In this document: piece by piece, positions 1 to 64,000 of the stretch | How positions within the stretch are numbered: the first letter of the stretch is position 1 | Layout of the letters: the number at the start of each line of letters is the position of its first letter | NCBI RefSeq assembly: GCF_037042905.1 | Contig: NC_087250.1 | Coordinates: forward strand, 4,776,001 to 4,840,000 | Length of the DNA: 64,000 nt | Reading direction: 5' to 3' | DNA from: Lytechinus pictus | Lineage: Eukaryota | The notes under the pieces: generated by a model | Databases searched by the model: none | What the model was told of the DNA's origin: nothing | The model's input: only the letters and a program-made list of their open reading frames with translations | Program-made: the position numbers and the translations under genes

Positions 1-344
1 AATTGTCGTATAATCGGAGCAATTTTCGGCGGAGCAAATATCGGCGGAGCAATTGTCGTATAATCGGAGCAGATGTCGGCGGAGCAATTATCGGCGGAGC
101 AATTGTCGGTGGAGCAATTTTCGGCGGAGCACATGTCGGCGGAGCACATGTCGGCGGAGCAAATATCGGCGGAGCAAATATCGGCGGAGCAAGTGTCGAC
201 GGAGCACATATCGGCGGAGCAAGTGTCGACGGAGCAACTGTCGGCGGACCAATTGTCCGGAGCAATTGTCGGCGGAGCAACTGTCTTATTTTGCGTAGCA
301 ATTGTCGGCGGAGCAGATGTCGGCGGAGCAATTGTCGGGTCACC
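1..344 (+). repeat. 15-bp tandem array (GGAGCAATTGTCGGC), probable right arm of a foldback-type element that starts before the window
   Basis: About 22 degenerate copies ending in ...GTCGGGTCACC. The same unit and a similar terminus form the inverted ends of the small element at 41172-41375. Confidence 0.85.
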
Positions 345-657
345 ATTTAAGCACTATCTAAAGCACTGTGTAGGGAAATTGTGAAGTGTATGTGGAGAAA
401 ACTTAATAAATGATGCAAGTGCGAAGCGCGAGCTGATATTATTATTATTATTTTGACCTAGGATCTGGACATTCTAGGCCTAAGGACATTTTGTCATCAT
501 ATGAAAATGATGACTCTGTTCCTATTCCTCTTCCTAGGCGCGAAATGAAACTTGTCGATATTCCTCTCTGAAAAAGGGACAATTTAGTTATTAGAAATTC
601 ATGAACATTTTATTAATATTTATTAATGTAATAAGCCTAATGAGTGGGTGAAATTTG
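345..657 (+). mobile_element. Left part of an interspersed GCGAGCGCGAAGCGCGAGC-motif repeat (host of the giant element)
   Basis: Aligns by eye to ~32950-33265 (e.g. AAGGACATTTTGTCATCA, TTCCTATTCCTCTTCCTA, CTGAAAAAGGGAC, TAATAAGCCTAATGAG). Confidence 0.85.
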
Positions 658-658
658 A

Positions 659-1207
659 GGGTAAGCCCGCCAGTCATAAGGACCATAAGTCATAATACTA
701 ACTGGTCATAAGGACCGTTAGTCATAACGTGTACAATCCTATACCCAAATGTTCGCTAGTCATAATAGGGACAAAGGGTCACTAGTCATAAGGTCATAAG
801 GACCATGAGTCATAAGGTCCGATTTTCATAATGCAAGGTAAGGGTCGCTATTCATAATGCACGATAAGGGTAAATGATCATAAGGAACGCTAGTCATAAT
901 CAACAATGAGGGTCGGTATTCATAATAATAGATGAGGGTCGCTAGTCATAAAAAGAAAGAGGCTACATTAATCATGAGGGTCGCCAGTCATAATAGGGGA
1001 AGAGGTTCACTAGTCATAATAGTAGATGAGGTTCGCCAGTCATAATAGTAGAAGAGGGTCGCTATTCATGACTGGCCAGTCATAATAGAATAAGGGGTTC
1101 GCCAGTCATAATAGTAGATGAGGGTCGCTAGTCATAATAGTAGAAAGCATTGGCGTACCTAGGATTTTTCACAGGGGGGGCAAAACCGTCCACCAAAAAA
1201 TTTGACA

Positions 1208-1250
<43 letters not shown>

Positions 1251-4200
1251 TCTTCAAGCTCGTCAGGGGGGCATTGAAGGTCTTCAAGCTCGTCAGGGGG
1301 GGCAAAAAAGGTTTTTCAAGCCCGTCAGGGGGGGGCAAAGATACGTTTTTGCATGGGTTGTGACTCGTCAGGGGGGGCAGAGTGCCCCCCCTGCCCCCCC
1401 GTAGGTACGCTAGTGGTAGAAAGGGTTCGCCAGTTATAATAGTAGATGAGGGTCGCTAGTCATAATAGTAGAAAGGGTTCGCCAGTCGTAATAGTAGAAG
1501 GGGTTCGCCAGTCATAATAGTAGAAGGGATTCGCCAGTCATAGTAGAAGGGGTTCGCCAGTCATAATGGTAGATGAGGGTCGCTAGTCATAATAGTAGAG
1601 GGGTTCACCAGTAATAATAGTTGATGAGGGTCGCCAGCCATAATAGTAGAAGGGGTTCGCCAGTTATGATAGTAGAAGGAGTTCGCCAGTCATAATGGTA
1701 GAAGGGGTTCGCTAGTCATAATGGTAGAATGGGTTCGCTATTCATAATAGTAGAAGGGGTTCGCCAGTCATAATAACATATGGGGCTCGCCAGTCATAAT
1801 AATACATGACGGTCGCCAGTCATAATAGAAGAAGGGGTTCGCCAGTCATAATAGTAGATGAGGGTCGCTAGTCATAATAGTAGAAAGGGTTCGCCAGTCA
1901 TAATAGTAGAGGGGGTTCGCCAGTCATAATAGTAGAAGGGGTTCGCCAGTCATAATAACAGATGTGGTTCGCCAGTCATAATAGAAGAAGGGGTTCGCCA
2001 GTCATAATAGTAGATGAGGGTCGCTAGTCATAATAGTAGAAAGGGTTCGCCAGTTATAATAGTAGATGAGGGTCGCTAGTCATAATAGTAGAAAGGGTTC
2101 GCCAGTCATAATAGTAAAAGGGGTTCGCCAGTCATAATAGTAGAAGGGATTCGCCAGTCATAGTAGAAGGGGTTCGCAAGTCATAATGGTAGATGAGGGT
2201 CGCTAGTCATAATAGTAGAGGGGTTCACCAGTAATAATAGTGGATGAGGGTCGCCAGTCATAATAGTAGAAGGGGTTCGCCAGTTATAATAGTAAAAGGA
2301 GTTTGCCAGTCATAATAATACATTTGGGTCGCCAGTCATAATAGTAGAAGGGGTTGGCCTGTCATAATAGAAGATGAGGGTCGCTAGTCATAATAGTAGA
2401 AGGGCTTCGCCAGTCATAATAGTAGGAGGGGTTCACCAGTAATAATAGTGGATGAGGGTCGCCAGTCATAATAGTAGAAGGGGTTCGCCAGTTATAATAG
2501 TAAAAGGAGTTTGCCAGTCATAATGGTAGAAGGGGTTCGTTAGTTATAATGGTAGAAGGGGTTCGCTAGTCATAATAGTAGAAGAGGTTCGCCAGTCATA
2601 ATAACAAATGGGGTTCGCCATTCATAATAATACATGACGGTCGCAAGTCATAATAGAAGAAGGGGTTCGCCAGTCATAATAGTAGATGAGGGTCGCTAGT
2701 CATAATAGTAGAAATAGTTCGCTAGTCATAATAGTAGATGAGGGTCGCTAGTCATAATCGTAGAAAGGGTTCGCCTGTCAAAATAGTAGAAGGGGTTCGC
2801 CAGTCATAATGGTAGAAGGGGTTCGCCAGTCATAATTACAGATTTGGTTCGCCAGTCATAATAGAAGAAGGGGTTCGCAAGTCATTATAGTAGATGAGGG
2901 TCGTTAGTCATAATAGTACAAAGGGTTCGCCAGTTATAATAGTAGATGAGGGTCGCTTGTCATAATAGTGGAAAGGATTCGCCAGTCATAATAGTAGAAG
3001 GGGTTCGCCAGTCAAAATAAAAGAAGGGGTTCGCAAGTTATAATAGTAGATGAGGGTCACTAGTCATAATAGTAGAAATGGTTCGCCAGTTATAATAGTG
3101 GATGAGGGTCGCCAGTCATAATAGTAGAAGGGGTTCGCAAGTCATAATGGTAAAAGGGGCTCGCCAGTCATAATAACAGATGGGGTTTGCCAGTCATAAT
3201 AATACATAACGGTCGCCAGTCATAATAGAAGAAGGGGTTCGCCAGTCATAATAGTAAAAGGGATTCGCCAGTCATAGTAGAAGGGGTTCGCCAGTCATAA
3301 TGGTAGATGAGGGTCGCTATTCATAATAGTAAAGGGGTTCACAAGTGATAATAGTGGATGAGGGTCGCCAGTTATAATAGTAGAAAGGGTTCGCCAGTTA
3401 TAGTAAAAGGAGTTCGCCAGTCATAATGGTAGAAGGGGTTCGTTAGTCATAATGGTAGAAGGGGTTCGCTAGTCATAATAGTAGAAGAGGTTCGCCAGTC
3501 ATAATAACAAATGGGGTTGGTCAGTCAAAATAATACATGAGGGTCGCCAGTCATAATAGTAGAAGGGGTTGGCCTGTCATAATAGAAGATGAGGGTCGCT
3601 AGTCATAATAGTAGAAAGGGTTCGCCAGTCATAATAGTAAAAGGGGTTCGCCAGTCATAATAGTAGAAGGGATTCGCCAGTCATAGTAGAAGGGGTTCGC
3701 AAGTCATAATGGTAGATGAGGGTCGCTAGTCATAATAGTAGAGGGGTTCACCAGTAATAATAGTGGATGAGGGTCGCCAGTCATAATAGTAGAAGGGGTT
3801 CGCCAGTTATAATAGTAAAAGGAGTTTGCCAGTCATAATGGTAGAAGGGGTTCGTTAGTTATAATGGTAGAAGGGGTTCGCTAGTCATAATAGTAGAAGA
3901 GGTTCGCCAGTCATAATAACAAATGGGGTTCGCCAGTCATAATAATACATTTGGGTCGCCAGTCATAATAGTAGAAGGGGTTGGCCTGTCATAATAGAAG
4001 ATGAGGGTCGCTAGTCATAATAGTAGAAGGGGTTCGCCAGTCATAATAGTAGGAGGGGTTCACCAGTAATAATAGTGGATGAGGGTCGCCAGTCATAATA
4101 GTAGAAGGGGTTCGCCAGTCATAATAGTAAAAGGAGTTTGCCAGTCATAATGGTAGAAGGGGTTCGTTAGTTATAATGGTAGAAGGGGTTCGCTAGTCAT

Positions 4201-7200
4201 AATAGTAGAAGAGGTTCGCCAGTCATAATAACAAATGGGGTTCGCCATTCATAATAATACATGACGGTCGCAAGTCATAATAGAAGAAGGGGTTCGCCAG
4301 TCATAATAGTAGATGAGGGTCGCTAGTCATAATAGTAGAAATAGTTCGCTAGTCATAATAGTAGATGAGGGTCGCTAGTCATAATCGTAGAAAGGGTTCG
4401 CCTGTCATAATAGTAGAAGGGGTTCGCCAGTCATAATGGTAGAAGGGGTTCGCCAGTCATAATTACAGATTTGGTTCGCCAGTCATAATAGAAGAAGGGG
4501 TTCGCAAGTCATTATAGTAGATGAGGGTCGTTAGTCATAATAGTAGAAAGGGTTCGCCAGTTATAATAGTAGATGAGGGTCGCTTGTCATAATAGTGGAA
4601 AGGATTCGCCAGTCATAATAGTAGAAGGGGTTCGCCATTCAAAATAAAAGAAGGGGTTCGCAAGTTATAATAGTAGATGAGGGTCACTAGTCATAATAGT
4701 AGAAATGGTTCGCCAGTTATAATAGTGGATGAGGGTCGCCAGTCATAATAGTAGAAGGGGTTCGCAAGTCATAATGGTAAAAGGGACTCGCCAGTCATAA
4801 TAACAGATGGGGTTTGCCAGTCATAATAATACATAACGGTCGCCAGTCATAATAGAAGAAGGGGTTCGCCAGTCATAATAGTAAAAGGGATTCGCCAGTC
4901 ATAGTAGAAGGGGTTCGCCAGTCATAATGGTAGATGAGGGTCGCTAGTCATAATAGTAAAGGGGTTCACAAGTGATAATAGTGGATGAGGGTCGCCAGTT
5001 ATAATAGTAGAAAGGGTTCGCCAGTTATAGTAAAAGGAGTTCGCCAGTCATAATGGTAGAAGGGGTTCGTTAGTCATAATGGTAGAAGGGGTTCGCTAGT
5101 CATAATAGTAGAAGAGGTTCGCCAGTCATAATAACAAATGGGGTTGGTCAGTCAAAATAATACATGAGGGTCGCCAGTCATAATAGTAGAAGGGGTTGGC
5201 CTGTCATAATAGAAGATGAGGGTCGCTAGTCATAATAGTAGAAAGGGTTCGCCAGTCATAATAGTAAAAGGGGTTCGCCAGTCATAATAGTAGAAGGGAT
5301 TCGCCAGTCATAGTAGAAGGGGTTCGCAAGTCATAATGGTAGATGAGGGTCGCTAGTCATAATAGTAGAGGGGTTCACCAGTAATAATAGTGGATGAGGG
5401 TCGCCAGTCATAATAGTAGAAGGGGTTCGCCAGTTATAATAGTAAAAGGAGTTTGCCAGTCATAATGGTAGAAGGGGTTCGTTAGTTATAATGGTAGAAG
5501 GGGTTCGCTAGTCATAATAGTAGAAGAGGTTCGCCAGTCATAATAACAAATGGGGTTCGCCAGTCATAATAATACATTTGGGTCGCCAGTCATAATAGTA
5601 GAAGGGGTTGGCCTGTCATAATAGAAGATGAGGGTCGCTAGTCATAATAGTAGAAGGGGTTCGCCAGTCATAATAGTAGGAGGGGTTCACCAGTAATAAT
5701 AGTGGATGAGGGTCGCCAGTCATAATAGTAGAAGGGGTTCGCCAGTCATAATAGTAAAAGGAGTTTGCCAGTCATAATGGTAGAAGGGGTTCGTTAGTTA
5801 TAATGGTAGAAGGGGTTCGCTAGTCATAATAGTAGAAGAGGTTCGCCAGTCATAATAACAAATGGGGTTCGCCATTCATAATAATACATGACGGTCGCAA
5901 GTCATAATAGAAGAAGGGGTTCGCCAGTCATAATAGTAGATGAGGGTCGCTAGTCATAATAGTAGAAATAGTTCGCTAGTCATAATAGTAGATGAGGGTC
6001 GCTAGTCATAATCGTAGAAAGGGTTCGCCTGTCATAATAGTAGAAGGGGTTCGCCAGTCATAATGGTAGAAGGGGTTCGCCAGTCATAATTACAGATTTG
6101 GTTCGCCAGTCATAATAGAAGAAGGGGTTCGCAAGTCATTATAGTAGATGAGGGTCGTTAGTCATAATAGTAGAAAGGGTTCGCCAGTTATAATAGTAGA
6201 TGAGGGTCGCTTGTCATAATAGTGGAAAGGATTCGCCAGTCATAATAGTAGAAGGGGTTCGCCATTCAAAATAAAAGAAGGGGTTCGCAAGTTATAATAG
6301 TAGATGAGGGTCACTAGTCATAATAGTAGAAATGGTTCGCCATTTATAATAGTGGATGAGGGTCGCCAGTCATAATAGTAGAAGTGGTTCGCAAGTCATA
6401 ATGGTAAAAGGGACTCGCCAGTCATAATAACAGATGGGGTTTGCCAGTCATAATAATACATAACGGTCGCCAGTCATAATAGAAGAAGGGGTTCGCCAGT
6501 CATAATAGTAAAAGGGATTCGCCAGTCATAGTAGAAGGGGTTCGCCAGTCATAATGGTAGATGAGGGTCGCTAGTCATAATAGTAAAGGGGTTCACAAGT
6601 GATAATAGTGGATGAGGGTCGCCAGTTATAATAGTAGAAAGGGTTCGCCAGTTATAGTAAAAGGAGTTCGCCAGTCATAATGGTAGAAGGGGTTCGTTAG
6701 TCATAATGGTAGAAGGGGTTCGCTAGTCATAATAGTAGAAGAGGTTCGCCAGTCATAATAACAAATGGGGTTGGTCAGTCAAAATAATACATGAGGGTCG
6801 CCAGTCATAATAGCAGAAGGGGTTGGCCTGTCATAATAGAAGATGAGGGTCGCTAGTCATAATAGTAGAAGGGGTTCGCCAGTCATAATAGTAGATGACG
6901 GTCGCTAGTCATAACAGTAGAAGGGATTCGCCAGTCATAATTGTAGAAGGGGGTTCGCCAGTCATAATAGTAGAAGGGGTTCGCCAGTCATAATAGCATA
7001 TGGGGTTCGCCATTCATAATAATACATGACGGTCGCCAATCATAATAGAAGAAGGGGTTCGCCAGTCATAATAGTAGATGAGGGTCGCTAGTCATAATAG
7101 TAGAAAGAGTTCGCCAGTCATTATAGTAGATGAGGGTCGCTAGTCATAATAGTAAAAAGGGTTCGCCAGTCATAATAGTAGAAGGGGTTTGCCAGTCATA

Positions 7201-10200
7201 ATGGTAGAAGGGGTTCGCCAGTCATAATAACAGATGTGGTTCTCCAGTCATAATAGAAGAAGGGGTTCCCCAGTCATTATAGTAGATGAGGGTCGTTAGT
7301 CATAATAGTAGAAAGGGTTCGCCAGTTATAATAGTAGATGAGGGTCGCTTTTCATAATAGTAGAAAGGATTCACCAGTCATAATAGTAGAAGGGGTTCGC
7401 CAGTCAAAATAGAAGAAGGGGTTCGCAAGTTATAATAGTAGATGAGGGTCGCTATTCATAATAGTATAAATGGTTCGCCAGTTATAATAGTGGATGAGGG
7501 TCGCCAGTCATAATAGTAGAAGGGATTCGCAAGTCATAATGGTAAAAGGGGCTCGCCAGTCATAATAACAAATGGGGTTTGCCAGTCATAATAATACATA
7601 ACGGTCGCCAGTCAGAATAGAAGAAGGGGTTCGCCAGTCATAATAGTAGATGAGGGTCGCTAGTCATAATAGTAGAAAGGGTTCGCGAGTCATAATAACA
7701 AATGGGGATCGCCAGTCATAATAATACATGAGGGTCGCCAGTCATAATAGTAGCAGGGGTTCGCCTGTCATAATAGAAGATGAGGGTCGCTAGTCATAAT
7801 AGTAGAAGGGGTTCGCCAGTCATAATAGTAGATGACGGTCGCTAGTCATAACAGTAGAAGGGGGTCGCCAGTCATAATAGAAGAAGGGGTTCGCCAGTCA
7901 TAATAGTAGATGAGGGTGGCTAGTCATAATAGTAGAAAGAGTTCGCCAGTCATAATAGTAGATGAGGGTCGCTAGTCATAATAGTAGAAATTGTTCGCCA
8001 GTCATAATAGTAGAAGGGGTTCGCCAGTCATAATGGTGAAAGGGGTTCGTCAGTCATAATAACATATGTGGTTCGCCAGTCATAATAGAAGAAGGGGTTC
8101 GCCAGTTATAATAGTAGATGAGGGTCGCTAGTCATAAGAGTAGATGAGGGTCGCTAGTCATAATAGTTGATGAGGGTCGCCAGCCATAATAGTAGAAGGG
8201 GTTCGCCAGTTATGATAGTAGAAGGAGTTCGCCAGTCATAATGGTAGAAGTTGTTCGCTAGTCATAATGGTAGAAGGGGTTCGCTATTCATAATAGTAGA
8301 AGGGGTTCGCCAGTCATAATAACATATGGGGCTCGCCAGTCATAATAATACATGACGGTCGCCAGTCATAATAGAAGAAGGGGTTCGCCAGTCATGATAG
8401 TAGATAAGGGTCGCTAGTCATAATAGTAGAAAGGGCTCGCCAGTCATAATAGTAGAGGGGGTTCGCCAGTCATAATGGTAGAAGGGGTTCGCCAGTCATA
8501 ATAACAGATGTGGTTCGCCAGTCATAATAGAAGAAGGGGTTCGCCAGTCATAATAGTAGATGAGGGTCGCTAGTCATAATAGTAGAAAGGGTTCGCCAGT
8601 TATAATAGTAGATGAGGGTCGCTAGTCATAATAGTAGAAAGGGTTCGCCAGTCATAATAGTAAAAGGGGTTCGCCAGTCATAATAGTAGAAGGGATTCGC
8701 CAGTCATAGTAGAAGGGGTTCGCAAGTCATAATGGTAGATGAGGGTCTCTAGTCATAATAGTAGAGGGGTTCAACAGTAATAATAGTGGATGAGGGTCGC
8801 CAGTCATAATAGTAGAAGGGGTTCGCCAGTTATAATAGTAAAAGGAGTTTGCCAGTCATAATGGTAGAAGGGGTTCGTTAGTTATAATGGTAGAAGGGGT
8901 TCGCTAGTCATAATAGTAGAAGAGGTTCGCCAGTCATAATAACAAATGGGGTTCGCCAGTCATAATAATACATTTGGGTCGCCAGTCATAATAGTAGAAG
9001 GGGTTGGCCTGTCATAATAGAAGATGAGGGTCGCTAGTCATAATAGTAGAAGGGGTTCGCCAGTCATAATAGTAGAAGGGGTTCGCCAGTCATAATAACA
9101 TATGGGGTTCGCCATTCATAATAATACATGACGGTCGCAAGTCATAATAGAAGAAGGGGTTCGCCAGTCATAATAGTAGATGAGGGTCGCTAGTCATAAT
9201 AGTAGAAAGAGTTCGCTAGTCATAATAGTAGATGAGGGTCGCTAGTCATAATAGTAGAAAGGGTTCGCCTGTCATAATAGTAGAAGGGGTTCGCCAGTCA
9301 TAATAGTAAAAGGAGTTTGCCAGTCATAATGGTAGAAGGGGTTCGTTAGTTATAATGGTAGAAGGGGTTCGCTAGTCATAATAGTAGAAGAGGTTCGCCA
9401 GTCATAATAACAAATGGGGTTCGCCATTCATAATAATACATGACGGTCGCAAGTCATAATAGAAGAAGGGGTTCGCCAGTCATAATAGTAGATGAGGGTC
9501 GCTAGTCATAATAGTAGAAATAGTTCGCTAGTCATAATAGTAGATGAGGGTCGCTAGTCATAATCGTAGAAAGGGTTCGCCTGTCATAATAGTAGAAGGG
9601 GTTCGCCAGTCATAATGGTAGAAGGGGTTCGCCAGTCATAATTACAGATTTGGTTCGCCAGTCATAATAGAAGAAGGGGTTCGCAAGTCATTATAGTAGA
9701 TGAGGGTCGTTAGTCATAATAGTAGAAAGGGTTCGCCAGTTATAATAGTAGATGAGGGTCGCTTGTCATAATAGTGGAAAGGATTCGCCAGTCATAATAG
9801 TAGAAGGGGTTCGCCATTCAAAATAAAAGAAGGGGTTCGCAAGTTATAATAGTAGATGAGGGTCACTAGTCATAATAGTAGAAATGGTTCGCCAGTTATA
9901 ATAGTGGATGAGGGTCGCCAGTCATAATAGTAGAAGGGGTTCGCAAGTCATAATGGTAAAAGGGACTCGCCAGTCATAATAACAGATGGGGTTTGCCAGT
10001 CATAATAATACATAACGGTCGCCAGTCATAATAGAAGAAGGGGTTCGCCAGTCATAATAGTAAAAGGGATTCGCCAGTCATAGTAGAAGGGGTTCGCCAG
10101 TCATAATGGTAGATGAGGGTCGCTAGTCATAATAGTAAAGGGGTTCACAAGTGATAATAGTGGATGAGGGTCGCCAGTTATAATAGTAGAAAGGGTTCGC

Positions 10201-13200
10201 CAGTTATATTAAAAGGAGTTCGCCAGTCATAATGGTAGAAGGGGTTCGTTAGTCATAATGGTAGAAGGGGTTCGCTAGTCATAATAGTAGAAGAGGTTCG
10301 CCAGTCATAATAACAAATGGGGTTGGTCAGTCAAAATAATACATGAGGGTCGCCAGTCATAATAGTAGAAGGGGTTGGCCTGTCATAATAGAAGATGAGG
10401 GTCGCTAGTCATAATAGTAGAAGGGGTTCGCCAGTCATAATAGTAGATGACGGTCGCTAGTCATAACAGTAGAAGGGATTCGCCAGTCATAATTGTAGAA
10501 GGGGGTTCGCCAGTCATAATAGTAGAAGGGGTTCGCCAGTCATAATAGCATATGGGGTTCGCCATTCATAATAATACATGACGGTCGCCAATCATAATAG
10601 AAGAAGGGGTTCGCCAGTCATAATAGTAGATGAGGGTCGCTAGTCATAATAGTAGAAAGAGTTCGCCAGTCATTATAGTAGATGAGGGTCGCTAGTCATA
10701 ATAGTAAAAAGGGTTCGCCAGTCATAATAGTAGAAGGGGTTTGCCAGTCATAATGGTAGAAGGGGTTCGCCAGTCATAATAACAGATGTGGTTCTCCAGT
10801 CATAATAGAAGAAGGGGTTCCCCAGTCATTATAGTAGATGAGGGTCGTTAGTCATAATAGTAGAAAGGGTTCGCCAGTTATAATAGTAGATGAGGGTCGC
10901 TTTCCATAATAGTAGAAAGGATTCACCAGTCATAATAGTAGAAGGGGTTCGCCAGTCAAAATAGAAGAAGGGGTTCGCAAGTTATAATAGTAGATGAGGG
11001 TCGCTATTCATAATAGTATAAATGGTTCGCCAGTTATAATAGTGGATGAGGGTCGCCAGTCATAATAGTAGAAGGGATTCGCAAGTCATAATGGTAAAAG
11101 GGGCTCGCCAGTCATAATAACAAATGGGGTTTGCCAGTCATAATAATACATAACGGTCGCCAGTCAGAATAGAAGAAGGGGTTCGCCAGTCATAATAGTA
11201 GATGAGGGTCGCTAGTCATAATAGTAGAAAGGGTTCGCCAGTCATAATAACAAATGGGGATCGCCAGTCATAATAATACATGAGGGTCGCCAGTCATAAT
11301 AGTAGCAGGGGTTCGCCTGTCATAATAGAAGATGAGGGTCGCTAGTCATAATAGTAGAAGGGGTTCGCCAGTCATAATAGTAGATGACGGTCGCTAGTCA
11401 TAACAGTAGAAGGGGGTCGCCAGTCATAATAGAAGAAGGGGTTCGCCAGTCATAATAGTAGATGAGGGTGGCTAGTCATAATAGTAGAAAGAGTTCGCCA
11501 GTCATAATAGTAGATGAGGGTCGCTAGTCATAATAGTAGAAATTGTTCGCCAGTCATAATAGTAGAAGGGGTTCGCCAGTCATAATGGTGAAAGGGGTTC
11601 GTCAGTCATAATAACATATGTGGTTCGCCAGTCATAATAGAAGAAGGGGTTCGCCAGTTATAATAGTAGATGAGGGTCGCTAGTCATAAGAGTAGATGAG
11701 GGTCGCTAGTCATAATAGTTTATGAGGGTCGCCAGCCATAATAGTAGAAGGGGTTCGCCAGTTATGATAGTAGAAGGAGTTCGCCAGTCATAATGGTAGA
11801 AGTTGTTCGCTAGTCATAATGGTAGAAGGGGTTCGCTATTCATAATAGTAGAAGGGGTTCGCCAGTCATAATAACATATGGGGCTCGCCAGTCATAATAA
11901 TACATGACGGTCGCCAGTCATAATAGAAGAAGGGGTTCGCCAGTCATGATAGTAGATAAGGGTCGCTAGTCATAATAGTAGAAAGGGCTCGCCAGTCATA
12001 ATAGTAGAGGGGGTTCGCCAGTCATAATGGTAGAAGGGGTTCGCCAGTCATAATAACAGATGTGGTTCGCCAGTCATAATAGAAGAAGGGGTTCGCCAGT
12101 CATAATAGTAGATGAGGGTCGCTAGTCATAATAGTAGAAAGGGTTCGCCAGTTATAATAGTAGATGAGGGTCGCTAGTCATAATAGTAGAAAGGGTTCGC
12201 CAGTCATAATAGTAAAAGGGGTTCGCCAGTCATAATAGTAGAAGGGATTCGCCAGTCATAGTAGAAGGGGTTCGCAAGTCATAATGGTAGATGAGGGTCT
12301 CTAGTCATAATAGTAGAGGGGTTCAACAGTAATAATAGTGGATGAGGGTCGCCAGTCATAATAGTAGAAGGGGTTCGCCAGTTATAATAGTAAAAGGAGT
12401 TTGCCAGTCATAATGGTAGAAGGGGTTCGTTAGTTATAATGGTAGAAGGGGTTCGCTAGTCATAATAGTAGAAGAGGTTCGCCAGTCATAATAACAAATG
12501 GGGTTCGCCAGTCATAATAATACATTTGGGTCGCCAGTCATAATAGTAGAAGGGGTTGGCCTGTCATAATAGAAGATGAGGGTCGCTAGTCATAATAGTA
12601 GAAGGGGTTCGCCAGTCATAATAGTAGAAGGGGTTCGCCAGTCATAATAACATATGGGGTTCGCCATTCATAATAATACATGACGGTCGCAAGTCATAAT
12701 AGAAGAAGGGGTTCGCCAGTCATAATAGTAGATGAGGGTCGCTAGTCATAATAGTAGAAAGAGTTCGCTAGTCATAATAGTAGATGAGGGTCGCTAGTCA
12801 TAATAGTAGAAAGGGTTCGCCTGTCATAATAGTAGAAGGGGTTCGCCAGTCATAATAGTAAAAGGAGTTTGCCAGTCATAATGGTAGAAGGGGTTCGTTA
12901 GTTATAATGGTAGAAGGGGTTCGCTAGTCATAATAGTAGAAGAGGTTCGCCAGTCATAATAACAAATGGGGTTCGCCATTCATAATAATACATGACGGTC
13001 GCAAGTCATAATAGAAGAAGGGGTTCGCCAGTCATAATAGTAGATGAGGGTCGCTAGTCATAATAGTAGAAATAGTTCGCTAGTCATAATAGTAGATGAG
13101 GGTCGCTAGTCATAATCGTAGAAAGGGTTCGCCTGTCATAATAGTAGAAGGGGTTCGCCAGTCATAATGGTAGAAGGGGTTCGCCAGTCATAATTACAGA

Positions 13201-16200
13201 TTTGGTTCGCCAGTCATAATAGAAGAAGGGGTTCGCAAGTCATTATAGTAGATGAGGGTCGTTAGTCATAATAGTAGAAAGGGTTCGCCAGTTATAATAG
13301 TAGATGAGGGTCGCTTGTCATAATAGTGGAAAGGATTCGCCAGTCATAATAGTAGAAGGGGTTCGCCATTCAAAATAAAAGAAGGGGTTCGCAAGTTATA
13401 ATAGTAGATGAGGGTCACTAGTCATAATAGTAGAAATGGTTCGCCAGTTATAATAGTGGATGAGGGTCGCCAGTCATAATAGTAGAAGGGGTTCGCAAGT
13501 CATAATGGTAAAAGGGACTCGCCAGTCATAATAACAGATGGGGTTTGCCAGTCATAATAATACATAACGGTCGCCAGTCATAATAGAAGAAGGGGTTCGC
13601 CAGTCATAATAGTAAAAGGGATTCGCCAGTCATAGTAGAAGGGGTTCGCCAGTCATAATGGTAGATGAGGGTCGCTAGTCATAATAGTAAAGGGGTTCAC
13701 AAGTGATAATAGTGGATGAGGGTCGCCAGTTATAATAGTAGAAAGGGTTCGCCAGTTATAGTAAAAGGAGTTCGCCAGTCATAATGGTAGAAGGGGTTCG
13801 TTAGTCATAATGGTAGAAGGGGTTCGCTAGTCATAATAGTAGAAGAGGTTCGCCAGTCATAATAACAAATGGGGTTGGTCAGTCAAAATAATACATGAGG
13901 GTCGCCAGTCATAATAGTAGAAGGGGTTGGCCTGTCATAATAGAAGATGAGGGTCGCTAGTCATAATAGTAGAAGGGGTTCGCCAGTCATAATAGTAGAT
14001 GACGGTCGCTAGTCATAACAGTAGAAGGGATTCGCCAGTCATAATTGTAGAAGGGGGTTCGCCAGTCATAATAGTAGAAGGGGTTCGCCAGTCATAATAG
14101 CATATGGGGTTCGCCATTCATAATAATACATGACGGTCGCCAATCATAATAGAAGAAGGGGTTCGCCAGTCATAATAGTAGATGAGGGTCGCTAGTCATA
14201 ATAGTAGAAAGAGTTCGCCAGTCATTATAGTAGATGAGGGTCGCTAGTCATAATAGTAAAAAGGGTTCGCCAGTCATAATAGTAGAAGGGGTTTGCCAGT
14301 CATAATGGTAGAAGGGGTTCGCCAGTCATAATAACAGATGTGGTTCTCCAGTCATAATAGAAGAAGGGGTTCCCCAGTCATTATAGTAGATGAGGGTCGT
14401 TAGTCATAATAGTAGAAAGGGTTCGCCAGTTATAATAGTAGATGAGGGTCGCTTTCCATAATAGTAGAAAGGATTCACCAGTCATAATAGTAGAAGGGGT
14501 TCGCCAGTCAAAATAGAAGAAGGGGTTCGCAAGTTATAATAGTAGATGAGGGTCGCTATTCATAATAGTATAAATGGTTCGCCAGTTATAATAGTGGATG
14601 AGGGTCGCCAGTCATAATAGTAGAAGGGATTCGCAAGTCATAATGGTAAAAGGGGCTCGCCAGTCATAATAACAAATGGGGTTTGCCAGTCATAATAATA
14701 CATAACGGTCGCCAGTCAGAATAGAAGAAGGGGTTCGCCAGTCATAATAGTAGATGAGGGTCGCTAGTCATAATAGTAGAAAGGGTTCGCCAGTCATAAT
14801 AACAAATGGGGATCGCCAGTCATAATAATACATGAGGGTCGCCAGTCATAATAGTAGCAGGGGTTCGCCTGTCATAATAGAAGATGAGGGTCGCTAGTCA
14901 TAATAGTAGAAGGGGTTCGCCAGTCATAATAGTAGATGACGGTCGCTAGTCATAACAGTAGAAGGGGGTCGCCAGTCATAATAGAAGAAGGGGTTCGCCA
15001 GTCATAATAGTAGATGAGGGTGGCTAGTCATAATAGTAGAAAGAGTTCGCCAGTCATAATAGTAGATGAGGGTCGCTAGTCATAATAGTAGAAATTGTTC
15101 GCCAGTCATAATAGTAGAAGGGGTTCGCCAGTCATAATGGTGAAAGGGGTTCGTCAGTCATAATAACATATGTGGTTCGCCAGTCATAATAGAAGAAGGG
15201 GTTCGCCAGTTATAATAGTAGATGAGGGTCGCTAGTCATAAGAGTAGATGAGGGTCGCTAGTCATAATAGTTGATGAGGGTCGCCAGCCATAATAGTAGA
15301 AGGGGTTCGCCAGTTATGATAGTAGAAGGAGTTCGCCAGTCATAATGGTAGAAGTTGTTCGCTAGTCATAATGGTAGAAGGGGTTCGCTATTCATAATAG
15401 TAGAAGGGGTTCGCCAGTCATAATAACATATGGGGCTCGCCAGTCATAATAATACATGACGGTCGCCAGTCATAATAGAAGAAGGGGTTCGCCAGTCATG
15501 ATAGTAGATAAGGGTCGCTAGTCATAATAGTAGAAAGGGTTCGCCAGTCATAATAGTAGAGGGGGTTCGCCAGTCATAATGGTAGAAGGGGTTCGCCAGT
15601 CATAATAACAGATGTGGTTCGCCAGTCATAATAGAAGAAGGGGTTCGCCAGTCATAATAGTAGATGAGGGTCGCTAGTCATAATAGTAGAAAGGGTTCGC
15701 CAGTTATAATAGTAGATGAGGGTCGCTAGTCATAATAGTAGAAAGGGTTCGCCAGTCATAATAGTAAAAGGGGTTCGCCAGTCATAATAGTAGAAGGGAT
15801 TCGCCAGTCATAGTAGAAGGGGTTCGCAAGTCATAATGGTAGATGAGGGTCTCTAGTCATAATAGTAGAGGGGTTCAACAGTAATAATAGTGGATGAGGG
15901 TCGTCAGTCATAATAGTAGAAGGGGTTCGCCAGTTATAATAGTAAAAGGAGTTTGCCAGTCATAATGGTAGAAGGGGTTCGTTAGTTATAATGGTAGAAG
16001 GGGTTCGCTAGTCATAATAGTAGAAGAGGTTCGCCAGTCATAATAACAAATGGGGTTCGCCAGTCATAATAAAACATTTGGGTCGCCAGTCATAATAGTA
16101 GAAGGGGTTGGCCTGTCATAATAGAAGATGAGGGTCGCTAGTCATAATAGTAGAAGGGGTTCGCCAGTCATAATAGTAGAAGGGGTTCGCCAGTCATAAT

Positions 16201-19200
16201 AACATATGGGGTTCGCCATTCATAATAATACATGACGGTCGCAAGTCATAATAGAAGAAGGGGTTCGCCAGTCATAATAGTAGATGAGGGTCGCTAGTCA
16301 TAATAGTAGAAAGAGTTCGCTAGTCATAATAGTAGATGAGGGTCGCTAGTCATAATAGTAGAAAGGGTTCGCCTGTCATAATAGTAGAAGGGGTTCGCCA
16401 GTCATAATGGTAGTAGGGGTTCGCCAGTCATAATTACAGATTTGGTTCGCCAGTCATAATAGAAGAAGGGGTTCGCAAGTCATTATAGTAGATGAGGGTC
16501 GTTAGTCATAATAGTAGAAAGGGTTCGCCAGTTATAATAGTAGATGAGGGTCGCTTGTCATAATAGTGATAAGGATTCGCCAGTCATAATAGTAGAAGGG
16601 GTTCGCCAGTCAAAATAAAAGAAGGGGTTCGCAAGTTATAATAGTAGATGAGGGTCACTAGTCATAATAGTAGAAAGGGTTCGCCAGTTATAACAGTGGA
16701 TGAGGGTCGCCAGTCATAATAGTAGAAGGGGTTCGAAAGTCATAATGGTAAAAGGGGCTCGCCAGTCATAATAACAGATGGGGTTTGCCAGTCATAATAA
16801 TACATAACGGTCGCCAGTCATAATAGAAGAAGGGGTTCGCCAGTCATAATAGTAAAAGGGATTCGCCAGTCATAGTAGAAGGGGTTCGCCAGTCATAATG
16901 GTAGATGAGGGTCGCTAGTCATAATAGTAAAGGGGTTCACCAGTAATAATAGTGGATGAGGGTCGCCAGTTATAATAGTAGAAAGGGTTCGCCAGTCATA
17001 ATGGTAGATGAGGGTCGCTAGTCATAATAGTAAAGGGGTTCACCAGTAATAATAGTGGATGAGGGTCGCCAGTTATAATAGTAGAAAGGGTTCGCAAGTC
17101 ATAATGGTAGAAGGAGTTCGCCAGTCATAATGGTAGAAGGGGTTCGTTAGTCATAATGGTAGAAGGGGTTCGCAAGTCATAATAGTAGAAGAGGTTCGCC
17201 AGCCATAATAACAAATGGGGTTGGTCAGTCAAAATAATACATGAGGGTCGCCAGTCATAATAGTAGAATGGGTTGGCCTGTCATAATAGAAGACGAGGGT
17301 TGCTAGTCATAATAGTATAAGGGGTTCGCCAGTCATAATAGTAGATGACGGTCGCTAGTCATAACAGTAGAAGGGGTTCGCCAGTCATAATTGTAGAAGG
17401 GGGTTCGCCAGTCATAATAGTAGAAGGGGTTCGCCAGTCATAATAGCATATGGGGTTCGCCATTCATAATAATACATGACGGTCGCCAGTCATAATAGAA
17501 GAAGGGGTTCGCCAGTCATAATAGTAGATGAGGGTCGCTAGTCATAATAATAGAAAGAGTTCGCCAGTCATAATAGTAGATGAGGGTCGCCAGTCATAAT
17601 AATACATGAGGGTCGCCAGTCATAATAGTAGCAGGGGTTCGCCTGTCATAATAGAAGATGAGGGTCGCTAGTCATAATAGTAGAAGGGGTTCGCCAGTCA
17701 TAATAGTAGATGACGGTCGCTAGTCATAACAGTAGAAGGGGGTCGCCAGTCATAATAGAAGATGGGGTTCGCCAGTCATAATAGTAGATGAGGGTGGCTA
17801 GTCATAATAGTAGAAAGAGTTCGCCAGTCATAATAGTAGATGAGGGTCGCAAGTCATAATAGTAGAAATTGTTCGCCAGTCATAATAGTAGAAGGGGTTC
17901 GCCAGTCATAATGGTGGAAGGGGTTCGTCAGTCATAATAACATATGTGGTTCGCCAGTCATAATAGAAGAAGGGGTTCGCCAGTTATAATAGTAGATGAG
18001 GGTCGCTAGTCATAATAGTAGAAAGGGTTCGCCAGTTATAATAGTAGTTGAGGGTCGCTTGTCATAATAGTAGAAGGGGTTCGCCAGTCATAATAGTATA
18101 AGGGGTTCGCCAGTCATAGTAGAAGGGGTTCGCCATTCATAATGGTAGAAGGGGTTCGCCAGTCATAATAACAGATTTGGTTCGCCAGTCATAATAGAAG
18201 AAGGGGTTCGCAAGTCATTATAGTAGATGAGGGTCGTTAGTCATAATAGTAGAAGGGGTTCGCCAGTCAAAATAGAAGAAGGGGTTCGCAAGTTATAATA
18301 GTAGATGAGGGTCGCTATTCATAATAGTATAAATGGTTCGCCAGTTATAATAGTGGATGAGGGTCGCCAGTCATAATAGTAGAAGGGGTTCGCAAGTCAT
18401 AATGGTAAAAGGGGCTCGCGAGTCATAATAACAAATGGGGTTTGCCAGTCATAATAATACATAACGGTCGCCAGTCACAATAGAAGAAGGGGTTCGCCAG
18501 TCATAATAGTAGATGAGGGTCGCTAGTCATAATAATACATGAGGGTCGCCAGTCATAATAGTAGCAGGGGTTCGCCTGTCATAATAGAAGATGAGGGTCG
18601 CTAGTCATAATAGTAGAAGGGGTTCGCCAGTCATAATAGTAGATGACGGTCGCTAGTCATAACAGTAGAAGGGGGTCGCCAGTCATAATAGAAGAAGGGG
18701 TTCGCCAGTCATAATAGTAGATGAGGGTGGCTAGTCATAATAGTAGAAAGAGTTCGCCAGTCATAATAGTAGATGAGGGTCGCAAGTCATAATAGTAGAA
18801 ATTGTTCGTGAGTCATAATAGTAGAAGGGGTTCGCCAGTCATAATGGTGGAAGGGGTTCGTCAGTCATAATAACATATGTGGTTCGCCAGTCATAATAGA
18901 AGAAGGGGTTCGCCAGTTATAATAGTAGATGAGGGTCGCTAGTCATAATAGTAGAAAGGGTTCGCCAGTTATAACAGTAGATGAGGGTCGCTTGTCATAA
19001 TAGTAGAAGGGGTTCGCCAGTCATAATAGTATAAGGGGTTCGCCAGTCATAGTAGAAGGGGTTCGCCATTCATAATGGTAGAAAGGGTTCGCCAGTCATA
19101 ATAACAGATCTGGTTCGCCAGTCATAATAGAAGAAGGGGTTCGCAAGTCATTATAGTAGATGAGGGTCGTTAGTCATAATAGTAGAAAGGGTTCGCCGGT

Positions 19201-22200
19201 TATAATAGTAGATGAGGGTCGCTTGTCATAATAGTAGAAAGGATTCGCCAGTCAAAATAAAAGAAGGGGTTCGCAAGTTATAATAGTAGATGAGGGTCGC
19301 TAGTCATAATAGTAGAAAGGGTTCGCCAGTTATAATAGTGGATGAGGGTCGCCAGTCATAATAGTAGAAGGGGTTCGCAAGTCATAATGGTAAAAGGGGC
19401 TCGCCAGTCATAATAACAGATGGGGTTTGCCAGTCATAGTAGAAGGGGTTCGCCAGTCATAATGGTAGATGAGGGTCGCTAGTCATAATAGTAGAGGGGT
19501 TTACCAGTAATAATAGTGGATGAGGGTCGCCAGTCATAATAGTAGAAGGGGTTCGCCAGTTATAGTAAAAGGAGTTCGCCAGTCATAATGGTAGAAGGGG
19601 TTCGTTAGTCATAATGGTAGAAGGGGTTCGCCAGTCATAATAGTAGAAGGGTTGGTCTGACATAATAGAATATGAGGGTCGCTAGTCATAATAGTAGAAG
19701 GGGTTCGCCAGTCATAATAGTAGATGACGGTCGCTAGTCATAACAGTAGAAGGGGTTCGCCAGGTCATAGTAGTAGAAGGGGTTCGCCAGTCATAATGGT
19801 GGAAGGGGTTCGTCAGTCATAATAACATATGTGGTTCGCCAGTCATAATAGAAGAAGGGGTTCGCCAGTTATAATAGTAGATGAGGGTCGCTAGTCATAA
19901 TAGTAGAAAGGGTTCGCCAGTTATAATAGTAGATGAGGGTCGCTTGTCATAATAGTAGAAGGGGTTCGCCAGTCATAATAGTATAAGGGGTTCGCCAGTC
20001 ATAGTAGAAGGGGTTCGCCATTCATAATGGTAGAAGGGGTTCGCCAGTCATAATAACAGATTTGGTTCGCCAGTCATAATAGAAGAAGGGGTTCGCAAGA
20101 CATTATAGTAGATGAGGGTCGTTAGTCATAATAGTAGAAGGGGTTCGCCAGTCAAAATAGAAGAAGGGGTTCGCAAGTTATAATAGTAGATGAGGGTCGC
20201 TATTCATAATAGTATAAATGGTTTGCCAGTTATAATAGTGGATGAGGGTCGCCAGTCATAATAGTAGAAGGGGTTCGCAAGTCATAATGGTAAAAGGGGC
20301 TCGCCAGTCATAATAACAAATGGGGTTTGCCAGTCATAATAATACATAACGGTCGCCAGTCACAATAGAAGAAGGGGTTCGCCAGTCATAATAGTAGATG
20401 AGGGTCGCTAGTCATAATAGTAAAAAGGGTTCGCCAGTCATAATAACAAATGGGGATCGCCAGTCATAATAATACATGAGGGTCGCCAGTCATAATAGTA
20501 GCAGGGGTTCGCCTGTCATAATAGAAGATGAGGGTCGCTAGTCATAATAGTAGAAGGGGTTCGCCAGTCATAATAGTAGATGACGGTCGCTAGTCATAAC
20601 AGTAGAAGGGGGTCGCCAGTCATAATAGAAGAAGGGGTTCGCCAGTCATAATAGTAGATGAGGGTGGCTAGTCATAATAGTAGAAAGAGTTCGCCAGTCA
20701 TAATAGTAGATGAGGGTCGCAAGTCATAATAGTAGAAATTGTTCGCCAGTCATAATAGTAGAAGGGGTTCGCCAGTCATAATGGTGGAAGGGGTTCGTCA
20801 GTCATAATAACATATGTGGTTCGCCAGTCATAATAGAAGAAGGGGTTCGCCAGTTATAATAGTAGATGAGGGTCGCTAGTCATAATAGTAGAAAGGGTTC
20901 GCCAGTTATAATAGTGGATGAGGGTCACCAGTCATAATAGTAGAAGGGGTTCGCCAGTTATAGTAAAAGGAGTTCGCCAGTCATCATGGTAGAAGGGGTT
21001 CGTTAGTCATAATGGTAGAAGGGGTTCGCTAGTCATAATAGTAGAAGAGGTTCGCCAGTCATAATAACAAATGGGGTTTGTCAGTCATAATAATACATAA
21101 CGGTCGCCAGTCATAATAGAAGAAGGGATTCGCCAGTCATAGTAGAAGGGGTTCGCCAGTCATAATGGTAGATGAGGGTCGCTAGTCATAATAGTAGAGG
21201 GGTTTACCAGTAATAATAGTGGATGAGGGTCGCCAGTCATAATAGTAGAAGGGGTTCGCCAGTTATAGTAAAAGGAGTTCGCCAGTCATAAAGGTAGAAG
21301 GGGTTCGTTAGTCATAATGGTAGAAGGGGTTCGCTAGTCATAATAGTAGAAGAGGTTCGCCAGTCATAATAACAAATGGGGTTTGTCAGTCATAATAATA
21401 CATGAGGGTCGCCAGTCATAATAGTAGAAGGGGTTGGTCTGACATAATAGAATATGAGGGTCGCTAGTCATAATAGTAGAAGGGGTTCGCCAGTCATAAT
21501 AGTAGATGACGGTCGCTAGTCATAACAGTAGAAGGGGTTCGCCAGTCATAATAGTAGATGAGGGTTGCTAGTCATAATAGTAGAAAGAGTTCGCCAGTAA
21601 TAAGAGTAGATGAGGGTCGCTAGTCATAATAGTAAAAAGGGTTCGCCAGTCATAATAGAAGAAGGGGTTCGCCAGTCATAATGGTGGAAGGGAAACGTCA
21701 GTCATAATAACATATGTGGTTCGCCAGTCATAATAGAAGAAGGGGTTCGCCAGTTATAATAGTAGATGTGGGTCGCTAGTCATAATAGTAGAAAGGGTTC
21801 GCCAGTTATAATAGTAGATGAGGGTCGCTTGTCATAATAGTAGAAGGGGTTCGCCAGTCATAATAGTATAAGGGGTTCGCCAGTCATAGTAGAAGGGGTT
21901 CGCCATTCATAATGGTAGAAGGGGTTCGCCAGTCATAATAACAGATTTGGTTCGCCAGTCATAATAGAAGAAGGGGTTCGCAAGTCATTATAGTAGATGA
22001 GGGTCGTTAGTCATAATAGTAGAAAGGGTTCGCCGGTTATAATAGTAGATGAGGGTCGCTTGTCATAATAGTAGAAAGGATTCGCCAGTCAAAATAAAAG
22101 AAGGGGTTCGCAAGTTTTAATAGTAGATGAGGGTCGCTAGTCATAACAGTAGAAAGGGTTCGCCAGTTATAATAGTGGATGAGGGTCGCCAGTCATAATA

Positions 22201-24165
22201 GTAGAAGGGGTTCGCAAGTCATAATGGTAAAAGGGGCTCGCCAGTCATAATAACAGATGGGGTTTGCCAGTCATGGTAATACATAACGGTCGCCAGTCAT
22301 AATAGAAGAAGGGGTTCGCCAGTCATAATAGTAGAAGGGATTCGCCAGTCATAGTAGAAGGGGTTCGCCAGTCATAATGGTAGATGAGGGTCGCTAGTCA
22401 TAATAGTAGAGGGGTTTACCAGTAATAATAGTGGATGAGGGTCGCCAGTCATAATATTAGAAGGGGTTCGCCAGTTATAGTAAAAGGAGTTCGCCAGTCA
22501 TAATGGTAGAAGGGGTTCGTTAGTCATAATGGTAGAAGGGGTTCGCTAGTCATAATAGTAGAAGAGGTTCGCCAGTCATAATAACAAATGGGGTTTGTCA
22601 GTCATAATAATACATGAGGGTCGCCAGTCATAATATTAGAAGGGGCTGGTCTGACATAATAGAATATGAGGGTCGCTAGTCATAAAAGTAGAAGGGGTTT
22701 GCCAGTCATAATAGTAGATGACGGTCGCTAGTCATAACGGTAGAAGGGGTTCGCCAGTCATAATAACAGATGTGGTTCTCAAGTCATAATAGAAGAAGGG
22801 GTTTGCCAGTCATTATAGTAGATGAGGGTCGTTAGTCATAATAGTAGAAAGGGTTCGCCAGTTATAATAGTAGATGAGGGTCGCTTGTCATAATAGTAGA
22901 AAGGATTCGCCAGTCATAATAGTAGAAGGGGTTCGCCAGTCAAAATAGAAGAAGGGGTTCGCAAGTTATAATAGTAGAAAGGGTTCGCCAGTTATAATAG
23001 TGGATGAGGGTCGCCAGTCATAATAGTAGAAGGGGTTCGCAAGTCATAATGGTAAAAGGGGCTCGCCAGTCATAATAACAGATGGGGTTTGCCAGTCATA
23101 ATAATACATAACGGTCGCCAGTCATAACAGAAGAAGGGGTTCGCCAGTCATAATAGTAGATGAGGGTCGCTAGTCATAATAGTAGAAAGGGTTCGCCAGT
23201 CATAATAACAAATGGGGTTCGCCAGTCATAATAATACATGAGGGTCGCCAGTCATAATAGTAGAAGAGGTTCGCCTGTCATAATAGAAGATGAGGGTCGC
23301 TAGTCATAATAGTAGAAGGGGTTCGCCAGTCATAATAGTAGATGACGGTCGCTAGTCATAACAGTAGAAGGGGGTCGCCAGTCATAATAGAAGAAGGGGT
23401 TCGCCAGTCATAATAGTAGATGAGGGTGGCTAGTCATAATAGTAGAAAGAGTTCGCCAGTCATAATAGTAGATGAGGGTCGCTAGTCATAATAGTAGAAA
23501 TTGTTCGCCAGTCATAATAGTAGAAGGGGTTCGCCAGTCATAATGGTAGAAGGGGTTCGCCAGTCATAATAACAGATGTGGTTCGCCAGTCATAATAGAA
23601 GAAGGGGTTCGCAAGTTATAATAGTAGATGAGGGTCGCTATTCATAATAGTAGAAATGGTTCACCAGTTATAATAGTAGATGAGGGTCGCTTGTCATAAT
23701 AGTAGAAGGGGTTCGCCAGTCATAATAGTAGCAGGGTTTCGCCAGTCATAGTAGAAGGGGTTCGCCAGTCATAATGGTAGATGAGGGTTGCTAGTCATAA
23801 TAGTAGAGGGGTTCGCCAGTAATAATAGTGGATGAGGGTCGCAAGTCATAATAGTAGAAGGGGCTCGCCAGTCATAATGGTAAAAGGGGTTCGCCAGTCA
23901 TAATAACAAATGGGATTCGCCAGTCATAATAATACATGAGGGTCGCCAGACATAATAGTAGAAGCGGTTGGCCTGTCATAAAAGAAGATGAGGGTCGCTA
24001 GTCATAATAGTAGAAGGGGTTCGCCAGTCATAATAGTAGATGACAATCGCTAGTCATAACAGTAGAAGGGGTTCGCCAGTCATAGTAGTAGAAGGGGTTC
24101 GCCAGTCATAATAGTAGAAGAAGGTCGCTAGCCATAATAGTGGAAGGGGTTCGCCAGTCAGAAGA
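659..24165 (+). repeat. 26-bp satellite array, consensus AGTCATAATAGTAGAAGGGGTTCGCC (variant ...GATGAGGGTCGCT); left arm
   Basis: Roughly 900 monomers, with 23/25/27-bp variants. The units are degenerate near the terminus and homogeneous inside. The ORF track is empty from 1405 to 24442. Confidence 0.98.
1148..1415. mobile_element. Non-autonomous hAT-like MITE inserted in the satellite
   Basis: TIRs CATTGGCGTACCTAG / GTAGGTACGCTAGTG. Perfect 8-bp TSD GTAGAAAG at 1140-1147 and 1416-1423. Internal poly-A and repeated CGTCAGGGGGG motifs. Confidence 0.92.
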
Positions 24166-24460
24166 AGGGAACTTTGCTACATAATAACTGAGGTGGATGC
24201 AAAGTGCGAGCACAAAAAAGTGATTTTCAAACGTAATATGTATTATGTTGTAGTTCAAAAAGGGTATTCAATTTCGAAAAAGAGCACATTCTATTTTGAA
24301 AAATTGGTTTGTTTTTTTAAATGATAACCAGCAGGAGCTGTTAATAATGACACCCTCTCCCCTTAAAAAAGAAAATTACCTTGACGTTATTCACATAACT
24401 TTTGTGACCATCCTGAAAATGTTGGTCAATATACTTTGAATTATGCACAATCGGCTCGGT
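24161..24460 (+). repeat. Unique segment, copy 1 of an internal duplication
   Basis: 24161-24424 is nearly identical to 28181-28444 (offset 4020). Copy 1 lacks ~210 bp that is present in copy 2. Confidence 0.92.
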
Positions 24461-24815
24461 GTAAAAATGGCAGAGGTAAAAATGGCAGAGGTAAAATTGG
24501 CAGAGGTAATAATGGCAGAGGTAAAAATGGCAGAGGTAATAATGGCAGAGGTAAAAATGGCAGAGGTAAAAATGGCAGATGTTAAAAGGGCAGAGGTAAT
24601 AATGGCAGGGGTAAAATGGCAGGGGTAATAATGGCAGAGGTAAAATGACAGAGGTAAATATGGCAGAGGTAAAAATGGCAGAGGTAAAAATGGCAGAGGT
24701 AAAAATGGCAGAGGTAAAAATGGCAGAGGTAATAATGGCAGAGGTAATATTGGCGGAGGTAAAATGGCAGGGGTTATAATGGGAGAGGTAAAAATGACAG
24801 CTCTAGGTAAAATAT
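24461..24815 (+). repeat. 15-bp tandem array AAAATGGCAGAGGTA
   Basis: About 23 copies following CGGCTCGGTGT. A shorter copy lies at 28688-28793. Confidence 0.95.
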
Positions 24816-25886
24816 GGCCAGTCTTAAACCCCCATGCAATGAATTGTCAAAAAGCCCCCCCATGTACATACATTAAATAAGAAGTGCATGTCACGGTTAG
24901 GCATTTCATCATCATTATGTCTTCATCGGCCTAAACAATGCTATTTACGAATTCGTTGGAGGTGTACCGTGAACACTTTTTAAAAAGAAATCAGACAACA
25001 TATATTTTTTCATTCAATTTATCAGGAGCAAAATGAAACTGCACTATTCTCATTCATCATTTTATAACATTCCTTTTTTTCTGGCTGGATTTTTTATATC
25101 TAAAGTTTTGCCAGGTTTACCGATGCTAAAATGAGGAAGGGTAGACATAAGAGAGGTGGAGAGACAGAGAGGGTTAGGGGCGGGGAAAACATAGAGAACA
25201 TAGCGGGGAAAGATTAGATGTTGAAATTATCATGAATGATTGTGGTTAAATATTATTTCCTTATTTGTAATGTCGTCTGTACTATTCTTTTTGAATAATT
25301 GAATTACAATAAACATGCGTTCCCAGGCTTGGCACTGAATATGTAACTGATTATGAAAATCAATAATAATCTTGTTTTGACTGGTAAACCAATTTGGGGT
25401 CGATCGAGGGAGACCGTCTGGTTCAGATTCTTTGCATAAAAGAAGACCCTGAAACTTTACCACTGCATCCAATATGATATAAACGCCTTGATGGTCATAA
25501 CCCTTGGAAGCGGAAGTACTGTTGGGTATTTTGTACACCATAAGCAGCATCCTCTTGGCAATTAGCTTGGTATGCTAAAATGAAAAAACATTGTTTATTA
25601 TCTAATTGTTATTATTTTGTTGTAATTCTTTTTCTGACCTAAAAGAACTTGATTTAGTTGAAATAATTTGTTGTGTCATTTTCCCCCTTAACCAAATCCC
25701 CTTTCATTTTGGAGTAAAAACTTTTTTTCTTGGCTTTTTAACAAACCAGCACCCCATTTTTCACTAACTTTTCAAAAGTAAGTGGTGCTCACTCAAGCGG
25801 AAATATTTTTTCGACAGTTATATCGTAATTTGCTTAAATGGATCTGTACCAATGTTAAAATGTGGAAAAATATTCAGGATTTTACA

Positions 25887-28180
25887 AGTGGTTCGCAAGT
25901 CATAATGGTAAAAGGGGCTCGCCAGTCATAATAACAGATGGGGTTTGCCAGTCATGATAACACATAACGGTCGCCAGTCATAATAAAAGAAGGGGTTCGC
26001 CAGTCATAATAGTAGAAGGGATTCGCCAGTCATAGTAGAAGGGATTCGCCAGTCATAATGGTAGATGAGGGTCGCTAGTCATAATAGTAGAGGGGTTTAC
26101 CAGTAATAATAGTGGATGAGGGTCGCCAGTCATAATAGTAGAAGGGGTTCGCCAGTTATAGTAAAAGGAGTTCGCCAGTCATAATGGTAGACGGGGATCG
26201 TTAGTCATAATGGTAGAAGGGGTTCGCTAGTCATAATAGTAGAAGAGGTTCGCCAGTCATAATAACAAATGGGGTTCGTCAGTCATAATACAGTAATACA
26301 TGAGGGTCGCCAGTCATAATAGTAGAAGGGGTTGGCCTGACATAATAGAAGATGAGGGTCGCTAGTCATAATAGTAGAAGGGGTTCGCCAGTCATAATAG
26401 TAGATGACGGTCGCTAGTCATAACAGTAGAAGGGGTTCGCCAGTCATAATTGTAAAAGGGGGTTCGCCAGTCATAATAGTAGAAGGGGTTCGCCAGTCAT
26501 AATAGCATATGGGATTCGCCATTCATAATAATACATGACGGTCGCCAGTCATAATAGAAGAAGGGGTTCGCCAGTCATAATAGTAGATGAGGGGCGCTAG
26601 TCATAATAGTAGAAAGAGTTCGCCAGTAATAATAGTAGATGAGGGTCGCTAGTCATAATAGTAAAAAGGGTTCGCCAGTCATAATAGTAGAAGGGGTTCG
26701 CCAGTCATAATGGTAGAAGGGGTTCGCCAGTTATAATAACAGATGTGGTTCGCCAGTCATTATAGTAGATGAGGGTCGTTAGTCATAATAGTAGAAAGGG
26801 TTCGCCAGTTATAATATTAGATGAGGGTCGCTTGTCATAATAGTAGAAAGGATTCGCCAGTCATAATAGTAGAAGGGGTTCGCGAGTCAAAATAGAAGAA
26901 GGGGTTTGCAAGTCAAAATAGAAGAAGGGGTTTGCAAGTTATAATAGTAGATGAGGGTCGCTAGTCATAATAGTAAAAAGGGTTCGCCAGTTATAATAGT
27001 GGATGAGGGTCGCCAGTCATAATAGTAGAAGGGGTTCGCAAGTCATAATGGTAAAAGGGGCTCGCCAGTCATAATAACAGATGGGGTTTGCCAGTCATAA
27101 TAATACATAACGGTCGCCAGTCATAATAGAAGAAGGGGTTCGCCAGTCATAATAGTAGATGAGGGTTGCTAGTCATAATAGTAGAGGGGTTCGCCAGTAA
27201 TAATAGTGGATGAGGGTCGCCAGTCACAATAGTAGAAGGGGTTCGCCAGTCATAATGGTAAAAGGGGTTCGCCAGTCATAATAACAAACGGGATTCGCCA
27301 GTCATAATAATACATGAGGGTCGCCAGTCATAATAGTAGAAGGGGTTCGCCAGTCATAATGGTAAAAGGGGTTCGCCAGTCATAATAACAAACGGGATTC
27401 GCCAGTCATAATAATACATGAGGGTCGCCAGACATAATATTAGAAGCGGTTGGCCTGTCAAAAACGAAGATGAGGGTCGCTAGTCATAATAGTAGAAGGG
27501 GTTCGCCAGTCATAATAGTAGATGACGGTCGCTAGTCATAACAGTAGAAGGGGTACGCCAGTCATAATGGTTAAGGGGTTCGCCAGTCATAATAACAGAT
27601 GTGGTTCGCCAGTCATAATAAAAGAAGGGGTTCGCCAGTTATAATAGAAGATGAGGGTCGCTAGTAATAATAGTAGAAAGGGTTCACCAGTTATAATAGT
27701 ACATGAGGGTCGCTTGTCATAATAGTATAAGGGGTTCGCCAGTCATAACAGTAGAAGGGTTTCGCCAGTCATAGTAGAAGGGGTTCGCCAGTCATGGTAG
27801 ATGAGGGTCGCTTGTCATAATAGTAGAGGGGTTCGCCAGTAATAATAGTGGATGAGGGTCGCCAGTCATAATAGTAGAAGGGGTTCGCCAGTCATAATGG
27901 TAAAAGGGGTTCGCCAGTCATAATAACAAACGGGATTCGCCAGTCATAATAATACATTAGGGTCGCCAGACATAATAGTAGAAGCGGTTGGCCTGTCAAA
28001 AACGAAGATGAGGGTCGCTAGTCATAATAGTAGAAGGGGTTCGCCAGTCATAATAGTAGATGACGGTCGTTAGTCATAACAGTAGAAGGGGTTCGCCAGT
28101 CATAGTAGTAGAAGGGGTTCGCCAGTCATAATAGTAGAAGAAGGTCGCTAGCCATAATAGTGGAAGGGGTTCGCCAGTCA
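25887..28180 (+). repeat. Second block of the 26-bp satellite
   Basis: Same unit and orientation as the main array. It ends with the same terminal monomers (GAAGCGGTTGG, GAAGAAGGTCGCTAGCC). Confidence 0.97.
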
Positions 28181-28793
28181 GAAGAAGGGAACTTTGCTAC
28201 ATAATAACTGAGGTGGATGCAAAGTGCGAGCACAAAAAAGTGATTTTCAAACGTAATATGTATTATGTTGAAGTTCAAAAAGGGTATTCAATTTCGAAAA
28301 AGAGCACATTCTATTTTGAAAAATTGGTTTGTTTTTTTAAATCATAACCAGCAGGAGCTGTTAATAATGACACCCTCTCCCCTTAAAAAGAAAATTACCT
28401 TGAGGTTATTCACATAACTTTTGTGACCATCCTGAAAATGTTGGACTTCAAAAAGAGTATTTAATTTTGAAAAAGGGCACATTCCATTTTGTAAAAGGCA
28501 TTTCCCTTTTGAAAAAAGGGCATTTTTTTACCTACGGGGATTTTTTTTAACATTACCAGCAGAAGCTGTTATAAATGACAACCTCCCCTAAAAAAAAATC
28601 ACCTTATCTTTAGGTGAAAAGGTGTAGATTGTGCATAATTCCAATATCAAAGAAATCTACTTTGAATTATGCACAATCGGCTCGGTGTAAAAATGGCAGA
28701 GGTAATAATGGCAGAGGTAAAAATGGCAGAGGTAATAATGGCAGGGGTAAAATGGCAGGGGTAATAATGGCAGAGGTAAAATGACAGAGGTAA
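28181..28793 (+). repeat. Unique segment copy 2 plus a short AAAATGGCAGAGGTA array
   Basis: Duplicate of 24161-24460, followed by ~7 copies of the 15-mer. Confidence 0.9.
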
Positions 28794-28859
28794 GATTTTT
28801 TTTTAAGTATTCTTTCAGGACTTACGTATATATTTGGTACGAAGTATGAATTTTGCTTA

Positions 28860-31070
28860 CATTTCTGGAAAATTATCCATCTCACAAAATAATGGCTTGA
28901 TAACATTAATTCATAAAGGTGACAAAGTAAGACATTTCATTAAAAATTGGAGACCAATTTCATTGTTGAATGTTGTCAAGTTGTATTGCTAACAGACTTT
29001 AAAAAAGTATTACCATATGTTATTCATGTTAATCAGGATTCTTGTCTCGACGAATTATTGGTGAAAATTAAATTTGGCAATTCTTTCATGAAATGGATAA
29101 AAATACTACATCAGAATGCATTTTCTAGTGCTATAGTCAATGGGCAAATGAAACTAAGATTTCGTATTGAAAGAGGGTATATAGGCAAGGTGGTCCCCTA
29201 TCGGCATTATCTGTTTTTGTTACGCGCTGAAATTCTTTGGTTGTTAATTCGAAATTCACACTCTGTCCAGGGAAGTGTTTAACACTTCCCTGCTCTGTCA
29301 AAGGAATTTATGTTGGCTTAAAAGAATACAAAATTCTTCAGTATGCGGATGGCACGGTTTTTTTTTCTGGATGGTACAGCTGCCAGTTTATGTAATGTAC
29401 TAAATATTTTGGATTCATTTGCTGAATGTAGTGGGTTGAAGGTCAATATGCAAAAAAAAATAATGCAATTTGGATAGGTGCTTCACAAAGTGAAAAAGAT
29501 ATACAACTAGATGGAAAACAAGTTGATTTTGTGCATAATGGTTTTTCTTTTCGGTACCTTGGTACAGACTTTCATGTTGTTACTGATAAAATACCCGATT
29601 ATAATAACGATAGAGTTTTCGACAAAATAAAACATCAAATGATTTCATGGATTAAACGAAATATCACTGGTAGAATTGCAGTTGTGAAATCATTATTACT
29701 GCCACAATTTAATCATTTGTTTATGTCAATTCTATCTCCTTCTGCTAAGTTAATGAAAGTTATAAAAAGTAAAGTTCTTTAATTTCATATTGAAGAACAG
29801 GCCAAACAAGAATAGTAGAAAACAGGTTGTTGGTGCTTATGAAGAAGGAGGTCTTAAGATGCCAGACATTGATTTTCTTTAATATGTCATTAAAGCTTAC
29901 ATGGATTCGGAGAATGATTTTAGGAAAATGTGATGACGTCTTTCATCTGATGAAATCATTTTTAACTAAGCCATTTGTATTACAATTTGTGGATGAATAT
30001 TTTCTGTCATTATCTCATGAAGTTGGTAATGCATTTTGGAAAAACGTATTTCATGCTATGTTTTTTTGTTAATTCAAGCGGGGAAAAATAATTGGCTTAC
30101 CAATCCTTTGTGGAGAAATAATGCTATTCAAATAGGGGATAAGTCTGTATTCTTCAAATGTGGTATGAAAAGGGATTAGATTTATTAATGACCTGATTGA
30201 TGATAACGGAAATTTACTTACTCATGATGAATGTGAACAAAATTTTGCTTTAAAGTAAATTATTTGTCCTATTTTTCTATAAGACAAACTATAAAGTGTC
30301 GATATCGAGTAAATGTCGAAACTTGTGAAAAAAATATAGAAAATCCTTTGATACCTTCACATGTTAAAATATTAGTACATGACCGAAAAGGATGTCAATA
30401 TGTCTATAAAACTTTGCCTGGAAAAACAAAATGTGTTCCTATAATATGTTCAAAATGGGATCGATATTTAGATGACCCTCTTGATAATATAACAATTGAA
30501 AGAAACCATATTATGATATTTCGTTTTACTTCAGATATTGGTTTAAGATATTTTCAGTATAAGACATTAAATAGAATATTATTTCTGAACAAACAATTAC
30601 ATAAGATAAAGATTTTTTAAAATGAAAAATTTTCATTTTGTAATAGGGAGTTGGAAGATATTCTACACTTTTTTATAAATGTAAATTTAGTAAAGAAATT
30701 AGGAAGAAAACTGAAAATTGGATTCATGAATGTTTTCAGGCACACATTAAGTTTAGTTAGAAAAATGTAATCTTTGGTTTTGATGAGAAAAGAAATGATG
30801 CATTGAATTGTTTGGTATGTATAATAAAAAAACATTTATTTTTTCAAAAGTTAAATAGTAAAAAACCAGTGTTTACATATGCAAAGAAAAAAATGATTCA
30901 ATATTATGCAGATGAGAGATATATTAGTTCTATATCGGGTTTGTTTAACAAATTTAATACTAAATGGATGTCACTTCATTTTTTATTTATTTGAGAGAAA
31001 TGTTTAAGTATTATTATTGTAATAATGTTTGCTCTTGTATATTTTGATATTATGTGAATCAATAAAAGGC
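28860..31070 (+). pseudogene. Decayed, 5'-truncated non-LTR retrotransposon ORF2 (L1/Tx1 clade reverse transcriptase)
   Basis: Motifs in order across frameshifts: KNWRPISLLNV, FMKWIKIL..NGQ, RQGGPLS, QYADGT (from YADD), SGLKVN, FRYLG, GRIAVVKSLLLPQFNHL, EGGLKMPD, FQYKTLNRIL, and a degenerate C-terminal zinc knuckle (FCNRELEDILHFF). AATAAA at 31061. Confidence 0.9.
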
Positions 31071-31199
31071 CTTTGGAGGGCTAAAAAATGGGGAAAATTA
31101 TACCTTCATGGTATCAGCATGAGAGAGTGGACGTGATTGCGGGTGTGGGTGTGTGTGAGGGAGAGAGAAAGAGGTAGGGCCTTATGCGGTGGGTGTGTT

Positions 31200-31887
31200 C
31201 AGGGGTAGATCCAGGGGGCCCAGGAGTCCTTGCCCATTCCTCGATTACAGGAAACTGAAGAAAATCATAAAAAGAACACAAAAAAGGCTAGTGTCGGAAA
31301 AGATAGCAGAAGGTCTCATTTATATGTCTGGTATGAATCGATCGAGCCACTTGGCCAACAATTAAAGGGGATTAGAGAGAGAACATAAAGTATTAAGAAA
31401 AAATTGCTAACAAAACGTGTTTTATGTCGAATATAATTTATCTTAGATATCGGAATCAAATAACACTGTGAAGGTTGGGAAAAATAATGATTACAAATTT
31501 TGGTTTCATTCAAAAAACATGCTAAAAAAAATCAGGCCCTTTCAAAGGCAACTAATTCACTAAAGTAATTAATTTATATAACCCCATTGATATTTTGATA
31601 ACATAAAAGTTAATTTCTTTCTCTTATCCCTTTCCCTTGTTTTCAATCTTCCTCTCATTGCTAATCTACAGGGAGTGCGATCGAGTCAGCAGCGTCGGGA
31701 TAAGGCCGTTGCATGGTTGTTATACATCTTGCCCCAAATTCTTATTTTTCATACTTTTTTGTTTGTTTTTGGTACAAGGGGATAGGCCTATATGCAAGGG
31801 TGTTTCGGCAATGCATTTTTAGCCTTTCATAATTTCAGTTTTCTGCCCCCCCCCCCCCTTCAAAGGACAAACACGGATCTGCACCTT
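31200..31887. mobile_element. Old hAT-like MITE
   Basis: Starts CAGGGGTAGATCCAGGGGG and ends with poly-C...CGGATCTGCACCT (degenerate inverted termini). No TSD recognised. Confidence 0.5.
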
Positions 31888-32078
31888 ATATGGAACCTCA
31901 ACCAATTTAGCATCCTATCAGAGGGACGGGTTGTGACTGCGAACCAGTAAACCTGCACCATAATGAAAACGCCGAAACGGCCAAGGAAAATGCCAACCAA
32001 AGTCATGCCCGGAATAACAACGAGCCTCGGCAGGCGACCCTCCGCCTTCTCTTGTTAGGACTGGTAACCCTGATGTGG

Positions 32079-34183
32079 CAGGGGCGGATCCAGCTTTCGC
32101 CAATAGGGGGGGGGGGGCGGAAAAATTTTGCACCCATGTTTTCTCCGATCGGCCCCTCAAAGTTGATGTTTATTTGAAGGGTTAGTCCTAACAGTCACTT
32201 CTTATAGCTTTATTTTTATGAATTATGAAAATCTCATAAGCCCTATCTAACTTATTTAATAGTGCGAGCGCGAAGCGCAAGCTCAATTTTGTGGAAAATT
32301 TTATGTATTTTGCCTTGAAAAATTCAGTATTCTGGGCCAAGTTTGTGATCATAAAAAAGATGCGTATGTAAATGAATAATCACTGCAAGCGCGCAGCGCG
32401 AGCAAAATTTTCCAATCTACATTCTGGCCTAATCGAAAAGGATCCTGCTAAGCTAGGACTGTATGCAGTAAGCCATGAAGACGATAAACATTTTTAATAA
32501 TGCGACCGTCAATCGCGAGCTGATTGTATTTTTTTCAATCACGACCTAAAAAAATTACATTTGAGTACTTTTTTAAATCATGAACAGGATAGATAGTATA
32601 AAAAAAATGTGAGTGCGATGCGCGAGTGTAAAAAATGAGATTTATAAACTAAGAAAGGGATACTCTATTCATGTTTTGTAAATCATGAAAATGATGGATA
32701 TAATTGGTTATCGTTTTACAACAGTAATGCAGGAGTGAAGCGCGAGCAGAAATTTTTTTATATTCTGATCTGAAATTCGATAATTTACGCACGTTTTGAA
32801 TAAAGAACCAGCTGCATGCGTATCTAAAAAAACATATGCGTGTTCTATATTTAGACCTAGAATATAGGCTTTCTTAAATTCATTCTTTCATCATGAAAAA
32901 CAATAATGCGAGCGCGGGATGAAAATATTTGACATTCCTAACTGAAAAAGGGGCAATTTTGGCACTCCTTCAAGCACCGCGTAGGAAAAGTAATTGTGAA
33001 GTTAATATGGATCGCAGCTAATAAATGAGGCGAGCGCGAAGCACGAGCTGATATAATTTTTTTTTCATCATTTTGACCAAGGACCGGAACAATCTAAGGA
33101 CATTTTGTCATCAAGACTGTCTTCCTATTCCTCTTCCTAAGCGTGATATGAAACTTGTCCATATTCCATTCTGAAAAAGGGACGATTTAATTAGACGGAA
33201 TTCATGAAAAATTCATCTTATCTATTATTCTAATAAGCCTAATGAGATCGAGCGCCAAATTTGTTGATATTGAGGTCAAAAAAATGGAAATTCTAAGAAA
33301 TTTGTAATCGTGAATAGGATGCTTGGGTTCAGTGGTGGCTCAGTGGTAGAGCGTCCGCCTCATGAACGGGAGGTCGTGGGTTCGATCCCCGGCCGAGTCA
33401 TACCAAAGACTTATAAAAATGGGACCTTCTGCCTTCTTGCTTGGCGCTCAGCATTTAGACTGGAGAGGGGTAATGATAACATATTATGTTATGCAGGGCC
33501 CGCTGGAAGAGCAGTTGAAGTGGCTACCCTGGGTAAATAAAACGTTATCATTATTATTATTATATTTCTAATAATGCGAGCGCAAATCGCGAGCAGAATG
33601 TCATGAAAAGGAGATTTTTAGTATAAATCATATAATTAATACAGAGGTATACATATCTCACGAATTGAAACGCGAGCGCGCAGCGCTATAGCTGATATGT
33701 TTTGACAATCAGACCTGAAAATGGAAACGAATTTTGAGAACTTTATGAAATATAGCTACTTTAACCAAATAATACGAGCGCCCAGCGCGAGCTGAAAATG
33801 TTGACACTCAGACTATAACGGGCATTTTACAAAGTAATTTTTAAAATAAATTAATAAATCAAACAAAAAAATGAAATCTCGATATCCGAGCTGAAATATG
33901 TTTTGTACATTCACTGCAAGAAGTAATGAGCTCCATATCAGCCTATTGAGCAACATATGTATCCTCATCACATGCAATGTGAACGCTAAACCGTGCGAGG
34001 AATAATTGTACATATTTTAAAATATTTAATTAATTTTCCAAGGCTTCCCCTTACCTTATTTTATTTACTCGTTTTTCCTCCTCTTTTTCCCCTCTTCCTT
34101 TCTTTCTTCTCTCTTTTCCCTTCTGTTTTTCGTTCTTTTCCCACAATTTTTGTTGCTCCGCGACACCTTGATATCCGCCTATA
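32079..34183 (+). mobile_element. ~2.1 kb non-autonomous hAT-like element with recurrent GCGAGCGCGAAGCGCGAGC motifs
   Basis: Starts CAGGGGCGGATCCAG plus poly-G and ends GATATCCGCCTAT. About a dozen spaced motif copies. Homologous to 345-657 plus 35450-35850. TSD not visible. Confidence 0.7.
33325..33563 (+). mobile_element. tRNA-derived SINE
   Basis: Pol III A box TGGCTCAGTGG, B box GGTTCGATCC, a body and a (TTA)n tail. Absent from the homologous repeat copy near 35500. Confidence 0.88.
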
Positions 34184-34185
34184 AA

Positions 34186-35440
34186 TGGCGACCCTCATCT
34201 ACTATTATAACTAGCGAACCCCTTCTTCTATTATGACTATATAGCAACCCTCATCTACTATAATGACCGGCGAACCCTTTCTACTATTATGATTGGCGAA
34301 CCCCATACTATTATGACTAGCGACGCTCATCAATTATTATGACTGGCGAACCCGATCTGTTATTATGACTGGCGACCCTCATCCACTATCATGACTGGCG
34401 AACCCTTTCTACTATTTGGACCGGCGAACCCCTTCTACTATAATGACTAGCGACACTCATCCACTATTATGTCTGGCGAACCCTTTCTACTATTATGACT
34501 GGTGAACCCCATCTACTACTATGACTAGCGACCCACATCTATTATTATGACTGGCGAACCCCATCTGCTATTATGACTGGCGACCCTCATCCACTATTAT
34601 GACTGGCGAACCCCTTCTACTATTATGACTTGCGACCCTCATCCAATATTATGACTGGCGAACCCTTTCTACTATTATGACTGGCGAACCCTATCTGTTA
34701 TTATGACTAGCGACCCTCATCCACTATTATGACTGGCGAACCCTTTCTACTATTATGACTGGCGAGCCCTATCTACTATTATGACAAGCGACCCTAACTT
34801 ACTATTATGACTGGCGAACCCTTTCTTCTATTATGACTGGCAACCCACATCTACTATTATGACTGGCGAACCCCATATGTTATTATGACTAGCGACCCTT
34901 ATCCACTACTATGACTTGCGAACCCTTTGTACTATTATGACTGGCGGCCAAATCTACTATTATGACAAGCGACCCCCTCTACTATTGTGACTGGCGAACC
35001 CTCATCTACTATTATGACTGGCGAACCTCTGCTACTATTAATACTTGCGACCCTCATCTACTATTATGACTGGCGAACCCCTTCTACTATTAATACTGGC
35101 GACCCTCATCCACTATTATGACTGGCGACCCTCATCTACCATTAAGACTGGCGAACCCCTTCTACTATTATGACTGGCGACCCTCATCCACTATTATGAC
35201 TGGCGACCCTTATGATTAACGAACCCTTTTCCTCCTTATGACTGGCGACCCTCTTCCTTGATTATGACTAGCGACCCTCTTGTTTCATTATGAATGGCGA
35301 CCCCCATCGTTGATTATGACTAGCGACCTCTATGAACAACGCCCCTTATGAATAGCGACCCTTATGACTATTATGACTAGCGGTCCTTATAACTAGCGGG
35401 TATTATGACTTATGGTCCTTCTGACTGGCGGATGGACCCC
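34186..35440 (-). repeat. Inverted copy of the 26-bp satellite (right arm)
   Basis: GGCGAACCCCTTCTACTATTATGACT units, about 48 copies, degenerating toward the terminus as a mirror image of the left arm. Confidence 0.97.
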
Positions 35441-35449
35441 GAAATTTGA

Positions 35450-35850
35450 TGACATTTGAGGCCTGAAAATTGATATTTTAAGCACTTTTGTAATCATGAA
35501 TAGGTTTTATGAGTTGTTATATTTTCAACTATTAATGCGAGCTCAATTCGCGAGACGAAGGTTTTCGATAAACTGTCATAAAAGGGGAAATTTAAGTAGT
35601 TTGTTACAGAATTAATATATAAAGAATATTATTGAATAAACAAAGACGATATGTAGGCCTACTTGGCAAATCAAATAATGCGAGTGCACAGCGCAAAAAG
35701 CTGCAAATGATATTCACACCATCATAAAATGGACATTTTACAGAGCACTCTAAAAAAATCAATTTGTAAATCAAACAAAATGATAAAAGTTCGATGTCCG
35801 AGCTGAAATACGTTTTGTATATTGACTTCAAAACTTGATATTTTAAGCTA
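35450..35850 (+). mobile_element. Right part of the host interspersed repeat
   Basis: Continues the alignment to 33260-33930 (TTTGTAATCATGAATAGG, AAATCAAACAAAA, TCCGAGCTGAAATA). Confidence 0.8.
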
Positions 35851-38090
35851 TATCATTATCATCATCACCATCATCATTATCTCCATCATCACCATCATCA
35901 TCACCATCATCACCATCATCATCATCATCCTTATAACCATCATCATCAGCATCATCATCACCATCATCTTTATCATCGTCGTCATTAGCAGCATCATCAG
36001 CATCATTACCATAATCATCATCATCACCATCATAATCATCATCATCATCATTATCACCATTATCATCATCACCACCATCATCACCATCATCATCACAATC
36101 ATCATTACCATCATCACCATCAACATTACCATCATCATCACCATCATCGTCATCACCATCTTCATCATCACCATCATCATCATCACTATCATCATTACCA
36201 TCATCATTATCCCCATCATCATCACATCATTAGTATCACCATTATAACCACCATTATCATCATCATCAACATCATCATCATTATCACCATCACCATCATC
36301 ACCATCATCATTATCATCATCACCATCATCTTCTTCATCACCATCATCATCACCATAACCATCATTACCATCATCACCATGGTCATCATCATCACCATCA
36401 TTATCATCCTTATAACCATCATCATCAGCATCATCATCACCATCATCATTATCATCGTCGTCATTAGCAGCATCATCATTATCATCATCACCATCATCTT
36501 CTTCATCACCATCATCATCACCATAACCATCATTACCATCATCACCATGGTCATCATCATTACCATCATTATCATCCTTATAACCATCATCAGCATCATC
36601 ATCACCATCATCATTATCATCGTCGTCATTAGCAGCATCATCATTATCATCATCACCATCATCTTCTTCATCACCATCATCATCACCATAACAATCATTA
36701 CCATCATCACCATGGTCATCATCATCACCATCATCATAACCATAATCATCATTGTCACCATCATCATCATCACCATCATCATCATCACCATCACCACCAT
36801 CATCACCATCATCACCATCATCATCACCACCATCATCATTATCACCATCATCATCACCACCATCATCAATGTTATCACCATCATCATCGTCACCATCATC
36901 ATTATCATCATCACCATCACCATAATCATCACCATCATCACCATCATCATCATTATCACCATTATCATCATCATCACCATCATCACCACCATCATCATCA
37001 TTTTTCATCATCACCATCACCACCATCATCATCATCACCACCATCATCATTATCACCATCATCATCACCACCATCATCATTATCACCATCATCATCACCA
37101 CCATCATCACCATCACCACCATCATTTTCATCATCACCATCATCATCATCACCACCATCATCATCATCACCTCCATCATTTTCATCATCATCATCACCAC
37201 CATCATCACCATCACCACCATCATTTTCATCATCCTCATCACCACCATCATCACCATCACCACCATCATCACCATCATCATCATCACCACCATCATCACC
37301 ATCACCACCATCATTTTCATCATCATCATCACCACCATCATCATCATCACCACCATCATCATCATCACCACCATCATCATCATCACCTCCATCATTTTCA
37401 TCATCATCATCACCACCATCATCACCATCACCACCATCATTTTCATCATCCTCATCACCACCATCATCACCATCACCACCATCACCACCATCATCATCAT
37501 CACCACCATCATCACCATCACCACCATCATTTTCATCATCCTCATCACCACCATCATCACCATCACCACCATCATCACCATCATCATCATCATCACCAAC
37601 ATCATCATCATCACCATTATCACCATCATCATCACCATCATCACCACCATCACCATCCCCACCATCATCACCATCACCACCATCATCATCATCACCACCA
37701 TCATCATTATCATCATCATCATCATCACCACCATCATCATTATCACCATCATCATCACCACCATCATCACCATCACCACCATCATTTTCATCATCACCAT
37801 CATCATCATCACCACCATCATCATCATCACCTCCATCATTTTCATCATCATCATCACCACCATCATCACCATCACCACCATCATTTTCATCATCCTCATC
37901 ACCACCATCATCACCATCACCACCATCACCACCATCATCATCATCACCACCATCATCACCATCACCACCATCATTTTCATCATCATCATCACCACCATCA
38001 TCATCATCACCATCATCACCATCATCATCACCATCATCACCACCATCACCATCATCGTCACCATCACCATCCCCACCACCATCGTTACCA
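35851..38090. repeat. (CAT/CAC)n trinucleotide low-complexity tract
   Basis: ~2.2 kb with internal block duplications. It accounts for the poly-M/V, poly-I/T, poly-H and poly-D/G ORFs. Confidence 0.98.
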
Positions 38091-38438
38091 CATCCCCTCT
38101 TTTCATTTTCTTCTTTAAGTGTTAATCTTAGCAAGTTTGCATGTTTTCTTTCTTGTTTTCGCCTTTTTACACCATATGCACACTAACTGATAAATAATTG
38201 AGAGAAGATTTACAGGAACAAACCAAAAAAAAAACGAGAAAGAAATTATGACAATGCCATTGACCGGAAAATGCACTTATTTTGTTGACAAAGTCAGCAA
38301 CCTCCTGTACGTACGGTTCTTTTCTCTTTTTTTCTTAATTGTATTATATGGGAAGGTGTTATTACAACCATGAAAGGAAAAGGTAAACGTGAAAGGACCC
38401 TGCAAAGTGGACTAGAACGAAGATTATTGATTTATTAA

Positions 38439-39023
38439 AGGAGAATGAAACTCTTGGAGCAAGTTAGCTTTTGTGAAAGCAGAAAAATCAAAGAATAAGA
38501 TTAACAAAAGTTTGAGTAAAATAGGACTAGCAATAGAAGAGTTATGAGCATTTGAATGTCGAGATCACTAATGCTATGGAGATCCTCCCATTGGCAATGC
38601 GACCAAGATCTATGATGTCACAGATGAACAACTCTCCCCTTTTGGACACTGAAAATATACCCCAAAACATCCCTTTTTGCTCATTCTAATCATATGACAA
38701 ACGATTCATCAATGATATAATGTTGTGAAACCTCTGTACTTGTCCTCTCATAGAGAGAACATCTCACCTTGTGATAGACTCTATAAAAATGAGATTATAA
38801 ATGAAATAAGTACTAAAGTAATGAGGGAGTTGTACGTGTGTGACATCACAGATCTTGGTCGCATTGCCAATGGGAGGATCTACATGGCATACATATATAT
38901 ATATATTCAAATGCTCATAACTTTCTTATTATTCACTCAATCTTCCTCAAACTTTCAACAATAATTTTCTTTGATTTTTATCTTTGATATGGATTCAGCT
39001 GGTTTCAAGGGTTTCATTCTCCT
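38439..39023. mobile_element. TTAA-targeting MITE (Kolobok-like)
   Basis: TTAA|AGGAGAATGAAAC ... GTTTCATTCTCCT|TTAA, with a long internal inverted repeat (GATCCTCCCATTGGCAATGCGACCAAGATCT). Confidence 0.88.
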
Positions 39024-39932
39024 TTAAGCATTTTATTCATGGTAACTTGTACTGTTTTATTGATGAGAGCAGGCTTGAATGTAGTCTGCAGGCACAGACC
39101 CGTAGTTTTACTGCATAATACAGAGTCTGAAGTAGTGAGACTATATTTATAATGCACTAGCTGTCTTTGGAGTCTAGTCGTCACTCTAGATCTGTTATTC
39201 GTTGAAGTGTTAAATATGATTCTGTGCTTGCAGACTTGTTTGAAGCTGATCTGAACGTTTTATCCAGCGTATGCCTGGAATTGCCAACATAGGTATGATC
39301 CGATTTCCGTAGTGGCACCCCTAGCAGCAATCTTTTAGAATTATTTCTCCCATAGAAAATACGATCATGTTAATATTTTTTATTGTTAAATATTTGTCAT
39401 GTAATGTGTATGTTCTTTGTTATTTTGCATTTGACAGAGTTGCAGACACAATAAATTAAATAAAATAATTAGCTATGTTATCATATTATTATTTTCTTTT
39501 TTCAAATCAAGATTTCGATTCTGCTCTTGGCAACGCCAATAATATCAATAAGCCCTAGCTCCGCCCCAACTTCTCCCCCCCCCCCCCCCCCCCTCCGTTC
39601 CAAACATATACCGTCTCAAAATTTAATGCGCCATCGCCTCTTTTGCCATCCGCTGTAATATATCAATAAAACCTATCACGGGGTAAGCTATCACGCGAAG
39701 TGGAAAAAGGGATTTTACAGGAATAGCATCGGTATTTACAAATGGTTGTTATGTGTTTTGTTCATGGTTGGCCAACAGCTACCACCAGAGGGCGACATGA
39801 ATAAAAGATGAGACAGTCGTCGGTATATTAAATCAAAGCTGACCATGCTTTCTGACTCGTGAAAGAGTGACAGTCTTGCATGAACAACCCGAAGCTATAT
39901 CAGTGCATATATGGAGCATGAAAAGTCACCAA

Positions 39933-40382
39933 TAAGCCAGTTCGTAGTTCCTTTCTGCGCATAATCAAAAGATTCTACGCATGATCAGAGGAAGGTCATT
40001 TGTACTAAAGTGACATGGTGGTTTAAAATCTCATGAGATAAGCACCAACTTTGATATCTTGATTATTCATATATTCTTTTGAATTGTGGTTTTCATTTAC
40101 ATCCACAAAAAACAACAACGCGTCCACGAACGACTGGTTTTCACAGTTTGTCAAGTACATTGTGCAACATGCTATGATTTGCATTCAAAGTAGGAATGCA
40201 ACAAATACCTTCATAAAGTGTTAATTGGTGTGCTATTCTAGTCACCTGGTCTATTCAATTTCTTCATCCTGCTATGTAAGGCAAGCTTACGTAATATTTT
40301 GCTCTGAAATCTGCCTATCATAATGAAAGAAATGAAAGGTCATTTGACCAAAATTGTCCATAAGTAACTACGAACTGGTCTA
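39933..40382. mobile_element. MITE with CCAGTTCGTAGTT termini
   Basis: Inverted ends GCCAGTTCGTAGTT / AACTACGAACTGGTC. A second partial copy lies at ~42760-43264. Confidence 0.75.
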
Positions 40383-40418
40383 TAGAGAGAGAGAGAGAGA
40401 GGAAGAGAGAAATGGAGA

Positions 40419-40461
<43 letters not shown>

Positions 40462-40478
40462 AGTGTGAGTGTGAGAAG
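40383..40478. repeat. (GA)n microsatellite
   Basis: Direct observation. Confidence 0.95.
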
Positions 40479-41171
40479 AAAATAATTCTTTAAACATAAT
40501 TATTCACCTTTAATCTCGCTTTGTGAAGAATAATTTTTTAATCATGGTTATCAATGAACTATTGTATGTATGTAAAGTCACCACAGAAATCTAAAAAAAA
40601 TAACTCTTTAAACATAAAATCGCAGGTTGTGAACAATGATTTTGATGTTTTTTTTTATTATTATTCATAATATCATTCATATGTCATGTAGGTCTACGAG
40701 TTGAGATGTTAAGTAAGAGCAAATAGGATCATCCCGCTATAGTTTTTGAGAAAAGAGCGAGCGAAGAGTGCCAGCGGAAAATGAACCCTCTTTCAAGAAA
40801 ATGCCCTCTTCTCACACAAAAAGAGCACATCCTTTAAAATATTTGATAAAGTCCTAATTTGTGATAATGCCTTCATTTATTTATATGGATTACGTCAATA
40901 TCCATTTTGAAAGTTTAATTTTACCTTTCAATCTTCGCCCTTTTAACTCTAATGACTGTAGGCATAAATGTCATTTATTTTACCATTATTTTCACATGCT
41001 GATATTGTCTTATTGTTGTGAGAATTTCCGTTTTTAGTTTCATTCAAATTCAGGAAAAAGGACATTATTTTCATGATTGTTTCGACCGTTCTTTTTTTTT
41101 TCTTAGGCTTCTAGCTGATCGCGCACATCTACTTGCGTTAGCATCGTAGCATCCATGAAACCAACCATATC

Positions 41172-41375
41172 GGTGAAACGACACTGGCTCCTGCGACATT
41201 TTGCTCCGGTCTTAATATCTCGGAGGGCATAGGGTTGGAGATAGGATTGAAATAAGAGTTTATGGTTCAGAATAATGGAAAGATAACACTTACGGTTTAT
41301 GCCGTTTTGGAGGTGGGATTTTATTTTTAGATTTTCCATCGGAGCAATTGTCGCCGGAGCAAATGTCATGGAACC
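41172..41375. mobile_element. Small element with TIRs made of the GGAGCAATTGTCG unit
   Basis: GGTGAAACGACACTGGCTCCTGCGACATTTTGCTCCGG ... GGAGCAATTGTCGCCGGAGCAAATGTCATGGAACC. Confidence 0.7.
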
Positions 41376-41654
41376 TCTAAGTCACATCGCCTCTTTGTGA
41401 AACACCCTCGCACACCCCATCTGGTTCCTTGCCAGCAGTTGGTGTTGAATTGCATAAATATCAACAAATCAACAGTCTCAAAAGTATAATTCAAATAGTT
41501 TAAAATATTTATTGAATAAATACACGTGACAGTTTTCATCATATTACAAGGACACGATAAAAAAATATTTTACAACTAAAATTCTGTTATTAGCTCAAAT
41601 GATTATCCAGGTGGGCCAGCCATAGCAAAGTTGCTTGAGCCAAATGCATCTATC

Positions 41655-42046
41655 ACCATGTTTACACACGACTCGGCTCGAGTGTTGAATCCTCAAGCAG
41701 GGTCGAACGCTGCGAAGACGGCAACTGCGATTGCGTTTATACTGAAACAAATAAAGGCGAGTTCGACACGGCCCGCGGATCACGAACGGAACTAGAATAG
41801 AACTCACAAATATGCCGTGTTTGACCTCGGCCAAGCGGGTTCGACACAGCTTTCTGGTTTACACACGAAAAAATAAGCGAGTCTGACTCGGCTCGCGGGT
41901 TAAAACCTACGATTTTAGCGGATCAAAAAAGCCGTGTTCGATACGGCTCGCGGATCACACTGATCGCGTTTACACAGCATAAAGTTGCCGTGTTGAGCAC
42001 AGCTCGCGTGTCGAACCGCCGAGCCGAGTCATTGTGTAAACACGGT
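41655..42046. mobile_element. MITE (possibly PIF/Harbinger-like)
   Basis: TIRs ACCATGTTTACACACGACTCGGCTCG / CGAGCCGAGTCATTGTGTAAACACGGT. Internal TTTACACA and CGGCTCG repeats. Confidence 0.8.
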
Positions 42047-42110
42047 ATAAGTGAGAAGGCGGGCATGCACATAATTTAAATTTCTAGAATGTTATGCCTC
42101 ATGTAACTAA

Positions 42111-42576
42111 GGGCCTTTTCACACGTGAATCTTGAATCATCATTGTATTGATGATTGCAATTCGTCTTTAGAATCATCGGACCTTTCACACGCTCACTCG
42201 AAAACTTTGATTTTAATTCGAATTCCCGAGCGAAGGCGGTATGTGTCCTTGGTGACTTGTCAATCAAAGCACTGCATCGATACGGCGAGTGCATGACAAT
42301 ATTGTATTATCTACGGAAGTGCTTGAAAGGACACGTAAGCTCCTCCCCCAAAAGATATTTTGGAGTTTAAGCCTTTCACACGTAAAATTCGTACCGTAAT
42401 TTGAGCGAAACTTGACTGGAATTCACCTCCGGGGTAGAACTTGAATTCGTTATTGTGATTAGCGTTCGTATTTCTAGCTTGGTTTCACGCGTGCTAAAAA
42501 TTCGTCATTAGCCTTATTTTTAACTAGAATCATCATTCAATTTAAGATTTTTTTTTCTTATCGTGTGAAAAGGTGG
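42111..42576. mobile_element. MITE (possibly PIF/Harbinger-like)
   Basis: CCTTTTCACACG / CGTGTGAAAAGG inverted ends and internal TTTCACACG repeats. Flanked by TAA (GTAACTAA on both sides). Confidence 0.7.
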
Positions 42577-42656
42577 TAACTAAAATATAGGCTTAGTATC
42601 ATGACCGAAAAACTATTTAGCCATAGTCATCAAGGAGTTTTCCCTTAATCACAGCG

Positions 42657-43297
42657 CACGATGGATTCAAGAATATAAACAATTTATTGTCAAAATAGGC
42701 CTATAATGCATTCCCTTCATGTCCAAGCACAACCAAGTCTTTGTCGAAAATTCTATATTCTATATTCTTTTGAATTGTGTTTTTCACTACACCCCCCCCC
42801 CCCCCCAATTAAAAAAAAAACAGCATCAATGCGTCCTCTAGCGACTGGCATTTCATAGTTGGCTAAGTACATTGCTATAACAACATGCTAATACAATCAA
42901 ATTAGAAATGCAACATATACCTACATATAGTGTCATTGGTGTGCTATTGTAGTAACCGTAACACAAAGGTCAGCGATTAATCGTATGCTTGATTTTCACG
43001 TAACACAAAGGTTAGCGATTAATCGTATGCTTGATTTTCACGATTGATTGTACATTGTAGTCAATGCAATCAATAGTTAGAAAATGTTCTACGATCATTG
43101 CTAAGCTTTGTGCTACGGGTCCCTGGTCTATGAAATTTCTACATCCTGCTATGTAAGGCGTGCTTGTATAATATCTTGCTTTGAAATCTGCCTGTCATAA
43201 TGAATTAAAGAAATAAAAGGTAATTTGACCGAAATTGCCCATGAAGTAACTACGAACTGGTCTACACGACGCGTACTGATTTCTTGAATCCATCGTG
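42657..43297. mobile_element. Element with perfect 17-bp CAC-starting TIRs, carrying nested MITEs
   Basis: CACGATGGATTCAAGAA (42657-42673) / TTCTTGAATCCATCGTG (43281-43297). Confidence 0.55.
42956..43122. mobile_element. Small MITE nested in the second copy of the 39933 family
   Basis: CCGTAACACAAAG / CTTTGTGCTACGG ends and an internal ~41-bp tandem duplication. The empty site is visible at ~40230-40255. Confidence 0.7.
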
Positions 43298-43340
43298 TGC
43301 CGGGGAGCAAAACATCTGTATTGTTACAAGGCCTGGAAAT

Positions 43341-43503
43341 CAGGGGGGCGTTTCATCAATATTTTCGTCCGACAAGTTGTCAGATCTGACAACTTTCCTG
43401 GATTCTGATTGGTTGAGAAGCACTGTTACTATAGTTACTGTCGGATAAAACAGGACTTGTCGGATAAAACGTCCGACAAGTCCTTTCATGAAACGCTCCC
43501 CTG
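43341..43503. mobile_element. CWG-flanked MITE (PIF/Harbinger-like)
   Basis: CAGGGGGGCGTTTCAT ... ATGAAACGCTCCCCTG. An inverted partial copy lies at ~63530-63620. Confidence 0.82.
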
Positions 43504-43590
43504 AAATCTTTAATCTGAAGATATCACCTTGACGATCGACAAGCTAGAGCACATGACAAACATGGTATATATACAACAGTCTGAGACCTC

Positions 43591-43736
43591 GGTCACATTT
43601 GTTCTACGGCGGCCGTACGGCGAGTCGAAAACAACCGGGTTTTTTTGTTACCATCTACATACCGGTGGCTTGAATAAAAATGAATAAAACGGCTGTTTTC
43701 AACTCGCCGTACGGCCGCCGTAGAGCAAATGTGACC
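43591..43736. mobile_element. Palindromic MITE
   Basis: GGTCACATTTGTTCTACGGCGGCCGTACGGCGAGTCGAAAACA pairs with its near-perfect reverse complement. Confidence 0.85.
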
Positions 43737-44103
43737 AGGATATTAGGAACCGACTAATAATTGACGATGTGGAAACAAGAAAGAGCAATATAGATAATAA
43801 CAATAGAGATAACAATATAGACAGATCGTTCAGCATGTTAGAACTATCCTTGTTAATACACTTTTTAAAGCTGGTTCCATTGCAATTACGGATGCACAGA
43901 GGATGTTTAACGGAAATGAATCTTGCCATCCGTAAGGAAACGTTATGTTTCCGTTATCATGGTTATGTACTCTTACATACGCGTTTCATACGCTCTATAA
44001 ATCCATCGAGCAGCCGTCCACTGTGATTTCATTGTTCGCCCATTTTGCTTGTGCGCTGTATCCGTTATGAATACGTTTTGTGTCCGTCGGCCAGTGAGAC
44101 CAG

Positions 44104-44315
44104 GGGGGTGTTCCACAAAGATTTAAGTATGACTTAGAGTCGCACTTTAATGCCTAGTTGCGTGCGGTAAAAAAAGGCGAGACCGCATTGGTCAGATCAT
44201 GCAAAGAGGACTCGCACTACTGCTTATTGATAAATTAGATTGCGCGTTGCATTTGAGATACGCATCGGCTTTTAAGTGCGACTTAAGTCATACTTAAATC
44301 CTTGTGAAACACCCC
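44104..44315. mobile_element. Palindromic CWG-flanked MITE
   Basis: GGGGTGTTCCACAAAGATTTAAGTATGACTTA / TAAGTCATACTTAAATCCTTGTGAAACACCCC. Confidence 0.85.
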
Positions 44316-44797
44316 AGGCCTCTATTAGCTCCATAGTTGGCGTTGTACCTAGAGAATTTACAGGAGACCTAATATGAATTCAGAAGTCCGCTGTGTCATG
44401 GAAATTAAGGAGATTCATTTTTGTGACTTTTGGTTTATTGGTTGACTGTTGGATATTAGGGAGTTTTCGCAAGAACACAATTAATGCATTGAAAATACCG
44501 TCAAACAACTTAATATTGGTAAACCGGAATAGCAATGTCGTCCTTAGTTCCGGAGCTGACAACAAATTACAAAGATGTTGTTTGTCCAGAATTTAAGACG
44601 AAACTGTTGTTTTGATTCACGAATTTTCGACAACAGCCTCCCAGCTGTTCATTGTCGTTAAGACGGGCATTTTAAATAATTTAACTGTATATTGTAATCC
44701 ATCTTGCGTAGCGGGATCGAGCGAAAACTTCCCAATCAGTTTGGTGACTTTTGGTTGATTCGTTGACTGATGAATATTGGTATGAAGGTGTCCAGAA

Positions 44798-46108
44798 TTA
44801 TTCAGCCACTGACTGTACAGGAATGGCTGTCATCTGTGTATTGTTCTTATCTTCATAGGAGGCCGCTGAATTGTTTAAGTTTGGAGATTCCACGAACCCT
44901 TCGAAGAGCGCCCCAAACGACGACATCGAGCCAGTGAACAGCTCTTTGATGGCTACTCGGAACTGTGGGTATTGGATGGTGTAGATGAAAGGGTTTGCGC
45001 AGGAGTTGCAGAAGGCTAACAATGTCAGGATGCGATTAAGATCACCGTAAAGGTACGTGTAATCTATCACCCCGACGTTAAACAGGAAGTACCCTATGCT
45101 GTTGGGTCCCCAACAGACTATGAAGATGATTATCACTATCAGGAGAAGCTTTATCACACGGTTCTTGGCTTTAAGGAGGCGGTAAGAGGAGGTTGAGCGA
45201 GCCCCACTTTCGACGCCACCTTTCCCGAAGAATAGAGCTTGTCGATAGAGGGCGTGAGCGGTGATTGCTTGTGTGCCCAGCATGATGAGCGACGGGAACA
45301 GGAAATGGAGAAGAAAGGACGTAACTCCGGCAACCTCTGCAGCTAGCTCGGACGAGTAAGAGTAAATGCAGGATTGTGTGTTTGGGTCTACGGATATAGA
45401 AAGTGGGATGAAGCTATCTGCGACAATGGCTGCCAGCCAGATCAGCAATATGGCGAGGACAACGTGATGCTTTCGCAGAATGCGGTTGAACTTGATGGGA
45501 AACAAGACTGCAACGAAGCGCTCTATGGATATGGTTGTCAGGGTAAATATGGACACACTGACAGAGAGCCACATGAAGAAGGATGTATAGAGGATCCGGC
45601 AGTATAGCTCTCCAACCCAGGTGGAGGGTACGATGTTAGCTTCTGGGATGGGGATGATCAGCACGGAGGTCAGTAAATCAGCAAAGGCCAGAGCTCCGAT
45701 TAGAGTGTCCGTAGATCTACTGACAGACCTTCGTTTAAACAAGACGATTATCACCAGAAGGTTTCCGATGATTCCCAAGATTCCCAGGACTAACTGAAGG
45801 ACCATGTTCCATGTCCAAACCACTGGTGCCCAGGACAAACGGTCAGTACCCATAGTCGTGACCTCTATTTCCTCCGTGGAACCAATACTGGAACCTGAGG
45901 TATTGAAGGTCACAGTTTCAGAGACATCACCTGGTGTAGGATACAGTGTGGTCTGTGTATCTTCTAATGGACCGATGCTGCTAAATGATACATCTGTGGT
46001 AGTTGCATCAAGAGTCGAAGTCACATTCTCACCCACTGTTCCTCCAAGGAACATCGTCGAGAGGATGAGTAGTGCATACATTACGATTGCAGAGTGCGGC
46101 GCCATCAT
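44798..46108 (-). CDS. Class A (rhodopsin-like) GPCR, peptide-receptor-like (galanin/allatostatin-A/somatostatin receptor-like), single coding exon, 436 aa
   Basis: Seven hydrophobic segments with GN (TM1), LAFADL (TM2), C...ERF (TM3), W (TM4), an ECL2 Cys, FLFP (TM5), CWGP (TM6) and NSCANPFIY (TM7), plus helix 8 (PQFR). N-terminal hydrophobic leader and Ser/Thr-rich ectodomain with NVT and NTS sequons. Confidence 0.95.
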   Translation of the reverse strand: MMAPHSAIVMYALLILSTMFLGGTVGENVTSTLDATTTDVSFSSIGPLEDTQTTLYPTPGDVSETVTFNTSGSSIGSTEEIEVTTMGTDRLSWAPVVWTWNMVLQLVLGILGIIGNLLVIIVLFKRRSVSRSTDTLIGALAFADLLTSVLIIPIPEANIVPSTWVGELYCRILYTSFFMWLSVSVSIFTLTTISIERFVAVLFPIKFNRILRKHHVVLAILLIWLAAIVADSFIPLSISVDPNTQSCIYSYSSELAAEVAGVTSFLLHFLFPSLIMLGTQAITAHALYRQALFFGKGGVESGARSTSSYRLLKAKNRVIKLLLIVIIIFIVCWGPNSIGYFLFNVGVIDYTYLYGDLNRILTLLAFCNSCANPFIYTIQYPQFRVAIKELFTGSMSSFGALFEGFVESPNLNNSAASYEDKNNTQMTAIPVQSVAE

Positions 46109-46120
46109 ATCCAGGACAAT

Positions 46121-46143
46121 CTGGGGACAGAAAGGAAATAAGA
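46121..46143 (-). promoter_or_regulatory. Putative splice acceptor 12 nt upstream of the GPCR ATG
   Basis: The minus strand reads TCTTATTTCCTTTCTGTCCCCAG|ATTGTCCTGGATATG. Confidence 0.65.
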
Positions 46144-46296
46144 GTTGGAATGTTAGACTGTAAACGTCCGGAAGGTATTAATACGTTTGATACTTAGGGG
46201 CATATTTTTTTTAACAAACAAGTGCTCACCAAGTTACCAATAATGCATATAGCATTTCCATTTATTTGAAAGCAGGATTAAAGAGCATTGTACAAT

Positions 46297-46910
46297 AAGA
46301 CAAGTCCGCCCCAACAAAAAGTTGATTTGCATAAAAAGAGAAAAATCCAAAAACAATAACACTGAAAATTTCATTGAAATCGGATGTAAATTTAGAAAGT
46401 TATGACATTTTAAAGTTTCCCTTAATTTCACAAAACAGTTCTATTCACATCCTGGTCGGTATGCTAATGAGGAGACTGATGACGTCATTCACTCACTATT
46501 TCTGTTGTATTTTATTATATGAAATATGATATATTGTAATTTTCTCCTCATTGTCAAGTGAAACAAGGATTAATTCCTCCCTAAACATTGCTAAACATGT
46601 GTACTTAGCATTGTTTAATACTATATGGTTCAGTCAAGTTGGTCCTTATTGTCAAATCTGTAAAAAATTGAAAATTGTATAATCCAAACAATATAAAACA
46701 AAATAAATAGTGAGTGATGGACATCATCGAGGGGCTCATTTGCATGTCACTGAGTTGTGCATATCACTGTTTTGTGAAAAATAAGCGAAACTTTAAAGTT
46801 CCATAACTTTTTTATTTTACATCCGATTTTGATGAAGTTTTCAGCGTTATGCTAGTTTTGATTTTTCTCTATTTATTCAAATCAACATTTTTCTGGGGTG
46901 GACTTGACCT
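46297..46910. mobile_element. Kolobok-like MITE (GGACAAGTCCACCCC family)
   Basis: Same termini and internal palindrome as the 58067, 58980 and 61816 copies. TSDs are degraded. Confidence 0.88.
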
Positions 46911-46913
46911 TTA

Positions 46914-47010
46914 CATGCCTTGCGCACGTGCATAGGTGCCGCGGCCGGGGATCGAACCCCGGACTTTCTATGTATGGCCAAGCGCCTTAGACCACTCGGC
47001 AACGGCATGC
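46914..47010 (-). mobile_element. tRNA-derived SINE head (truncated)
   Basis: Minus strand TTGCCGAGTGGTCTAAGGCG...GGGTTCGATCCCCGGCC (A and B boxes), cut by the adjacent MITE. Confidence 0.7.
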
Positions 47011-47360
47011 CACGGCATGGCAGTATGTTCCGATTACCATCTACGCCTTCAAGGCACATCAAATCTTGAATCTTTCACGATCATCGTTGTAGAACGTTGT
47101 AAAACAATCATCTCGTTTAAACGGTAAATCTAGCACGATTGAAATAGACTATAATAACAATTGCTCATTAGGAACTGGCACTCACACACAAAAAATGCCA
47201 TATATATGACTATCTGTATAGTGATAAATTATGTTAAAGTTACACCAAGAAAACCATCTCCAAACCGACCGATGGTATGTCATCGGAAAATATCGTAATA
47301 GCTTTGGGTCGGTCCAACGTCATGAAGGTGGGTTTCCCTGATTTGACTGCAGCACAAAGA

Positions 47361-47660
47361 TAATAATAATAATAATAATAATAATAGGCATTCATATAGC
47401 GCCATCTATCTAGAAATATTATATTCCGAGGCGTGTTATTATCATTATTATTACCCCGGCTTTAGCTCGAGCTGCCTTTCAGCGCTCATGCATTCAAGGA
47501 ATCAATCCTGCCGGGTACCCATTCACCTCACCTGGGTTGAGTGCAGCACAATGTGGATAAATTTCTTGCTGAAGGAAATTACGCCATGGCTGGGATTCGA
47601 ACCCACGACCCTCTGTTTCAAAGTCAGAAGACTTATCCACTGGGCCACACCGCATCCAAG
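47361..47660 (-). mobile_element. Near full-length tRNA-derived SINE
   Basis: Minus strand A box TGGCCCAGTGG, B box GGTTCGAATCC, body, GGCGCTATATGAATGC and a (TAT)n tail. Confidence 0.9.
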
Positions 47661-48250
47661 ATGCGAGTATCTCAAAGACATTGCGCCACGTTGGATACCA
47701 GAAGCTTGACAAACTCCCCAAATGTATGGCACTATAAGCCATTAGAGTAATGGATACATTTTGGCATTATGCAGTCCAAGCACAACTTAAAATAAAACAA
47801 CAGTATGAGCATGATGAGGGCTATATATTTATGTATACGTGTAATTATATGTTTTTTTTTCTAACTAAAGGTTTCATTGTGGACAGACGGGTTGGTAGTG
47901 ATCAGGAATTTGTAACAAGATCGCGTACTAGTACATTTATATATTTTGTTAGTTTAGCCAAATTTTCATGTCGTAAATATTGATTTACTTGGAAACGAAG
48001 GCCAACTGTGATGTTTATACCCGTTTTACAGATTATAATCCAGTAATCCATCGTATGGACATCGTGGAATAGGGTCAACCGTACTCGAGTGCGCTCCAGT
48101 TACTCAATCACCGACAGACGTATGAACAAATGCCCTTGAACACGTTGAAGTTATTTAATTAGGGGAAAAACGTCGGATATCCTTGTAAAGTGCAGGGGTG
48201 CCCCATGTAATGTAGGCGGGGGCGGGGCGACCCCCCCCCCCATTTCAAGC

Positions 48251-48525
48251 AATAATAATATATGATTTATAGAGCGCACGTAATCCCCCTTGTTAGGTGC
48301 TCAAGGCGCCCTACCCCGGCTGAGCTAGTCCACCTATTCCGGTGCCAACACCTTTTTTTTTGGATTTGCGTCCTGCCGGTACCCATTTACCTCACCTGGG
48401 TTGAGTGCAGCACAATGTGGATAAAAGTTTATTGCTGAAGGAAATGACGCCATGGCTGGGATTCGAACCCACGCCCGTCAGATCGAAAGACGAGAGTCTT
48501 AACCATCTGATAACGATGAGCCACT
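48251..48525 (-). mobile_element. Related SINE copy with a different 3' part
   Basis: Shares TCCTGCCGGTACCCATT..CCTCACCTGGGTTGAGTGCAGCACAATGTGGATAAA and the B box with 47361-47660. Confidence 0.85.
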
Positions 48526-48537
48526 ATCATGACTATT

Positions 48538-48771
48538 GGGGTGTTGCAAGAAACTTGCGATCAATCGCAAGTCTATTTTTGGTCCCTAAATCTTTGGTCT
48601 AAAAATCATATGTCTTGCAGTTTATTGAAAATTAGTGATTGATTGCTAATCAGCTCTTAGAAACAAGAAGTTTAATACGATTTGCTACAGCTAACGTTGA
48701 TCTATCAGTTGTAAAATTGCTACAGAATATTTGCAATTAATTGATCGCAAATATTCTCTTGCAACACCCCC
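48538..48771. mobile_element. MITE
   Basis: GGGGTGTTGCAAGA / TCTTGCAACACCCC TIRs. Confidence 0.8.
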
Positions 48772-49689
48772 TATGGCTCATTAAAAAATAATGAATTTAA
48801 TTGAATAGACGTAACCCGTTTCCCATGTCTTGGCGCATTATGCGGCAGCGGGTGGGCGGGGAGCTACACTGCTGATGAGTTCCTACGACAGTTTCTTCAA
48901 TAGAAATGATAAACAGTGAAAAGAAAGAGGGGACTTGTTGACAAAAGAAATGAGATGTTTTTAATGGGGATAGCTGCGTCATAGTCGTACGTAATTGGTT
49001 TACTTGAATAAGAAACACGCTACTTTTTTGTATCTTCTATCCCTGTGCATCCCCTATTAAAACGCCCCCAGTGCTGTCTCGGTCGCCCCCTGAATGAAAC
49101 ATCAAGAGTAATTCAGTGCTATACTTCCGAAAATAATAATTTGCGCGGCAATCTTTTGCGATAATTATTATAATAGTGGTTGCTCTCGGGAAATCCGGTT
49201 TCCGTTAACATTCTATGTGGAACCAGGAAAAGAACTTTACATGAGCTGCTGAACCGGGGGCTGTAGGCTGTGCCCCGTTCAATAAACGTGTTTAACCATA
49301 CGGATGAGCAGCTGATTATTGGCATTTTTCTGATAATAAAGATACATATAATTATGTTGCATATTATACTATTTTATGACAAACAATTGTGTATAATCTA
49401 TTTTCTTAATGGTATTTTGTGAAAATGGAAGAAAATAAATGTATATTTGAATTTGAATGAATGAAAAGTAGTAGTAGTAGTAGTAGCAGTATGTGCCTTA
49501 TTTTTATTATTATCATTATCATCATTATTATCATTATCATTATTTCTATTAATGTTTTTATCATAAATCATCAAGAATCCCAATATTTACAGGAGATTGG
49601 CAGGATAACAAAAAGTCTAAACATAATAGAATACAAAAATAAAAAAAGCAGAATATAATTAAAACATACTAGTTAAGAATTATTATCAT

Positions 49690-49828
49690 TTAATTATTGT
49701 TGCTGTTATTATTATTATTGTTATTATCATTATTATTATTATTATCAGTAGTAGTAGTAGTAGTAGTAATAATAGTAGAAGTAGTAGTAGTAGTAGTAGA
49801 ATTAGTAATAGTAGTTGTAGTAGTAGTA

Positions 49829-49891
<63 letters not shown>

Positions 49892-49941
49892 ATAGTAGTA
49901 GTATTATTATTAGTAGTAGTATTACGATTATTATTATTATT
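49690..49941. repeat. (TAT)n/(TAG)n microsatellite
   Basis: Direct observation. A smaller tract lies at 49467-49545. Confidence 0.95.
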
Positions 49942-50646
49942 GTAACAGCAGGTATAAATGACGCATGACTCAGTCATATACAAGTTTGTGTGGCATTTAA
50001 TTTGAGGGTAGATCAACCCCCTCTTGAGTTCTCAAGGAGGACAAAACTACATGCAGATTGAAAGTCACATACATAGCGTTGTCGACGAATCCAAGGTTCA
50101 ACCACCCAATATATACAGCTTTTTTGACAGTGTGAAGATCAATCAAACCACCTTCAAATAGATCAAAAAATGTAACTCAAATCTTGACCTCCCCAAAGCA
50201 AGAGGGTGGTCAGTCTCTTTCCCTCTCATTTGGTCATGTGTCAAGCAAGCTATCAAGAAAGCTGTCCCAAGATCACCCTCACTGACCCAAGGTCAAGGAG
50301 AACTTCCCTGAAGGGATCTCCTCAGAAGTATTTCTGATTGAAAGGGATGACTTCCATACAATGCTTTCAGGGACAATACATATGCTTCAATGCATTCAGG
50401 GACCTTCTCAACAGATCAGTTTTACATACACATAGAAAATATCTCTCTTTTGTACATATATTTTCTGACCTGTTACATTTTCCACTGCTAAATGGATGCT
50501 GTCCCAGCAACATAAATAAACACCTAATAATTACAAAGTATGAATTATTTCTATAAATTCCAATATCCATTACTATAGTTACCAGAATACATTGAATAAA
50601 TTTGAAATGTTTGATTAAAAAAGGTCAATTACTTCGCTCAAAACAG

Positions 50647-52410
50647 CTAGATCTCGGAAGAATATGGGTTATTATTTCTACCTGCCGTGGAGCGAGTTGA
50701 CCTTCGAAGACAGGGAGTGATCGGCTTCTCTTGTTCCGATTGTGGCACATCATTCTCACTGACAAGGAGGGATCCCTCCTCATTGACGGTTTCTTCATCT
50801 AATAACGAGTCATGAATGGGAGTCAGAAATGCCTCATACGGTTTGGTCTGTGACTGCTCATTTCCATCTTCCAAAACAGGCTCCTCTACAGGCTGCTCAT
50901 TTTCTGGAAATGAGGGTGGGGCTTGTGAGTGGTTGAGAGCCTGGGCAATGTCACTTACATCCCACTGCACATTAGGGATATCATCCGGTTTATCCGGCAT
51001 GGATATTGAAGTAGGAAGAGTCCTAGGCTTGGAATGAGGGACCAATTCAATTGGTTCTGGGATTGATTCTTGAATAATCAATAAGTCAGCTCTGTTCACC
51101 ACTTTGGTTTTCTCAGAACCATTGACTGGTTCAATTTCATACACATGTCCAGTTGGGTTTAGTTTCTTTCGGATGCGGTATGGGTTTCCTTGCCAAATGT
51201 CTTGGATTTTGTGCCTTCCTGTCCAAGCTTGCTGTCGTAGCAACACTCTCTGGCCAACCTCAAGTTCGACATCCTTTGCACTAGTCTTTTGGATCTCTTG
51301 ACGTCGTCGTGCTTCCTTCTCCAAGTTCCCGGCAGGTCTCTCCCAAGCATCCTTTAGCTGACTCTGATGCTTAGACACCCACTCATCTATGTTAGCTGAT
51401 TTATCACCTTGGCTTGGAGGTCTGAAAAGCTGATCTATGGGAAGTTGAGGTTCTCTACCAAAGAATAAGAAGCAGGGAGTATATCCTGTGCTTGCATGTG
51501 GTGTTGCATTATAAGCGAAGACAAGTTCAGCGATATGTTGGTTCCATCTCCGTTTCTCATCAATTTCCAGGGTTCTGAGAAGATTATGCATGGTCCTGTT
51601 GAATCGCTCCGCTTGCCCATTACCAGTTGGATGGTATGGGGTGGTACGACTCTCTCTGATTCCATACATACGACCGAGTTCCTGTATGATATCAGCCTCA
51701 GAACAACGTCCTTGATCACTATGGAGCCTTCTCTGTACACCATAACGCACAAACCATTCTTTCACTAAGACTTCAGCCACTGTCCTAGCCTTCTGATCTC
51801 TGGTGGGTATGGCTTGAGTAAACTTATTGAAGACATCTGTAATCACTAGAACATTCTCAAAGCCATTTGCTGAGCGCTCCAATACAGTAAAGTCAATTGC
51901 TACTACTTCTTGCGGCTTCTGGGCAATGACACAACCCATGGCTGGGCGGACTTTCGGCTTGGCCTTGGCGAACAGGCAGCGATGGCAGTTTTGGCAATAT
52001 CTCTCTACATCTGTTGACATGCCTGGTGGGTGTTTCATAAAGCTGTTCGTAAGATAAGAGCGACTTTAAGAACGACTGGTGATCCTTTCTTGTAATTAAT
52101 GATATTCACCATTAAATGTTCATTGGTGATTATTAAGTGCGCAAGATATGATCACCAGCCGTTCGTAAAGTCACTCTTAACTTACGAACAGCTTTATGAA
52201 ACGGCCCCCAGGCCAGAAGAAGCGGCTCCTGCCTACAGACAACGTACGGTCTACTCCCTGATGGCCAAGATTATCATGCAACTCTTCTAGGATTCTTCCT
52301 TTCAAAGACGTAGGGAGCAGATTAAGTTGCTGAACAAATTGATCTCGGAACTGGACTTCCCGGACCCACAAATTGCCAATGCAGACAAATCGGTCCCACT
52401 CTCGAACATA
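50647..52410 (-). mobile_element. Gypsy/Ty3 LTR retrotransposon pol fragment (integrase)
   Basis: HHCC finger LHDNLGHQG...FFWP|GMSTDVERYCQNCHRC. DDE core AIDF / HSDQG / GQAERFNRT, plus AYNATPHASTGYTP, a GPY/F-like GNPYRI and C-terminal LRRSTR. Confidence 0.95.
52026..52208. mobile_element. CWG-flanked MITE inserted in the integrase zinc finger
   Basis: GTTTCATAAAGCTGTTCGTAAG / CTTACGAACAGCTTTATGAAAC TIRs. CTG and CAG flanks. Removing it restores W-P-G-M. Confidence 0.92.
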
Positions 52411-52837
52411 GAGGCTGTTCTCACTACGTTCCTAAAACTAGTTTACTGGAAACTAGTTTAGTGGAAACTAGTTTAGTGGAAACTAGTTTAACGCATAGTG
52501 AGAACGGTCGAAGCGGTCTCGGAAGCGATCTTCCAATCTAGTTTGGAAAACCACCTCGCGATGTAGTTTTCAAGATCGCTTTGCCTCGTTAAAATATTTT
52601 GAGCGCGCTACTCCACACGACAGGTGTAGAATGCCTATGCTGCGGTTTAGAATTTCGCGCGAAACGTGTCACCCCACTGAGAGCGTTTCCATAGCAACAA
52701 GAGCGCTTTACATGAAGTGATTTTGAAAACCACTTTCGTGCGATCAAGTGGGAACGCTAGCAAAGCGATCTTCCAAAGTGGTTTCCTGAATCGGTTTCCA
52801 GTAAACTAGTTATACAAAGCGTAATGAGAACGGCTTC
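52411..52837. mobile_element. MITE with 3-bp ATA duplication
   Basis: GAGGCTGTTCTCACTACG..AACTAGTTTACTGGAAAC / GTTTCCAGTAAACTAGTT..CGTAATGAGAACGGCTTC. ATA on both sides. Confidence 0.85.
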
Positions 52838-54161
52838 ATAGAGTCTTACAATACCATTCATTTAATCGACATATTCTCTCTGGACTAAAAGCAAACAAAA
52901 AACTCTCACAATATTACTCATAACTCAATTATTCAAACCCCCGTTCCCCCTTTCAAATATAATGTGTTATGTGCTATGCCGGAATTACTTCCAATAAACT
53001 ATAATTAATTCTAAATAGATTTTTTTCCCATTTTCCATCATAATTATGAAAGATTATCTTGAAAGTCGCCCCTGGTTATAGTGAACCACAGCCCTATACT
53101 TCAGTTGGCTTGATTAAAAAAATATTTTTTCACTGTCCAGCACGCTCAATGAAGACAGGCATAAAATGTTTACGATGGATAATATTCCGGCTAATAATAT
53201 TTACCAAAGATTGTCGGTACTAGCGGGTTTCTCGGCATTACAACGTGTGTTCCTCCGTTGCTGGGCAGATTGTATAACATTATCATTGACATTGTCATAG
53301 CTCCCTTCCGGAACTTCTATATACTTTTGATGTTTGTACAAAACTAATGGTCTTATCGATGTGGTCTCTTTAAAAAAACACATTGAGAAACCCGAGCATT
53401 TGTGGCGTCGCATTCATATATAAGGGTAGTCATTCAATCGCGCTGAAATTTAAAGAGTCGAAATCGTTATCTGGTCACAATATTGAGGATGCTTGTTCAT
53501 TTGTATCACCAACGAAAAAGATCTTATTTGAATGAATATTTGAATTCAGGTTTCTGATTTCATTTTCAATGTAAACGCGTCAATACTATCAGGATGATGC
53601 CATGAAAAATGAATATAAAAAATGAATTAAAAAGAAAATGTGATATGCATGCATCTATCTCCTTAAATGATCGCATTTACCTTTTTAGTTAATTCGATAG
53701 TTTTGCAGTAAAAATGGATATACTTTGTGATGGAATCGATAACTCCATCTCGCTGACTGTCCTAAATATCTTTATAGCTCACTCTTTCTCTCATTTTTTT
53801 CTTCATTCTGTGCACAAGACTCCTAGCTCCCCCTTTTTTCTCCTCCACCCCCTTTCTCTCTCTCTCTCTTTTATCTCCCTCCTCCCCACTTTACCGTATT
53901 ATAAACTCACACTTCATTAGATAAATTGGGTTACGATCGAATTTCCACATGATGCGTTGTCCTGATCCTATGCATGCGTAACATAAAAAATAAGTCTTTT
54001 GCGCGTGTGGGTGTGTGCGCTGCGCGTGTGTGCGCGCGCGTGTGTGTGTGGGGTTGTGGTAGCGTATGTCTTTGTACTACACCCCCCCCCCGCATTTACC
54101 CTTCTCGTTTAGCTTTTATCAATTGATTTACAGTCTTTTTTGTATCCTCTGGTAATTTTAA

Positions 54162-54540
54162 AGTGATTGGCTAACATTGATTTGACTTCTAAAAAATCAG
54201 AGCTAGAAGGTCACACTTGTCACCTGTGTCTCTGATATGTTAACAAAATGAAGCCCAGAAAAAATTGTGTCCGAAAATCATAAATTAGTGCTTCAAAAGG
54301 TGAAATATAAAGTGACCGGAAACACCATCTTAATTTCATCCCATACACATTGCGTGTTCTATTTAAGTGTCTTCAAGACGCCTAATTACAAAATCGGGGT
54401 TTGCCTCGTCTTTTTAGCTTTTCATTCTCAATAATGGTTGTTTTCAGGGTTTTTTAGTTCTAATACATGTACATGTACACATGTTTCAACTTAGTTTGAT
54501 ACTTTTTTTAATTGACTGCTCACAAAGTTAAATAATACCT
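54162..54540. mobile_element. Possible degenerate TTAA-flanked MITE
   Basis: TTAA|AGTGATTGGCTAAC ... GTTAAATAATACCT|TTAA. Weak TIR match. Confidence 0.4.
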
Positions 54541-56759
54541 TTAACTAACATGCCTATTCGTCGGGATCAATATGATGTTACTACAGACTTTTGTTCATTG
54601 TATGTGGGAGCATGAAGAAGCTGTGATACGAGGAGAGATGATAATGTGTTGAAATTTGTTTTCGGCTAATCATTTGTGGTAATTATAATTTGTGAGGTCT
54701 ACATAGAGGATTGGGGTGAGGTTTAGTCTTTTTAGCATACATATATGTTTTTTCAGGCATTCCATTCCATCATTATTTGTTTCAGTAGTCTGTTTTCATT
54801 TTAGACTGTCCGTAAACATGGTAACACAAAATTAGGATGTGTAAATCTGTTGGTTATTTACCTCGAGTTTATGTAGTCAATTGATAAATAAGAACACTTT
54901 GAAAGTGTGTGAGGGCGTGTCTAAATTGATGGTGTGTGTGTGTGTGTGTATATCTTCACATGTGTGTCGTGAATGGCGATGACGATGAAGCAATGTCATA
55001 TATGTATATAGAGAGAGAGAGAGAGAGAAATATATGCAAATAATTTGTGACAGCTCTCTTGTAAATGTATACAGTGACCAAAGGAAAATACAAAGGTTGG
55101 AAATTTGTCTACTGGTTGATTGAACTCGGTCTCGCCTAACTGCTGGCCCGCCTCCGTGGTCAGAGCCAGGGACCCGGGTTCGATTCCTTGCGGGGGCATG
55201 CTTTCAACCTTTGATTCAGCTCTGAGGGACCTTGAGTGAAGCTACGTACGCATCTATTATTCTCTCGTTTTCATTTGTTTCACCATATATTTAATCAACA
55301 TTCGGGACTCAAACACGTCAAAGGAAATGATGAAGATCTCATTAAGAAAAAACCTTACACAGACTGAGTGTCGCTCAGCGTTGATTGTTCGTTAATAATA
55401 TTGAAAGCATTCATATTCACCCCTTCGTATCTCATTATCATCTCCCCAATTTGTACAAACAACATTCGTTTTGTTCATGAGATGCAACTGTACTTTCTTT
55501 CAGCCTTGAATAGTGCTTAATCAGGCCCTAATAGACATGATAGACCAATTAACGTAAAATAAGAACTAGATCATGACGCCAACGCGGCCAAGCTAAGCGC
55601 ATCTTACATCTTTAATTTCCGAATCAGACCAATTAGAATGTTCTTGAAAACCACAATAATACAGTCGCATCCGGGCCATCTGGGAGCCCCTACGGAAGAT
55701 TACGAATATGGTAATTTTAATTGCCGTTATATACCTACCAAGGAATCCTTGATTTTGTTGAATTTCCTATAATTCGTCGCCCCTCCCCCCCCCCTCCACC
55801 CCTACATCGAATCTTATAATACTCCACGGTCTACGATTAAGGAGCAAGTGAAAATAGAAGAGCAAAATAAAAGGAAAGGGGGCGAAATATAAATGATATC
55901 ATTTTCTTAATATCATGTCAAATCTAAACAAAATATATATTTGTATCAAATATGTCACTTTTCCTTGCTCGCTTTGCTCACTCGTGGCCTTTTCTATTTA
56001 AAAATATCAAATTCTTAACAACAAACAAATTTACTATTGTTATATTCAATTTATGATAAATTAAGCATGGTCGTTTAAAATTTCAATTACTTGTTTTAAC
56101 TGTTTAACAACTACTATAAAGGTCATATAAAAGCGTTGTATAAAAATTGAACAGCATTTCGACTTTGTAAATATAAACGGCGATCATTTTAATACCGAGA
56201 GTAGAGGTTTCATAAACACATGTTATATGCACAGTCACCCCAGCGAAATCTACTTCAGACCGATAAAGGCTATTACGTTATTTCCAATGATATACCATTG
56301 GTCGGTTAGTAGTCCGTTTCGTTGGTGCGACTTGTATGAGACCTTTTGCGTATAAACGCACAGAGGTTAGAACAATTAAATGAAATGAATGTTGTAATTA
56401 GAATATTAACCATCAAGGTTTACGCTACAGCCATACACGACCCTAACCTAGTCTACTGGGCAAACCCTTCACTCGAGTTAAGGGTCTGAATGTGCAGCCT
56501 ACTCATGCCTTGTGTACTGAAGGTCAGCAAGTTTTGTATGTGCTAGTCTTTGCGTGGAGGCACACTTGTTGATCAAAGTTCCAATCAGGGTATGTGCCTG
56601 CAGACTAACCCCAACCCGATAAAAAAACTCGACTCTCTCTCGCTCTCCCTCTCTCTTTCGCCCTCTCCCTCTTTCTACTAGTCTCAAGTATTGAGCAAAC
56701 CAAACCTATATCAATTGAAAGTGATCCATGTATTAGATACATGACTGGTTACGAATAAA

Positions 56760-57150
56760 TTTATTCATTGATTCTTGCATCAATTCATTCATCCATCCAT
56801 TCATTCATTCTTTTATTCATGCATTCAATCAGTCATCCATCCATTTATTCATTCTTTCATTCACCCATCTAATTCATTTATCCCTTCGTCCATCTATCTA
56901 TCCATCCATCCATCCATACATACATACATACATGCATGCATTCATTCATTCATCCATTCTTTCATTCATCCATCCATTCATCCACCCACTCATTCATCCA
57001 TTCATCCACCCACTTATTCATTCATTCATCCATTCATCCATCCATCTATTCATTCACCATCCATCCATTCATCCACCCACTTATTCATTCATTCATCCAT
57101 TCATCCATCCATCTATTCATTCACCATCCATCCATTTATTCATTCATGCA
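56760..57150. repeat. (CATC/CATT)n tetranucleotide tract
   Basis: Direct observation, with an internal ~64-bp duplication. Confidence 0.95.
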
Positions 57151-57740
57151 TGTGAGGTATCACAGTTTCAAAAGATAGTTTTATTGAAACTTTGATGCCA
57201 TACTTGTTCAACAATTGTCATGATATCGATGGCCACGAAGCGCTGTGAATATGTTACGTATTAAAAAAAATGTGGGGGCCGTTATAACTTTTCCATCGTT
57301 TGCTTTTAGATATATTTGCACAACTTTTATTTGCTAGACAAGTTGCGAGAATCAATTTGTATGAATGAGGCAAATGTTGAATTCGAGTCGAGAAGATGTA
57401 GACTATAGAAGATGGAGACTATTATTCAAATCTTGTTTATTGCTTTTCAAATAAATGATTAAAAAATCGATACAATGTAAGCAGATAGATGGCCGAGGGA
57501 AAAGAAAATGCCACGAGTTTTACATCTTTCAATATAATCCGATTGTGACTATTATGCATACCAGACGGTACGTGCATGGTATTCATTAATGCACGTTGAA
57601 AACATGAATTATTTGCCCAATATATCATACGTTTATTAGCCGAGTATGCCACATTCATCAATGAATAGGAATTAGGATGCATTGGGGGTTTTCATGGTTG
57701 CTTCGAATTAAACGAGAAACATAGACCTATACCATGTATG

Positions 57741-58979
57741 TTAAGCGATTATTGCATGACCCCAAGGCTCCCCCGTCTTTACGTCAGTGAGCCATGCCTC
57801 TAAACATGCTAAATATGATTATTTCTTATTTTGATTCAGTCATCCTCCCCTTTGTTTACTGTTAATGCACACCAGCTGATGGAAGCATTCGAAGATTGTC
57901 CGAGTGGTTAATTTCTAGTAATTGTCATGAAAGTTCATTAAAATCAATTTTCTATTCAATATCAGATTCATCCACATCGCAGAACAATCGGTTCATGTGT
58001 TAAGTGATATGTGTATAAATTAGATTGTGAATGCAATCCCATGCTTATATGAACTTTGTAGCTTAAAGGACAAGTCCACCCCAGCAAAAAGTTGATTCGA
58101 ATAAAAAGAGAACAATTCAACGAGCATAACACTGAAAATTTCATCAAAATCGGATGTAAAATAAGAAAGTTATGACATTTTAAAGTTTCGCTTCATTTCA
58201 CAAAACAGTTATATGCGCATCCCGGTCGGTATGCAAATGAGGGAACCGATGACATCACTCACTCACTATTTCTTTTGTATTTTATTATATGAAATATGAA
58301 ATATTTTGATTTTCTCGTCATTGTCATGTGAAATGAAGTTTCATTCCTCCCTGAACACGTAGAATTCCATTATTTTAACATTTTGTGGTTCAGGCAATGA
58401 GGTCCTAATCGTCAAATTCGTAAAAATTGAAATATTGTATTATTCAAACAATAAAAAACAAAAGAAATAGTGAGTGAGTGACATCATCGACTCTCTAATT
58501 TGGATGTAACTGGCTCGTTCATATAACTATTTTGTTAAAGATAAGCGAAACTTTGAAATGTCATAACTTTCTTATTTTACATCCGATTTTGATGAAATTT
58601 TTAGCATTGTGCTTATCTGATTTTTTTCTATTGATTCAAATCAACATTTTTATGAGGTGGACTTGACCTTTAAGCGATTATTACATGGCCTTTACGTCAG
58701 TAAGCCATGCCTCTAAACATGCTAAATATGATTATTTCTTATTTTGATTAAATCATCCTCCCCTTTGTTTACTGTTAATGCACACCAGCTGATGGAAGCA
58801 TTCGAAGATTGTCCGAGGGGTTGATTGCCAGTAATTGTCATGAAAGTTCATTAAAATCAATTTTCTATTCAATATCAGATTAATCCACATCGCAGAACAA
58901 TCGGTTCATGTGTTAAGTGATATGTGTATAAATTAGATTGTGAATGCAATCCCATGCTTATATGAACTTTGTAGCTTAA
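57741..58979 (+). repeat. Direct duplication of a TTAA-bounded ~310-325 bp segment (57741-58066 and 58670-58979)
   Basis: Both copies start TTAAGCGATTATT and end GAACTTTGTAGCTTAA. Confidence 0.92.
58067..58669. mobile_element. Kolobok-like MITE
   Basis: TTAA|AGGACAAGTCCACC ... GGTGGACTTGACCT|TTAA. Confidence 0.92.
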
Positions 58980-59582
58980 AGGACAAGTCCACCCCAGCAA
59001 AAAGTTGATTCGAATAAAAAGAGAATAATCCAACAAGCAAAACACTGAAAAATTTATTAAAATCGGATGTAAAATAAGAAAGTTGTGATTTTTCAAAGTT
59101 TCCCTTAATTTCACAAAACAGTTATATTCACATCCTTGTCGGTATGCAAATGAGGAGACTGATAACATCACTCACTCACTATTTCTTTTGTATTTTATTA
59201 TATGAAATATGAAATATTCCAATTGTCTCCCTGTTGTCGTGTGAAACAACGATTAAATCCTCCCTGAGCATGTGATATTATCATTGTTTAATAGAATATG
59301 GTTCAATCAAGTTGGTCCTTACTTGTCAAATCTGTAAAAAAAGAAATATTGTATAATTCAAACAATAAAAACTAAAGAAATAGTGAGTGAGTGACATCAT
59401 CGACTGTCTCATTTGCATGTCACTGAGTTGTGCATATCACTGTTTTGTGAAAAATAAGCGAAACTTTGAAATGTCATAACTTTCTTATTTTACATCCGAT
59501 TTTGATGAAATTTTCAGCATAATGCTTGTTTGATTTGTCTCTGTTTATTCAAATCAACATTTTACAGGGGTGGACTTGACCT
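58980..59582. mobile_element. Kolobok-like MITE
   Basis: TTAA|AGGACAAGTCCACC ... GGTGGACTTGACCT|TTAA. Confidence 0.92.
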
Positions 59583-59969
59583 TTAATTAATATAACCCCT
59601 TACAATCTTTCTCGCAACCTTAGGTCTGCTAGTTCATCCTTACTTGCTGTACCACAGTCTCATAATTCAGGGGGGGGGGGTCGATCGTTTCAACATGCCG
59701 GGCCATTCCTATCAAATAAACTTCCAAAAGAGAGCCGCAATATTTCTTGTCTCACCACTTTCAAAAGTTCTCTTAAAGCCTCGTTATTCACACAAACTTT
59801 TAAGTAATAATTATCCCCCCCTTTTTTTTAGTAAGTCTCTATTTTATTCTTCCTTTCTTTTCTTTGTTGCGCCATGAGCATCTTTTTACGATGGATACCG
59901 GCGTATTTCAAAAAAATGTTCACATTGGCCCAAATTCATAAAGGTGAACTAAAATTATACCGGGGTTAA

Positions 59970-60314
59970 ACGAATGCTCCAGGCTTGAGATATTTATATC
60001 TCAATAAATATAGTTATTTTACAGAGCAAAATGATGAAAATTTGATCAAAATCGGATAACAAATAACGGAGTTATTGAATTTCAAAGATATGCATTATTC
60101 CGGTGAAACTGTTCTAGGCATGTCTTTATAAATATTCATCAAGTGGGCTGATGATGTCATATCCCCACTTCTTCTTTTGTATTTTATTATATGAAATTGT
60201 TTATTCATGTTTTTTCTACCAAGAACTAAAACAATTGGATTGACAACTGATTAAGTGCATCAGTTATTTCCTGCTTTCACAAAAGCTAACTTGCTCCAAG
60301 AGTTTCATTCTCCT
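59970..60314. mobile_element. Chimeric TTAA-flanked MITE
   Basis: The left end resembles the 60614 family. The right ~40 bp is the reverse complement of the 38439 left end. Confidence 0.7.
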
Positions 60315-60364
60315 TTAACTTTAGCATCCGGGGTTAAATTTAATTCATGGTTTGGTTATACCCT

Positions 60365-60603
60365 CACTGTAAAAACTGCGGTGTTAAAACTGACACCAGT
60401 TGGTGTTAATAGAGGACCACACCGTGAGGTGTTAAAATTACACCCTAGAGATTAAAAATAACACCAAAGCGTGTAAATGTAACAACCAAAGGTGTAGCAA
60501 TGACACCTATAGGTGTAAAACTAACACCACCAATTCAACACCGGTGTAAAATAACTGGTGTGGTCCTCTATGTACACCGGTTAACACCACAGTTTTTGCT
60601 GTG
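60365..60603. mobile_element. CACTG-terminated MITE (CMC/CACTA-like), 2-bp TSD CT
   Basis: CT|CACTGTAAAAACTGCGGTGTTAA ... TTAACACCACAGTTTTTGCTGTG|CT. Confidence 0.8.
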
Positions 60604-60613
60604 CTGGTATTAA

Positions 60614-61630
60614 AGGGATACTCCAGGCTAAAAATATTAAATTCAAATAAATAGAGTGAAATTCACAAAGCAAAATGCTGAAAATTTGATCAAAATCGGA
60701 TAACAAATAATGACGTTATTGAATTTCAAAGATTTGCATCATTCTGGTGAAACAGTTCTAGGTATGTCTTCATGAATATTCATTAGGTGTGCAGATGATT
60801 TTATATCCCCACTTTCCTTTTTTTGTTCTTATTACATAAAATCATAATTTTTTAATTTTTTTCATAATTGTGTAAACGATTTGTCTCCATTATGATGAAA
60901 TAAGATGCAGCAAGAAATGATTAAGGCACTTAATCACTTGTCAATCCAATTGTTAAAATTCTTGGTAGAAAAGTTTTGATTAAAAAATAACAAGTGGGGA
61001 TATGACATCATCAGCCCACCTGATGAATACTCATGAAGACACGCTAGAACTGTTTCACCGGAATAATGCAAATCTTTAAATTCAATAACTGTATACAACT
61101 CCAAAGAATGTTCTGTAATCTGATTGGTCCAAATCGGATCACATGATATTCAGCGAATTGCACTATTGCATCAAAAATGCACTATCCTGCACTCTGAGGT
61201 CTTATACCGAATGTACTATCCTGCACTCTGACGTCAGAGTGCAGGATAGTGTGAGGTCTGGAATTATATAGAATTATCTAGAATTTAGATCAAATATATA
61301 GCATTCGGGGCAACTCAGTAACATGGGGGAGGGGAGGGTTGTATAAAACAAACAATGTACGCATTCTTGTGCATAGAGGACCTAAATAATGAACTCTGTG
61401 CTCGACTCGCCAAATGGATAGGACCGCACTCGGTCCTGCGGACCTCAGTGCGGTATATCCATTGGCTCTTCTCGCACATCGTTCATTATTTGGCCCTGCA
61501 TGCACGCGCTTACGTGCATTAATTGTATATTGGTATTCGTTATCCTATTTTCATCAAATTTTCAGCATTTTTCTCTTTGAACCTTTATCTATTTATTGAG
61601 ATATAAATATCTTCAGCCCGAAGCATCCCT
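60614..61630. mobile_element. Kolobok-like MITE with an internal insertion (~61092-61529)
   Basis: TTAA|AGGGATACTCCAGGCT ... AGCCCGAAGCATCCCT|TTAA. The palindrome is interrupted by a TATACAA...TTGTATA segment. Confidence 0.8.
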
Positions 61631-61815
61631 TTAACTTTAGTCCACCTTTGTGAATTCTGGCCAGTAGTATTATTATCATTATGAAGTTTTCACAACCACT
61701 ACGCATGCGCTCTCAGGAACGCTGAGAACCCATTGAAAATACCCCCCCCCCCTCCTCAAATAAACAATGAACAGATTAGAGGTCTTTTTGAAGATTCCCG
61801 ACAAAGACTGCTTAA

Positions 61816-62410
61816 AGGACAAGTCCACCCCAACAAAAAGTAGATTTGAATAAAAAGAGAAAAATCAAACAAGCAAACACTGAAAACTTCATCAAAATCG
61901 GATGTAAAATAAGAAAGTTATATTTTAAAGTTTTGCTTCATTTCACAAAATAGTTATACGCACATCCTGGTTGGTATGCAAATGAGGATCTGATGACGTC
62001 ATCCACTCACTATTTCTTTTGTATTCTATCACATGAAATATAAAATATTCTAATTTTCTCCTCATTGTCAAGTGAAACAACGATTGATTCTTCCATGAAC
62101 ATGTGGAACTAGCATTGCTGAAAACTATATGATTCAGTCAAGTTGGTCCCTATTGTCGAATGTGTAAAAAATGAAATATTGTATAATTCAAACAATAAAA
62201 AAAACAAAAGAAATAGTGAGTGACGGACATCATTGACTGTCTCATTTGCATGTCACTGAGTTGTGCATCACTGTTTTGTGAAAAATAAGTGAAACTTTTA
62301 AATGTCATAACTTTCTTATTTTACATCCGATTTTGATGACATTTTCAGCGTTAGTTTTTTATTTTTCTCTATTTATTCAAATTAACATTTTTCTGGGGTG
62401 GACTTGTCCT
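61816..62410. mobile_element. Kolobok-like MITE
   Basis: TTAA|AGGACAAGTCCACCCC ... GGGGTGGACTTGTCCTTAA. Confidence 0.9.
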
Positions 62411-62570
62411 TAAGGGCTTTTGACAAAAGATTCTCAACGTCCCAGAAAGCGTCTGCGATAACTCATTGTTATTATAACTCATTGCTATTTTTTTAATATA
62501 TAGATTAAAAGATAAAAACAAATTTATAAAATTATAAAACAAATTTGTTAAATTTTGCGAAGGCTTTATA

Positions 62571-62810
62571 CACTGCAAAAACTCCGGTGTTGATTTAACA
62601 CAAGCATGGAAACTATATATGTCCACACCAGAGAAGTGTTAAACAACACCAGTTTCGTCTTGGTCTAACACCAGATAGGTGTTTATACAACACCAATTAG
62701 TATTAAAACAGCATCGGTTTGATTCCAAACTGGTATTGTTTCATACTTCTCTGTTGTGGACGTATATAGATTCCGGGCTGGTGTTAAATCAGCACCGGAG
62801 TTTTGCAGTG
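62571..62810. mobile_element. CACTG-terminated MITE, 2-bp TSD TA
   Basis: TA|CACTGCAAAAACTCCGGTGTTGATTTAACAC ... GTGTTAAATCAGCACCGGAGTTTTGCAGTG|TA. Confidence 0.85.
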
Positions 62811-63337
62811 TAGGGGCAGGCCTACGTTTCCATTTGTTACACTTCTTCCGGTGGTACCCACGTCAATATTGAGTATGTGGGTGAAAAGTGGAATTATAAA
62901 TGCATCACTTGACATTTTCGTACTAATCTTGCAGCCTAATTTGTGTTAAGCCCGTTTTCTTGTGGAAAACATGAAAAAAAATGAATAAGGAAAAGGGATG
63001 TGTTATCTCAATAGTGTAGGCGCTAACTTCATCGATAATTTCGCTTGAATTGAATAGGCCCACATTTGATTTACCTGATGTCATTTGCAAAAGAGAATAC
63101 AGTTTGGACGCAACGCAACGCAAAAACAAAATTAAAAACACAAATAAAAAGTAATCCCCGAATGAGTGCGTTTGATTGGTTGAAAATCAGGCTGAGTTGA
63201 TTTTAAGTGTTGCATTTGATTTCGACTCTTTTAGCAACCGGGGCCCGGGTATGTGTTAAGTGACTGATTGTTGTAACTTGCACTATTTTTTATTCATTCA
63301 TTTATTCTGTCTTATTCACCCTGAGGGCCGTTAAATA

Positions 63338-63525
63338 GGTTTATTTCCAATTTGTCGAATGCCAATTCGTCCAATTGCCAACTCGTCTACTACCATGTAG
63401 TCTACCATCGGCTCGTCCACTATCCACATGGTCTAATTGCCAATTCGTCAACTCACAATTACGTCTAATATCCAGTTGGTCCAAGAACCATTTTGTCCAT
63501 ATACCATTTGGTCTAATTAGACTAA
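63338..63525 (+). repeat. Degenerate ~15-16 bp tandem array (CCAATTCGTCCAATTG-like)
   Basis: About 11 diverged units starting after a GG dinucleotide. Confidence 0.6.
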
Positions 63526-63619
63526 GTTTATCATGAAAGGAATGTCAGACGTTTTATCCGACAAGTCCCGTTTCATCCGACAGTTACCATAGTAACAGTG
63601 CTTCTCAGCCAATCAGAAT

Positions 63620-64000
63620 ATAATATAATAATAATCATATTTACCCATGGAAGCCACTTCAGTTAGACTGAAAACTGTTCTCCCAGCGGGCCCTGAGAAA
63701 CTCTATTCTTACTGTATTTCTTTCAACATGGTGCAATCACCTAAATTCCTATCTTGTTGATTCTGATTAAGTGTCCAAATTCGATATGACACCATATTCA
63801 TGTATTTTTAGAATTATCTCTTTTTATTCTTATGTATTTAACTGTATCTATTTATATATTCTTATTATCAACTACTGGCCAATATCTATATCCAATGGTG
63901 TTTCAATAATTCAATATTTCAATTTTTCAATATTTCAATAGCATTTTCATTAATTGAAGTTTAAATCTCAGGGGGTTGTATTCAACATGTTAAGTGCAAT
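63620..64000 (-). mobile_element. 3' end of a retroposon (probable LINE 3' UTR) sharing its tail with the SINE at 33325
   Basis: Minus strand CAGGGCCCGCTGGGAGAACAGTT..TGAAGTGGCTTCCATGGGTAAATA plus a (TTA)-like tail. Upstream it is AT-rich and unlike the SINE body. Confidence 0.65.

Follow-up and report, generated by a model that had tools for sequence, protein, structure and literature searches.

The question raised by this locus is whether the very abundant 26-bp satellite that fills much of a 64,000-nucleotide stretch of Lytechinus pictus DNA (hereafter the window) belongs to a mobile element. Standard repeat annotation would return a satellite, a set of unrelated repeats and a small inverted array, and the one bounded mobile element that holds them would be missed. 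Our analysis indicates that positions 659-35440 are likely a single member of a non-autonomous class II (cut-and-paste) family of the foldback type that is present in several copies, and that the left arm of this member has grown after insertion. The first-pass annotation had proposed a single foldback transposon of ~34.8 kb; a bounded element with a target-site duplication (TSD), and the satellite as its arm, stood up to analysis, but 34.8 kb as the size of the mobile unit did not. The features on which this reading is built are collected in Table 1.

Table 1. Features of the foldback-type element and its boundaries (window coordinates; rc, reverse complement)
Feature	Position	Strand	Basis or remarks
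Left TSD copy, GAAATTTGA	650..658	+	9-mer at 650 and 35441 only; paralog with single AAATTTG
Left terminal domain	659..888	+	Found at the two ends only; 4/12 listed element-side pieces begin at 659/660
Left subterminal degenerate 26-bp repeats	889..1147	+	TRF, self-comparison
Nested MITE-like insert, 268 bp	1148..1415	.	Ends CATTGGCGTACCTAGG / rc CACTAGCGTACCTACG, 13/16 matching
Left-arm satellite, 26-bp unit GTAGAAGGGGTTCGCCAGTCATAATA, ~879 copies	1416..24160	+	TRF
Inner junction J and 15-bp repeat (GTAAAAATGGCAGAG)n	24161..24820	+	TRF, self-comparison
Unique non-coding spacer between same-orientation arrays	24821..25885	.	No Pfam family
Second 26-bp array, ~89 copies, oriented as the first	25886..28180	+	TRF; ~86% identical to end of first array
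Second copy of junction J and 15-bp repeat	28181..28795	+	Self-comparison
Middle segment without transposase	28796..34185	.	Retroelement ORF remnants, repeat U cluster, tRNA-derived SINE
Paralogous empty site	32950..33329	+	Aligns with left flank 337-657 and, uninterrupted, with right flank 35442-35515
Right-arm 26-bp array, ~39 copies, inverted	34186..35210	-	TRF
Right terminal domain	35211..35440	-	Collinear with 659-888
Right TSD copy, GAAATTTGA	35441..35449	+	Second of two window occurrences

The two ends of the element are related by inversion. Reading inward, the left end begins at 659 with GGGTAAGCCCGCCAGTCATAAGGACC... and the reverse complement from 35440 with GGGGTCCATCCGCCAGTCAGAAGGACC...; 39 of the first 50 alignment columns are identical when a 1-nt gap is allowed, and the outermost 9-10 nt differ between left and right. 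The 32-mer at 667-698 on the plus strand was found again, with one difference, at 35400-35431 on the minus strand and nowhere else in the 64 kb, and none of 100 shuffles produced any match to it. Collinearity of both ends extends over ~490 bp at ~70% identity. The matching inverted termini noted in the first-pass annotation are present, as are the oppositely oriented 26-bp arrays inside each end, which TRF detected. Opposed arrays and collinear terminal domains together make up the long inverted arms of tandem repeats by which foldback elements are recognized. Each arm consists of an outer terminal domain of ~230 bp, built from AGTCATAA-containing repeats at 16-bp spacing, followed inward by tandem 26-bp units; in the left terminal domain the spacing lengthens to 26 bp further in.

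Directly outside these termini lies the duplication that had been noted: GAAATTTGA has exactly two plus-strand occurrences in the window, one at each boundary, and none on the minus strand. Read directly it measures 9 bp, and assigning A658 to the element shortens it to 8 bp; the paralog sequence at the insertion point (CAAATTTGT) does not discriminate between the two. The contrast between this perfect 9-bp duplication and arms of ~70% identity with differing tips counts against the foldback reading, although it would fit ends that are inherently asymmetric, as in Tm1.

Evidence for a single insertion came from within the window itself. The sequence at 32950-33329 is a diverged relative of the flanking repeat, matches the left flank (BLAST E-value 3.5e-53) and the right flank (4.9e-8), and carries a single AAATTTG where the insertion point falls. 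Its collinearity with the right flank continues beyond the aligned segment, 33551-33598 corresponding to 35507-35559 and 33747-33970 to 35648-35888 (E-value 5.9e-27). This sequence acts as a paralogous empty site and shows that 659-35440 is one insertion; the uninterrupted target that accompanies the boundary duplication is a paralog, rather than an allele or ortholog. The flanking repeat, U, has a unit of ~120 bp and is very abundant, and the element would have landed within one copy of it, duplicating 9 bp (possibly 8) of the target.

Further evidence was sought in sequencing data, where we compared an 812-bp stretch with contigs from four public runs belonging to three studies; 32 pieces are listed of ~73,000 placed. 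All of these runs are short contigs, in which no more than 0.11 of the sampled words were present, and no listed piece spans the stretch compared. Among the pieces listed, four of the 12 on the element side start at 659/660, in two studies, with upstream letters that do not fit; for two listed plus-strand element-side pieces, 39 and 894 non-fitting letters precede the start. Over 170-234 bp, the pieces starting at 659/660 show 13-25 letter differences and 8-15 gaps relative to the copy in the window, so they represent other copies. One listed element-side piece begins at 678 rather than 659, and three of the 20 listed flank-side pieces, which belong to the flank repeat, stop at 657. None of the 32 listed pieces crosses 658/659, an absence that is uninformative in contigs this short. 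Among the listed pieces, other copies in the genome thus appear to begin at precisely the same terminus, 659, behind different flanks; a second complete copy with paired ends and a duplication of its own was not seen. Because the similarity of those copies begins at 659/660 and not at 650, GAAATTTGA lies outside the terminal consensus, contrary to one outcome that the first-pass annotation had named as refuting its reading. Scans of metagenomes with the terminal 20-mer and a satellite 21-mer gave no matches, and neither did a scan of viral contigs. Two matches in genome contigs fell in the same bacterial coding region and had no similarity beyond the 20-mer, so they were attributed to chance; a collection this large should yield about one match by chance. 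A literature search found no published occurrence of the 26-bp unit.

The coding content agrees with the earlier description of the element as non-autonomous. None of the 56 internal ORFs of at least 45 aa reached the Pfam cut-off, and no transposase, including any MULE/FLYWCH coding sequence, was found among them. The middle segment contains decayed ORFs of a reverse-transcriptase-bearing retroelement at 28944-30620 (plus strand), within which the ORF at 29432-29782 has three relatives, two of them with PF00078 (RVT_1). A reverse-transcriptase fragment is the only coding remnant inside the element. A LINE identity for the internal ORFs was not backed by Pfam and had indirect backing only, through the two RVT_1-bearing relatives. 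The same segment holds a cluster of flank-type repeat U at ~32200-33970 and a tRNA-derived SINE at ~33310-33540, in which Rfam matched a tRNA at 33334-33394; ARAGORN found no tRNA. No inverted copy of junction J was found in the right arm, a point against the foldback reading. The element would have acquired the MITE, the retroelement fragment and the SINE, and its middle segment would be passenger repetitive DNA.

An element of this kind would be mobilized by a transposase supplied in trans, which would bind both the termini and the repeated sites next to them and cut the target with a 9-bp stagger. The candidate enzyme is of the Mutator/Phantom type, which we regard as most likely though unproven. 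The duplication falls within the range of ~9 bp (8-10) given for such elements in the relevant part of PMC3169594, and no MULE transposase is encoded by the 56 internal ORFs. Only the 8- to 9-bp duplication and the G-rich end would point to Mutator. The P superfamily, to which Galileo belongs, is characterized by a THAP/P transposase and target duplications of 7 bp; our element has a duplication of 8-9 bp, and no transposase was found in the ORFs searched.

If the element is one insertion, its size calls for explanation. The two arms are very unequal, ~27.5 kb on the left vs. ~1.25 kb on the right, a ~20-fold difference. Within the left-arm satellite, where neighboring units are only ~76% alike, we found three 3552-bp blocks (~5579-16500) and three 1627-bp blocks (~2217-6960) that are each 100% identical. 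The junction between array and J is also duplicated: 24080-24425 matches 28100-28444 at 98.8%, and the second copy of J has an extra segment of ~105 bp relative to the first. The MITE-like insert is flanked by an 8-bp duplication of its own, GTAGAAAG at 1140-1147 and 1416-1423, and loose contig ends behind 1144-1147 run on into GGTTCGCCAGTCATAATA, the array sequence as it reads without the MITE. Because of the perfectly identical blocks, the duplicated junction, and the nested MITE, reverse-transcriptase fragment and SINE, the unit that transposed was probably smaller than 34.8 kb, the present size reflecting nested inserts together with expansion at the site or, in part, an artefact of assembly. 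Once inserted, the element would have had its left arm extended to a satellite of ~970 units by segmental duplication, slippage or unequal exchange, and the right arm would have remained at ~1.25 kb.

These observations allow a plausible, still tentative reading in which a satellite is being born at this locus, ~970 units and 25 kb having arisen from one arm of a foldback transposon that retains both termini and a perfect TSD. Because these termini and the duplication are retained, the array's start point, orientation and pre-insertion state would be known. Were this reading true, the identical 3.5-kb and 1.6-kb blocks would be the latest amplification steps, and if arm length proved polymorphic among individuals, the rate and mechanism of the passage from transposon to satellite could be measured at a single dated locus.

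Part of the length could instead have been produced by assembly. According to this explanation, which we consider unlikely but the best of the alternatives, the element is real, and the length and order of its left arm, including the succession array-J-spacer-array-J, reflect over-expansion or a mis-join. Perfect triplicates of 3552 and 1627 bp in a satellite of 76% identity are a pattern that assemblers can create, and the public runs, with their short contigs (at most 0.11 of the sampled words), include no listed piece that spans the 812-bp stretch. However, the two copies of J differ, both in the 98.8% match and in the ~105-bp extra segment of the second, and identity between the second array and the end of the first is only ~86%, so the array and J parts are not simple duplicated assembly paths. 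The right arm, the duplication and both termini sit in non-identical sequence.

It is also conceivable, but improbable in our judgment, that the unit inserted in much its present form, as a large composite foldback in which the long left arm, the duplicated J and ~5 kb of passenger repetitive DNA already existed. Large FB-bounded composite elements with host DNA between the FB ends are known in Drosophila. The perfect duplication means that the insertion need not be old, and the middle segment carries repeat U, which is abundant elsewhere and must, in a composite, have travelled with the element. Against this, the triplicate 3552-bp and 1627-bp blocks at 100% identity point to very recent local amplification, local dynamics of the array, such as are reported on a small scale for Galileo terminal inverted repeats (TIRs), offer a simpler explanation of the ~20-fold difference between the arms, and there is no indication of comparable arm size in the other copies.

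A satellite that underwent local inversion or duplication, with no transposon and with a coincidental 9-bp direct repeat, would accommodate the ~70% similarity and great inequality of the arms and the absence of a transposase, but is strongly disfavored by the ~230-bp terminal domain found inverted at the two ends only, the low probability (~5.8e-6) that all nine letters agree at a given position by chance, the paralog that bridges both flanks exactly at the insertion point, and the boundary at 659 that is common to other genomic copies. Two further candidates were rejected. A nested self-insertion, in which the flanks would be the middle of an older and larger copy, finds no 26-bp array in 35450-64000, and the flank repeat is simply abundant; a long-read foldback artefact is at odds with arms that are ~70% alike, not identical, and bounded by the duplication.

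Recognizing the foldback element explains the origin of the very abundant 26-bp satellite and provides a clear example outside Drosophila of foldback arms giving rise to satellite DNA. In addition, inversions, ectopic recombination and errors of assembly are likely to be concentrated at a 35-kb inverted-repeat structure such as this.

Among known systems, the TU elements of the sea urchin Strongylocentrotus purpuratus, reportedly described by Liebermann et al. in 1983 and Hoffman-Liebermann et al. in 1985, are said to have long inverted repeats whose outer domain is made up of short tandem repeats, in some cases an inner domain, modular middle segments made of sequences dispersed elsewhere in the genome, and a short target duplication. 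The duplications are reportedly 8 bp, the outer repeats ~15 bp and the inverted repeats under 1 kb. By this description, TU elements resemble the present element in the layout of inverted repeats around a modular middle and differ from it in repeat and arm size. The arms of Drosophila FB, a member of the Mutator superfamily, consist of tandem repeats whose period lengthens inward, and its TSD is 9 bp. In arms and TSD it resembles our element, in whose internal ORFs no MULE/FLYWCH coding sequence was found.

Galileo, a foldback-like member of the P superfamily, shares long, internally repetitive TIRs with our element, and the passages on these TIRs in PMC3573991 describe repeat numbers that differ between the two TIRs of single copies and change independently; by the same source its target sequences are 7 bp and its transposase is of the P/THAP type, whereas the duplication here is 8-9 bp. 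Another parallel is Tetris of Drosophila virilis (Dias et al., 2014), for which PMC4079207 describes a non-autonomous element with long TIRs made of an outer flanking domain and then tandem repeats, a variable non-coding middle, TSDs of 8-10 bp, and TIR repeats that also occur in kb-size satellite-like arrays. As given there, Tetris has repeats of ~220 bp and TIRs of up to 1.7 kb, whereas our element has a 26-bp unit, shortened to 16 bp at the tip, and an arm of ~27 kb; the host also differs, and here the array has stayed within an element that keeps its two termini and its duplication, the likeness being one of description. PMC4079207 also assigns most foldback elements to Mutator and treats as known both foldback elements with tandem-repeat TIRs, 8- to 10-bp TSDs and no ORF, and the seeding of kb-size satellites by TIR repeats. 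The principle that foldback TIR repeats give rise to satellite DNA is thus already published, and our locus illustrates a known route.

Tm1 of root-knot nematodes, a Mutator/Foldback element (Gross and Williamson, 2011), has a TSD of 9 bp (8-10) and mostly non-coding copies, according to the portion of PMC3169594 that describes it. Its elements are 1-2.6 kb long and one subgroup encodes a Phantom/MULE transposase, of which none was found among the ORFs of the present element. In the same description, Tm1 TIRs contain tandem repeats of 13-15 bp in variable number, and those at the two ends of an element are non-identical, as is the case here, and the outermost 7-bp motifs are asymmetric, like the differing tips of our element. 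We also observed that the reverse complement of Tm1 motif A2 (GGGTAGG; PMC3169594) agrees with the left end, GGGTAAG, at six of seven positions, a match too short to serve as evidence. The present element joins a known kind, that of FB, TU, Tetris and Tm1-like elements.

The inverted termini, opposed 26-bp arrays and flanking GAAATTTGA of the first-pass annotation were borne out by the alignment of the ends, by TRF and by the occurrence of GAAATTTGA, which lies directly outside both element ends (650-658 and 35441-35449) and nowhere else on either strand of the window. The chance of such a 9/9 match at one given position is ~5.8e-6. The two ends match in 39 of the first 50 alignment columns, with a 1-nt gap, and are collinear for ~490 bp at roughly 70% identity. 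A terminal 32-mer (667-698), which recurs on the opposite strand at 35400-35431 with one change, is otherwise unique within the 64 kb and found no match in 100 shuffles. At the left tip, successive copies of the conserved TCATAA core lie 16, 16 and 16 apart and thereafter mostly 26; at the right tip, the spacings run 32, 9, 16, 32 and then 26. Because the spacings shift inward in this manner, we recognize at each end a terminal domain of 16-bp period grading into the 26-bp repeat.

Coordinates of the foldback-type element, its target repeat and its inserts
Feature	Position	Strand	Detail
Left end	659	+	GGGTAAGCCCGCCAGTCATAAGGACCATAAGTCATAATAC
Right end	35440	reverse complement	GGGGTCCATCCGCCAGTCAGAAGGACCATAAGTCATAATAC
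26-bp array	1416-24160	+	879 copies (TRF)
26-bp array	25886-28180	+	89 copies (TRF)
26-bp array	34186-35210	-	39 copies (TRF)
Repeat U	337-658, 35441-35888, 32200-33970		Insertion target; also a component of the middle segment
MITE-like insert, 268 bp	1148-1415		Interrupts left arm
Decayed retroelement	28944-30620	+	Run of ORFs
tRNA-derived SINE-like sequence	33310-33540		Rfam tRNA match 33334-33394, 32.8 bits

The sequence outside the element is repeat U, which consists of ~120-bp units around a GCGAGCGCGAAGCGCGAGC-like palindromic core. The presence of a U copy inside the element is explained by the great abundance of this repeat (summed contig word depth about 1e5 at 395-450 versus 5e3-8e3 beside the junction). 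Within that copy, which is diverged, the left flank (337-657) finds its match at 32950-33263 (74%, E 3.5e-53) and the right flank (35442-35515), with no break between, at 33257-33329 (E 4.9e-8); further collinear matches pair 33551-33598 with 35507-35559 and 33747-33970 with 35648-35888 (E 5.9e-27). Where the window has GAAATTTGA, 34.8 kb and GAAATTTGA again, this sequence has a single AAATTTG. Judged from the alignment, it looks like an empty target, as a paralog and not an allele.

In a genome-contig scan, the terminal 20-mer matched a conserved coding region in two Hyphomicrobiales MAG contigs (L001 3001-3020 and L002 3001-3020), chance matches unrelated to the element. We also compared contigs from four public runs (three studies, one organism) with 339-1150 at 80% likeness; these contigs are short and contain no more than 0.11 of the words sampled, and 32 pieces of about 73,000 were listed, 12 on the element side and 20 on the flank side. 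Among the matches listed, four of the 12 element-side pieces start at 659 or 660, one at 678 and seven further inside, while three of the 20 flank-side pieces end at 657 and 17 earlier; no listed piece spans 658/659. Non-fitting letters (39 and 894) precede the two plus-strand pieces that start at 659/660. Over 170-234 bp, the four pieces starting there show 13-25 letter differences and 8-15 gaps relative to the window copy and are therefore other family members. Given these boundaries, it is the proposed terminus, rather than a point 9 bp before it, at which the similarity of other copies begins. GAAATTTGA therefore lies outside the terminal consensus, and the first-pass annotation's reading passes one of the checks it had set itself. 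Two independent lines of sequence evidence, the empty-site paralog and the common terminus of other copies, thus indicate that the element is one insertion.

Repeat-built arm sequence accounts for 26,782 of the element's 34,782 bp, and its distribution is uneven: the left arm, second array included, measures ~27.5 kb versus 1.25 kb for the right arm. The left array contains three copies of a 3552-bp block (about 5579-16500) and about three of a 1627-bp block (about 2217-6960), the copies of each being 100% identical; adjoining 26-bp units share only about 76% identity, and the positions most conserved in the unit are the TCATAAT core and the CGCCAG part. The junction of the array with J, the inner sequence that follows it, occurs twice (24080-24425 and 28100-28444, 98.8%), and both copies then run into a (GTAAWAATGGCAGAG)n repeat. 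Taken as a whole, the second array resembles the end of the first at only about 86%, and no inverted J was found in the right arm. Because of the identical blocks and the duplicated junction, we read the left arm as having grown and rearranged in place, via unequal exchange or segmental duplication. The 34.8 kb originally taken as the size of the mobile unit is thus probably secondary. Assemblers can also generate perfect multi-kb repeats within satellite, and part of this size may be an assembly artefact. The identical blocks represent either very recent amplification or such an artefact. An internal 15-bp repeat, (GTAAAAATGGCAGAG)n, is found at 24461-24800 and 28687-28793.

None of the 56 stop-to-stop ORFs, each 45 aa or longer, in the element's non-array parts reached a Pfam cut-off, and its larger ORFs matched no Pfam family either. 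In the decayed retroelement, three relatives (E 7e-44 to 3e-29) were recovered for the ORF at 29432-29782, two of which carry PF00078 (RVT_1), and partial copies related to the SINE-like sequence occur elsewhere in the window at 47588-47660 (-) and 63617-63695 (-). The ends of the MITE-like insert, CATTGGCGTACCTAGG and the reverse-complemented CACTAGCGTACCTACG, match at 13 of 16 positions, an 8-bp duplication, GTAGAAAG, stands on both sides, and the interior holds an A38 run and G-rich 30-bp repeats. Contigs from uninterrupted arrays pass straight through the insertion point. On layout alone, this insert is hAT-like. With no Pfam-level ORF and such mixed repeat content, we regard the element as non-autonomous and its middle segment as a patchwork of repeats that also occur elsewhere. 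The foldback interpretation is partly supported: it holds for a real, bounded, non-autonomous element, on the strength of termini, duplication, empty-site paralog and shared boundary, but 34.8 kb is probably not the size that moved.

The window, which is eukaryotic and resembles animal genomic DNA in its content, also bears many simple repeats. A 9-bp satellite, (ATCATCACC)n, with about 249 copies and an extreme GC skew of -0.95, occupies 35852-38083, 400 bp right of the element. Just left of the target repeat U, at 15-338, 21 copies of a 15-bp unit (CGGAGCAATTGTCGG) form a tandem array with no sequence relationship to the internal (GTAAAAATGGCAGAG)n. An uninterrupted rhodopsin-family GPCR ORF of 459 aa at 44798-46177 (-) (PF00001, E 4e-40) looks like a receptor gene without introns. 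The retroviral-type integrase core (rve, rve_3, Integrase_H2C2) of a 472-aa ORF lies at 50647-52065 (-), and this ORF probably belongs to an LTR retrotransposon.

The element combines inverted termini, an 8-9 bp duplication, a paralogous empty target and copies sharing its boundary, and no transposase was found within it. A transposase supplied in trans would move it by cut-and-paste, recognizing both its termini and the subterminal repeats in which AGTCATAA recurs, and making a 9-bp staggered cut. Duplications of 8-9 bp are likewise made by hAT, P, Merlin and some others. According to PMC3169594 and PMC4079207, most foldback elements are placed in Mutator, and 8-10-bp duplications fit that superfamily; Mutator/Phantom is our guess, with a little less than an even chance of being right. 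The perfect duplication beside arms only 70% alike suggests that the two ends are inherently different in this family and not simply decayed after insertion, by analogy with the outer motifs A1 and A2 of Tm1, which differ from each other (PMC3169594). Other copies compared with the left end resemble it more closely (roughly 83-87%) than does the right end, which fits such a difference but does not prove it. The left end, GGGTAAG (659-665), agrees at six of seven positions with GGGTAGG, the reverse complement of Tm1 motif A2, a lead too short to be evidence.

In anatomy, the element matches the foldback class, which includes the TU elements of the sea urchin Strongylocentrotus purpuratus and Drosophila FB, as well as Tetris of D. 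virilis (PMC4079207) and Tm1 of root-knot nematodes (PMC3169594). The likeness is one of structure, and its 56 ORFs gave no MULE match that would place it with FB/MULE. The origin of satellites from transposon repeats is established: Tetris, given in reviews as the foldback example, has TIR repeats that seeded satellite arrays (PMC4079207). The 26-bp unit was not found printed in the literature searched. Specific to the element are its short 16-to-26-bp unit, an arm of ~27 kb still within both ends and a perfect duplication, and an arm asymmetry of roughly 20-fold.

Follow-up and report, generated by a model that had tools for sequence, protein, structure and literature searches.

A 64,000-nucleotide stretch of Lytechinus pictus DNA (NCBI RefSeq assembly GCF_037042905.1, contig NC_087250.1, positions 4,776,001 to 4,840,000 of the forward strand; hereafter the window) raises the question of whether ~35 kb resembling "satellite plus assorted repeats" are in fact one mobile element. 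The 26-bp satellite represents a greatly enlarged arm of a single non-coding foldback-type element, and elements of this type are already known. As a full account, the interval 659-35440 is very probably one non-autonomous foldback-type cut-and-paste DNA transposon whose End A arm was enlarged in place, and which may have been mobilised by Mutator/Rehavkus-type machinery. The locus offers a clean, internally controlled example of a satellite array arising from a transposon arm, and a warning for annotators: standard repeat annotation is likely to fragment the family. The mechanism is not new, the foldback/Rehavkus-type link to satellite DNA having been described in Tribolium and Drosophila virilis.

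Structure of the element

The left terminus begins at 659 with GGGTAAGCCCGCCAGTCATAAGGACC... and the right terminus finishes at 35440 with ...GGATGGACCCC. When the outermost 160 nt of the two ends are globally aligned, the inverted termini are identical in 34 of the first 40 columns and in 58 of 70, in agreement with the ~40 bp of matching inverted termini described by the first-pass annotation. The imperfect inverted repeat common to ends A and B extends over ~70 bp, and the two ends are distinguishable, A reading GGG(A)TAAGCCCG... and B reading GGGGTCCACCCG.... The features are as follows.

650-658, no strand: left copy of the target-site duplication, GAAATTTGA (8 bp, GAAATTTG, if A658 is a mutated terminal base of the element)
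659-887, plus: End A terminal domain, in which degenerate array-motif copies follow the terminal inverted repeat
888-1147, plus: start of the 26-bp array, closing at 1140-1147 with GTAGAAAG, which the nested insertion duplicated
1148-1415, no strand: nested 268-bp MITE-like insertion with 14-nt inverted ends matching at 12/14, flanked by GTAGAAAG at 1140-1147 and 1416-1423
1416-24160, plus: left arm, 26-bp tandem array, 878.8 copies (TRF, motif counts)
2274-6914, plus: 1627-bp block inside the left arm, ~2.9 repeats, 99.2% identity
5690-16436, plus: 3552-bp block inside the left arm, three repeats, 99.6% overall identity
24161-25885, plus: middle part 1, comprising the unique stretch U1 (24161-24460), a 15-bp array of GTAAAAATGGCAGAG (24461-24800) and then unique sequence; 87-94% identical to the C20 sibling copy
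25886-28444, plus: internal duplication, comprising the second 26-bp array (88.7 copies) and U1'
28445-34185, plus: middle part 2, non-coding, colinear with the C20 sibling at 93-96%
28687-28793, in middle part 2: short 15-bp array
About 28800-31000, in middle part 2: degenerate retroelement-like stretch
32956-33330, in middle part 2: paralogue of the target repeat
33334-33394, in middle part 2: tRNA-like SINE head (partial Rfam tRNA match)
34186-35382, minus: right arm, inverted 26-bp tandem array, 39.4 + 4.6 copies
35383-35440, minus: End B terminus, reverse complement GGGGTCCATCCGCCAGTCAGAAGGACC..., 34/40 and 58/70 against End A
35441-35449, no strand: right copy of the target-site duplication, GAAATTTGA

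TRF detects period 26 at 1416-24160 (878.8 copies), 25886-28180 (88.7 copies) and 34186-35210 (39.4 copies). The consensus of the last is the reverse complement of that of the two left arrays, which bears out the opposite orientation reported for the arrays inside each end. The 12-mer CGCYAGTCATAA first appears 10 nt inside the left terminus, and this subterminal motif is restated in every 26-bp repeat of both arms. Its 557 occurrences, 533 forward (668-28120) and 24 reverse (34311-35371), are oriented with the arms, and none lies outside 659-35440 in the window, for which the chance expectation is 0.05. Arm lengths are strongly unequal: the left measures ~23.5 kb, with a second block of 2.3 kb, and the right 1.25 kb. 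The left-arm array is also broken by the nested 268-bp insertion at 1148-1415.

Just beyond the termini, the flanking duplication GAAATTTGA is present at 650-658 and 35441-35449, as previously noted. It is no part of the terminal consensus: the flanks differ in other copies, and a paralogue of the target site has a single GAAATTTGA. G is the base ahead of GGATAAG in 13 of 15 family copies. A658 may accordingly have arisen by mutation of the element's own terminal base, in which case the duplication is 8 rather than 9 bp long; as the first-pass annotation allowed, both lengths are compatible with the sequence. With inverted termini, opposed 26-bp arrays and a flanking duplication all found, its central claim of one foldback-type element with satellite arms holds.

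A genome-wide family and its mobilisation

The termini recur throughout the 812-Mb genome. A search with the terminus 32-mer gives 59 matches against 0 in the control, and one with the 18-mer gives 83, on many contigs, against 4; the family comprises ~40 copies of 1 to 60 kb. Seventeen candidate end pairs were picked by proximity among the terminus matches. Eleven of them carry their own flanking direct repeat of 8-10 bp, all different, and every one of these 11 joins one A end and one B end, so the termini pair as inverted ends with locus-specific duplications, as had been anticipated. The remaining six pairs are without a duplication (0-5 bp), and across 272 non-cognate pairings the longest flank match is 5 bp, seen once. 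The best-fitting duplication length is 8 bp in 2 pairs, 9 in 6 and 10 in 3. In C3, C4, C15, C19, C8a, C30 and C20, the arrays at the two ends run in opposite directions, forward at one and reverse at the second; the C2 pair, which has no duplication, carries arrays in a single orientation. Pairs confirmed by a duplication span 6.9 to 61 kb, including pairs of 46 and 61 kb, and the earlier description of the window copy as unusually large does not hold within its own family. Middle segments measure 3.6 to 15.5 kb and are without transposase ORFs in the copies read through.

A sibling copy on C20 shows how the element travels. It has its own duplication, GTCACTACG, in flanks that differ from those of the window copy, and it is colinear with window positions 24165-34292 at 93-96% in flipped orientation. 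This colinearity takes in the retroelement-like stretch, the SINE head and the host-repeat paralogue. Because the whole 10-kb interior is common to a copy with a different duplication, the composite element moved as a unit.

The view of the element as non-autonomous is upheld by ORF scans, which find no transposase-domain ORF in nine copies read through (the window copy, C2, C3, C4, C15, C19, C8a, C30 and C20), and by Pfam on selected ORFs, which is equally negative; tblastn with four transposase-like ORFs as queries yields no match in the window or at 40 loci. The genome contains at least 17 MULE, at least 62 hAT (Dimer_Tnp_hAT), at least 8 Tnp_P_element and at least 53 IS1595/Merlin-type matches; when the coordinates of genome domain matches are compared with the 17 candidate pairs, none is listed inside an interval. 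In 20 loci surrounding MULE-type ORFs, the terminal 16-mers are absent at up to 3 mismatches, save for one likely chance match. Individual partners were rejected as well. On C20, a solo End A has a MULE match 33 kb away, but this match is not within an array and has no End B. An ORF of 845 aa located 13 kb from that solo end is a member of a multi-copy family unrelated to the present one, and a 1249-aa paralogue on C19 has no arrays within 5 kb.

The same genome holds another foldback element, on contig C18, that does encode a transposase. It measures 14.8 kb, its arms of ~2 kb are built from 48-bp tandem repeats, and its duplication is 8(9) bp long. An intact ORF of 838 aa matches MULE at 41.7 bits (cut-off 27.6) and carries a C-terminal PHD finger at 23.8 bits (cut-off 24). 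The C18 copy is an autonomous Rehavkus-like foldback element and an architectural precedent for the family. Its termini, ACTGCTGGCTAGCGACC, are unrelated to the family termini, and a paralogue search with its transposase returns 5 matches, none linked to the family.

Mobilisation of the family would depend on a DDE transposase supplied in trans, with the terminal motif and its repeated copies as binding sites (putative site CGCCAGTCATAA). With moderate confidence, we lean towards Mutator/Rehavkus as the most likely type of that transposase, and we infer a Mutator relationship from duplication length, G-rich ends and architecture; subterminal tandem repeats adjoin the inverted repeats, a Rehavkus feature listed in Table 1 of PMC6446971. 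Mutator duplications are 9-11 bp long, and 8 bp is typical of hAT and P. A less likely but serious alternative is that the same single foldback element belongs to another superfamily (hAT, Galileo-like P, Merlin or one undescribed), its foldback shape having arisen independently by inverted-repeat elongation. If uniform termini are imposed (GGGATAAG... / GGGGTCCA...), 9 of the 11 pairs have an 8-bp duplication, which is compatible with hAT, P or Merlin; hAT, P and IS1595-type transposase matches are present in the genome, and none of the MULE matches listed has a link to the family. However, the C4 duplication is unambiguously 9 bp and three pairs allow 10 bp, no hAT, P or Merlin match among those listed lies inside any family interval, and among foldback elements with tandem arms the MULE+PHD element is the sole autonomous one found in the genome, with the same 8(9)-bp ambiguity. 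Family termini start GGG, unlike the CA/TA-type termini of hAT and P, and long tandem-repeat arms are atypical for hAT. Independent origin of foldback shape in different lineages is considered possible in the Tetris paper (PMC4079207).

Comparison with described systems sharpens the Mutator/Rehavkus reading and its limits. Rehavkus combines 9-bp duplications, a PHD-finger transposase and a minisatellite, with a host range of arthropods and annelids (PMC6446971). Rehavkus-like foldback elements of Tribolium carry satellite DNA in inverted termini of >11 kb, one related array reaching 80.5 kb (bioRxiv 10.1101/2024.12.02.626372). The present genome also holds that architecture with a MULE+PHD transposase, on C18. 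The family differs from Rehavkus in having no transposase found, in termini unlike those of the C18 element and in a duplication of perhaps 8, not 9, bp. Tetris, from Drosophila virilis, is non-autonomous, has 8-10 bp duplications and was assigned to Mutator by duplication length; it resembles the present family in these first two traits, in a variable non-coding middle, in inverted arms whose outer flanking domain gives way to tandem repeats derived from part of the terminal domain, and in the escape of arm repeats into satellite arrays (PMC4079207). The Tetris unit is ~220 bp, with arms of up to 1.7 kb, whereas the present unit is 26 bp, with arms of up to 23.5 kb, and there is no sequence relationship between the two. 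Galileo, a P-superfamily element of Drosophila, has long inverted repeats and internal tandem repeats with extra transposase-binding sites, as cited in the Tetris paper (PMC4079207). The family differs from it in duplications of 8-10 bp and in the absence of any listed P-type match from the family copies. Galileo has 7-bp duplications and a THAP-domain P transposase. In Drosophila FB and sea urchin TU elements, short tandem repeats make up the long inverted arms, duplications measure 8-9 bp, and the heterogeneous middles are modules from other dispersed repeats; these elements are a few kb long, against 6.9-61 kb for duplication-confirmed pairs here, and the likeness drawn is one of general structure. 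The array motif, as a text string, has no match in the literature searched.

A bolder proposition, and a distinctly improbable one, is that the family moves at tens of kb (the 46- and 61-kb pairs; the middle of at least 10 kb shared by the window and C20 copies) by means of a transposase not recognisable as MULE, hAT, P or Merlin in this assembly. If true, the genome's 26-bp satellite would derive chiefly from a very large non-autonomous cut-and-paste element with a new-type or unrecognised partner.

Growth of the left arm

The preferred account of a foldback element mobilised in trans would have the End A arm grow in place after insertion, tandem duplication of 0.5 to 3.6 kb blocks yielding a 23.5-kb satellite, while the End B arm would remain at 1.25 kb. 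The arms would lengthen by unequal exchange or replication slippage. A diagonal scan of the left arm maps recent block duplications: besides the 1627-bp and 3552-bp repeats, further blocks show graded identities of 97-99%, and sampled 500-bp bins with starts between 6416 and 11416 show 100% identity to the sequence 3552 bp away. Arm blocks are 99-100% identical, whereas the window copy and the C20 sibling diverge by 4-7%; because the blocks differ by 0-1% and the sibling dates the insertion at 4-7%, most growth postdates insertion.

The 3552-bp and 1627-bp blocks account for much of the long arm, and their near-identity implies that the arm was either enlarged in place or partly over-assembled. 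It is improbable, though worth weighing, that a genuine element owes part of its 34.8-kb length to faulty assembly, with the 3552-bp blocks over-replicated and the true left arm several kb shorter. The perfectly identical bins and the three copies spanning 5690-16436 would fit such an error, and the left-arm span is without supporting read evidence. Long unequal arms also occur in family copies C20 (7.8 kb) and C30 (>9 kb), however; the 1627-bp blocks differ slightly (99.2%), as expected of true duplicates, and the graded block identities resemble ongoing amplification.

Target site and middle segment

The element landed in a copy of a very abundant host repeat, duplicating 8 or 9 bp (GAAATTTG(A)). 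One paralogue of this repeat, at 33135-33345, is unbroken across the point of insertion and has the target word once. In contigs from three of four sequencing runs (X1, X2 and X7), paralogues continue from 654/657 into right-flank-like sequence; run X6 has no such paralogue among the matches listed. The best runs contained at most 0.19 of the sampled words, their contigs derive mostly from paralogues of the high-copy flank, and no contig from the sampled runs bridges 658/659, leaving them silent on presence or absence in other individuals. The empty sites found are paralogous only, not allelic. That two independent insertions, solo ends or a local satellite inversion came to face each other here by chance is hardly credible: such an account could draw on the extremely unequal arms and on a middle in which a second array is accompanied by host-type repeats, one of them a paralogue of the flanking repeat, but an identical 9-mer stands at both exact outer boundaries where non-cognate ends share at most 5 bp, the entire middle up to both arms is common to a copy on another contig with its own duplication, the target paralogue is continuous across the insertion site, and duplication-bearing pairs combine an A end with a B end in 11 of 11 cases.

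Inside this single element, the non-array middle segment of ~10 kb (24161-34185), which the second 26-bp array interrupts, is made of captured or nested repeats. The stretch at 28800-31000 might be a LINE reverse-transcriptase fragment, a weakly backed assignment: Pfam returns no match for four window ORFs, and the ORF of the C20 sibling scores 21.9 bits against RVT_1, for which the cut-off is 29.6. ARAGORN finds no tRNA in the window, where the SINE head has its partial Rfam match. Within the internal duplication, U1' (28181-28444) is 98.5% identical to 24161-24425.

Architecture of the element

The window corresponds to G000:C6:4776001-4840000 in an 812-Mb genome of 368 contigs. Direct reading places the left terminus at 659, beginning GGGTAAGCCCGCCAGTCATAAGGACC..., and the right terminus at 35440, the last base of ...GGTCCTTCTGACTGGCGGATGGACCCC. 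An inverted-repeat alignment of the two ends has 34 identities in its first 40 columns and 58 when extended to 70, and GAAATTTGA stands directly outside each end (650-658 and 35441-35449). The arms are strongly unequal (23.5 kb left versus 1.25 kb right). Between them lie 10 kb of middle segment (24161-34185), with a second 26-bp array of its own. In each of the longest inverted-repeat pairs, one partner belongs to the long left array and the other falls in 34302-34975.

Repeat features of the element (arrays from Tandem Repeats Finder; insertion read from sequence)
1416-24160: period-26 array, left arm, 878.8 copies
25886-28180: second period-26 array, inside the middle segment, 88.7 copies
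34186-35210: period-26 array, right arm, 39.4 copies, consensus the reverse complement of the other two
1148-1415: nested MITE-like insertion in the left arm, 268 bp, 8-bp duplication GTAGAAAG at 1140-1147 and 1416-1423

The inverted termini, opposed arrays and outside duplication described in the first-pass annotation are therefore correct, and its overall reading, that the satellite is the arm of one foldback-type transposon, is supported. The second array together with 28181-28444 duplicates, within the element, the inner end of the arm (unique part 98.5% identical, array part ~86%). The nested insertion has 14-nt inverted ends (12/14 matching); inside it are G-rich repeats of 30 bp (TRF 1243-1339) and a stretch of poly-A.

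The 26-bp repeat unit restates the terminus. The first copy of CGCYAGTCATAA starts 10 nt inside the left end, and the window holds 533 forward copies (668-28120) and 24 reverse copies (34311-35371) against a chance expectation of 0.05, with none outside the element. The arm repeat of Tetris likewise restates its terminal domain, according to an excerpt of PMC4079207. Galileo arm repeats have been read as extra transposase-binding sites (cited in the same excerpt), and by analogy this is a putative function of the arm repeats here.

Family members and their target sites

The terminal 32-mer (up to 3 mismatches) has 59 genome matches versus 0 in a reversed-pattern control, and a degenerate 18-mer for both end types has 83 versus 4. 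Termini are of two types, End A (GGGATAAGCCCGYCAGTCATAAGGACCATAAG..., left in the window) and End B (GGGGTCCACCCGCCAGTCATAAGGACCACTGG..., right). Seventeen candidate pairs were chosen from the terminus matches by proximity and facing orientation, and their flanks were read. Paired inverted termini with locus-specific duplications, as anticipated in the first-pass annotation, occur in 11 of the 17: each has a flanking direct repeat of 8-10 bp, different at each locus, and each joins one A end to one B end. The other six lack a duplication (0-5 bp). Among non-cognate pairings of the same flanks (n=272), the longest match is 5 bp (once), followed by 4 bp (twice).

Flanking duplications of the 11 pairs
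Window copy (C6): GAAATTTGA
C4: AGAGTAAAG
C19: (C)GGCCTTCA(G)
C30, first listed: GATAACAC
C8, first listed: CAATAAACG
C20: GTCACTACG
C8, second listed: (C)GTAAGAAA(G)
C5: TGACAGAAC(G)
C1: GAGTAGCC
C30, second listed: CTTCGTGGG
C15: GTTTCCAAG

These pairs span 6.9, 11, 12, 14, 18, 22, ~25, 26, 34.8, 46 (or 60) and 61 kb, so the window copy, earlier called unusually large, is big yet not extreme. The alternative sizes arise because an identical End B with its flank occurs twice, 14.6 kb apart (C8:40158682 and 40173255), through either segmental duplication or duplication in the assembly. At C5:48192838-48201439, five End B termini are clustered in 9 kb; after four of them comes an identical 10-bp word, which leads into 26-bp array. 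Apparently one element inserted into the arm of another copy, and the junction was later amplified together with the array. One 368-nt contig from run X7, labelled as a second organism (organism B), covers the End A domain (window 669-900) with 12 differences, so the family may also be present in a related species.

Duplication length depends on how the outermost bases are assigned. Of 15 A ends, 13 have a G directly before GGATAAG, and most B ends have one directly before GGGTCC, so these G's are probably part of the element. With uniform termini, 9 of 11 pairs have an 8-bp duplication, and the other two have 9 bp (C4) and 7-8 bp (C30b); when each G is judged separately, 9 of 11 are compatible with 9 bp. 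The 8-bp alternative raised earlier, with A658 inside the element, may be favoured by the family G at that position. Against it, a single 9-bp duplication event would account for both A658 and A35449 of the right flank, where host-repeat paralogues have T.

Both flanks (345-658 and 35441-35831) come from one very abundant dispersed repeat, of which each is a half; its words reach a summed depth of 10^4-10^5 in three sequencing runs. By chance, another copy lies within the middle segment (32956-33246, 74% identical to the left flank; 33763-33919, 76% identical to the right). Aligned to both junctions, this paralogue crosses the insertion point without a break and has a single CAAATTTGT there. 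Contigs from three of four runs (X1, X2, X7; none among those listed from X6) likewise continue from 654/657 into right-flank-like TTGACATT... These uninterrupted sites are paralogous empty sites, distinct from the empty allele. No contig bridging 658/659 was found in the runs, which contained at most 0.19 of sampled words.

Short copies of the target repeat's GCGAGCGCGAAGCGCGAGCTGA-type core are scattered over 32200-33800. Other features surround the element.

15-338: 15-bp tandem array (CGGAGCAATTGTCGG, 21 copies), preceding the target repeat
35852-38083: 9-bp-unit array (ATCATCACC, 248.7 copies), 2.2 kb, directly right of the element, yielding long artefactual His/Asp/Met-rich open frames
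44798-46177 (minus): single-exon rhodopsin-family GPCR ORF (7tm_1, E 4.2e-40)
50647-52065 (minus): retroelement integrase fragment (rve, E 9.1e-12)

The last two lie ~9-16 kb right of the element.

Transposition as a unit and growth of the arms

The C20 copy (End B at 5487435, End A at 5513641, duplication GTCACTACG) is colinear with window 24165-34292 in flipped orientation, at 93-96% identity.

Features common to the window and C20 copies
Unique stretch adjoining the End A arm
15-bp array
Degenerate retroelement-like stretch
Host-repeat paralogue
tRNA-like SINE head, 33334-33394 (Rfam tRNA, 32.8 bits)
Final kilobase before the End B arm

Because these copies, each on its own contig and with its own duplication, share the same 10-kb interior, the composite element transposed as a unit. 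Its arms are 7.8 kb (End B) and 1.0 kb (End A) in C20 versus 1.25 kb and 23.5 kb in the window; this exchange of long and short arms indicates that arm length is labile.

A diagonal scan of the window arm found a 3552-bp block three times at 5690-16436 (99.6% overall; at shift 3552, sampled 500-bp bins starting from 6416 to 11416 are 100% identical), a 1627-bp block ~2.9 times at 2274-6914 (99.2%) and many more blocks of 0.5-1.2 kb at 97-99%. These identities far exceed the 93-96% between the window and C20 copies, so either at least ~10 kb of arm was added after insertion or the arm is partly an assembly artefact.

FB and TU are long-known foldback elements whose arms consist of tandem repeats, whose duplications measure 8-10 bp and whose middles are non-coding. 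The window element belongs to this already known kind and reveals no new mechanism; it illustrates well, for teaching, how a satellite is born from the arm of a transposon, and it should put repeat annotators on their guard. Tetris has the same three features (excerpt of PMC4079207). In Tribolium, Rehavkus-like foldback elements carry satellite DNA in inverted termini of >11 kb, with a related array grown to 80.5 kb (bioRxiv 10.1101/2024.12.02.626372, in part). The window element agrees with this picture in all structural respects tested.

Transposase and affiliation

The first-pass annotation looked to family members for a transposase ORF; none was found in nine copies read through, nor did tblastn of four transposase-like ORFs match the window or 40 loci. 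Domain matches were compared with family intervals by eye, and among those listed (at least 17 MULE, 62 hAT, 8 P-element and 53 IS1595-type, all lower bounds) none falls inside one.

C18:17456660-17471426 (14.8 kb) is an autonomous foldback element that shares this architecture and appears intact, the sole full-length copy among 5 genome matches. Its arms, 2.2 and 1.8 kb long, consist of 48-bp tandem repeats, and its duplication, GATTTCCA, has the same 8/9-bp ambiguity. An intact 838-aa ORF scores 41.7 bits for a MULE domain (cut-off 27.6) and, towards the C-terminus, 23.8 bits for a PHD finger, slightly below the cut-off of 24; this combination is given for Rehavkus in Table 1 of PMC6446971. 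The 26-bp family has unrelated termini, and the C18 element shows only that such transposons exist in this genome, not that it mobilises the family. The Mutator relationship raised as possible in the first-pass annotation, here membership in the Mutator/Rehavkus superfamily, is an unproven assignment that we slightly favour.

A further 845-aa ORF (C20:1948395-1950929, minus) has a zinc-finger-like N-terminus and no Pfam match. With at least 54 genome matches, many with intact frames of ~840-860 aa, it is a probable transposase, belonging to a different and unclassified mobile element.
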